IMG/VR virus record: IMGVR_UViG_3300009703_000007
Span: 1-30,120 of that record
From: a virus
Lineage: Duplodnaviria; Heunggongvirae; Uroviricota; Caudoviricetes
Length of the DNA: 30,120 bases
Direction: 5' to 3' (one strand)
How positions within the stretch are numbered: the stretch's first letter is position 1; each line of letters opens with the position of its first letter. Both the position numbers and the translations under genes were made by a program. Positions 1-30,120 of the stretch are shown here, piece after piece. The notes beneath the pieces were generated by a model. That model was given only the letters and a program-made list of their open reading frames with translations, was not told where the DNA came from and made no database searches.

Positions 1-212
1 ACAGTAGCAAGACGCTCCTGCCACTCTTGATGACATAGCTCCCTTCGCCAGTTCTCCTCAACACCGCCTTTAGTTATCCCCAGCAGTCCGAATGTCGCGC
101 TAAAGTGCATACCACAGAAATGGCATACTGTTCCGTACCAAGGATCCTTGTCTAAAGGCCTTACTCCGCTAGCACCACACTCACCGCACACTTGTTTAAT
201 GCTAGAGCTCAT
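1..212 (-). CDS. CxxC-CxxC paralog family member (3' end truncated by window; not in ORF track)
   Basis: Manual translation gives MSSSIKQVCGECGASG...TVCHFCGMHFSATFGLLGITKGGVEENW...; ATGA overlap with the stop of 209..478. Confidence 0.85.
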   Translation of the reverse strand, partial: MSSSIKQVCGECGASGVRPLDKDPWYGTVCHFCGMHFSATFGLLGITKGGVEENWRRELCHQEWQERLAT

Positions 213-478
213 CTGTACAAACTGTTCCTCAGCGCAGTTAGCGCCTCAGTCAGTGACGTGTAGTACCTGTGCCCATGCTTATATCTCAGCTCATCTTCCT
301 TATTGAAGTCGGAAGCTACGTCCCACACTTCACACACTCCCGTAGCACGTATCGTTAGTTGGCCGTAAGGAGAAGCGAAAATCTCGTCACAGTCAACGCA
401 ATAAGAAAAGTAGTCGTTGTCTACGCCGCGCATAACGTTGCCGCCGCAGTGCGCACATACTTGTTCAATGCTCTTCAT
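209..478 (-). CDS. CxxC-CxxC paralog family member
   Basis: IEQVCAHCGG...CVDC...PYGQLTIRATGVCEVW. Confidence 0.85.
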   Translation of the reverse strand: MKSIEQVCAHCGGNVMRGVDNDYFSYCVDCDEIFASPYGQLTIRATGVCEVWDVASDFNKEDELRYKHGHRYYTSLTEALTALRNSLYR

Positions 479-803
479 TGTCCTTCAACATTCGATACAA
501 CGCATCGCGCTTAGCGCGCAGCTCCTGTACTTTGATGTAGTCTCCTGCCCGCAACGGGCTACCACTCATTAAGCTACCTAGGTACGACCCTCTGTAGTGC
601 TCCAGTTCTTTGTAATTATTTCTACTATTCCAGCGCTCTTCAACGCCTTCCTTGGTTATCACCAGCGTGCCGTAGGTGGTGTGGTAGGCACCACAGCATT
701 GACTACAGGACGCGCCGTAGCGCTTACCCGACGTACTAAAAACTATGGCGTCACTACTACAGTAGCCGCACACCTGCTTGATCATAGTACCGAACGACTT
801 CAA
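465..803 (-). CDS. CxxC-CxxC paralog family member
   Basis: IKQVCGYCS...CSQC...TYGTLVITKEGVEERW. Confidence 0.85.
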   Translation of the reverse strand: MKSFGTMIKQVCGYCSSDAIVFSTSGKRYGASCSQCCGAYHTTYGTLVITKEGVEERWNSRNNYKELEHYRGSYLGSLMSGSPLRAGDYIKVQELRAKRDALYRMLKDNEEH

Positions 804-1117
804 TTGTCCTCGTTGAATAGGTGTTTGCGTATTTGTGGTATGTGCTCACACGCTGCGTAGTCTGTGAATAGGGCCCGCCATCCCGTTCGGCGTAGCTCGT
901 CTAGAAGAAGCTGGTTGAAGTCTAGTGTTTCTCCTGCCGGTGTACAGTCCCAACGCTCAACAACGCCTCCCTTTGCCATTTCCAAGCACCCTACGGGACG
1001 GTAGTAAACGAGGTGGCAGTTGCTGCAAACGAAAGAGCTGAGCAGTTCTTTATGACTTATCAGCTTGATCGTTCCCACCGTATTGCAGGTGCCGCATTTC
1101 TTAGGCAGTTTAGCCAC
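800..1117 (-). CDS. CxxC-CxxC paralog family member
   Basis: LPKKCGTC...CSNC...PVGCLEMAKGGVVERW. Confidence 0.85.
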   Translation of the reverse strand: MAKLPKKCGTCNTVGTIKLISHKELLSSFVCSNCHLVYYRPVGCLEMAKGGVVERWDCTPAGETLDFNQLLLDELRRTGWRALFTDYAACEHIPQIRKHLFNEDN

Positions 1118-1424
1118 GCCAGAGCTCTTTGTATTGGGTTTCTATTTTGTTAGCTGTGACCGCATACGCGTTCATAACGTTCCTTCCGTTACGGGATGCC
1201 ACAGGCCCTACGTCTTCATGGTTCTCCTCGAACCACTTCTCAGACTCCTGATACACCCAACGCTCTTCAACGCCTTCTTTGGTTATCCCTAGTGTTCCTT
1301 TGGGAGCCCAGAATGGCGCCAGACAGTCTCGACACTGCGGCACCAGGTAAGTAGGCGTGCTATGGGGTTTAGGCTTTAAACTTACACTACCCGCACAGTA
1401 GTCACATGTTTGTGTGAGTAAGAT
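1110..1424 (-). CDS. CxxC-CxxC paralog family member with no canonical in-frame start (ATC start or frameshifted)
   Basis: The frame of 1110..1343 extends upstream as ILLTQTCDYCAG...VPQCRDC...PKGTLGITKEGVEERW. There is no ATG/GTG/TTG before the first CxxC. GAGGAG lies 6 nt before ATC at 1424. Confidence 0.65.
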   Translation of the reverse strand: MLLTQTCDYCAGSVSLKPKPHSTPTYLVPQCRDCLAPFWAPKGTLGITKEGVEERWVYQESEKWFEENHEDVGPVASRNGRNVMNAYAVTANKIETQYKELWRG

Positions 1425-1725
1425 AGCCTTCTCCTCTCCACAGGAGCTTGGCCTGCTTTATTAGGTATCTTACAACGTTGCCTGTCGTTGGCGAGCTTAC
1501 GCCGGCCCTTCGTATTCCGTTAACTGCTTCGGTCCAGTCATTATTGGGCTTGTCTACCCAAACCTCACTAATACCTTGGGCGCTCCACGTCAAGTACCCT
1601 GCACGCTTCCAGAATCTGGCATCACAAGCTAGACAAAACACGACAGAAAGTTTGTTCTCAACAGCGTCTGCTATGCGGACCTGGTTAGCTGTTCCGCAGT
1701 GTTTACATACCTGAACAATCTTCAC
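1402..1725 (-). CDS. CxxC-CxxC paralog family member
   Basis: IVQVCKHCG...CLAC...RAGYLTWSAQGISEVW; AAGGAG RBS. Confidence 0.85.
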   Translation of the reverse strand: MKIVQVCKHCGTANQVRIADAVENKLSVVFCLACDARFWKRAGYLTWSAQGISEVWVDKPNNDWTEAVNGIRRAGVSSPTTGNVVRYLIKQAKLLWRGEGYLTHTNM

Positions 1726-1738
1726 AGCAGTCTCCTTG

Positions 1739-2038
1739 TTAGTTGTTTAAACGTTGCCTCACTTCCTTTTGCCTGTTGACAAGCCGATTTTCGAAGTTTT
1801 CTATACCACCAAACCTTGAAGGATGCGTAGGGTAGTTTTTGGCGTAGTAAGCATCGCTGTCTCCGCAAGCCCAACGCTCAACCATGCCGTTCTCAGTCAT
1901 TATCAAACGTCCTGCAGGTTGCCAGAACATTATGTAGCATTCAGGACAATGCATAAGGCCGAAATAAGTGGCGATGCTGCCAGGAAGTACCGGGCCCGCA
2001 CAGAACCCGCATTGTTGAGGTATAGTGGTCATCGCCAT
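1739..2038 (-). CDS. CxxC-CxxC paralog family member
   Basis: IPQQCGFC...CPEC...PAGRLIMTENGMVERW. Confidence 0.85.
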   Translation of the reverse strand: MAMTTIPQQCGFCAGPVLPGSIATYFGLMHCPECYIMFWQPAGRLIMTENGMVERWACGDSDAYYAKNYPTHPSRFGGIENFENRLVNRQKEVRQRLNN

Positions 2039-2322
2039 ACCTTTCTTTGTGCTTGGATTGCCTCAGCTATGCTCACAGCTCTTCTAGGATCCCTAGAAGG
2101 GGCTGCGTAGGTAATGGAATCCTTTACATACCACACTTCGTACACTCCATCATTACGTAGTTCCAAACGGCCTCCAGGTTGGTAATAACGTATTTTACAC
2201 GTCGTACACTCCGGAGGAGTAAGGCCAGCCTTCTGGCTGGGGTGGGGATGTTTGACACGCGACTCTACGTCAACGAAGCCTTTGCACGCGTTGCAAACCT
2301 GCTTTATGCAAATCATCGCCAC
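2029..2322 (-). CDS. CxxC-CxxC paralog family member
   Basis: IKQVCNAC...CTTC...PGGRLELRNDGVYEVW. Confidence 0.85.
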   Translation of the reverse strand: MAMICIKQVCNACKGFVDVESRVKHPHPSQKAGLTPPECTTCKIRYYQPGGRLELRNDGVYEVWYVKDSITYAAPSRDPRRAVSIAEAIQAQRKVWR

Positions 2323-2660
2323 ACCTTTGCTTGCTTTGTTGAAAGATCAGAACGCACCTTTTTACTCCGAGCGAATCTTAGCTTAGATCGGCCTGTGTTG
2401 GTATAGTGGCGAAAACTGGACACGGATCCTACCTGCTCTGCGTCGAATTTCCTGTTGGCCTTAGGACACCAATGCTCTTCCAAGCCAGCAACGCCCATGA
2501 CGAGCTTTCCTCTGTCCATCCAGAATGTGACACAGCAGTAGTTGCAGCCTAGTACGCGCCAGGCCCCGTTCTTGCCAGGCCCTGCAAGCCTGGCTGTTTT
2601 CTTTACGGCTTCTTTGCCGCATCCTCCACAGACTTGCTTGATGTTGAGCATCCGGTCCAC
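2313..2660 (-). CDS. CxxC-CxxC paralog family member
   Basis: IKQVCGGCG...CNYC...DRGKLVMGVAGLEEHW. Confidence 0.85.
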   Translation of the reverse strand: MDRMLNIKQVCGGCGKEAVKKTARLAGPGKNGAWRVLGCNYCCVTFWMDRGKLVMGVAGLEEHWCPKANRKFDAEQVGSVSSFRHYTNTGRSKLRFARSKKVRSDLSTKQAKVWR

Positions 2661-2959
2661 CTTTTGTTTTGTGCAAATGCTACGTCTTGACTTAGCTCGT
2701 TGAGATCTACGCTGTTACTCAACGTCCGTTGGTAACGTCCCAGCTGTATAACGCCTTGTTCATAGTCCCAATGCTCTTCCACGCCTCCACTTACTAGTAC
2801 CAGAAAACCAGCGCTTTGCCAGAAGAATACGTCGCAGGTCCAGCAGCACCGCTGGCCGGGCCGTATTACGTGCACAGCGGCTTTCAGCGTATCCGGAACA
2901 TCCTCGGATAAGGTAGGCTCCCCACCGCACCCTGTACAAACTTGTTTGATACCGCTCAT
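2603..2959 (-). CDS. CxxC-CxxC paralog family member
   Basis: IKQVCTGCGG...CWTC...SAGFLVLVSGGVEEHW. Confidence 0.85.
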   Translation of the reverse strand: MSGIKQVCTGCGGEPTLSEDVPDTLKAAVHVIRPGQRCCWTCDVFFWQSAGFLVLVSGGVEEHWDYEQGVIQLGRYQRTLSNSVDLNELSQDVAFAQNKRWTGCSTSSKSVEDAAKKP

Positions 2960-3243
2960 CGATACATCCCCTGCTGTAAGTTACGTAGTCTGTCTTTTAC
3001 GCTGTTTCCTACGGAACGGCCTAGTCCGTAAGATCTGTCTAACGAAACGTGGTGCGCTCCATGGTCTTCCCTGGTCCAACGCTCCTCAACGCCGTCCTGG
3101 GTTAGGCGAAGCGTCCCTGCCTTCTTGTAAATCACTGTTCCGTAGCAATGACCACACCAAAGAAAGCCTCGTTGGGGGCATATCGTGATAGGACCTCCGC
3201 ACTCAGTACATACTTGCTTAATCTTGGTGTATGTCAACGCCAT
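2956..3243 (-). CDS. CxxC-CxxC paralog family member
   Basis: IKQVCTECGG...CGHC...KAGTLRLTQDGVEERW. Confidence 0.85.
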   Translation of the reverse strand: MALTYTKIKQVCTECGGPITICPQRGFLWCGHCYGTVIYKKAGTLRLTQDGVEERWTREDHGAHHVSLDRSYGLGRSVGNSVKDRLRNLQQGMYR

Positions 3244-3632
3244 ACCTCGCCTTGGGCTTTGATTTTCCTTTGGAATATGCTTTGCTTAGCGTCGAACCAG
3301 GCCATTCTGATCGGATCACCGTGTATATCTACTTTGCGTTCTTGTCTAGCGTGCTCAGCGATTAGTTCTAGAGTTAGATCAAGCTCGTTAGGCGCAGAGA
3401 AGTGCTCTGTCAATCCGTCGGGTCCAAGCTTCAACTCCCCTACCGGCTCCTGTATTCCCTGACCGCACGTGACACATATGAGCACAGATACACAAGTGTC
3501 CTTGCAGACAACGAAACCCAGGCTCAGACTATGTCCGAACTCACAGTAGCCTGGGATTTTAAACGTCGGGTGTCGGATTCCTATATAGAGGGGCTTGGCG
3601 TGGTTTCTGCGCCTCGCCTCTTCTTTAACCAT
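3234..3632 (-). CDS. divergent CxxC paralog family member
   Basis: IPGYCEFGH...CVTC...PVGELKLGPDGLTEHF. Confidence 0.75.
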   Translation of the reverse strand: MVKEEARRRNHAKPLYIGIRHPTFKIPGYCEFGHSLSLGFVVCKDTCVSVLICVTCGQGIQEPVGELKLGPDGLTEHFSAPNELDLTLELIAEHARQERKVDIHGDPIRMAWFDAKQSIFQRKIKAQGEVWR

Positions 3633-3868
3633 TCTGCTTCCCTCTTAGCAGAGTGTATAAACAGGTCTACAAACTCGTCTCCGCTAAAGTTCGTGCCTGG
3701 ATTGCCAAAGTTCTCAACAACTCCAGTCCTGCTTAGGCTTAGTCCCTTATTTGCGTGGTAAAACTTATGGCATGTCTGACAAAAAGCTCCGTCTGGGATG
3801 TTGTCGGTCACAATTCTTGTTGCATCGTGTCCGCAGGGCAGTCGTATAGGTATAGCGTCGCCTGTCAT
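3581..3868 (-). CDS. divergent CxxC paralog family member (first gene of array)
   Basis: LPCGH...CQTC...NKGLSLSRTGVVENF; ATGA overlap with 3865..4554. Confidence 0.7.
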   Translation of the reverse strand: MTGDAIPIRLPCGHDATRIVTDNIPDGAFCQTCHKFYHANKGLSLSRTGVVENFGNPGTNFSGDEFVDLFIHSAKREAEWLKKRRGAETTPSPSI

Positions 3869-4554
3869 AGAATGGGTCGGTTCTCCCCTATGGGTTCCTT
3901 GTCCACATTCTTAGTGGTGTGCTCCATAAGCTTCGCTACGTCAATGACGTCAGAGCCCTCAGGGAGCTCGGGGAGCGCATCGTCGTGCTTGTACAGTCCG
4001 TACACGTCGTTCAACACATCCGCCGTAGTATCCAAGTCCCACCACGTAGTGATCACTGTAGACTCGTGGTCGTTCAAGTAGATAGCAGTGTAAGGAATGG
4101 TGGACCCTGCCTCCTCCATAGTACGAAGGTAGGCAACGAGGCTCTTGTTGATCAGGACTATCCCTGCTGTGCGTGTGCGTATCTTGGCGAAGGGCTCAAC
4201 ACCCGGCAGCAGCGGTTTGTTGGAAGTAGAGTCGTAGCTGAACGCTGGAACAGGGTTTGGAGGGGCCCATCGCTGAGACGGAGAAGGGTGCCAGGGTATG
4301 GGTGTAGGGTTTACGTGCATGGTCTTGACTCCGGTGTTTAATATATCCTGGTAAACTCCATTCCCGGTAGTAGTGACGGTGCGCGTGTAGGCTTTGCTCA
4401 GTGTATTCTTGATATCGTCTATAGACTTGTTGAGGCTGTCCAAGCGGGCTTGGCTGTTGTCGTTGTCGTACATGGGTTTTGATCTTCCTGATAAAGTTTT
4501 GGGTGTAGCCCTACTCCAACTGTCGTACATTTCGGGCAACGCTGATCTAGCCAT
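3865..4554 (-). CDS. hypothetical protein
   Basis: 229 aa ORF, GAGG RBS, coupled to the array. Confidence 0.75.
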   Translation of the reverse strand: MARSALPEMYDSWSRATPKTLSGRSKPMYDNDNSQARLDSLNKSIDDIKNTLSKAYTRTVTTTGNGVYQDILNTGVKTMHVNPTPIPWHPSPSQRWAPPNPVPAFSYDSTSNKPLLPGVEPFAKIRTRTAGIVLINKSLVAYLRTMEEAGSTIPYTAIYLNDHESTVITTWWDLDTTADVLNDVYGLYKHDDALPELPEGSDVIDVAKLMEHTTKNVDKEPIGENRPIL

Positions 4555-4570
4555 AGTGTAGTTTTCCTCA

Positions 4571-4620
4571 AGCTAAAAGAGAGGAGAAAAGAGGGCGTCG
4601 TTGCTCCAACTTTTCTCCTC
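4571..4620 (-). terminator. hairpin + TTTTAG element
   Basis: Stem GAGGAGAAAAG / CTTTTCTCCTC followed by TCTTTTAGC on the minus strand. Confidence 0.65.
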
Positions 4621-4653
4621 CACCTTTCTTCAGGTGCTGAACCCTGATATTAG

Positions 4654-4667
4654 CAAGGACTTATACC
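4654..4667 (-). promoter_or_regulatory. GGTATAAG-N5-G promoter motif
   Basis: GGTATAAG TCCTT G. Confidence 0.7.
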
Positions 4668-4669
4668 AG

Positions 4670-5443
4670 TCAACCGATAGGGTTTAGAGGAAGGCGCTCA
4701 TGGAGATGCGTGAGCACCGCCAGCACTGCCTTGCTAGGATTATCCGTAGCAACCCCTGGTATCTTGATAGCAGATCCGTTGTTCATCTTGCCATCATCCA
4801 GGATGGCTCTGTTACGCGTTTCGTACTCAGGTGCGTCCAAGCCAGTAGGCTGGCACCCCACCTCGATGTCCTGGCGTATGCGGTAGATGCTGACCCAGTA
4901 TTTCTTGGCGTAGTACAGGCCCAGGACTTTGTACATACCCACGCCCGTACCTTTGAAGTATCCTCTGTAATCTCCACGCACTGCGTCTGTTTCAGTGTAG
5001 CTTGGTAGGTCAGCAGCCATCACTGCCCACTGGATAGTATCCAGAGCAGATTCAACGTCAGCATGGTTGGACATGTACTCCATCAGCACACTGAGCTGCG
5101 TTGGTGCGCTGCTATGCGTTGCAAGCATGTCCTCCCAAGCAGCCAACCCGTAAACAATGTCCTGAGGGTTGTTGAGGTATAGGCGCAGCTCTCTAGCGCT
5201 ACCTGTCCACACCTTGTTACCGAACTGCACACGCCGATGAAACTGAGCTTCTCCCTGCACGTCCCACCCTCCCAGTACCTTCCCTGGCCCCAATGACTTA
5301 TGTATCACAGGAGCGCCTTCGAGGATGCCGATGCCAGGAGGACCTTGAAGTATCTCACCAAAGGCTACCGGGCATTCGTCGTACAGTATCGGCATGTGAG
5401 AGACACTCCTGTATTCTCTTTGATGCGCGTCGTCTGTGTTCAT
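4670..5443 (-). CDS. hypothetical protein
   Basis: 257 aa ORF with GGAG RBS. Confidence 0.8.
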   Translation of the reverse strand: MNTDDAHQREYRSVSHMPILYDECPVAFGEILQGPPGIGILEGAPVIHKSLGPGKVLGGWDVQGEAQFHRRVQFGNKVWTGSARELRLYLNNPQDIVYGLAAWEDMLATHSSAPTQLSVLMEYMSNHADVESALDTIQWAVMAADLPSYTETDAVRGDYRGYFKGTGVGMYKVLGLYYAKKYWVSIYRIRQDIEVGCQPTGLDAPEYETRNRAILDDGKMNNGSAIKIPGVATDNPSKAVLAVLTHLHERLPLNPIG

Positions 5444-5460
5444 GGATTCTCCGTAATAAC

Positions 5461-5490
5461 CTAAAAGGACTTACGGGATAACCCAGCCTT
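5461..5490 (-). terminator. AAGGC..TAAG.CCTT hairpin + TTTTAG element
   Basis: AAGGCTGGGTTATCCCGTAAGTCCTTTTAG; near-identical to 7539-7569. Confidence 0.6.
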
Positions 5491-5502
5491 GTTCGTGGCA
5501 GC

Positions 5503-5886
5503 CTACGCTACCACTTTATTTTCGTTAGGGTCGTCTGGGCCACGCTCGGCCCAGTAGTCCCAGGTGAGGACGTCCTTGGTCCAGGGCACGATGCGCTTCT
5601 CATACAGGGGCCGGACCGGGTCGCCTCTATCGAAGAGCAGCCAGTCCTGTCCCAACCGAGAATCCATGTTCACTTCCTGGCCCTCTATGAGCTCCAAGGA
5701 AGCAGGGATGAGGCGATGGGTGTAGTGGGCCTGCTCGTAAAGGTCTGCGCTGACGCCAACGTCCCCGAGACGAGATACAGCGGTAACTACGACGGTCTGG
5801 CCTTCAATCAGGCCACACTCTCGCGTGAGGATCCGGAACTGTAGTCCTTTCATCCAACCCCAAGGTACTTCGAAAGAGAACGCCAT
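5503..5886 (-). CDS. hypothetical protein
   Basis: 127 aa ORF in the minus-strand gene run. Confidence 0.75.
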   Translation of the reverse strand: MAFSFEVPWGWMKGLQFRILTRECGLIEGQTVVVTAVSRLGDVGVSADLYEQAHYTHRLIPASLELIEGQEVNMDSRLGQDWLLFDRGDPVRPLYEKRIVPWTKDVLTWDYWAERGPDDPNENKVVA

Positions 5887-5889
5887 GAC

Positions 5890-6309
5890 TTAGCCTTTCA
5901 GTGGAGGAGGAGTGAGCGTAGCGCCCGGGATGCCGAACATGTACTGGGAGAAGGTTTCGTCGCCTTCCTGGCCCATGTTGTGAAGGATGTAGTTGTCCTT
6001 GCTGTCGTTGACTTTCTCCACCAGGTAGTGGACCAAGGGGTTCTTGATACGGCCCAACGCAGTCCTGAGATCGCCGGGGTCGACTTCCGTCTTCCCAGAC
6101 AGCAACGCATCCTTGGCTTCGAGCCACACGTAGCGAAGCCCAGAAGAGCTGCCTTCGTCAGGCCACGCCGACTTTGGGTCCAACGCCTCGCAGAGACGCA
6201 TCAGCCTAGCAGCGCTGCAGCGAGGGTTCTTGGCTACCCAGGTGGGGCTGAAAGGAGGCTCCGCTCCCTTATCTACTACTGGAGTCACCTTGTGTGTAAG
6301 CTTAGCCAT
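5890..6309 (-). CDS. hypothetical protein
   Basis: Start moved to the ATG at 6309 (MAKLTHK), which has a GGAGGAG RBS and overlaps the upstream stop. Confidence 0.7.
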   Translation of the reverse strand: MAKLTHKVTPVVDKGAEPPFSPTWVAKNPRCSAARLMRLCEALDPKSAWPDEGSSSGLRYVWLEAKDALLSGKTEVDPGDLRTALGRIKNPLVHYLVEKVNDSKDNYILHNMGQEGDETFSQYMFGIPGATLTPPPLKG

Positions 6310-6580
6310 ACCTTGTTTCTCCTCCATTTTCCCAAGCTCGTGACACGGCACCCAGGAAGTTTTCGTTGCGTACCTCCGCAACTATTGGTTGATCACCGTT
6401 AGGTAGTACGGCCCAGCATTTCGCTGCGCACCAGTACCCACCGGACATTTTCTTGTAGTACTCCATTTCAGCGAAGTACGCCACAGAACGAACGGCGGCA
6501 ATGCCGGCGTCGCGCTCTGCGTTGTTCTGGGCTATGAAGCCTGGTTTTGTTGTCATTGGCTTATACCATTTAATTGTCAT
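6302..6580 (-). CDS. hypothetical protein (start uncertain: 6580 or 6556)
   Basis: ORF coupled to the next gene; a promoter motif lies between its two 5' ATGs. Confidence 0.65.
   Translation of the reverse strand: MTIKWYKPMTTKPGFIAQNNAERDAGIAAVRSVAYFAEMEYYKKMSGGYWCAAKCWAVLPNGDQPIVAEVRNENFLGAVSRAWENGGETRYG
6554..6567 (-). promoter_or_regulatory. GGTATAAG-N5-G promoter motif
   Basis: GGTATAAG CCAAT G. Confidence 0.6.
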
Positions 6581-6625
6581 CTAAAACAAGGGCTTACCAC
6601 CACGTGAAAACGTGGCTGCCTTGTT
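6581..6625 (-). terminator. AAGGC..TAAG.CCTT hairpin + TTTTAG element
   Basis: AACAAGG CAG CCACG TTTTCA CGTGG TGGTAAGC CCTTGTT TTAG. Confidence 0.6.
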
Positions 6626-6631
6626 GAGCCG

Positions 6632-6922
6632 CTACCGAGCGTCGAGCGTGGAGTAGCTTCGATCCTGCAGGAGACGTCCGTCGTAGTACAGCTTGGCCTG
6701 GCGGGGGCTGTCTTCGAACTTGATGCCCATGGCCGGGAAGGCCGGGGTCATCTTGCTGGCCCACTCCTTGATGCCGATCGCTCCGTAGAGCTTCAGCAGA
6801 GCGATGGCTCGCTTGTGCTTGGTGGGATCCGTAGGGATCCGTATACAACGCAGGCCACCCGAAGGGGCCATGAACGTCGTGTATACGTGTTCCTTACGAT
6901 CGAGGTTGTACTGAGGCTGCAT
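6632..6922 (-). CDS. hypothetical protein
   Basis: 96 aa; promoter and GGAGGAG RBS upstream, hairpin downstream. Confidence 0.8.
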   Translation of the reverse strand: MQPQYNLDRKEHVYTTFMAPSGGLRCIRIPTDPTKHKRAIALLKLYGAIGIKEWASKMTPAFPAMGIKFEDSPRQAKLYYDGRLLQDRSYSTLDAR

Positions 6923-6938
6923 CTCTATTCTCCTCCTT

Positions 6939-6952
6939 CACAACCTTATACC
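6939..6952 (-). promoter_or_regulatory. GGTATAAG-N5-G promoter motif
   Basis: TTTTAG GGTATAAG GTTGT GAAGGAGG. Confidence 0.8.
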
Positions 6953-6997
6953 CTAAAAACAAGGGCTTACGCGCTAGAGCCCAGCCTTGTTTTTAGG
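6952..6997 (-). terminator. AAGGC..TAAG.CCTT hairpin + TTTTAG element
   Basis: 13-bp perfect inverted repeat CCTAAAAACAAGG / CCTTGTTTTTAGG, abutting the promoter. Confidence 0.7.
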
Positions 6998-7207
6998 TTA
7001 CCTGTGGTTACCGTGCTTCAGCACCTTCTTGGCCTCTTCCCACGTCAGGCCGATGACGACGCTGCTGCCGGGATCGCCACGAACGTTCACTTCGATGCCC
7101 TGCATGCTCTCCGTCAGGTAGACCATGTGGGAGGGGGCGAAGAGACGAGCGGGGCCAGGGACCCGATCACCGCTCTTACGAGTGAATTCAACGTACCGAG
7201 TTTCCAT
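6998..7207 (-). CDS. small hypothetical protein (weak FlbD/SwrD-like pattern)
   Basis: Start reassigned to the ATG at 7207 after GAAGGAGG. Confidence 0.7.
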   Translation of the reverse strand: METRYVEFTRKSGDRVPGPARLFAPSHMVYLTESMQGIEVNVRGDPGSSVVIGLTWEEAKKVLKHGNHR

Positions 7208-7222
7208 GCTGGGTACCTCCTT

Positions 7223-7236
7223 CACTATCTTATACC
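7223..7236 (-). promoter_or_regulatory. GGTATAAG-N5-G promoter motif
   Basis: GGTATAAG ATAGT GAAGGAGG. Confidence 0.8.
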
Positions 7237-7253
7237 TTGATTAGGGCCGAGTT

Positions 7254-7511
7254 TTAGCTCCCCAGACCTACGTCAGGGTTAGGATGGTGCGATGATACAT
7301 TTCCATACGGGTTCAGGTCCCGGATGTCCCTCATGATACTTTCTATCGTGTGTACCTTTGGGTCTAGGAAAATCCTGTCTGTACTAAACCCTTCTCCTGT
7401 GTGCGTTATCACCTGCACATAAATGCTTTCCCTACCCTCACGGATGTTCTGTATGCCATGGGGTTGTATGGCTAAACGGCCACCGGCCTTTAAGGATAAA
7501 ACAATAAACAT
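7254..7511 (-). CDS. small hypothetical protein (weak FlbD/SwrD-like pattern)
   Basis: MFIVLSLKAGGRLAIQPHGIQNIRE...; AAGGAG RBS. Confidence 0.7.
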   Translation of the reverse strand: MFIVLSLKAGGRLAIQPHGIQNIREGRESIYVQVITHTGEGFSTDRIFLDPKVHTIESIMRDIRDLNPYGNVSSHHPNPDVGLGS

Positions 7512-7538
7512 AACTTTACTCTCCTTGGTTATTACTAG

Positions 7539-7569
7539 CTAAAAGGACTTATGGGTATAACCCTGCCTT
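7539..7569 (-). terminator. AAGGC..TAAG.CCTT hairpin + TTTTAG element
   Basis: AAGGCAGGGTTATACCCATAAGTCCTTTTAG. Confidence 0.6.
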
Positions 7570-7576
7570 CACCGCC

Positions 7577-7822
7577 CTACGGCAGCTTACGGCCGATCCG
7601 ATCGGACCGGGCTTTCTTGATGAGCGAAGCGATCTGGGAGGGATCTCCCTTCACCTTGAGCTCCGTGTGGAATTCCTCGCCTACCTTGGACACGTCCAGA
7701 CGGATGTAACACAAGGTATCGTCCTTCCGCATGACGCGGGTGATGAGGTCTATGTTCAGGTACTCATCCTCGAAGACGACCGGGAGGGCTGCTCCACTAA
7801 CCGCTCGTTGTATACAAATCAC
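7577..7822 (-). CDS. small protein, FlbD/SwrD-like pattern
   Basis: YLNIDLITRV...LKVKGDPSQIASLIK resembles the FlbD pattern (by eye). Confidence 0.6.
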   Translation of the reverse strand: MICIQRAVSGAALPVVFEDEYLNIDLITRVMRKDDTLCYIRLDVSKVGEEFHTELKVKGDPSQIASLIKKARSDRIGRKLP

Positions 7823-8097
7823 TAAAGGTCTCCGTAGAAGACGCGGAAGTGCGCGTCGGGTTGCGTGGGAATCTCCAGCGAATCCGAGTGGATGAGCGCC
7901 GAGGACTCGGGGTAGGGGCCACCGTAGAACCAGTTGTTGATGCGACCTTCGTGGTCGGACGCGCAGTTCGTGGCGATGGCCTTGGCTCGGGTGGGGTTGG
8001 TAGCTCTGGAGTCGTCGGTGTGGAAGACCTCTCGCCCCTTGTCATCCACTTCCTCAATGTTCTTGTAGAGCATGACACGGTAGACCTTGCCACTCAT
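7822..8097 (-). CDS. hypothetical protein
   Basis: Start MSGKVYRV at 8097 via ATGA overlap. Confidence 0.7.
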   Translation of the reverse strand: MSGKVYRVMLYKNIEEVDDKGREVFHTDDSRATNPTRAKAIATNCASDHEGRINNWFYGGPYPESSALIHSDSLEIPTQPDAHFRVFYGDL

Positions 8098-8351
8098 TCG
8101 AGCACCGCTCCTTCCTTGAGGATCCAGTTGCACTTGGTGTTGAAGAGCTCGTTGCCTTCGTCGTTGTAGCCCTTCCACTTCGTGACCGTGCCGTCGATGT
8201 AGACCTCCAGCCGATCGATGTCGTTGCGCTTCACTCCTGCTCCGCTGGGCAGGGGCAACGAAGCCACGGCGATGGCCTTGGCACCGGTGTAGACCTCGTC
8301 CGGCTTGGGGTCGAACGACGCCAACATGTCTTCGATTCTGCTTTCTTCCAT
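8094..8351 (-). CDS. hypothetical protein
   Basis: ATG at 8351 after a GGAGG RBS and the promoter. Confidence 0.75.
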   Translation of the reverse strand: MEESRIEDMLASFDPKPDEVYTGAKAIAVASLPLPSGAGVKRNDIDRLEVYIDGTVTKWKGYNDEGNELFNTKCNWILKEGAVLE

Positions 8352-8370
8352 GATGCTTAGCACCTCCATT

Positions 8371-8384
8371 CAAGTACTTATACC
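8371..8384 (-). promoter_or_regulatory. GGTATAAG-N5-G promoter motif
   Basis: GGTATAAG TACTT GAATGGAGG; its TAA is also the stop codon of 8378..8626. Confidence 0.8.
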
Positions 8385-8626
8385 TGGGGAGGCTCTGGTC
8401 TTTCGTAAGGAATCAGCTTGTCCTTTCCTGGATGCAAAGCCAAGGAAATGAGGAAGCTGAATAGAAATGCAGTCACCCAGATCTCTACCCAAGCGTGCTT
8501 GAACTGAAGGGACGCGTCGCTATCGAACATACACCGGTATATCCAAGCAACAACGCCTATATGCGATCCCAGCGTCGCCAGCATCAGCGCGCATAGGAAT
8601 GGGGTGTTGAGGGGATTTTTAATCAA
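8378..8626 (-). CDS. small membrane protein (2 TM)
   Basis: Two hydrophobic segments; AAGGA RBS. Confidence 0.7.
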   Translation of the reverse strand: MIKNPLNTPFLCALMLATLGSHIGVVAWIYRCMFDSDASLQFKHAWVEIWVTAFLFSFLISLALHPGKDKLIPYERPEPPQV

Positions 8627-8689
8627 TGACTTTCCTTGGTTTGAGTTAAAAGGAAGGAACAGCTGATGCCACCCCTCCCTTCTCAGCTA

Positions 8690-9523
8690 TCAACTGATCT
8701 TGATGTTCATCTCGTTGAGGTCGACCTTGTTCGAACGCTCTACCTTGACCTCGAGAGTCTCGGCGTCGACGTAGGCTCCGTCGGCCCCCATTTGACGCAG
8801 GGCCGCGGCGGAGACCACCATGCCCTGAGACAAGGTCCGCTCCGGGTCCTCCAGGTCCACGTCGTCCAGGTTGATGATGACCTCTACAGTCTGGTACAGG
8901 TTGGGACGATCGCGGTCGTTGACGGCCTCCGTCGTGCCCTGCAGCCCCGTGTCCTTGACCATCTGTGCCATGTTGGACTCGAGCGTTCGGATCACGTCAT
9001 CGAGCAGCACGACCTGCGTCCCGGACTGAGTGGCGACCCAGTACATGATGAGCTCGATGAGCCGCTCGCCGTTCAGGGACGGGATACCTGTGCCCTTCAA
9101 GAACAGCATCTGCTGACTCAGGTCCATCTCCTTGAACAGCGCTTCTGTCGTCTGTGTGCGTAGCCCGGCGTAGTGCACTACGCGGCCGTGGTTGTCCACG
9201 AACACCAGCCCACTGCTCTGCAGCCACTCCGCGTACGTCGCGTCCCCGTAGTCCTTCTTGAGCAGCGTCAGCTCACTGGTGGTGGGGTACCAGCTCTGAG
9301 TAGAGTCGCTGTCCCGCTCCACCTTGGACATGTTGAAGTAGCGGCTGAGCCCGTGGACCTCACCCTGGTGGAGGGACGCTCCGAACTGCTTGGTGAGTAT
9401 GTCTGTGGCCCCCACCAAAGTGAGGTCGGGGTTGTGGGTGAAGGCCGAGAGCAACACCCCGCGCTTGATCGCGTGCGACTGACGCTTGTGCCCCGCTTTC
9501 GAGAAAAGGATCCCATCTGTCAT
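8690..9523 (-). CDS. hypothetical protein
   Basis: ATG at 9523 after GGAGG; GC3-rich codons. Confidence 0.8.
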   Translation of the reverse strand: MTDGILFSKAGHKRQSHAIKRGVLLSAFTHNPDLTLVGATDILTKQFGASLHQGEVHGLSRYFNMSKVERDSDSTQSWYPTTSELTLLKKDYGDATYAEWLQSSGLVFVDNHGRVVHYAGLRTQTTEALFKEMDLSQQMLFLKGTGIPSLNGERLIELIMYWVATQSGTQVVLLDDVIRTLESNMAQMVKDTGLQGTTEAVNDRDRPNLYQTVEVIINLDDVDLEDPERTLSQGMVVSAAALRQMGADGAYVDAETLEVKVERSNKVDLNEMNIKIS

Positions 9524-9542
9524 AGTACTAAGCACCTCCATT

Positions 9543-9556
9543 CTCTAGCTTATACC
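9543..9556 (-). promoter_or_regulatory. GGTATAAG-N5-G promoter motif
   Basis: GGTATAAG CTAGA GAATGGAGG. Confidence 0.8.
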
Positions 9557-9565
9557 TCAAAAAGG

Positions 9566-9608
9566 GCTAAAAGAGCGAGGGGTATTACGTCGCCCGACTC
9601 TTCTTTTA
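9566..9608 (-). terminator. imperfect hairpin + TTTTAG element
   Basis: TAAAAGAAGAG...CTCGCTCTTTTAGC. Confidence 0.5.
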
Positions 9609-9830
9609 ATCAAGTATCACCCTCGGCCTCGGGGGAAGCTGGTAGCACGACGCGGTTGGAGGGTAGCGACGCACGTCAATGACATGCAACGCCTTGCTTT
9701 GCTTGGACCCACAGCTCTGACACGAGCTGAACTGGCCCAGACGGGGAGTACCGCAGTGAAGGCATTCCACTGAGGTTTCACGTTGGTTAGGACGAGGGAA
9801 TGGCTCAAGGGGTTCCACTGATCGAGTCAT
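9606..9830 (-). CDS. small zinc-ribbon protein
   Basis: CLHCG...CQSCG; ATGA overlap. Confidence 0.7.
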   Translation of the reverse strand: MTRSVEPLEPFPRPNQRETSVECLHCGTPRLGQFSSCQSCGSKQSKALHVIDVRRYPPTASCYQLPPRPRVILD

Positions 9831-10078
9831 CCCACCCTACTTCCACTAACGTAGACGACGATCTTAGGCCAGACCTCGGCCAGGGACTCAATCTCCGGGT
9901 TCTGGAACAAGCACCGAAGGTACACATCCTTCTGCGCGTGACAGAAGCGACGGGCTTCACCGCTGGTAGCGAACCGCTGCAGCTCCACCCTCCCGTCCCT
10001 CCGGATCAAGATGAACTTCGTGTCCATCACCAGCGCATGTGGCTCGGTAGCCACGTATGGCTTGGGGTCTCTACCCAT
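9827..10078 (-). CDS. hypothetical protein
   Basis: Start MGRDPKP overlaps the stop of the upstream gene. Confidence 0.65.
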   Translation of the reverse strand: MGRDPKPYVATEPHALVMDTKFILIRRDGRVELQRFATSGEARRFCHAQKDVYLRCLFQNPEIESLAEVWPKIVVYVSGSRVG

Positions 10079-10502
10079 CTCCCTCATACCGGATCCAGTC
10101 CTTGCTGGCCGCGTGCGACTCGGCCCCCGTCCAACACAGGTCGTAGCCATCCTGGTCCTTGGGCCAGGGCTGCTTCAGGACGGTCTCGAAGAACCGACGG
10201 CAGGCGCTGTCGTACACCCGCTCATCCTCGTCGCAGAAGAAGATGTGGTCGTCGTCGACGAGGGCACGCCACCACATGTCCCACTCGTTGGTGCACTGGG
10301 ACTCCTTGCGCGTGGTGACCACGTAGACGTTGAGGCCCTTCTCGATCGCCGACTCGATCACTCCCAGCGAGAAGATCCGCCAGCCCTGCTGGGTCGTACC
10401 ACGCAGGACGAGGTCCTCCGCAACGTATGCGTTGACTCCGTAGGGCTTCTGGATGTCCGACGTCGACATGACGCAAGGGACACCGATGTTCTGTGTGCTC
10501 AT
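10071..10502 (-). CDS. hypothetical protein
   Basis: 143 aa, after the promoter and GAAGGAGG. Confidence 0.8.
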   Translation of the reverse strand: MSTQNIGVPCVMSTSDIQKPYGVNAYVAEDLVLRGTTQQGWRIFSLGVIESAIEKGLNVYVVTTRKESQCTNEWDMWWRALVDDDHIFFCDEDERVYDSACRRFFETVLKQPWPKDQDGYDLCWTGAESHAASKDWIRYEGDG

Positions 10503-10518
10503 AGTTAGGCACCTCCTT

Positions 10519-10532
10519 CAAACACTTATACC
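10519..10532 (-). promoter_or_regulatory. GGTATAAG-N5-G promoter motif
   Basis: TTTTAG GGTATAAG TGTTT GAAGGAGG. Confidence 0.8.
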
Positions 10533-10573
10533 CTAAAAGAAGCGTGGCTTCAGCCATCCCCTTCTTCTTTAGG
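10532..10573 (-). terminator. hairpin + TTTTAG element
   Basis: CCTAAAGAAGAAG..TGGC TGAA GCCA..CTTCTTTTAGG. Confidence 0.6.
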
Positions 10574-10819
10574 CTACCGACCGTATCCCCGTCCTTGGGA
10601 TATAACGATGGAGCCTACGACGATTCTGCCTTCGGCTGTGATGTCCTCGTCTTTGTTGAGCGAGCCCAGAGGGCTGAGGTCGGCATGGACGAGGATCGTG
10701 ACCGGCCCTGTCTTGGGGAGCCCCTTCCGCAACGCTGCTTCTACTTGGTTGATCAGCGATCCTCGAAGGTTTGCTACGTCCCCAGGCACGGTGAGGTCAC
10801 TGTGATGGTGTTCGGTCAT
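10574..10819 (-). CDS. hypothetical protein
   Basis: 81 aa; ATGA overlap with the upstream gene. Confidence 0.7.
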   Translation of the reverse strand: MTEHHHSDLTVPGDVANLRGSLINQVEAALRKGLPKTGPVTILVHADLSPLGSLNKDEDITAEGRIVVGSIVISQGRGYGR

Positions 10820-11172
10820 CGTGGTCCGTCCTCCAGCACAGACTCGAAGCCGCGGTCGCTGCGTCGCACGGGCAACGACTTCCGTCGCTTGTGCGACTCG
10901 CTGACGTTGACCTGGATGACGCTGTACACGCCGTCCTGGGAGCGGTCCACCACGAGCCCGATCGTGTTGTTGTTTCGGTTGAGTACTACCAGACCGAACC
11001 CGGGCTGGAGCTCACCTTCGACCACGCCGGGACCCAGGCCTCCCGCTTCCTTCGTGTCCAGTACCTCCTGGACCATGGCCTGGCCGAGAGGAGAGGTGAT
11101 CTCTCCCAGGCAGGCTTCGAACTCGGGTCGATCACGAGGATGACGCACAGTCATTCCGGTGTTGAGTTGCAT
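10816..11172 (-). CDS. hypothetical protein
   Basis: 118 aa, after the promoter and GAAGGAGG. Confidence 0.8.
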   Translation of the reverse strand: MQLNTGMTVRHPRDRPEFEACLGEITSPLGQAMVQEVLDTKEAGGLGPGVVEGELQPGFGLVVLNRNNNTIGLVVDRSQDGVYSVIQVNVSESHKRRKSLPVRRSDRGFESVLEDGPR

Positions 11173-11190
11173 AGTACTTAGTGCCTCCTT

Positions 11191-11204
11191 CGTATACTTA
11201 TACC
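11191..11204 (-). promoter_or_regulatory. GGTATAAG-N5-G promoter motif
   Basis: GGTATAAGTATACGAAGGAGG; 21 nt identical to the copy at 22034-22054. Confidence 0.8.
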
Positions 11205-11433
11205 CTAAAAGCTAAAAGGATGCGGGCGGTAGCCAGCTTTTAGTGCGTGCGGCTATGGGGCCACGCGCGCATCCTCTAGACAGGTAACCCCACAGTGCTT
11301 ATCCCCATTCTGCGACTTTTGTACTAGCGTCGCTCTAGTGTTCGTGTTGTGCTCGTTAGAAGGTGAGGAGTGCGTGCATGACGACCACGGGGCCCTTCAC
11401 CCAATGCATTTGTCAAGCGCAGTCCTTTCCTTC
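11205..11433 (-). ncRNA. candidate structured non-coding RNA
   Basis: Lies between promoter 11433-11446 and a tandem TTTTAG end; only very short ORFs; several stems (GCGAC/GTCGC, GGATGCG/CGCATCC, CTAAAAGCT/AGCTTTTAG). Confidence 0.4.
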
Positions 11434-11446
11434 AATTCCTTATACC
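11433..11446 (-). promoter_or_regulatory. GGTATAAG-N5-G promoter motif
   Basis: GGTATAAG GAATT GAAGG. Confidence 0.75.
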
Positions 11447-11450
11447 TCCA

Positions 11451-11565
11451 AAGAAGCCAAAGTACGGATCGTGAGAAAAGCAGTAGGCGGCGTGTCCTTT
11501 CTGGCCCAGCTAGCCTTGTCCACCACCCGCTGCCTTTCTTACGATCCGTGCTTTACCTGCTTCTT
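11451..11565. repeat. long imperfect inverted repeat
   Basis: Arms 11459-11483 and 11530-11554 match at 22/25 positions, plus an outer AAGAAGC/GCTTCTT pair. Confidence 0.85.
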
Positions 11566-11573
11566 CTGGCCCT

Positions 11574-12419
11574 CTACGACTTTCTCAACAACAGAACCGC
11601 TAGGTCTGCGATCCCTTGCGTTGCTTGGGCGTACACCTCAGCGGCGTTGGGCATGTGCTTCTCCGCAAGGCCTACATGGTCCCAGGCCTTTATCGGGTGT
11701 CCTTCACACCCGTAGAGCAGAAAAACCTCTCCGTTATCTAGGTAGTACGCACTCCAGAAGAAGCCTCCCCAAACCCCTGAGGCCAGCTCTGTGAGGGAGG
11801 ACACCCCGGCGTCGCCGGACACCTCGGCGTTGCCGGACACCTCGGCGTTGCCGAATACCTTGGAGTTGCCGGATACCCTGGAGTTGCCGGACACCTCGGC
11901 GTTGCCGGATACCCTGGAGTTGCCGGACACCTCGGCGTTGCCGAACACCCCGGCGTCGCCGAATACCTTGGCGTTGCCGAATACCCTGGAGTTGCCGGAC
12001 ACCCCGGCGTAGCCGGATACCCTGGAGTTGCCGGACACCTCGGCGTTGCCGAATACCTTGGAGTTGCCGGATACCCTGGAGTTGCCGGACACCCCGGCGT
12101 CGCCGGATACCTTGGCGTAGCCGAATACCCAGGAGTTGCCGGACACCTCGGCGTTGCCGAATACCTTGGCGTTACCGGATACCCTGGAGTTGCCGGACAC
12201 CCCGGCGTAGCCGGATACCCTGGAGTTGCCGGACACCCAGGCGTCGCCGAATACCTTGGAGTTGCTGCCCACGAATGCTGACCATTGTACGTCAGCAGTA
12301 CCCGCCACCCACCCACCTCCGTTGGCGTGCCTGTGTGCCGGGACCTCACCCCTACCATCACCGAAGTTGTGCATGGTGACCTCTGCGTCTTCTGTATCTA
12401 CTTGTGGGACGTTGTTCAC
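11574..12419 (-). CDS. hexapeptide-repeat (left-handed beta-helix-like) protein
   Basis: HRHANGGGWVA N-terminal motif, about 26 V(S/F)G(N/D/Y)(S/A)x repeats, C-terminal YGCEGH. Confidence 0.85.
   Translation of the reverse strand: MNNVPQVDTEDAEVTMHNFGDGRGEVPAHRHANGGGWVAGTADVQWSAFVGSNSKVFGDAWVSGNSRVSGYAGVSGNSRVSGNAKVFGNAEVSGNSWVFGYAKVSGDAGVSGNSRVSGNSKVFGNAEVSGNSRVSGYAGVSGNSRVFGNAKVFGDAGVFGNAEVSGNSRVSGNAEVSGNSRVSGNSKVFGNAEVSGNAEVSGDAGVSSLTELASGVWGGFFWSAYYLDNGEVFLLYGCEGHPIKAWDHVGLAEKHMPNAAEVYAQATQGIADLAVLLLRKS
11799..12272. repeat. 18-bp coding tandem repeat, about 26 units
   Basis: Minus-strand unit GT(A/G)T(C/T)CGGC(A/G/T)AC(G/T)CC(A/G/T)(A/G)G. Confidence 0.95.
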
Positions 12420-12448
12420 TCATCTCCTCCATTTGGTTGGTTGTTTCT

Positions 12449-12462
12449 CAGTAACTTATACC
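12449..12462 (-). promoter_or_regulatory. GGTATAAG-N5-G promoter motif
   Basis: GGTATAAG TTACT GAG. Confidence 0.75.
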
Positions 12463-12485
12463 TCTAGTCTACCCTAATATTGGAT

Positions 12486-15152
12486 ATGCAGTTTTCAGAC
12501 TTGCTGATATCCCCTCACGAACGTCTCCTCAGAGATATGGATCAGGAGCACGGCCTCGGGTACGTAGAAGCAAAGAACAAGCTAACAGGAGCAGTAACTG
12601 GGTCAGCAATGGATGCGGCGAGAGGCACAGCAATAGCCGCAGAGCGCGCAGCGACAGGCGTGGTGGACAAAGCAAAGGCATGGCAGATGCAACGAGAGCT
12701 ACGCAAGGCCCAGGAAGCAGCAGAGGTTGCCAGGAAGCAACAGGAGATAGCTCAGCCTCAGTACGCCGCTCCTCCTAAGTTTGCAGCGTTTTGGAAAAAG
12801 GACGAGGACGACGAGGGGTTGGGTTTAGCCGGTGTAGTGTCCTCGGCAGGAGTTCTGGGTGGTTCCGCTGCCGACGCGGCCTCTGACGCCGTGCAGAGAG
12901 AGGAGCTTGAAAGCCTTCGTAGAAGAGGTAACGTCAGCCTTGCACCCTTGTTGACACAGCGCGCGTGGGAAAAAGATGGTAGAGGCCTTGAAGTAGTAGT
13001 GGACGGGGTTAAAAATCGTAACGTGGCTATGACTGGAGACACTCCAGAAGTACTTAGGGACTTTATAACCTCCCGGGGACTTCACCGATCCGGACTGAGC
13101 CCTGTAGCAGGCACAGACAGTGCTGCTCTCCGGGGCCAGGAGGCGTTTGAGCAGAGTAGAAGAATGGCCATACTGCCTGCAGTGGGAGATAGTCGCGTTG
13201 TGTCGGACACTATGGCGGACGTATCCCCTGCGGTTATTCACGCGCGTAGACATAAGCGCCCAGGGTATAGTCTGATCTCCCCCGCTCTCACTGGAGGTCT
13301 GATGGCAGGAGCGTACCTGGCACCAGAGGATCAGCACGGCCTTAAAGCTACTATGTACGGAGGGGCTGCAGCAGCGAGCGCTGCTCCAGCTATACTAGAC
13401 GCCCGAGCTGCGCTCGAGCAGTGGTACGCAAGTGACCAACACCGTAAGTGGCTCAACTCTGTGGTAAACTTAGATCTTCCTGGAGGAGTCCGGTCCCAGA
13501 CAGTGCGAAGAATAGCCGACGTAGGCAAAGTACCTCTAGGCCTGGCCGCTGCTGCGTTGCCCGCCTATATGGCGTATAAGGAATGGCAGAAGCGTGGGTC
13601 TGACGAAAAGTTCCTCTTAGCTCGGGGCCTACGTGCTATGGGTGCGGAGAACATCGCGGACTCGTATAAGACCTTCATGAAGAGCAAGGGTAGGCAGCTG
13701 TCTGAGTCAGGGTTGTTCGACCCGGTTCCCAACAAGGGTATATGGAAAGTGCTCCCCGATAAGGTGCGTGAAAGTAACTTACTACCCAAGGGCGACGTCA
13801 TGAGTGCCAAGCTCAAGGGCCTGGCCCAGGAAGACCCTGAGTCCGCTGCGATGTTCGCGGCCAGCAGCTTTTTACCAGGTCCTCAGTGGCCTGTCTACTT
13901 AGGTGCGAGAAGAGCTACCAACGTAGTGTCGGACCCTGTGGGTGACTTGGACCTGAGCTTAGCTCCCGGAGATGTCCCTGGCCTTGGAAGCAAGGTAGGC
14001 GTGGTCACGCAGTTGGATAACCCTCCATTCATATCCACAGCAGATGCGGAGCAGTCGGCGCCAGCGGCCGACCTTCTCAAGACCGAGCAAGGCCACAAGG
14101 ACCCTGCAATGGGAAATAGCTTGCCTGGGAATGGGAAACTAGCTATCGCGTGCGCGGGCGTGCGCGGGTCACTCCTAAAGGAAGCCAGAAAGTGGACCCC
14201 CGCCCAGCGCCGCCACTACTTCAAGATGCTCAAGGCTGAGGGTAAGTACAAGTCCAAGGCTCAGTATGACGAAGACAAGGCCAAGAACTACAAGGTCAAA
14301 GAAGTCCAACGCCCTCACACGTCTGAGAAGAAAGCTGAGGACGAACAGGAGTCTCCCATAGCTAGCAGGGGCAAGGACCTGGCTAAAGGCACTGCTGCTA
14401 TGTACGGATCCACTAGGCTGGTCCGACCTACGTACGAGCGAGTGTTAGGTACCAAGGGTCTGGTGCACGGCACCTCTATGGATAACGCACAAAGCATATT
14501 AAGGGAGGGCATGCGCCCAGGAGCCGGGTCTGGAAACGTCGCAGGAGAGTTGGCTGCTGGCTTTGAGGACGGATTGGACACCGATGACATATCTCGACAC
14601 AACTTTTTCGGAGGCCAGTCTGAAGGGGGCCTGTCCACTGCAGCTGGGCATGGTAACGCCTCAGAAGCTTATAGCTTACGTAATAAAGGAGTTAAGTATA
14701 CCCCAAAGCGCCCGAAGGACGTAAAGAAGCTTGAGTCCCTTACCAATAGCGCTCAAAAGTTTAGAGAAAGTCCACTGATATCTCCTGAGGTTAACCGGAT
14801 GCTGGATAAGGCTATTGACTCGTCGGGGCTGCAGGGAGAAGGTGTGCTGCTGTCCACGGTCAGGCCGTGGGAGGAGTTCTCTGCTGACTTCGAAGTCGAC
14901 CCCGAGATGCCCTCTATGTTACACGACGCACATAGAACTAAACGTACGATTCCTGCAGAGGACTTAAAGTGGGGGACGCCTACACTAAGACACCACCTGG
15001 ATGCTACAGGAGGCCCAGATCAGTGGGCACGATACGCTAAAAAATACCCGGGAAGGTTGGGTGCTGGGTTAGCGCTAGGCGCTATGGGAGCAGGGGGAGC
15101 TGCGTGGGGAGCCAGCAAGTTTAGAGACGCTGTAAGAGGCAGAGACAACTAG
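12486..15152 (+). CDS. large modular probable virion protein with a C-terminal ADP-ribosyltransferase-like module and Gly-rich helices
   Basis: LVHGTSMDNAQSILREGMRP...FEVDPE...IPAEDL; K-x-A junctions; GAGLALGAMGAGGAAWG tail. Confidence 0.75.
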   Translation: MQFSDLLISPHERLLRDMDQEHGLGYVEAKNKLTGAVTGSAMDAARGTAIAAERAATGVVDKAKAWQMQRELRKAQEAAEVARKQQEIAQPQYAAPPKFAAFWKKDEDDEGLGLAGVVSSAGVLGGSAADAASDAVQREELESLRRRGNVSLAPLLTQRAWEKDGRGLEVVVDGVKNRNVAMTGDTPEVLRDFITSRGLHRSGLSPVAGTDSAALRGQEAFEQSRRMAILPAVGDSRVVSDTMADVSPAVIHARRHKRPGYSLISPALTGGLMAGAYLAPEDQHGLKATMYGGAAAASAAPAILDARAALEQWYASDQHRKWLNSVVNLDLPGGVRSQTVRRIADVGKVPLGLAAAALPAYMAYKEWQKRGSDEKFLLARGLRAMGAENIADSYKTFMKSKGRQLSESGLFDPVPNKGIWKVLPDKVRESNLLPKGDVMSAKLKGLAQEDPESAAMFAASSFLPGPQWPVYLGARRATNVVSDPVGDLDLSLAPGDVPGLGSKVGVVTQLDNPPFISTADAEQSAPAADLLKTEQGHKDPAMGNSLPGNGKLAIACAGVRGSLLKEARKWTPAQRRHYFKMLKAEGKYKSKAQYDEDKAKNYKVKEVQRPHTSEKKAEDEQESPIASRGKDLAKGTAAMYGSTRLVRPTYERVLGTKGLVHGTSMDNAQSILREGMRPGAGSGNVAGELAAGFEDGLDTDDISRHNFFGGQSEGGLSTAAGHGNASEAYSLRNKGVKYTPKRPKDVKKLESLTNSAQKFRESPLISPEVNRMLDKAIDSSGLQGEGVLLSTVRPWEEFSADFEVDPEMPSMLHDAHRTKRTIPAEDLKWGTPTLRHHLDATGGPDQWARYAKKYPGRLGAGLALGAMGAGGAAWGASKFRDAVRGRDN

Positions 15153-15154
15153 CC

Positions 15155-15160
15155 TATACT
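15155..15160 (+). promoter_or_regulatory. TATACT -10-like box (candidate late promoter)
   Basis: CTATACTT also precedes the plus-strand genes at 17757 and 19034. Confidence 0.4.
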
Positions 15161-15185
15161 TTCTTAGAATTACTGGAGTTAACTA

Positions 15186-15551
15186 ATGGCCCTCTCAACT
15201 ACACCACAGCCAGCACCGCTAGCAGCGATTCTGGTGGACCAGACGTCCGCCACAGCGACAGCTGACGACAACGCCACAGGCAGTTCAGGCTCGTGGTACC
15301 TAGTAGACATAGACAACACTGCCAATGGCGCTGCTACCTACGTCAAGATTTATGACGATGCTGCCCCTTCCGTGGGCACCACCGAGCCTAACTGGGTATT
15401 CATGGCACCCGCCAGCACGCGTGTTGTTTACTCTGTGTCTACGGCAGTAGCGTTTGCTACCGCGCTGAGCTTCTGCGCAGTAACTACCCCTGGGCGTGGT
15501 GGCACTACCAGCCCCACAAGCGCAGTCCCAGTTCGGATCATGGCTACTTAA
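15186..15551 (+). CDS. small beta-rich probable virion structural protein
   Basis: Thr/Ala-rich; YVKIYDDAAPSVGTTEP pattern typical of small phage structural proteins (by eye); GGAG RBS. Confidence 0.7.
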   Translation: MALSTTPQPAPLAAILVDQTSATATADDNATGSSGSWYLVDIDNTANGAATYVKIYDDAAPSVGTTEPNWVFMAPASTRVVYSVSTAVAFATALSFCAVTTPGRGGTTSPTSAVPVRIMAT

Positions 15552-16222
15552 TGAGCGTTATCAACCACGAGAAGTTGGCAGGACGTTACGACTTCCTGCG
15601 TAAGATGCCGGCTGCTCCCGTAGAAGGATTGGCCGGCGCTGCTTTGGGCGGGCTGGCCGGAGCTGGTGTAGGCCAGGCGTCAGGTGACGTAGACCCAGGC
15701 ACAGGAGCTTTGGTGGGAGCAGTACTAGGTACAGGCGCAGGCCTAGGGCTGGGCAGGCACCTGAGGTCGAGCGGACTACAGGCCGCACACCGTGCAGCAC
15801 AGGATGCAACGATAGGCGAAGCAATTCCGTACATGACCAGAGCTGGTAGACAGGCTAAGGACGAAGCAGGGACGTATGCGCAGCTTGCACAACGTAAGGC
15901 CAAAGGGTTCAGTGGGAACGAGCCATCAGGTGTGATTAACGCTCTGGGCGATCTACAGATGGATTCGGCTTCTAGGCTGCGAGGTGCAGAGAGTGCCCAC
16001 CGAGGCTACAACAGAGCCAACCAAGCAATGCGAGCCACGCCCACCGAGGATGTCCTAGACGGATGGACCGGGCCATTCGGCATGAACCGAGCAGACAACA
16101 CTGAAGCCTTAGGCGACCGCGTACGTAGACAGTTCTACAGCGACGCTGCGTCCGAAGGACTCAACGAATACAACCAGCACCCTTTCGCCGGCCTTGAGCA
16201 GTGGCGCAACGCACGAGGATAG
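15551..16222 (+). CDS. glycine-zipper protein
   Basis: HEKLA near the N-terminus; GLAGAALGGLAGAGVG and GALVGAVLGTGAGLGLG; TAATG coupling. Confidence 0.8.
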   Translation: MSVINHEKLAGRYDFLRKMPAAPVEGLAGAALGGLAGAGVGQASGDVDPGTGALVGAVLGTGAGLGLGRHLRSSGLQAAHRAAQDATIGEAIPYMTRAGRQAKDEAGTYAQLAQRKAKGFSGNEPSGVINALGDLQMDSASRLRGAESAHRGYNRANQAMRATPTEDVLDGWTGPFGMNRADNTEALGDRVRRQFYSDAASEGLNEYNQHPFAGLEQWRNARG

Positions 16223-16226
16223 TAAT

Positions 16227-17699
16227 ATGACCATGTTAGAGATCGCATACAGCAGAGGCGTAGAGTACGCGGTAGCCGAAGCCACGGGACAGCTCGAGAA
16301 GCTGGCAGAGGTTTGGGCTAAGGAGGCAGCGCTTTCTATCCCCGGCGTTACTGAAGAGAAGAGACGCGCTCAGTCCAAAGCCCTCGCAGGCACTGCGGCA
16401 GCAGTTGGAGCAGGTGCCTTAGCGCACAAGTACAAGGATACTGTCGCCGACGTAGGCCGGAAGGGCTTGGAACACGGAACTGCGCTAGCTGAGAGAGGAG
16501 CAGCCGCAGCAGGTAGAGCTGCCGGCCATGCAACATCCTTAGCAGACAAAGCGCGTAAGGCTTTCAAGGGAATAAGTAAGGCTGCAGAGTACGATCCTGC
16601 GGAGGTAGACAAAGCGCACGAGATGCTTATGAATCGCCCAGGCGCTACAGCTGCACTCATGGCCGGGCGGCAAGGGATTAACACAGGGCTCATAGGCGCA
16701 GGTCTAGGCGCAGGTCTAGGCGCCTTAGCCGCACCAAGAGGCTTCTTAAACAGGGCACCCAGCGTGGAAGACCGCGTGCGTCACGGGCTAGGTGGAGCGG
16801 CTGTTGGTGGGTTGGCTGGAGCAGGTTTAGGTGCAGCTGGTGGCGCTGTTAGGGGTCTGTCTGCCCACCGTTTCGCCCGGATGAATCCAGATGCAATGGA
16901 TCAAGCTCGCGTGGAGCAACACCTGGGTGGCATGGGACCAGAGGATTGGGGTAAGTTCTACGAGGATCCAGAAGTTAAGGCGTTGCTAGAGCCTGATGGT
17001 TACGCAGGAGACGCTGCCAACGATCTTGTTATGCAGAAGGCACGAGCACAGTTTGCTAAGTCTGCAGCAAACCCGGAGGACAGCCGTCTAATAGATTACG
17101 CAGGCGCTGCTATTCCGTTGGGAGCAGGTAGTGCGGCAGTAGGCGCAGTAAGAGGAGCAAAGCAGGACGATGCTTTTGGCGGAGCAGCCAGAGGGTTCGC
17201 AGGTAATATGCTCGGTAGAATCCCCGGAGCAGCTCTAGGAGCCGCGGCGGTGCCCGCAGCAGGAGCTCTCACAGGCTTAGGCCAGGCGGCACTGCACAAC
17301 TACCAAAGATCCCAGCAGGGGCCCATAGGTCGCTTCTTTAACCCAGAGGCGGGGTACGGCGAGGCCGCTATGCTAGGCGCAGAGAACTTCATGGATCCCA
17401 CTATGGACGGTAGCATGCTGGGTGTTGCAGGCGGAGCTGGCCTTGGTCAGTGGGCAGGAGGAGCCGAAGGAGGCCGAGCAGCTACTAAGAAGTATCGTGG
17501 CTCTGCTAAGGAGGCGCGTTACCCCGGCTATTTAGTCGATACCATCAAAAGGCAGGCTAGACCTACTGCTCTACTAGGCGCAGGAGCAGGCGCTGCCGCT
17601 GGCGGTGCGGCAGGTGGACTAGGCGCGGGCTACGTTCATGACAAGCTCAGCTCTGATAGGGCAACGCTGATCAACTTCACCAAGCTCCTCCAAACCTAA
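16227..17699 (+). CDS. multi-module glycine-zipper protein
   Basis: GAGG RBS; repeated GxxxG helices separated by KLA, KEA, KAA, KSA, KEA. Confidence 0.85.
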   Translation: MTMLEIAYSRGVEYAVAEATGQLEKLAEVWAKEAALSIPGVTEEKRRAQSKALAGTAAAVGAGALAHKYKDTVADVGRKGLEHGTALAERGAAAAGRAAGHATSLADKARKAFKGISKAAEYDPAEVDKAHEMLMNRPGATAALMAGRQGINTGLIGAGLGAGLGALAAPRGFLNRAPSVEDRVRHGLGGAAVGGLAGAGLGAAGGAVRGLSAHRFARMNPDAMDQARVEQHLGGMGPEDWGKFYEDPEVKALLEPDGYAGDAANDLVMQKARAQFAKSAANPEDSRLIDYAGAAIPLGAGSAAVGAVRGAKQDDAFGGAARGFAGNMLGRIPGAALGAAAVPAAGALTGLGQAALHNYQRSQQGPIGRFFNPEAGYGEAAMLGAENFMDPTMDGSMLGVAGGAGLGQWAGGAEGGRAATKKYRGSAKEARYPGYLVDTIKRQARPTALLGAGAGAAAGGAAGGLGAGYVHDKLSSDRATLINFTKLLQT

Positions 17700-17727
17700 A
17701 CAAAGAATTAGCCTGGCTTGACGACTA

Positions 17728-17755
17728 AGCACCTCTATACTTTAACAGAGGTGCT
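17728..17755 (+). promoter_or_regulatory. RBS-sequestering hairpin with a TATACT box in the loop
   Basis: AGCACCTCT atactttaac AGAGGTGCT directly before the ATG at 17757. Confidence 0.6.
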
Positions 17756-17756
17756 A

Positions 17757-18668
17757 ATGAAATCTTCAGCTAGACTGATGTGTTTGTTTTTAGTTGCTGT
17801 ACTTGGTATAGCAGGTTGTTCCGATGTCTCTGTACAGAGTACGCATCTCCCTGAAGCTGCTGTAGACTCTTTCCAGCAGCTGCCTGAGATTGACGGTGTA
17901 GATATACTGTGGGTCGTAGACCAGTCATGCTCTATGCTGTCAGAGGCTAACGAAGCCCGGACGGTGGAGGGCATTACTGCGATGATGGAAGCCCTACCCC
18001 TCGATGTTCAGTGGAGATTGGGAATTACCTCAGCGGATCCCTTTGCCACTTTGCAGGACGACTTCTTTCCACTGCTACCGGGCGACGATGCTCAGGACGC
18101 TCTGCAGAGACTGTGGGATATAACGTACGGGCCCGGAGAAGCGGGGTTAGCTGCTACACACGCGCATATTAGAGAGTTCGCTGGACGGTATGGAGTAGAC
18201 GATTGGATGCGTAGGGACGCGGTGTTGCTGGTCGTGGCTGTGTCCGACGAGGAGGATCAGTCTTACGGGTACGACGTACAAGACTTCGTAGACTGGTTCA
18301 GATCGGAGCGCGTTGTGTCACGGTTTATACCGGTGGTAGCTACTGGTGAGAACGAATGCGAAGACCAATACACGACTACCGGCCTGCGGTACATGGCAGC
18401 TGCTACAGCTCTCAACTCGCCCTACGTAGACTTTTGTCAGGAGGATTGGGCACAGGCTGTGGCCGACATAGGCAGTGAGACTGTTGAACCTATTGAGACA
18501 TTCGAGCTAAACGAAGAGCCCTACGAGGATTCCATCGTGGTGGAAGTAAACCACCTGCCTTGGAGTGGAACCTGGGAGTACTTGCCTGACGAGAACGCGG
18601 TGTTCTTCGTAGACGTTCCTCCTCCGGGTTCGTTTGTGACGGTGGGGTACCTCATAGCTGGGACCTAG
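17757..18668 (+). CDS. VWA-domain lipoprotein
   Basis: Lipobox IAGC; MIDAS DQSCS in DILWVVDQSCSM; GEAGL; RRDAVLLVVAVSDEEDQS. Confidence 0.85.
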   Translation: MKSSARLMCLFLVAVLGIAGCSDVSVQSTHLPEAAVDSFQQLPEIDGVDILWVVDQSCSMLSEANEARTVEGITAMMEALPLDVQWRLGITSADPFATLQDDFFPLLPGDDAQDALQRLWDITYGPGEAGLAATHAHIREFAGRYGVDDWMRRDAVLLVVAVSDEEDQSYGYDVQDFVDWFRSERVVSRFIPVVATGENECEDQYTTTGLRYMAAATALNSPYVDFCQEDWAQAVADIGSETVEPIETFELNEEPYEDSIVVEVNHLPWSGTWEYLPDENAVFFVDVPPPGSFVTVGYLIAGT

Positions 18669-18957
18669 GCAGCAACGCCTGGACCACCAGGAGTGGCCAC
18701 GCCATGACGGACTTGCAGAACTCTACAGCACGCCATCCGCGAAACGACATTCTCGACTCTATGGGAGTGTGCGTGTAGTAGTCAACGTACTGCTTTGAGT
18801 GGAGCAGGTAAACGTCGTCGTCCTGCCAGACGTTGAGGGACAGCACCACGCCTACGCTGACATAAGTGGGAACAGCGCCCCACGGAGTGTACTCAAACGT
18901 GAGTACGGCGCAAAGCGCTACCGCCAAGTAGGACAGCAGCTCGGCGATCTTGGACAT
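18652..18957 (-). CDS. small membrane protein
   Basis: Hydrophobic segments; own promoter and AAGGAG RBS. Confidence 0.75.
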   Translation of the reverse strand: MSKIAELLSYLAVALCAVLTFEYTPWGAVPTYVSVGVVLSLNVWQDDDVYLLHSKQYVDYYTHTPIESRMSFRGWRAVEFCKSVMAWPLLVVQALLPRSQL

Positions 18958-18972
18958 GTCTTATTCTCCTTT

Positions 18973-18986
18973 CAACATCTTATACC
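18973..18986 (-). promoter_or_regulatory. GGTATAAG-N5-G promoter motif
   Basis: GGTATAAG ATGTT GAAAGGAG. Confidence 0.8.
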
Positions 18987-19033
18987 AGATGCACACCCAC
19001 ATACTATACTTCCTTTGAAGAGGTCTAAATCGC

Positions 19034-20173
19034 ATGCCGTTTAAGTCACTCGCCCAGAAAGAGAAGTTCAAGAGCCTCGTGGCCAAGGGCGACATAAGCA
19101 AAGAAACCAACGCCCGCTGGGAAGCGGAGACTGGCGATGCTAACCTGCCGTGGAGAGTGGCAGAGAAGGCCGCCTCCTTAGTGGCTGAATTCCACAACGG
19201 AGTGACGCCAGAGGACGTACACAAAGCAGCAGACAGAGCAGGGGTGCCCTGGGACAACGACAAGAAATTCATGGATCTATCTGAGAATGTGACGGGAGTG
19301 CGCCACCTAGATGACATGCGGCCCGACCAGCTGCAGAGCGTTATCTCCGCAGTGCGGTTGAAGAAAGCAGGAGCACGGATACCTCGGGTAGGCTCCAAGC
19401 ATACACATCTTCTGGATCACAATCACGCCATACCAACGCTTGGTGACGCCATCAAGCGCATAAGGCACGCGCTATCCGACAAGGACCTGTACCCCTCTAA
19501 AACCATAGACGCCATGCCGACTCCAGACACGATTGCAGAGTTGAGCGAAGAAGCGGCGGACACACTGCCCAGTGACGCTATGTCGTTGCTGGTGTCCGAC
19601 ACACTACCTGTTCCTGAGCGTATGCTAGGAGTTCCCACCCCCGTGCCCGCTATTACACGCAGAGCGGTTCCTCCCGTCAAGGTAGCTAAGGTTAAGGTAG
19701 GCCCTCCTCCCTCGCGGAATAGGAAAGAATATCCCTACCAAGGTATCATCAATTTCCAAGGGCTCCCCGAGATTCTGGTGGAGAACACCAAAGGGTCAGT
19801 CCGCTCTGGGACCGGTCCTAAAGGAAAAAAGTGGGAATCTGTGATGCCCATGCATTATGGGGAATTCCGCGGATCCAAGGGCACTGACGGCGATCCAGTC
19901 GATGTGTTCGTTGGGCCGGACGAGAAATCTCAGGTGGCGTACATAGTGCACACCAAAAAGCCCCCTACATTTAAACAGTACGATGAAGATAAAGTAGTGC
20001 TAGGGTTCAGCAGCTTAGCTGACGCTAAAGCTACTTTTGCCAAAGCGTACGACAACAAAAAGTTCTGGGGATCTGCTTCCGCCTGCAGCGTAGAAGACCT
20101 CGGGAAGATGTTGAGGAAGCGCTCAGTTCGCGGTGCTAAGCTGGACCAGAGCGTGATAAACAAGCGAGCCTAG
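19034..20173 (+). CDS. modular protein with a C-terminal inorganic pyrophosphatase-like (InPase) domain
   Basis: VENTKGSVRSG...W...M..HYG...GTDGDPVDVFVGP...YDEDKVVLGF; MPFKSxAQ N-terminus. Confidence 0.85.
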   Translation: MPFKSLAQKEKFKSLVAKGDISKETNARWEAETGDANLPWRVAEKAASLVAEFHNGVTPEDVHKAADRAGVPWDNDKKFMDLSENVTGVRHLDDMRPDQLQSVISAVRLKKAGARIPRVGSKHTHLLDHNHAIPTLGDAIKRIRHALSDKDLYPSKTIDAMPTPDTIAELSEEAADTLPSDAMSLLVSDTLPVPERMLGVPTPVPAITRRAVPPVKVAKVKVGPPPSRNRKEYPYQGIINFQGLPEILVENTKGSVRSGTGPKGKKWESVMPMHYGEFRGSKGTDGDPVDVFVGPDEKSQVAYIVHTKKPPTFKQYDEDKVVLGFSSLADAKATFAKAYDNKKFWGSASACSVEDLGKMLRKRSVRGAKLDQSVINKRA

Positions 20174-20187
20174 AAGGAGGTGCACGC

Positions 20188-20565
20188 ATGGAACCGGTGA
20201 CTTGGGGCGCAGTAGGTGCCGTTTTGGCGTTCGTACTTTCGGTGGCAGGGTTTATTTTTAAGCTAACCAAAGATCATGACCAGAAGATTGTAGGAATGAT
20301 CAATACCGCATTGACGGAACACGGCGCGTCCATGACTCAGGAAGTTCAGGATAAGGTGCACGCCTTGGAGTTATCTTTGGTGGAGAAGGACAAAGACGTG
20401 GCGGAGCTTAAGGCGGAGCTGGGTGTGCATAAATCTGAGATCAGGCATATAAAGGATACCGCTCTTAAGCAGGAAGACATAACTGAGCTGAAATCTGACG
20501 TCAAGACACTAGTAGCACGCCTAGAGGACATGCGAACCCTAATACTTGGACTCAAAGACAAGTAG
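20188..20565 (+). CDS. N-terminal TM plus coiled-coil protein
   Basis: AAGGAGG RBS; hydrophobic N-terminus; heptad C-terminus. Confidence 0.8.
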   Translation: MEPVTWGAVGAVLAFVLSVAGFIFKLTKDHDQKIVGMINTALTEHGASMTQEVQDKVHALELSLVEKDKDVAELKAELGVHKSEIRHIKDTALKQEDITELKSDVKTLVARLEDMRTLILGLKDK

Positions 20566-20567
20566 CC

Positions 20568-20876
20568 ATGCACGTGGTCGACACCGAAAAGCTGGCGTCG
20601 CTCCTAGAGTTCGACGAAGACGACGTAGGCCTTGTAGACTTCGCTAAGCTGGCGGAGTACGACAGGCAGTACTACCTCCGCAACAAAGCCAAGATACGTG
20701 CACGCAACCGACAGTGGCGAGCTAAAAACAAGTACAAAGTCAAACGGAGAAGTCGGATCTACAAGCGACAGCTAAAAATGGGTAGGAAGCCCCGGAAACG
20801 CATAGGCGCACCCGGAGCAGGGTACACCTATGTGAGTCGTGGTGGTGCTAACTTCCAGCGAGGCAGAACCTTCTAG
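20568..20876 (+). CDS. protein with acidic N-terminus and very basic C-terminus
   Basis: EKLA...FAKLA, then YDRQYYLRNKAKIRARNRQWRAKNK. Confidence 0.75.
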   Translation: MHVVDTEKLASLLEFDEDDVGLVDFAKLAEYDRQYYLRNKAKIRARNRQWRAKNKYKVKRRSRIYKRQLKMGRKPRKRIGAPGAGYTYVSRGGANFQRGRTF

Positions 20877-21235
20877 TCCGCGGTGCAGACGAGGTTGTGC
20901 AGCTGTATGTAGTACAATCCGTCAGAGTCCAACGACGAATCCGAGTGACAGAGCACGCGATGCCGCACAGCAACGAATCCAGGCTTCTCCGGAATAGGCC
21001 ACTGCACTAGCTGAAAGAACGTACCAGTCCCGGACTCCAGCACGCAAGCAGAGCTGTTCACAATCCAGTTCTCACTATCGACCACAACGTATTGCGGGTC
21101 TTCTCCAGCAATGGGAATAGTTCGCAACTGGAATGACTCCTCAGGATTCTCGTCTGGACCCCACAACTCGTCCAGGATCAGATAGGGGCCTGCCTTAAGT
21201 TGGTAGTATACTACCGGATTGACTTTCTCTGACAT
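20873..21235 (-). CDS. hypothetical protein
   Basis: 120 aa, downstream of promoter 21296-21309. Confidence 0.75.
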   Translation of the reverse strand: MSEKVNPVVYYQLKAGPYLILDELWGPDENPEESFQLRTIPIAGEDPQYVVVDSENWIVNSSACVLESGTGTFFQLVQWPIPEKPGFVAVRHRVLCHSDSSLDSDGLYYIQLHNLVCTAD

Positions 21236-21295
21236 CTAGATTCCTATACCTAAAATTATGGTGCTTAGTTGTTACTGTGTTGGATGTTCTCGCTT

Positions 21296-21309
21296 CACTT
21301 ACTTATACC
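21296..21309 (-). promoter_or_regulatory. GGTATAAG-N5-G promoter motif
   Basis: GGTATAAG TAAGT GAAG. Confidence 0.75.
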
Positions 21310-21352
21310 CGAAAGGGTCTAGTGCCTTATAATAAGGAAGAGGAACAGAACC

Positions 21353-21652
21353 TTGTTAGGTCAGCAGGCACTTTCATCCATAGCCAACAACGAAGTCAGC
21401 CCCTTACTGCGCGGCACCCCTTACGGTACTGCTATGCAAGGAGCGTTGGACTTTCGTCAGCCCATCATGGACGCTATTATGGGCGTCGACGATGAGAAGG
21501 CTATAGTGGATATGCTCAGCATGTGGCTGAAGGCCCGTCTGGAAAGACCTGTGTCGCGCCCCAGGCGCCAGCTCCCTCCGATGCCAAGGAACTCAGGCAC
21601 CAACGTACCTACTGAGGTGTCTAGGTATCAGCAGCTCTATCAGGCTCTTTAA
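21353..21652 (+). CDS. hypothetical protein
   Basis: TTG start after GAGG; TATAAT at 21328. Confidence 0.6.
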   Translation: MLGQQALSSIANNEVSPLLRGTPYGTAMQGALDFRQPIMDAIMGVDDEKAIVDMLSMWLKARLERPVSRPRRQLPPMPRNSGTNVPTEVSRYQQLYQAL

Positions 21653-21686
21653 GCTAACGGAAGGAGCGTGGCGAACGCTACCCTCC
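21653..21686 (-). terminator. hairpin between convergent genes
   Basis: GGAGGGT AGCGT TCGCC ACGCT CCTTCC GTTAGC. Confidence 0.5.
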
Positions 21687-21725
21687 CACGCACCCACCGG
21701 CTCGAGCCAGCAGATACGCATAAGT

Positions 21726-22025
21726 CTACACGATCCGGAATCCGCAGATGTCCTTTCGAGGGATCCATCGCTTGACCGGAGCGTTTCGGTTATCGGTCAC
21801 GACGACCAGGCCCGCCGCGGACTGTCGGATGTTCGACCCGGTGATCACCTCAAAGTTACGGTCCACCGGGCGTTTGACCAGTAGCTCGTACCGACGCCAG
21901 CGGCTACGCGGAGACATCCACTCTCGAGTGATCGTGACCGGCAACGGCTTGAAGCCCGTCTTGGGACGAGCCCAGTGCCGGAAGTTCCGTATGGGGTGCG
22001 GGATCAGCTTCTGCAAAAACAGCAT
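21726..22025 (-). CDS. basic hypothetical protein
   Basis: Promoter and GAAGGAGG upstream. Confidence 0.75.
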   Translation of the reverse strand: MLFLQKLIPHPIRNFRHWARPKTGFKPLPVTITREWMSPRSRWRRYELLVKRPVDRNFEVITGSNIRQSAAGLVVVTDNRNAPVKRWIPRKDICGFRIV

Positions 22026-22040
22026 TCTACGTACCTCCTT

Positions 22041-22054
22041 CGTATACTTATACC
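22041..22054 (-). promoter_or_regulatory. GGTATAAG-N5-G promoter motif
   Basis: GGTATAAG TATAC GAAGGAGG. Confidence 0.8.
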
Positions 22055-22076
22055 ATAGGTACGTAGTGCTATTTGT

Positions 22077-22478
22077 CTAGTCTAGAGGCAGGGTCTGTTG
22101 TACAGGAGGTATAACGTCAGCTATGCCTTTGATAGACATGACCCTTTCCCAGAGCTGCAACGCTGACGCGTAGATCTCAGCCATCTGGCCGGGGGTCTCT
22201 ACGAGCACAGAGCATACCTCACCGTCCAGCGCCTCAAGAGCCATATTCGCCAAGTCTATCTGGACTGCGACGATGTCCATCTTGTTAGGGGTAGTGATTA
22301 TGTCCGCGAACACCAGGAGGTCGTCACTGACGTCGTCAGCCTGAGCACACGAGGTATCCACAGGGTCGTCAAACACTGCGTGGTGCGCAGGGGTACCGGA
22401 GAATGCGACCCCCTTTAAAGCAACGTCCAACGGATCACGCACGGACAGAGCCTCGTCAATTAGTTTGTCCTTATTCAT
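22077..22478 (-). CDS. acidic hypothetical protein
   Basis: Start MNKDKL at 22478, adjacent to the upstream stop. Confidence 0.7.
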   Translation of the reverse strand: MNKDKLIDEALSVRDPLDVALKGVAFSGTPAHHAVFDDPVDTSCAQADDVSDDLLVFADIITTPNKMDIVAVQIDLANMALEALDGEVCSVLVETPGQMAEIYASALQLWERVMSIKGIADVIPPVQQTLPLD

Positions 22479-22479
22479 C

Positions 22480-23100
22480 CTATACCGTGGTGATGAGATC
22501 AATGGTCTTGGACACAAAGTCTCTAACGATGATGGACTTAGAAAGCTCTGCGATACGCCCGAACTGGATCATGTCGAAGTCCGGGAACGGTACGGTTGCT
22601 GCCGCGGTGAGGAACTCTTCGTTAGTGAGTTCTTGTTTGTCCATGAGCTCCGAGATGGGGCCCATTGATACCTTGAACGTATCGAATGCGATTCGATCCA
22701 CGAGGGACCAGAAAGCGTAGCTTTGGCTGTAGACAGCTACGTCCTCTTCGTTGAGTCCGTAGTTTGCTCCTATGCAGAATACGCCTTCTGCCAGCTCCAA
22801 GAACACAGCAAAGCCTTCCTCTAGGACTGACCTATCGGGAAGCGTCTCCTCTGGGAAGAGAAGGCTGAGAGCGTCGATAGAAGATCCGCCGAAAGGGTTC
22901 CCTGCCATAGATGCTGCCAGCTCGGCAATGTTCTCTACGGAAGGAACTTCGGTGAGGCCCACGGTTTCAGTAAGAGTTGCGGAAGCTGAAGGCGTCTTCA
23001 TGAGGGCCGCTGCTTCAGCGAGAAGAGTTGCGGAAGCTGAAGGCGTCTTCATGAGGGCCGCTGCTTCAGCGAGAAGAGTTGACTTGAGTGAGTCGTCCAT
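22480..23100 (-). CDS. acidic hypothetical protein with a 17-aa duplication
   Basis: 206 aa; AGGA RBS. Confidence 0.75.
   Translation of the reverse strand: MDDSLKSTLLAEAAALMKTPSASATLLAEAAALMKTPSASATLTETVGLTEVPSVENIAELAASMAGNPFGGSSIDALSLLFPEETLPDRSVLEEGFAVFLELAEGVFCIGANYGLNEEDVAVYSQSYAFWSLVDRIAFDTFKVSMGPISELMDKQELTNEEFLTAAATVPFPDFDMIQFGRIAELSKSIIVRDFVSKTIDLITTV
22972..23081. repeat. perfect 51-bp tandem duplication
   Basis: 22972-23022 equals 23023-23073, followed by a third AAGAGTTG. Confidence 0.95.
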
Positions 23101-23153
23101 TTGTATTTCCTATTGTTGGCGGAGGTTTGTCCGCTGATGATCTCGAGGTAAGA

Positions 23154-23639
23154 TTAGTCTTTTAGGTGCCTCGGAATTACTTCATTTAGCATGTCCAACA
23201 TACTCTCTGTGAGAGTACGTGACTTAAGTGCATGCTGCGAGTATTTTCCTCCCACCACCATCCACCCGTGGTAGTCTCCGTTGAACTGGTCAGGTAGTAG
23301 ATATAGGCGAGAGTCGTTTGTAAGGGCCCCCAGAGCTTCCGTAACGCGCTGGGAGGTGCCCAGGTGGTTCAGGGCTAGCACAAGGTCGCAAGCGGGCGCA
23401 AAAGACGTTCTAGAGCCTTGTACGAAGCTCACGTATAGAGACCTACCGGAGCCCCTGCGAGACACGCCCGTGATGTGCACAGGCTCCCACCGCTGCGTGT
23501 ACTCTTGCATGTAGGCTTTGGCACCTATAATCGCGGTACAAGCCGGTTGTAGTTTGTTGTCTTCAGCACGCAGGGCCCTCCAGAATAGAGAGGAGCCGGG
23601 CTTCAGCTTAGCGGCGTCGAAGCTTTCGGAGCTTAGCAT
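23154..23639 (-). CDS. hypothetical protein
   Basis: 161 aa ORF. Confidence 0.7.
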   Translation of the reverse strand: MLSSESFDAAKLKPGSSLFWRALRAEDNKLQPACTAIIGAKAYMQEYTQRWEPVHITGVSRRGSGRSLYVSFVQGSRTSFAPACDLVLALNHLGTSQRVTEALGALTNDSRLYLLPDQFNGDYHGWMVVGGKYSQHALKSRTLTESMLDMLNEVIPRHLKD

Positions 23640-23808
23640 ATAACTTGTTCCAGAAGATGAAGGGCCAGAGAGTAGCTCTTGTTATAGTGCGGAGCATCGC
23701 AATGAGTACGCCTACGAAGTCCTTAGATGGAGCATCCCAGGCGTCGTAGTGGGCTAAGGTCCCTGCTATTAACAGAGATATTGATGTGTAGGCTAAAGTG
23801 AGCTCCAT
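23608..23808 (-). CDS. small membrane protein
   Basis: Hydrophobic segments, LWP motif, basic tail. Confidence 0.6.
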   Translation of the reverse strand: MELTLAYTSISLLIAGTLAHYDAWDAPSKDFVGVLIAMLRTITRATLWPFIFWNKLYAKLRKLRRR

Positions 23809-23839
23809 GCGGTAGTCCGTCGGTGGTTAAGTAGGGTGG

Positions 23840-23866
23840 CATCTCCTACTATGTAGACAGGAGATG
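23840..23866 (+). promoter_or_regulatory. RBS-sequestering hairpin with a TACTAT box in the loop
   Basis: CATCTCCT actatgtagac AGGAGATG. Confidence 0.55.
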
Positions 23867-23868
23867 TG

Positions 23869-24228
23869 ATGAATATTGAACAGGCTTACGCCGCAGGCTT
23901 TCAGGCGGCTATTGATGATTTCCTTAAGGTAGCGACACTCTCACCCGCAGCCATGCGCACTGTTGCCATGGGAGGGCTGGGCGCAGTAAGCGGAGCTGCA
24001 GGTGGAGCACTTAGCACGGATAAAGCCATGCACGAGAACCTGCCTGGATTGGACGGCGCCTACAAAGAAAGGCGACGAAAAAGAGGTTTGATAGGTGCTG
24101 GTCTGGGTGCCATAGCAGGCGCTGCTGGAGGCCACGGACTCAACGTCGCGCAGGACATGGCACAAGCTGCAAAGCCTAAACCACTCCTCCAGCTCCCCGC
24201 TCCTACGGTGGTGCCTCCTGTTCCGTAA
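23869..24228 (+). CDS. glycine-zipper protein
   Basis: AYAAGFQAAIDDFLKVA leader; GGLGAVSGAAGG and GLIGAGLGAIAGAAGG. Confidence 0.8.
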   Translation: MNIEQAYAAGFQAAIDDFLKVATLSPAAMRTVAMGGLGAVSGAAGGALSTDKAMHENLPGLDGAYKERRRKRGLIGAGLGAIAGAAGGHGLNVAQDMAQAAKPKPLLQLPAPTVVPPVP

Positions 24229-24242
24229 GGGGGGGTATGTTG

Positions 24243-24674
24243 TTAGCTAACGTACCCAGTTTCATCGACACTGTACACACCGTCAACGGGCTCTTCGGTG
24301 CGAGCCCTTCCGTCGCGCAGCACAGCAAGATGGTGCTCTCCCGTTACGGCAGCGTAATCGGGTGCTTCCCGGATCACCCTGCCTGGTATTTCTTCCCAGT
24401 TGTAAGGGCGGGAATAGATGGATACCTCGATATGATTGCCCGCATGACTTCTGCCGCAGTAGGCGCCCACCCAGGAGTATCCGGACTCCGCAGTAGTCTT
24501 CCGTACAAGTAGTTCTCTATCAGCCGCGGAAGGCATCACAGCTACCAGCTTACTACTGTGTGTGGGATGCAGAGTGACTGTACGTACTGCAGGTTCGTAG
24601 ATCACAAGCAGCATACCGAAACCACTTTCGTGTGCAGAGTCTTGGAGTTCCAGAGAAAATTCTTCCACGATCAC
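24243..24674 (-). CDS. hypothetical protein
   Basis: GTGA overlap with the nucleotidase gene; GGAG RBS. Confidence 0.7.
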   Translation of the reverse strand: MIVEEFSLELQDSAHESGFGMLLVIYEPAVRTVTLHPTHSSKLVAVMPSAADRELLVRKTTAESGYSWVGAYCGRSHAGNHIEVSIYSRPYNWEEIPGRVIREAPDYAAVTGEHHLAVLRDGRARTEEPVDGVYSVDETGYVS

Positions 24675-25270
24675 GCTGTATTCTCCTGCTCGTGCAATAT
24701 TCGACGTATTGATGACAAGGCCTGATCCCAGTTGTACACCAAGTCAACGTTGTCGGGGATGTGTACGCCCTGATTACCAGGGGCATTGAATAGTATCGCC
24801 TGTCTCCCCCAGGCGTCAGCCCAAGCAATAGCATTTTCGTGGTGGTCTTCTACGAGCACACGGCCGTTCACCAAAGACTTATCCTTAGCGAAGATGACGT
24901 CTTTCTCCACCAAGCAAGTGTGGGTAGCGATCCAGCGCCTACGTTCGTAGTCCCATGTCGGAGCTGTCCAAACAGGGCTGGTGAGAATCTTGACTGAGAG
25001 ACCATACGAGTTCACCAGGATATCAACTGCGTTTACTGCTCCGGGCAAAGCCCCCATACTACTGGCGAACCCGGGAGCGTCCATCGCCCTGTAGATGTCT
25101 TTGGTGGCTTCTCCGAACTGCTTGTACAGGTCAGCGTACGCCATGTCCTGGGTGTAGGGCAGTCCCATTAGGTCAGCGGTGTCGCCAAGCTGTCCTAAGA
25201 AATCACTTAGTACTCCGTCACAGTCAAGAAGAATGGGCAGCTCTGTTATGTGTTTGTTACTCATGTCCAC
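24671..25270 (-). CDS. HAD-superfamily 5'(3')-deoxyribonucleotidase (NT5C-like)
   Basis: LLDCDGVLSDF motif I; ILTSP; KDKSLVNGRVLVEDH. Confidence 0.9.
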   Translation of the reverse strand: MDMSNKHITELPILLDCDGVLSDFLGQLGDTADLMGLPYTQDMAYADLYKQFGEATKDIYRAMDAPGFASSMGALPGAVNAVDILVNSYGLSVKILTSPVWTAPTWDYERRRWIATHTCLVEKDVIFAKDKSLVNGRVLVEDHHENAIAWADAWGRQAILFNAPGNQGVHIPDNVDLVYNWDQALSSIRRILHEQENTA

Positions 25271-26276
25271 TCTCGGCGTTTGTCGCTGCGTATGCCGCTG
25301 CGTACCTATCGATTATGATTCTCATGACTTCGTCACGGTTAGGCTGGTCAGGAAGCTCAGACGCCGCAGAAGCCTCTTCTACTCTCACTACCCACTCGTC
25401 CAACTCCTCAGCAAGTTCCTCGTAAGGTACTTGACCTTTTCGTATGGAAAGGAGCCTCGACGCGTCAGGTCTAGGAAAAGTGATGTGGCCTGTTTGTAGA
25501 AGTTCAACAGTCTCAGACGACACACGTATGGCGTGCATTACCGCCTTCCAGTCGACACCGTCAGCAGAGGCCGCGGCTTGTGCACGTCTTCCGTAGCGGT
25601 CGACCAGAGGCTGCAGCGTACTGTCTATGGAGTACTGCACACCGTTGTAGAAAGGGATCTTCCTGCCACACACTGATAGCGCTGGTGCTGTGGAATACTT
25701 GTCACCATTGGTGACCACCACTGACACTAGTTCCATGTGGTCTCCGTTGGCTAACGTGTCCATTGTTCGCGGCCAGTCACCAACTTTTGACCCAGGCTTA
25801 CTCTGCTCCAGCGTCTCGAAGGCAATCAACGCCTCTTTGGCTTCGCACAGTCGTTGGGTCTTAACACTGTAACTAGGCGCTTGGGCCCGGCAGTACCCGA
25901 CCATCTTCTCCACGTTCTTGGAAATGATCAGCGGCTTCAAAACGTCGCGCAGAGGCCCCCAGGTTTCCCGGGTGCCTAAAGGTTGATCACTAAACAGGAG
26001 TTCTATCGCTACAGTTTGGCCACACAATGCAAGCTGGGCCCACTGAGCTAAAGTAAAGATCTCCAAATCAAGGATGCCTGCTGACGTGTCTATGTCAGAG
26101 AAGTTGATGGTAGGTTTTATCCGCCTGTGTACCACGTCGCCAAAGCTCTCTACATAGATCGACTTGAAGTCTAGATCGGATCCCTCTACAGCGGTTCCGT
26201 ACAAATGACTTCCGTAGGGAGACACGAGTATTGGGGCGGATCCAGCGGGTAGAAGGCGTAAAACTGAGGATAGCAT
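25257..26276 (-). CDS. Pol-beta-superfamily nucleotidyltransferase (T4 NrdC.11 / RlaP-like)
   Basis: YGSHLYGTAVEGSDLDFKSIY; DWKAVMHAIRV; ITFPRPDA..LLSIRKG. Confidence 0.9.
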   Translation of the reverse strand: MLSSVLRLLPAGSAPILVSPYGSHLYGTAVEGSDLDFKSIYVESFGDVVHRRIKPTINFSDIDTSAGILDLEIFTLAQWAQLALCGQTVAIELLFSDQPLGTRETWGPLRDVLKPLIISKNVEKMVGYCRAQAPSYSVKTQRLCEAKEALIAFETLEQSKPGSKVGDWPRTMDTLANGDHMELVSVVVTNGDKYSTAPALSVCGRKIPFYNGVQYSIDSTLQPLVDRYGRRAQAAASADGVDWKAVMHAIRVSSETVELLQTGHITFPRPDASRLLSIRKGQVPYEELAEELDEWVVRVEEASAASELPDQPNRDEVMRIIIDRYAAAYAATNAESGHE

Positions 26277-26302
26277 ATGGTATTGCCCCCTATAATAAAG
26301 TT

Positions 26303-26821
26303 ATGGTACTCACACACGTACAACTCATACGTTTGATTACACTGCCTTATACCAAAGAAGCTGCCAATTTAAGGTTAGGTACGCTCAAGGCCGTGGGAGC
26401 CGGTGCAGGCCTAGGTGCAGGCCTAGGTGCTGCTCACGCAGCTTGGAAAGGGGAGGAGCTGGGTGAAGGCGCAGCTAGAGGAGGACTACTGGGTGCGGTT
26501 GGCATGGGTGTAGGTAGGCACAACGTCAACAAAGTAATGCAGTCAGGGCTGGACAGGCGTGTACGAGACGCTGCTATTGATGTAGCTGGCGCCGGTGGGC
26601 GAAGTTTGGACAACGTTTTGTCGGCGTCTCCTCAGTACGCTACGAAAGTCACTCAGAAAGCTGTAGATAATTCCCTGGGTGGACTCATGGATCCTGCGCT
26701 GTTGGCTGCTCGTGAGGGTGCTGAGATGGGTCGTATAGGTGCAAGGAGTCGTTCCGGCGAACGTGCGTTGGCCGACTTCTTGGCCAAGAACCCGGGGGGT
26801 GTAGCCAGTCCAGCACCCTGA
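26303..26821 (+). CDS. glycine-zipper protein
   Basis: ATG 6 nt after TATAAT (possibly leaderless); YTKEAA, then GAGAGLGAGLGAA. Confidence 0.75.
   Translation: MVLTHVQLIRLITLPYTKEAANLRLGTLKAVGAGAGLGAGLGAAHAAWKGEELGEGAARGGLLGAVGMGVGRHNVNKVMQSGLDRRVRDAAIDVAGAGGRSLDNVLSASPQYATKVTQKAVDNSLGGLMDPALLAAREGAEMGRIGARSRSGERALADFLAKNPGGVASPAP
26340..26353 (-). promoter_or_regulatory. GGTATAAG-N5-G promoter motif for the nucleotidyltransferase operon
   Basis: GGTATAAG GCAGT G, located inside the plus-strand CDS. Confidence 0.65.
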
Positions 26822-26952
26822 CCAACAGTAGAAAAGGTAAGGCCAACATCACTACTCCGAGGAATAAGGACATGGTCAGCACAAACTTGAGGACGTAGCG
26901 CGCCTTGAACACTCTATGAAAACACCACCTGACTAAAGGTAGGAGATAGCCT

Positions 26953-27681
26953 ATGCGCACGGGCAAAATAAGAACACTGCTGTTTATACTTCTTACGGCT
27001 GTAACACTTGCTGTTATAAGCGTACCGGCCATCCCCGGCTATGTGAATATGCAGGTGGACGCAGCTACAGACTACGCCGGCCTGGTCATCAACAAGTTCA
27101 GCAGGTTGGCTAGAAGTACGGTGATGTTGCGGACAGTAGTGGCATCCCCTACCCAAGAGATGGACGACTACATAACGACGTATAGTGGTGTTATAGTCAA
27201 GAGAGAAGGCCCCGTTGCTGTGATAGCTACTGTACGACATGGCTGCACCCCAGGAGGTATGACACCCTCCTTGATTGAAATCGTTGGAGGAGGTGAGGAT
27301 CTTAAACCTACCAAAGCACTTCGAATGCGGATCGATACTAGGCCAACTCACGCTGCCGATTTTTGTCTAGTGTGGGCAGAGATCCCCGGCCCCGCCATGC
27401 CTGTTGCAAAAAATTATTCTCCGGGATTCGGAGACAGGCTGCACTCCGTAGGATCCCCTGGGGGTATTGACCGTCTGCCTGTCGAGGGGCTGATGGCGGG
27501 ATACGATCCTTTTACTGATACCTATGTCGTGTCCATACCTGTGTCTCCGGGCGCGTCAGGAGGCCCAGTTGTGCACGAAGGAAAGGTTATAGGCCTGGTC
27601 TCTAAATATTTCGTGGACGTCAATCACGGAACTCGTGTTGTTACTGCAGAGAACCTACTAGAATTCATGGAACATGACTGA
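26953..27681 (+). CDS. trypsin-like serine protease with an N-terminal signal/TM segment
   Basis: Triad ATVRH / ADFC / PGASGGPV, GKVIGLV; AGGAG RBS. Confidence 0.9.
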   Translation: MRTGKIRTLLFILLTAVTLAVISVPAIPGYVNMQVDAATDYAGLVINKFSRLARSTVMLRTVVASPTQEMDDYITTYSGVIVKREGPVAVIATVRHGCTPGGMTPSLIEIVGGGEDLKPTKALRMRIDTRPTHAADFCLVWAEIPGPAMPVAKNYSPGFGDRLHSVGSPGGIDRLPVEGLMAGYDPFTDTYVVSIPVSPGASGGPVVHEGKVIGLVSKYFVDVNHGTRVVTAENLLEFMEHD

Positions 27682-28351
27682 TACCTACGAACCTGTTTTA
27701 CCGAAGCTGCGAGAGCTACTGGCAAAGCTACGTTTACGCGTTGACTATGACCCGGACTTTACTACGCTCACGGTGTACCCTCGCGACGAGGGATCCGAGT
27801 GGGGGGTCATGGATTTTGACGGTATCCCAGCGTCGCCGTATGAAAGGGATATGTTTTTACTAGAGTCTATAGAAGACCATCCTCACTTCGAAAAGCTACT
27901 CCACAAGGAGGTGGCTCCAACTGAGAAGTTGGGCATGGTATTGATGGACCTTGACGGAGACAAGTGGTACGCGGCGTCGTACCGCAAAGTCAAGACACTA
28001 CGCCCAGCTCTGTTCGGTAAGGACGGCAAGATATGGCTGAGCTCCTTCAGCGAGCTGGCGATGATTAGAGTGATGTCTGAGGTAGGGCGACGCAGGGTGG
28101 GGTTCAACAGGTCTGGAGATCAGATAAGAGGTACACTTCAGGTGGAGCATCCCGGAAAGATTCCATGGTCTCGCCAGGTTTACTTGTACGAGTTCGATCC
28201 CAAGAAGCTCGACCTCTCTAGAGTGTTCAGGCGAGGGCAATTCCAATTCGAGATAGCGCAGCACGAGCTGAAGCCGGACAGGGTATTCACCTCAACGCTA
28301 GCTACTGTCAGAAGGCTGTTCAACATCGAGCCATTGTACCAAGATAAGTAA
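27674..28351 (+). CDS. hypothetical protein
   Basis: 225 aa, overlapping the protease stop. Confidence 0.8.
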   Translation: MTDTYEPVLPKLRELLAKLRLRVDYDPDFTTLTVYPRDEGSEWGVMDFDGIPASPYERDMFLLESIEDHPHFEKLLHKEVAPTEKLGMVLMDLDGDKWYAASYRKVKTLRPALFGKDGKIWLSSFSELAMIRVMSEVGRRRVGFNRSGDQIRGTLQVEHPGKIPWSRQVYLYEFDPKKLDLSRVFRRGQFQFEIAQHELKPDRVFTSTLATVRRLFNIEPLYQDK

Positions 28352-28355
28352 AGCC

Positions 28356-30120
28356 ATGAGCGACTATCAGACATTCGGCATGTACTTAGTCAACGACATT
28401 CTTCCAGATGGTTACAAGCTGGAAGGTGAGGTGACCAAAAAGGTGCTCTTGCGAAAGATGGCCAAGCTGGCCAAAGATCGTCCCGAGGAGTACGGCTACG
28501 TTATCCAGGATATGAAGGCCCTGGGCGACAAGATTGCTACGTACGACGGAATTTCTGTTGGCCTGGAGGATATTGAGCCGGACTACGCTGCCCGTGACAA
28601 GATACTGGCTAAAGCCGACAAGGCTATAGACAAAGCTAAGTCCACGGACGAGAAGCTTGAGATCATGGTCAATGCCCAGCAGGAAGTAGGCGAGTTGGCC
28701 ATGCGCCACCCAGGTAGTATGGCTATGATGGCACGTGCTGGGGGGCGCGGAAACAAGGGACAGCTGATGAAGTCGGTGGCATCCCCCGTAATCGTGGCTG
28801 ATCAGAAGGGTAGAGGTGTACCCTACCTCATACGCAACTCCTACGCCGAAGGGTTGACGCCAGGAGAGTATTGGATTGCAGCTAACGAAGCGAGACAGAA
28901 CGTTATTACAGGACAGCTGGCCACCGCAGAGCCAGGTGCTCAGGGGAAGATCCTTACTAACCTCACGTCTGACTTAGTAATCACGGCCGATGACTGTGGT
29001 ACCACCAACGGAGTGTCCCTACCGGTCAAGTCTCCAGAGCTTGTAGACAGGTACACTGCAAATAACCGCGGCGTGAAGATAGAGTATAACACGTTGGTAA
29101 CGTCTTCGGTCCAGCAACGTCTGCTGGAGGACGGGGTTAGGCGTCTGATAGTCAGGTCCCCTATGACCTGTACTCTGCGTGAGGGTGTGTGTAAGCACTG
29201 CCAGGGTTTGGATGAGAAGGGCAACTTACATGAAGAGGGTACCAACGTAGGTATCCGAGCAGCGCACGCGCTTAGTGAGCCACTCACTCAGCTAGCCCTT
29301 AGTGCTAAGCACGGCCTACGCTTGGCTAAGAAGGACGCTGGTCCCACAGGCCTCAAAGCATTCGTGCAGTACATGGAAGCTCCTAAGACATTCCCACACA
29401 AGGCTGCTATAGCCCGGGAAGACGGTGTTGTGGGAGAGATCACCAAAGCCCCGCAGGGCGGCTACTACGTACACGTAGGTAAGTACAAAGAGTACGTACC
29501 CGTAGGACTCGACCTCCTAGTTAAGTCCGGCGACAGAGTTGAAGCGGGCGATGCACTTTCAGAGGGCATACTCTACCCGCCGGATGTTGTGGAGCATAAG
29601 GGCATAGGTGCGGGGCGTGAGTACCTGGTAAACTCTCTTCACCAGAACGTGTTCTCAGGGAACATGGACAGGCGCCACCTTGAGCTTCTAGCTAAGAAGC
29701 ACCTCAACTACGTCAAGATAGACGAGGATGCAGACGATGATGCTCACTATCTACCTGGGGAGGTGGTAGACTACAATAAGTTCAAGGAAACCATAAAGGC
29801 GAAGACGACCAAGAAGGTTGGAGCGGACATACTAGGAGACTATCTGGCTAGTGACGTACTGCACTTTACAGTGGGTACTAGAGTGACGTCTAGAGTGATC
29901 GCGGCGCTGGAGCGTAACAACGTGGATGAGGTGGATGTGGCAGACCGACCGCCCAAGTTCACAGCGGTGGTAGCGCCGATGTCCAGGGTACCACTACATA
30001 ATCCCGACTGGATGCAGAGACTAAATCACAGACTACTCAAGGATTCTTTGTTGAGAGCCGCTCACTTTGGACAGGAGTCCAGTCTGCACAGCCTCAACCC
30101 CATGCCAGCATACGCGTACG
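28356..30120 (+). CDS. rpoC: phage multisubunit RNA polymerase beta' subunit, C-terminal half (truncated by window end; not in ORF track)
   Basis: Manual translation: GISVGLED, AGGRGNKGQL, NSYAEGLTPGEYW, DLVITADDCGT, VRSPMTC..GVCKHCQG, NVGIRAAHALSEPLTQLALSAKH, GDRVEAGDALSEG, DRRHLELL. Confidence 0.92.
   Translation, partial: MSDYQTFGMYLVNDILPDGYKLEGEVTKKVLLRKMAKLAKDRPEEYGYVIQDMKALGDKIATYDGISVGLEDIEPDYAARDKILAKADKAIDKAKSTDEKLEIMVNAQQEVGELAMRHPGSMAMMARAGGRGNKGQLMKSVASPVIVADQKGRGVPYLIRNSYAEGLTPGEYWIAANEARQNVITGQLATAEPGAQGKILTNLTSDLVITADDCGTTNGVSLPVKSPELVDRYTANNRGVKIEYNTLVTSSVQQRLLEDGVRRLIVRSPMTCTLREGVCKHCQGLDEKGNLHEEGTNVGIRAAHALSEPLTQLALSAKHGLRLAKKDAGPTGLKAFVQYMEAPKTFPHKAAIAREDGVVGEITKAPQGGYYVHVGKYKEYVPVGLDLLVKSGDRVEAGDALSEGILYPPDVVEHKGIGAGREYLVNSLHQNVFSGNMDRRHLELLAKKHLNYVKIDEDADDDAHYLPGEVVDYNKFKETIKAKTTKKVGADILGDYLASDVLHFTVGTRVTSRVIAALERNNVDEVDVADRPPKFTAVVAPMSRVPLHNPDWMQRLNHRLLKDSLLRAAHFGQESSLHSLNPMPAYAY

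Follow-up and report, generated by a model that had tools for sequence, protein, structure and literature searches.

Thirteen diverged zinc-ribbon genes in tandem in a large uncultured phage

At one end of the stretch of phage DNA analyzed here (IMGVR_UViG_3300009703_000007:1-30120; 30,120 nucleotides, hereafter the window), 13 consecutive open reading frames (ORFs) run head to tail on the minus strand between positions 3 and 3868, all of them members of one family. Paralog families as large as 13 are rare in phages, which raises the question of what these proteins are, how long they have been kept, and what a phage would use so many of them for. The genome that carries the array is a circular assembly of 177,247 bp from an uncultured phage, present in samples ERZ27251152/SRR6056609 and JGI 3300011013. 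The array is the sole paralog family in these 177 kb and makes up ~2% of the genome.

Extent of the array

A first reading, made from the sequence alone, had described 13 minus-strand paralogs with a shared motif. Both the coordinates and the family relationship were borne out, as each copy was recovered by a profile of the other twelve (Table 1). The same reading had put the number at 13 or more, with the array running off the left edge of the window. Copy 1 does run past the window by 25 codons, as seen in the circular assembly and in an independent contig. Beyond these codons, however, L002 shows a strong hairpin, a GGTATAAG phage promoter box, and then an unrelated gene, so the array consists of exactly 13 copies and no further array follows.

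Table 1. The paralogs and the leading part of their transcription unit, with positions in the window.
Feature	Position	Strand	Description
Copy 1, last array gene	3..212	-	residues 1-70 in window; full protein 95 aa (P0006)
Copy 2	209..478	-	89 aa
Copy 3	465..803	-	112 aa from TTG or 106 aa from ATG
Copy 4	800..1117	-	105 aa, GTG start
Copy 5	1110..1427	-	full motif in open frame
Copy 6	1402..1725	-	107 aa; tail extends beyond ancestral ...LWRG end
Copy 7	1739..2038	-	99 aa
Copy 8	2029..2322	-	97 aa
Copy 9	2313..2660	-	112-115 aa, very basic tail
Copy 10	2603..2959	-	118 aa; tail extended because the ancestral stop is lost
Copy 11	2956..3243	-	95 aa
Copy 12	3234..3632	-	132 aa; first knuckle degenerate (C-x3-H)
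Copy 13, first array gene	3581..3868	-	95 aa; first knuckle C-x-H
229-aa orphan gene	3865..4554	-	first gene of unit; stop overlaps copy 13 start
Leader hairpin	4573..4624	-	12-bp GGAGGAGAAAAG stem, ends TTTTAG; between promoter box and 229-aa gene
GGTATAAG phage promoter box	4660..4667	-	nearest upstream box

A conserved core with diversified loops and tails

All 13 copies have a CxxC-loop-CxxC core with a G-x-L...G-V-x-E-x-W hairpin after it. Eleven of them match the strict motif C-x2-C-x(11-27)-C-x2-C...aromatic...G-x-L...G-[VLIM]-x-E-x-W, and 11 also carry, as C-x2-C-x(14-27)-C-x2-C, the two CxxC knuckles with a beta-hairpin-forming spacer that define a C4 zinc ribbon; copy 12 fits a relaxed form of the motif and copy 13 a degenerate one. 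Leave-one-out profiles, each built from the other twelve copies and run against the six-frame genome, gave E values of 6e-12 to 4e-16 for copies 1-11, 2.4e-5 for copy 12, and 1.3e-6 for copy 13, against ~0.2 for the best unrelated ORF, so the similarity extends well beyond the cysteines. Eight positions of the core vary little or not at all.

The two most upstream copies had been noted to lack part of the first CxxC, and this is indeed the case: in copies 12 and 13, the first knuckle has a His in place of its second Cys. The equivalent copies in a distant relative (described below) retain this Cys. Both copies also have F instead of the conserved W. Copy 12 contains an additional CxxxC, and copy 13 shows a 1-residue deletion ahead of G-x-L, which is common to copies R_a and R_b of the relative.

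The inter-knuckle loop (11-27 residues) and the tail are both diversified, in agreement with the earlier picture of a fixed zinc scaffold with variable loop and tail in an old expansion. Divergence has reached saturation in the loop, the linker, and the charge of the proteins. The tails had been called unrelated, which holds for most of their length, as their mean identity is only 15%, but not for their ends. Nine of the 13 window copies end in a common ...[VLM]-[WY]-R, which overlaps the ribosome-binding site and start of the next gene; copy 10 has W-T, and copies 4, 7, and 13 are without this ending.

A previously undescribed family with a predicted zinc-ribbon fold

Scans of every member against Pfam, PHROGs, NCBIfam, and PADLOC yielded nothing significant, and a PDB sequence profile search returned cysteine-driven noise only. 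Structure modeling, for which copy 3 was the target, gave an all-beta core of six strands (AF2; pLDDT 90.6, pTM 0.73) and a full-length model with a helical tail (pLDDT 82). The fold is confidently predicted to be an all-beta zinc ribbon with an extra hairpin, followed by a variable helical tail. When full-length and core-only models were compared to known structures, Foldseek found nothing at E <= 1e-3 in the PDB or BFVD, and VIA-align nothing above Z 3.3; the ESM Atlas held no informative cluster. The best weak fold neighbors were the ribbons of TFIIB, Elf1/ELOF1, NrdR, MqsA, and primase (Z 2.1-3.1). The sequence-only reading had likewise failed to recognize the family, and we conclude that these small zinc-ribbon proteins form a previously undescribed family.

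The copies could be distant relatives of Lar/RalR (PF14354, TIGR03655); they would then be restriction alleviation proteins or small endonuclease toxins, with many copies matching many restriction systems. Lar/RalR proteins are also small phage or prophage C4 zinc-ribbon proteins in which a Trp downstream of the second knuckle is conserved. PF14354 was matched by 2 of the 13 copies at E 0.004 (the only two at E <= 1), the best being copy 3, which aligns to positions 5-58 of 58 at 16.5 bits; TIGR03655 was matched by one copy (E 0.037), and Lar-family models appeared, non-significantly, in the BFVD lists. The curated gathering cutoff of PF14354 is 28.6 bits, however, and hhalign of the A2 profile against the RalR alignment gave 46% probability for a match limited to 30 columns in the knuckles, with a RalR alignment so narrow (62-89% identity to the first sequence) that a profile of more diverse Lar proteins might extend the match. 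In the model, a beta-hairpin forms where the sequence aligns to the C-terminal W-N region of Lar, and the array proteins exceed Lar in length by 30-70 residues. Unlike Lar/RalR, the array family has a different predicted secondary structure after the second knuckle, long variable tails, and a multi-copy arrangement. We therefore consider it very unlikely that the copies are distant members of this family. Lar_restr_allev membership was rejected, as the score was sub-threshold and the C-terminal ...A-L-x-R-W-N-K-R helix region was not covered by the similarity.

The array is ancient and lineage-specific

Core identity among the copies is 28%, and the fraction of identical codons at shared residues (0.395, versus 0.375 expected) shows that synonymous sites are saturated. 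In a tree built to assign orthologs between the 13-copy array and the 5-copy array of the relative, branch lengths were mostly 1-8 substitutions per site; the tree gave long-branch warnings and did not resolve. DNA-level repeats among the copies were absent except for a 47-nt patch over conserved hairpin codons. Gene accordions consist of recent, near-identical copies, and the earlier suggestion of an accordion, a term that implies recent, dynamic amplification, is not supported by these numbers: the copies are not near-identical, and their codon identity is at the level of chance.

The distant relative (L003; samples JGI 3300010151 and ERZ27249009) carries five copies, R_a to R_e, between the same flanking genes, directly preceded by an ortholog of the 229-aa gene. 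Copy number at this syntenic site is thus 13 in one phage and 5 in the other. Orthologs in the relative are only ~41% identical; copy 9 is nearest to R_c and R_d, with 46% and 39% core identity, respectively. The family is absent from Salmonella phage Arash and Vibrio phage D181, and is carried by only two phage types among ~15 billion public proteins, under a 35-bit score floor that may hide more distant arrays. When 1.84 billion representative proteins were searched exhaustively with a profile, the only members to come up were this phage's own proteins and two from the relative, the remaining matches being long Cys-rich repeat proteins. No new member came from a word-indexed protein search with a 17-sequence profile, and all 19 matches to an IKQVCxxCG DNA pattern in IMG/VR were chance. 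Using the 229-aa flanking gene as bait in viral and metagenome contigs returned only an already known 3.5-kb contig, and a word-indexed search with its protein found nothing but a shortened form of the query. With at least three adjacent related paralogs that are fewer or absent in relatives, the array is an ancient lineage-specific tandem expansion.

Despite their age, the copies have been maintained. A decaying relic, made of leftover duplicates without present function, would fit a few features: the zinc ligand lost in copies 12 and 13, ancestral stops that are read through in copies 6 and 10, and a missing canonical start in copy 5. Ahead of its first knuckle, copy 5 has no ATG, GTG, or TTG in its open frame, and it was skipped by the ENA gene caller; a strong GGAGAGGAG Shine-Dalgarno sequence lies 6 nt before an in-frame ATC. 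It is highly improbable that the array as a whole is such a relic, however. All 13 frames are open despite synonymous saturation (12 of them with a canonical start), the conserved core positions have been held, the start/stop coupling has been preserved, as have the Shine-Dalgarno sites, and the array is retained in a relative as diverged as the one described above. Between two near-identical relatives, all four differences fall within codons 5-21 of one copy, and two of these are amino acid changes in the loop. A DGR-like mechanism was considered, but no adenine bias was seen among these changes, which comprise only 4 sites.

Thirteen copies chained in one unit

The paralogs are part of one 14-gene unit, consisting of a phage promoter box, a leader hairpin, the 229-aa orphan gene, the 13 paralogs, and a closing hairpin. 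The stop and start regions of neighboring genes overlap and chain the unit together: in the overlapping junctions (...VWR*/GTGGCGATTAAA), the stop of one gene falls within the Ile-Lys codons at the conserved N-terminus of the gene that follows. Such strict overlap makes this a clean example of a tandem array that keeps translational coupling. The GGTATAAG box occurs 14 times in the window, always on the minus strand (0.56 expected), but not within positions 1-4659. From this arrangement we infer that the 13 copies share a transcript and are all translated from it together. The leader hairpin is terminator-like and lies between the genes and the only promoter box of the unit, the expression of which may depend on read-through.

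Coupling of this kind implies roughly equimolar synthesis, as would suit a hetero-oligomeric assembly built from 13 related subunits at a fixed ratio, partnered by the 229-aa protein, or a set of virion or internal proteins. The conserved core and conserved C-terminal helix end could serve as shared interfaces, and both phages have retained the 229-aa gene along with the array. Yet a fixed assembly fits poorly with 5 copies in one phage and 13 in the other, no homology to structural proteins was found, and the unit sits among small accessory cassettes driven by the box found ahead of non-structural genes. We regard an assembly or virion role as improbable.

Possible functions of the paralogs

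Instead, we tentatively favor the possibility that the paralogs form a co-expressed repertoire of small binding modules, perhaps directed against host proteins in take-over or counter-defense. The conserved core would supply the fold, while the variable loop and tail would give each copy its own target. These targets would most likely be host proteins, as the array lies in a non-structural, accessory region of a large lytic phage's genome. A host-interacting or anti-defense role is suggested by the accessory region of small genes, the orphan status of the family, and the diversified repertoire. The isoelectric points of the copies range from 5.2 to 10.2, which argues against one common nucleic-acid ligand. 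The differences between the two near-identical relatives, clustered in one copy and including two amino acid changes in its loop, also speak for a repertoire, albeit through only 4 sites. To our knowledge, however, known anti-defense genes are rarely found as 13 co-transcribed paralogs, and nucleic acids or RNA polymerase are very common ligands of zinc ribbons; both points count against a repertoire aimed at host proteins.

Among the residues shared by the copies are polar ones, the K/Q of IKQVC and an invariant E. Rather than a core that is purely structural, these could mark a common ligand, which would speak against a repertoire.

A more specific version of the repertoire, which we think rather unlikely, is a new class of phage library for counter-defense or take-over, with 13 loops and tails on one zinc-ribbon scaffold, in which each copy neutralizes a different host protein or defense variant, and which grows or shrinks (13 versus 5 copies) with the repertoire of the host.

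About as doubtful is the possibility that the copies work with a multisubunit RNA polymerase of the phage, whether as specific transcription factors or as structural proteins that bind DNA or RNA. The phage does encode RNA polymerase beta-like subunits and uses its own promoter word, zinc ribbons are typical binders of nucleic acids and RNA polymerase (the weak fold neighbors are the ribbons listed above), and several tails are strongly basic (+11 in copy 9, +13 in R_a of the relative). The zinc-ribbon expansion of Bacillus phage G provides a precedent (PMC7824862). Against regulators, half of the copies have a neutral or acidic pI (5.2-6.9), 13 of them in fixed proportion from one operon would be unusual, all fold matches remained below Z 3.3, and the phage G ribbons were matched only in the knuckles, at 12-16 bits. 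Should the copies nevertheless be regulators, they would bear on how transcription is programmed in phages with their own RNA polymerase, and on the unexplained phage G expansion.

If, on the other hand, the copies are target-specific binders, as in the repertoire we favor, nature would here have built a compact library, in which a single small scaffold with a confidently predicted fold presents 13 diversified surfaces. Such a library would help in the search for new host targets or defense systems and could serve as a minimal binder scaffold.

Comparison with known systems

Generic zinc ribbons, such as the N-termini of TFIIB, NrdR, and MqsA, Elf1/ELOF1, and the primase ribbon, resemble the array proteins in having two CxxC knuckles on beta-hairpins. 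None rises above background, however, none covers the extra G-x-L...G-V-x-E-x-W hairpin, and none shows significant sequence similarity.

The closest precedent is Bacillus phage G, in which a lineage-specific expansion of ~35 zinc ribbons has been described (Iyer et al. 2021, PMC7824862), and for which a role as specific transcription factors or structural DNA-binding proteins was suggested (PMC7824862). In both cases, a small zinc-ribbon protein is represented by many diverged paralogs within a large phage genome. Searching the whole phage G genome with the A2 profile gave 4 matches of 12-16 bits (E 0.005-0.07), confined to profile positions 2-43. These four best matches are scattered over the 497-kb genome, whereas the 13 array copies lie in one strictly tandem, overlapping operon and carry the extra conserved beta-hairpin.

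The array differs from the gene accordions and multigene families of large eukaryotic DNA viruses in host domain and in the divergence of its copies (~28% identical, saturated), and has no known homology to them. In poxvirus K3L amplification and in ASFV MGF110, tandem paralog arrays of varying copy number occupy accessory regions and are linked to interaction with the host. If the 13 paralogs did act as a library against host proteins, they would be a phage analog of the multigene families by which large eukaryotic viruses evade immunity.

A closed array of 13 paralogous genes

Thirteen consecutive minus-strand ORFs, encoding proteins of 89 to 132 aa, fill positions 3-3868. The sequence-only reading had described them as tandem genes sharing a motif, in which two CxxC knuckles flank a loop and are followed by G-x-L...G-V-x-E-x-W, and profile searches confirmed this: with a 61-position core profile, the 13 copies scored 52-79 bits, versus 8 bits for the next ORF. 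A strict pattern of the motif matched 11 of the 13 copies and had no other match in the genome; copy 12 came in with a relaxed pattern, and copy 13, the first gene of the array, carries a degenerate form. The alignment shows the second CxxC unchanged in every copy, along with both G and L of G-x-L and both G and E of G-V-x-E-x-W; the first CxxC is almost invariant. Leave-one-out profiles recovered every copy, with copies 1-11 at E 6e-12 to 4e-16 and the weakest, copies 12 and 13, at E 2.4e-5 and 1.3e-6 (noise at E ~0.2). An all-against-all BLASTP of the genome's ORFs returned the array as the sole paralog family.

The window is the opening 30,120 bases of a 158,120-base IMG/VR record rated 89% complete. 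A 177,388-base ENA contig (ERZ27251152 k141_890409) matches the window at 99.99% identity, and its two ends repeat each other over exactly 141 bases, which is the k-mer length of the assembler; it is therefore a circular assembly, with a complete genome of 177,247 bp, of which ~19 kb are missing from the IMG/VR record. Full-length copy 1 (95 aa), found by protein search, is encoded on this contig, and a contig of another JGI sample is 100% identical from copy 2 through copy 1 and onward past the array. Beyond the stop codon of copy 1, the last gene, lies a strong hairpin, within a 95-nt stretch whose folding energy is -32 kcal/mol (z -3.4). Next in line are a GGTATAAG box, then a Shine-Dalgarno site and a gene for a 57-aa membrane-like protein (L033:145-318 on the ENA contig) unrelated to the zinc-ribbon family. 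As these elements end the array and the missing ~19 kb contains no further copies, the array has exactly 13 members. The earlier count of at least 13 thus stands at its minimum, and the circular assembly and the second contig show that only the last 25 codons of copy 1 lie beyond the left edge.

Genes for a metallophosphatase, an RNA ligase-like protein, endonuclease VII, and DHFR are found in the missing segment; genes further along the same locus, among them those for a Band_7 protein, a LigD-type DNA ligase, and an HNH endonuclease, are within the part present in IMG/VR. No nucleotide-level relative of the phage was found among 50,697 phage records. The phage's RNA polymerase beta-like subunit is closest, among cultured phages, to those of Salmonella phage Arash and of the Vibrio phages D181, D148, and D69 (~34% identity). 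No members of the array family were detected in Arash or D181.

Organization of the unit

The window contains 14 GGTATAAG boxes, every one on the minus strand, versus 0.56 expected. The array unit belongs to a long run of small-gene cassettes, putatively driven by this box, which goes on past the array in the circular genome. Within positions 1-4659, no exact box was present. Because a strong hairpin separates the sole upstream box from the 14-gene unit of the 229-aa gene and 13 copies, expression of this unit may depend on read-through or antitermination; alternatively, the hairpin may be an RNA-stability element. None of the tested neighbor genes of the array belonged to a known family.

Features of the array unit
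Feature	Position	Strand	Remarks
GGTATAAG candidate promoter box	4660-4667	minus	nearest box upstream of unit
Leader hairpin	within 4573-4667	minus	12-bp stem, ending TTTTAG; between box and 229-aa gene
229-aa orphan gene	3865-4554	minus	first of unit; stop overlaps copy 13 start
Patch in copy 3	630-676		47 nt, hairpin-coding
Patch in copy 5	1257-1303		47 nt, hairpin-coding
Copy 6 extended tail and copy 5 frame	1343-1457	minus	copy 5 frame offset by +1 from copy 6 tail

The 229-aa protein, which leads the array operon both here and in a second phage type (see below), has a Pro-rich N-terminal half and a conserved C-terminal domain at about residues 120-185, including IRTRTAGIV and ESTVITTWWD. 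This domain resembles small viral proteins and LytTR-/FlbD-like beta domains in a low-confidence ESM Atlas model only.

At 10 of the 12 array junctions, genes overlap or abut. Gaps occur only at the other two: ~14 nt separate copy 7 from copy 6, and ~25 nt lie between the copy 6 stop and the ATC proposed to start copy 5. Where junctions are best preserved, the stop of the upstream ...V-W-R(-G-D) lies within the downstream GTG-GCG-ATT-AAA, so that the stop codon falls in the Ile-Lys codons of the next copy's N-terminal IKQVC, and the (K/E/R)-V codons provide the Shine-Dalgarno site. The conserved C-terminal W-R thus partly reflects a DNA-level constraint. Copy 5 has an open frame through both knuckles without ATG, GTG, or TTG; a strong Shine-Dalgarno sequence, GGAGAGGAG, lies 6 nt upstream of an in-frame ATC. 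Copy 5 may have a non-canonical start at this ATC, or may be truncated or dead.

Age and selection

Mean identity among the copies is 28% in the core and 15% in the tail that follows it, and adjacent copies are no closer than distant ones (30% versus 28% core identity). At columns with a shared residue, the same codon is used in 39.5% of cases, versus 37.5% expected from codon usage. The maximum-likelihood tree did not resolve, with branches mostly of 1-8 substitutions per site, and repetition at the DNA level is confined to a 47-nt patch that covers the conserved G-x-L...G-V-x-E-x-W hairpin. These low identities, near-random codon sharing, long branches, and lack of a wider repeat indicate old duplications and no recent homogenization; the array is borne out as an old tandem expansion of diverged paralogs, and the term "accordion" is not. 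The patches in copies 3 and 5 share 83% identity, far more than the array average, and could reflect a small gene conversion or strong constraint on TL(V/G)ITKEGVEERW.

All 13 frames are open, and scaffold residues and coupling signals have been retained despite this age, from which we infer purifying selection on each copy. That the array is a decaying relic is less likely.

A smaller array in a related phage

Among 1.84 billion representative proteins, just two of the small proteins matched come from outside this phage. Both belong to a second phage type, represented by a 3.5-kb JGI contig (L003) and a 1-kb ENA contig (L004). On the larger contig are five copies, of which one is weak, directly after a gene orthologous to that of the 229-aa protein (41% identity, E 2e-29). 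Downstream are an extra 101-aa gene and an ortholog of the post-array small membrane protein (L003:2197-2331), which has a ...RWL(L/V)RG... stretch in common with its counterpart. With the same flanking genes, the site is syntenic in both phages, with 13 versus 5 copies. In each array, the two leading copies carry F or Y where the others have the conserved W, and a one-residue deletion is common to copy 13 and the relative's R_a and R_b. With no backing from the tree, these features suggest positional orthology of the 5' copies and an origin of the copy-number difference among W-type copies.

Four of 1,027 bases distinguish the relative's two contigs (99.6% identical), and all four fall in a 47-nt stretch (L003:1513-1559) in codons 5-21 of one copy. 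They include one synonymous change, and A18G and V21M alter the inter-knuckle loop; this clustering is suggestive, with four sites being far too few for evidence. ARAGORN found no tRNA in L003. An 82-nt stretch in the AT-rich region downstream of the relative's array (L003:2428-2841) is 83% identical to a distant position in our phage's genome (79,760-79,874), matching partly in both orientations.

Predicted fold

AlphaFold2, run with the family alignment, gave a confident model that supported the proposed zinc-ribbon-like scaffold. The core-only model has six strands (pLDDT 90.6, pTM 0.73), with G-x-L...G-V-x-E-x-W forming an extra beta-hairpin following the ribbon. In the full-length model of copy 3 (mean pLDDT 82), the beta core is followed by a helix (54-68), a disordered stretch (71-78), and a second helix (80-104). 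Foldseek returned no match at E <= 1e-3 against PDB and BFVD, and VIA-align against 48,161 chains gave best Z-scores of 3.3 (full model) and 3.1 (core). Ribbon-like neighbors were generic: MqsA, TFIIB, Elf1/ELOF1, NrdR, and the T4 primase ribbon. For such a small predicted domain, these weak matches single out no specific relative and do not imply a new fold.

Possible functions and comparison with known systems

The copies span pI 5.2 to 10.2, and the net charge of their tails spans -4 to +11, with the relative's R_a at pI 10.3 and +13; this variation argues against one shared nucleic-acid ligand for all copies. Our tentatively preferred reading is that the array is a repertoire of binders for different targets, probably host ones: a fixed scaffold would carry diversified loops and tails, and the copies would be co-expressed. 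The orphan distribution and variable copy number also led us to prefer this reading, and we hypothesize an effector role. A hetero-oligomeric or virion role for the copies is less likely.

The main alternative is that the copies are specific regulators or DNA-binding proteins, as Iyer et al. proposed for the ~35-copy zinc-ribbon expansion in Bacillus phage G (PMC7824862). We consider it less probable here than the binder reading. The array profile matches the phage G ribbons in the knuckles only.

Two copies matched the Pfam restriction-alleviation family Lar_restr_allev at E 0.004, and copy 3 aligned with nearly the whole model. Its score, however, was 16.5 bits versus a cut-off of 28.6, a profile-profile comparison with the RalR alignment (46% probability) covered only 30 knuckle columns, and strands are predicted where the C-terminal W-N region of Lar would align. 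Membership of Lar was therefore rejected, and a Lar-like role is less likely. Large expansion of a zinc ribbon is already recorded for a big phage; what is new here is the family, and an expansion that is strictly tandem and translationally chained.

Follow-up and report, generated by a model that had tools for sequence, protein, structure and literature searches.

The window analysed here (the whole stretch of 30,120 nt, forming the opening 30 kb of a phage record of 158,120 nt, or 158 kb) contains an 8-mer that recurs on a single strand upstream of open reading frames (ORFs). The question is whether this box is a promoter and, if so, which RNA polymerase (RNAP) reads it. A first-pass annotation had interpreted it as an early promoter for a phage RNAP, with the transcript starting at a G downstream of the box.

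Distribution and anatomy of the box

The search of the window showed 14 exact matches to CTTATACC on the plus strand and none on the minus strand, and the 14 positions reported in the first-pass annotation were all recovered exactly. In 100 dinucleotide-preserving shuffles the mean number of matches was 0.68 and the maximum was 4, and none of the shuffles reached 14. Read on the minus strand, the word is GGTATAAG. The whole record contains 24 minus-strand copies of GGTATAAG and no plus-strand copy, compared with 2.45 expected per strand under an order-3 Markov model of the whole record, so that the reported absence from the other strand holds in the window and genome-wide. GGTATAAG is the top strand-biased, over-represented 8-mer of this genome. 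Twenty-one of the 24 copies are intergenic, with intergenic DNA making up 11.9% of the genome, and most precede a minus-strand start codon by 21-35 nt; an equal frequency inside genes on both strands, which the annotation had named as contrary to a promoter, was not found. Single-mismatch variants of the box showed no intergenic enrichment (18/110).

The sixth base after the box on the minus strand is G in all 14 window copies, exactly as noted before, and a purine in all 24 copies of the record (G in 20, A in 4), preceded by T in 18 of them. After the five-base spacer (N5), the window copies continue with GAA in 10 cases, TGAA in 7 and GAAGGAGG in 5; the 'usually TGAA' of the annotation was slightly generous. 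A T-rich stretch lies upstream of the boxes. A shared sigma-70-type -35 element was sought upstream of the boxes and none was found, in line with the annotation; there is only a weak C..AAA, 16-21 nt upstream of about half of the copies.

A start codon follows 21-25 nt downstream of 9 of the 14 window copies. Each box is given here together with N5 and the base or bases that follow, always on the minus strand. The boxes at 6939..6952, 7223..7236, 10519..10532, 11191..11204 and 22041..22054, all with N5-GAAGGAGG, lie 22, 21, 22, 24 and 21 nt, respectively, before the ATG of ORFs 6632-6922, 6998-7207, 10071-10502, 10816-11172 and 21726-22025. The first of them comes directly after an A-tract/hairpin/T-tract terminator, the third directly after a terminator ending CTTCTTTTAG, and the fourth after a terminator. 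With N5-GAATGGAGG, the boxes at 8371..8384 and 9543..9556 are both 25 nt before an ATG (ORFs 8094-8351 and 8690-9523), and a terminator-like hairpin lies upstream of the latter. The box at 18973..18986 (N5-GAAAGGAG) is followed after 21 nt by the ATG of ORF 18652-18957, a lone minus-strand ORF amid plus-strand virion genes.

The remaining boxes have longer or less certain leaders. That at 12449..12462 (N5-G) is situated in a divergent intergenic region and is followed after 35 nt by the GTG of ORF 11574-12419, whose product is a beta-solenoid repeat protein. From the box at 21296..21309 (N5-G) it is 66 nt to the ATG of ORF 20873-21235; the corresponding region of L022, the closest relative, also has a box. 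The box at 26340..26353 (N5-G, TGTAA) leaves a leader of 69-141 nt before a nucleotidyltransferase gene (25257-26204/26276); the box, its upstream T-run and the TGTAA are kept in L022, whereas the flanks have diverged. A hairpin and a T-run lie upstream of the box at 6554..6567 (N5-G), and the ORF that follows may start at either 6448 or 6556. The box at 4654..4667 (N5-G) has a leader of about 100 nt, the first minus-strand ORF beyond it beginning at 4554. No ORF of at least 50 aa follows the box at 11433..11446 (N5-GAAGGAAAGG), and a 30-codon TTG ORF or a non-coding RNA may occupy the space before the next box.

Several copies in the record are less easily assigned. The copy at 119673 is inside a helicase gene, and overlaps are seen at 118139, with the 3' end of a gene call, and at 26346, with a plus-strand ORF call of doubtful status; these three are not obviously promoters. 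The copies at 4660, 11439, 123323, 123398, 125605 and 146583 have a long leader, a short ORF only or no nearby called gene.

The A-tract/hairpin/T-tract terminators of several units abut the next box. In addition, the mature 5' end of the phage tmRNA lies 20 nt downstream of one box, and an intron-containing tRNA 20 nt downstream of another, implying that translation is not the function of the box.

Conservation of the box in related phages

The C-terminal part of beta' (beta'-C) of L022 is 73% identical to that of this phage, and no DNA similarity was detectable between the two upstream of the RNAP gene. Despite the diverged DNA, L022 has three boxes before minus-strand genes. GGTATAAG is also the top strand-biased 8-mer in three relatives scanned likewise, including Salmonella phage Arash. 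Its counts by strand are 13/1 in G001, 2/18 in G002, 10/0 in G003 and 1/30 in Arash, where, of 29 copies, 24 precede the annotated start of a complement-strand CDS or tRNA by 12-60 nt. Other relatives carry a variant box: GGTAAAAG in G004 (1/14) and G008 (1/25), GTTATAAG in Vibrio phage D69 (1/18) and GGTANAAG in G005 (23/0). Across the family, GGTA is invariant, the next base is free and AAG is invariant (GGTAnAAG), and the genomes of these relatives range from 45% to 66% G+C.

In this phage the box is over-represented and intergenic; it points the same way as the non-structural genes, and the RNAP and sigma genes are on the other strand. Among the loci of 80 relatives, GGTATAAG occurred 26 times on the strand opposite to the RNAP gene and 5 times on the same strand, although the reversed-word control in these loci was also strand-biased, in the other direction. 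The few other-strand copies in the relatives each precede a gene on that strand. Strand specificity is thus not a property of the motif itself, as had been supposed; the strand of the box follows gene orientation. Besides small early-looking ORFs, the units that follow the box in the relatives include operons for replication and nucleotide metabolism, tRNAs and a tmRNA; the class is better termed non-structural than strictly 'early', as had been proposed.

The phage-encoded RNA polymerase and sigma factors

The genes for a phage RNAP, as postulated in the annotation, are present. One set is encoded, comprising a 1799-aa beta/beta'-N fusion and a 600-aa beta'-C; the gene for the latter (28356..30120, continuing to 30158 beyond the window) is on the plus strand, opposite to all of the boxes. 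The enzyme is of the bacterial type, with Pfam matches to Rpb2_2/3/6 and Rpb1_1/2/5 (Rpb2_6 at 6.5e-44) and an intact catalytic Asp triad loop, NLDYDGD, at residues 1708-1714. Searches of the 158-kb record with phmmer and tblastn gave no RNAP paralogues; the record is 89% complete, and a second set may lie in the missing part. The same RNAP protein is carried by a 177-kb contig, and homologues occur on widespread metagenomic phage contigs, several of them of 165-197 kb. The jumbo-phage framing of the annotation does not fit a 158-kb record with a single bacterial-type RNAP set, as in Arash-like/mReC-like phages. The RNAP genes are co-oriented with the virion genes, and they and both sigma genes are on the strand without boxes.

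Two sigma-70-family proteins are encoded. One, s1, is divergent (234 aa, 64526-65230) and 33% identical to Arash gp10 (E 1e-37); the other, s2, is RpoS/SigA-like (113180-114040) and matches the Arash gp196 locus. In the mass spectrometry of Arash virions, RNAP beta had the highest spectral count, beta' was also present, and gp10, the s1 orthologue, was detected, while gp196 is absent from the list (PMC10585845). That list contains 116 proteins, including ribonucleotide reductases and ligases (PMC10585845), so the virion preparation may carry contaminants, which weakens the argument for packaging. In D69 and G004, s2 is in a gene string downstream of a same-strand box, whereas in G000, G001, G002 and Arash it is outside any box-driven unit, indicating that the order of a sigma cascade is not uniform. 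The structural strand bears a different box, (cc)TATACT.

A complex of s1 with a beta'-N fragment was predicted with a score of 0.68 (best control, 0.00), a mark that 58 of 80 solved complexes attained, as against 2 of 110 mismatched pairs. The runs agreed in at least 32% of contacts, with a partner pLDDT of at least 67. The predicted contacts join residues 141-186 of the beta' fragment, which from their positions are probably the clamp helices, to residues 20-61 of s1; the result may reflect only the likeness of the pair to solved sigma/beta' complexes. Given the two sigma-70-family proteins and the conservation pattern of the box, which is that of a -10 element read by sigma, the reader probably includes a sigma factor, and indirect arguments make s1, rather than s2, the best candidate for GGTATAAG.

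Proposed model and alternative explanations

The sequence evidence supports a promoter role of the box well; from the same evidence we infer the reader enzyme, the sigma factor concerned, the timing and the +1 position. On balance, we lean towards the box being a phage-specific, -10-like promoter core for non-structural units, with a start at the purine and a phage RNAP plus a phage sigma factor as reader. GGTATAAG would head small early-looking ORFs, the nucleotidyltransferase gene, tRNAs and tmRNA. Transcription would start at the sixth base beyond the box, the conserved purine, a position proposed because a purine at fixed spacing after a pyrimidine resembles a start site. This would place the 5' end of many mRNAs 2-3 nt ahead of the Shine-Dalgarno sequence, with leaders of 16-20 nt. 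The reader would be the bacterial-type phage RNAP with a phage sigma-70-family factor, preferably s1, and this holoenzyme may be injected along with the DNA, s2 afterwards switching transcription to the structural strand via (cc)TATACT. A wider version is offered tentatively, as a possibility that we rate below even: a widespread family of 160-200 kb phages, of 45% to 66% G+C, might inject its own core enzyme with a dedicated, divergent sigma factor in which the -7 pocket has switched its specificity from T to G, use GGTAnAAG independently of the host, and then employ an RpoS-like s2 at (cc)TATACT boxes on the strand of the virion genes, several of these boxes giving leaderless mRNAs. Such a two-sigma programme of transcription would be self-contained. 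No published description of the box was found, nor a published promoter for the large uncultured phage clade with bacterial-like beta/beta', nor a report of such a phage RNAP working with its own sigma-70-family factor.

It is also conceivable, but rather unlikely, that the host core RNAP, redirected by a phage sigma factor (virion s1 or early s2), reads the box and that the phage RNAP serves another class. Known phage sigma factors, such as SPO1 gp28 and T4 gp55, act with the host core enzyme; both phage sigmas here are in the sigma-70 family, the conservation pattern of the box is of the sigma type and the intrinsic terminators by the boxes are of the bacterial type. However, the box is identical across phages of 51% to 67% G+C, every one of which has its own RNAP. 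Furthermore, the co-orientation of the RNAP genes with the virion genes and the top spectral count of RNAP in Arash particles fit an injected enzyme that needs its own promoter class, and the predicted s1/beta' interface, with the above reservation as to solved complexes, would allow s1 to bind the phage enzyme.

Still less probable is that the host housekeeping holoenzyme alone recognises the box as a normal strong -10 element, with the phage RNAP transcribing the structural strand. The host enzyme transcribes the early genes of many phages, and since the box contains TATAA, recognition by host sigma-70 is possible by sequence alone: TATAAG equals TATAAT at five of six positions, the spacing to the purine is the usual one and the DNA upstream includes a T-rich stretch. 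Yet T is close to invariant at -7 of sigma-70 promoters and every copy here has G, there is neither a TG extension nor a TTGACA, and the 8-mer is all-or-none rather than degenerate, relatives being equally strict with GGTAAAAG or GTTATAAG. The RNAP and s1 genes would also be left without an early promoter of the box class, despite the presence of the enzyme in Arash virions.

A non-promoter role, whether in the RNA (a processing site or an enhancer of translation) or in the DNA (a site used in replication, packaging or modification), would suit the near-fixed distance from box to Shine-Dalgarno sequence in the window but is very improbable, given that the box precedes tmRNA and tRNA, both of which lack a ribosome-binding site, abuts terminators, forms a back-to-back divergent pair in G002 (60182 and 60196) and always has the orientation of the downstream gene.

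Phage promoters read by phage RNAPs are known for T7, N4, phiKZ and AR9. The present box is short and exact, and the relatives, whose hosts are probably very different bacteria, keep it or vary it slightly. Under the favoured reading by a phage RNAP and phage sigma, it would define the transcription units of these genomes, predict host-independent early transcription and exemplify a naturally occurring -10 element whose -7 base is G; compact orthogonal promoter/sigma/polymerase parts could come from such a system.

Comparison with known transcription systems

Homologues of the RNAP of this phage on metagenomic phage contigs recall mReC, a large clade of uncultured Caudovirales with a multisubunit RNAP whose beta and beta' are bacterial-like (PMC7481178). 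The paper on mReC does not discuss promoters or sigma factors (PMC7481178). PF07068, the T4-type capsid family reported for mReC, had no match here, and the control genomes also gave none.

An assignment to the phiKZ/AR9-type jumbo phages was considered and rejected, the present record having 158 kb, one RNAP set and two sigma-family genes. In the phiKZ/AR9-type phages, a virion-packed multisubunit RNAP reads a short phage motif before early genes (PMC7598289; PMC5312081). These phages exceed 200 kb and have two split RNAP sets (virion and non-virion). They are not known to encode a sigma-70-family factor, and their early motifs are different and AT-rich. The logic of a phage RNAP with a short phage-specific motif is the same here, with packaging known only from Arash; the RNAP of this phage is more bacterial-like than the phiKZ/AR9 enzymes.

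In the phage sigma cascades (SPO1 gp28 and gp33/34, T4 gp55, phiEco32 gp36), sigma-family proteins set temporal classes via short boxes, to which GGTATAAG and (cc)TATACT of this phage are analogous; those cascades use the host core, whereas this phage also encodes its own. Bacterial sigma-70 promoters with an (extended) -10 share with the box the TATAA core and a pyrimidine-purine start, a probable one here, 6-7 nt downstream, as well as an optional upstream element and intrinsic terminators. They differ in having T instead of G at -7, TG instead of GG upstream, a TTGACA and a degenerate hexamer instead of an invariant 8-mer. As an identity for the box, the sigma-70 -10 TATAAT was rejected: TATAAG is found in 24/24 copies, with the A at -11 present and -7 always G. 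The base before GG is T, as a TG extension would have it, in only 9/24 copies, and a scan of window positions 1-13000 for the sigma-70-type consensus gave 2 matches versus 6.2 in shuffles.

The nearest cultured counterpart is Arash (OQ632216.1). It has a beta'-C homologue, gp216 (34% identity), a beta/beta'-N fusion gene as in this phage, gp206 (annotated as RNAP beta), and orthologues of both sigmas, and its RNAP, sigma and virion genes are likewise on the strand opposite to the boxes. The identical GGTATAAG occurs there 30 times versus 1, before complement-strand genes and tRNAs. Arash differs in that protein identity is only about one third and the start region, GTGTAAA, is one base further from the box. 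The Arash paper reports the virion proteome and leaves a promoter or motif unmentioned (PMC10585845). As this cultured phage has 30 boxes together with the polymerase and one sigma factor in its particles, the whole model can be tested at the bench now.

Distribution of the box in the phage genome

The first-pass annotation had reported 14 copies of an eight-letter candidate promoter word (the box; GGTATAAG as read on the minus strand, CTTATACC on the plus strand) in the window, all on one strand and all followed by G after five bases. The recount showed that all 14 positions matched exactly, with 14 copies against 0 on the other strand, and that G follows five bases downstream of GGTATAAG in 14/14 copies (minus-strand reading), with GAA next in 10/14 and GAAGGAGG in 5/14. 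The claim that few copies are expected by chance also held, as shuffles of the window gave 0.68 copies and 0/100 shuffles reached 14.

In the whole IMG/VR record of this phage (G000; 158,120 nt, of which the window is the first 30,120; 52.9% G+C, estimated 89% complete), 24 boxes were found on the minus strand and 0 on the plus strand. The box was the top over-represented strand-biased 8-mer of the record under an order-3 Markov background (2.45 copies expected per strand), which was adopted for 8-mer ranking; under a maximal-order background it is masked because its own 7-mers are enriched too. Genes of the record were mapped with a simple codon-usage caller (193 genes, mixed orientation), and published or supplied gene calls were used for Salmonella phage Arash and for loci with called genes. 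Box frequency on the two strands, compared genome-wide, proved unequal (24 vs 0), with 21/24 boxes intergenic on the simple caller's map compared to an intergenic share of 11.9% of the record.

Another word, TAACCCCG, occurs in 10 copies on the minus strand of the record and 0 on the plus strand (0.97 expected; for example window 13004, 18142 and 29132), and its copies are scattered and have dissimilar flanks. Enrichment of the words GTTGCCGG and GTATTCGG is due to 18-nt repeats in a window gene (11574-12419, minus strand) for a six-residue-repeat protein with YdcK beta-solenoid and bactofilin-like Pfam hits; this gene directly follows the divergent box at 12455. No match to 7.9 kb of window DNA turned up among 50,697 phage records.

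Anatomy of the box

All eight bases of the box are invariant. Single-mismatch variants, considered as weaker promoters, were not enriched overall and were intergenic in 18/110 cases, no more than background, implying that the element is all-or-none. In the record, T stands five bases after the box (+5) in 18/24 copies and a purine at +6 in 24/24 (G 20, A 4), with A-rich bases next; judged from the sequence, T followed by a purine is the pyrimidine/purine start-site signature of multisubunit polymerases.

Upstream of the box, a T-rich stretch is found at -6 to -3. No -35 element is shared, as had been claimed: TTGACA is absent upstream and at most a weak C..AAA is seen, in about half of the copies, 16-21 nt 5′ of the box. 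A k-mer search for a strong common -35 gave a clear result only in the relative G004 (cCGAAAA) and weak ones in other genomes. The box departs from the sigma-70 consensus at -35 and at -7, where it has G and the sigma-70 -10 element has T. Sigma-70 consensus matches were rarer than in shuffles (2 vs 6.2) in window 1-13000, a block of small minus-strand ORFs. When the 55 nt upstream were folded, about 6-7 of the 24 boxes were found to follow directly on A-tract/hairpin/T-tract terminators ending ...TTTTAG, suggesting promoter-gene-terminator units. A simple terminator scan of the window showed no excess (11 vs 10.7).

Genes downstream of the box

Nine window boxes lie 21-25 nt, and one 35 nt, 5′ of minus-strand start codons served by strong GGAGG ribosome-binding sites; the remaining window boxes have leaders of 66-141 nt or just a very short ORF downstream. 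Outside the window, a box lies 20 nt 5′ of the mature 5′ end of a full-length tmRNA (148966-149406 of the record, minus strand, or 19466-19906 of its segment L015; Rfam RF00023, 78.6 bits, E 1.6e-28). Another lies 20 nt 5′ of a tRNA (about 135093-135928, minus strand; ARAGORN Gln-CTG) with a group I intron of 759 nt in its anticodon loop (core L015:5640-6103; Rfam RF00028, 69.3 bits). Boxes ahead of a tmRNA and a tRNA argue against a role in translation. The tRNA search of the window found none.

The intron of this tRNA holds an ORF that looks like an HNH-type endonuclease gene. Elsewhere in the record, the gene for the large subunit of ribonucleotide reductase (1205 aa; 83463-87080, minus strand, or 13663-17280 of segment L012) has an HNH endonuclease segment inserted at residues ~439-538, which suggests an intein or other mobile insertion.

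Phage polymerase and sigma genes

The record encodes a phage RNA polymerase in two separate genes, ~60 kb apart on the circular map. One product (1799 aa; 125659-131058, plus strand) joins beta domains (Pfam Rpb2_2/3/6) to the N-terminal half of beta′ (beta′-N; Rpb1_1/2) and keeps the catalytic loop NLDYDGD; the other (600 aa; 28356-30158, plus strand, ending just past the window) is the C-terminal half (beta′-C; Pfam Rpb1_5). Two genes of the sigma-70 family were found: s2 (286 aa; 113180-114040, plus strand) can be aligned end to end with RpoS/SigA structures (E 2e-24), and for the divergent s1 (234 aa; 64526-65230, plus strand) the matches are a Pfam region 3 hit and weak ones to SigA. The polymerase genes and both sigma genes are all on the box-free strand. 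In the relative G003, a frame starting in beta′-N (48896-52804, minus strand, or 8896-12804 of its segment L161) continues for 1303 codons, a reading frame which suggests that beta′-N and beta′-C may be one polypeptide there.

No second RNA polymerase set was found in the record (89% complete). A search for a T7-like RNA polymerase (PF00940) gave no match, and a control search gave none either. The phage does not fit the phiKZ type of jumbo phage, as the record has one polymerase set, sigma genes and a size under 200 kb. The phage family probably corresponds to the mReC clade described by Weinheimer and Aylward (PMC7481178); PF07068, used to test mReC membership, had no match in the record and none in control genomes.

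The box in related phages

Relatives were collected via alignment of beta′-C homologues, giving 80 IMG/VR loci with a local G+C of 34% to 70%; a single 888-aa protein used as query gave no relatives. Several hundred metagenomic homologues of beta′-C exist, some on contigs of 165-197 kb, and the same beta′-C also occurs on a 177-kb contig. Upstream of the polymerase gene, DNA similarity to the window is undetectable in the closest relative (73% identity), and the same region carries three GGTATAAG boxes ahead of minus-strand genes. Conservation at its counterpart of the 26346 box is limited to the T-run, the box itself and TGTAA.

In more distant relatives (beta′-C ~45% identical), whole-genome counts of GGTATAAG (forward/reverse) were 13/1 in G001, 2/18 in G002, 10/0 in G003, 4/0 in G005 and 1/7 in G008. 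The G001 and G002 boxes, minority-strand copies included, are mostly intergenic and 20-40 nt 5′ of same-strand genes, implying that the strand rule is a gene-orientation rule; one back-to-back divergent pair is among them. Two antisense boxes with conserved flanks also occur within orthologous conserved genes of both relatives (G001 171616, plus strand, and G002 145262, minus strand; G001 43866, plus strand, and G002 90833, minus strand), and could be conserved antisense promoters or simply reflect peptide conservation on the opposite strand. When the 80 loci were oriented by the polymerase gene, 26 boxes were on the opposite strand and 5 on the same strand, a comparison for which the reversed-word control is not a neutral baseline because it is strand-biased too, in the other direction.

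Other relatives use variants as strictly: GGTAAAAG in G004 (1/14, with the clear upstream cCGAAAA) and G008 (1/25), GTTATAAG in Vibrio phage D69 (1/18) and GGTANAAG in G005 (23/0). A further candidate, TTGAGGTA in G005 and G007, was rejected since it appears to be coding sequence. Family-wide, GGTA and AAG are mostly fixed (GTTA in D69) and the fifth base is free. From established sigma-70 knowledge, fixed -12, -11 and -7 with a free -10 would be the pattern of sigma-read -10 elements.

A homologous polymerase (beta′-C 34% identical) and both sigmas are also found in Salmonella phage Arash (OQ632216.1), where GGTATAAG has 30 copies on the complement strand vs one on the other. In its first 145 kb, 24 of 29 boxes lie 12-60 nt 5′ of complement-strand CDS or tRNA starts of the published annotation, and box-headed genes include ligase, a helicase and an RNase H/primase gene string. 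The Arash boxes have a start region in common, GTGTAAA, whose spacing from the box is one base longer than in our phage.

A second box

A second box, (cc)TATACT, is found on the structural (virion-gene) strand and is a candidate second promoter class. Plus-strand examples are at window 15155, 17736 and 19005 and at 34029, 113168 and 120644 of the record. It is kept in G001, G002 and G003 and is intergenic in 12/20 copies in G001, 13/19 in G002 and 12/39 in our phage; counts of CCTATACT were 0/8 in G001, 6/0 in G002 and 2/8 in G003. In many cases an ATG follows (cc)TATACT at 5-7 nt, which implies leaderless mRNAs. The s2 gene itself is such a case in our phage, G001 and G002, in our phage with TTGACA 16 nt upstream.

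A proposed mechanism and its alternatives

We propose a promoter class for non-structural genes, with the box as its -10-like core. A non-promoter role is very improbable in view of the boxes ahead of tmRNA and tRNA, the terminators abutting boxes and the divergent pair.

The polymerase and s1 would be the leading candidates for an injected holoenzyme acting at the box, since both are present in Arash particles: virion mass spectrometry gave most spectra for the beta subunit and also found beta′ and gp10, the s1 orthologue, at 100% coverage (PMC10585845). The s2 orthologue, gp196, is not in the virion protein table (PMC10585845). The preparation held 116 proteins, metabolic enzymes among them (PMC10585845), so contamination is possible. 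Both the polymerase and s1 are encoded in the midst of virion genes and invariably opposite in strand to the boxes. A predicted complex of s1 with a beta′-N fragment passed with a score of 0.68 (best control 0.00), a mark reached by 58/80 solved complexes and 2/110 mismatched pairs; agreement between runs was 32% of contacts or more, with a partner pLDDT of 67 or above. On the beta′ fragment, the predicted contacts fall at residues 141-186, by position probably the clamp helices, and on s1 at the N-terminal helices. As sigma/beta′ complexes have already been solved, the result shows likeness and is not proof of binding. The s2 protein would be a product of the box class that then switches transcription, which fits the place of s2 within gene strings 3′ of a box in D69 and G004.

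Which sigma reads which box, and the use of phage over host core enzyme, are what we infer. That a phage sigma redirects the host core enzyme to the box is less likely. Host sigma-70 holoenzyme alone is an unlikely reader, in view of the G at -7, a box without TG or -35, its strict 8-mer and the variants particular to each clade.

No published description of the box promoter was found: a literature search for the 8-mer returned unrelated primers only, searches on mReC promoters and on virion RNA polymerase with sigma gave nothing on this phage family, and the words 'promoter' and 'motif' are both absent from the Arash paper (PMC10585845). The proposed scheme is similar in logic to phiKZ and AR9, with their virion RNA polymerase and short early motif, and to the phage sigma cascades of SPO1 and T4.
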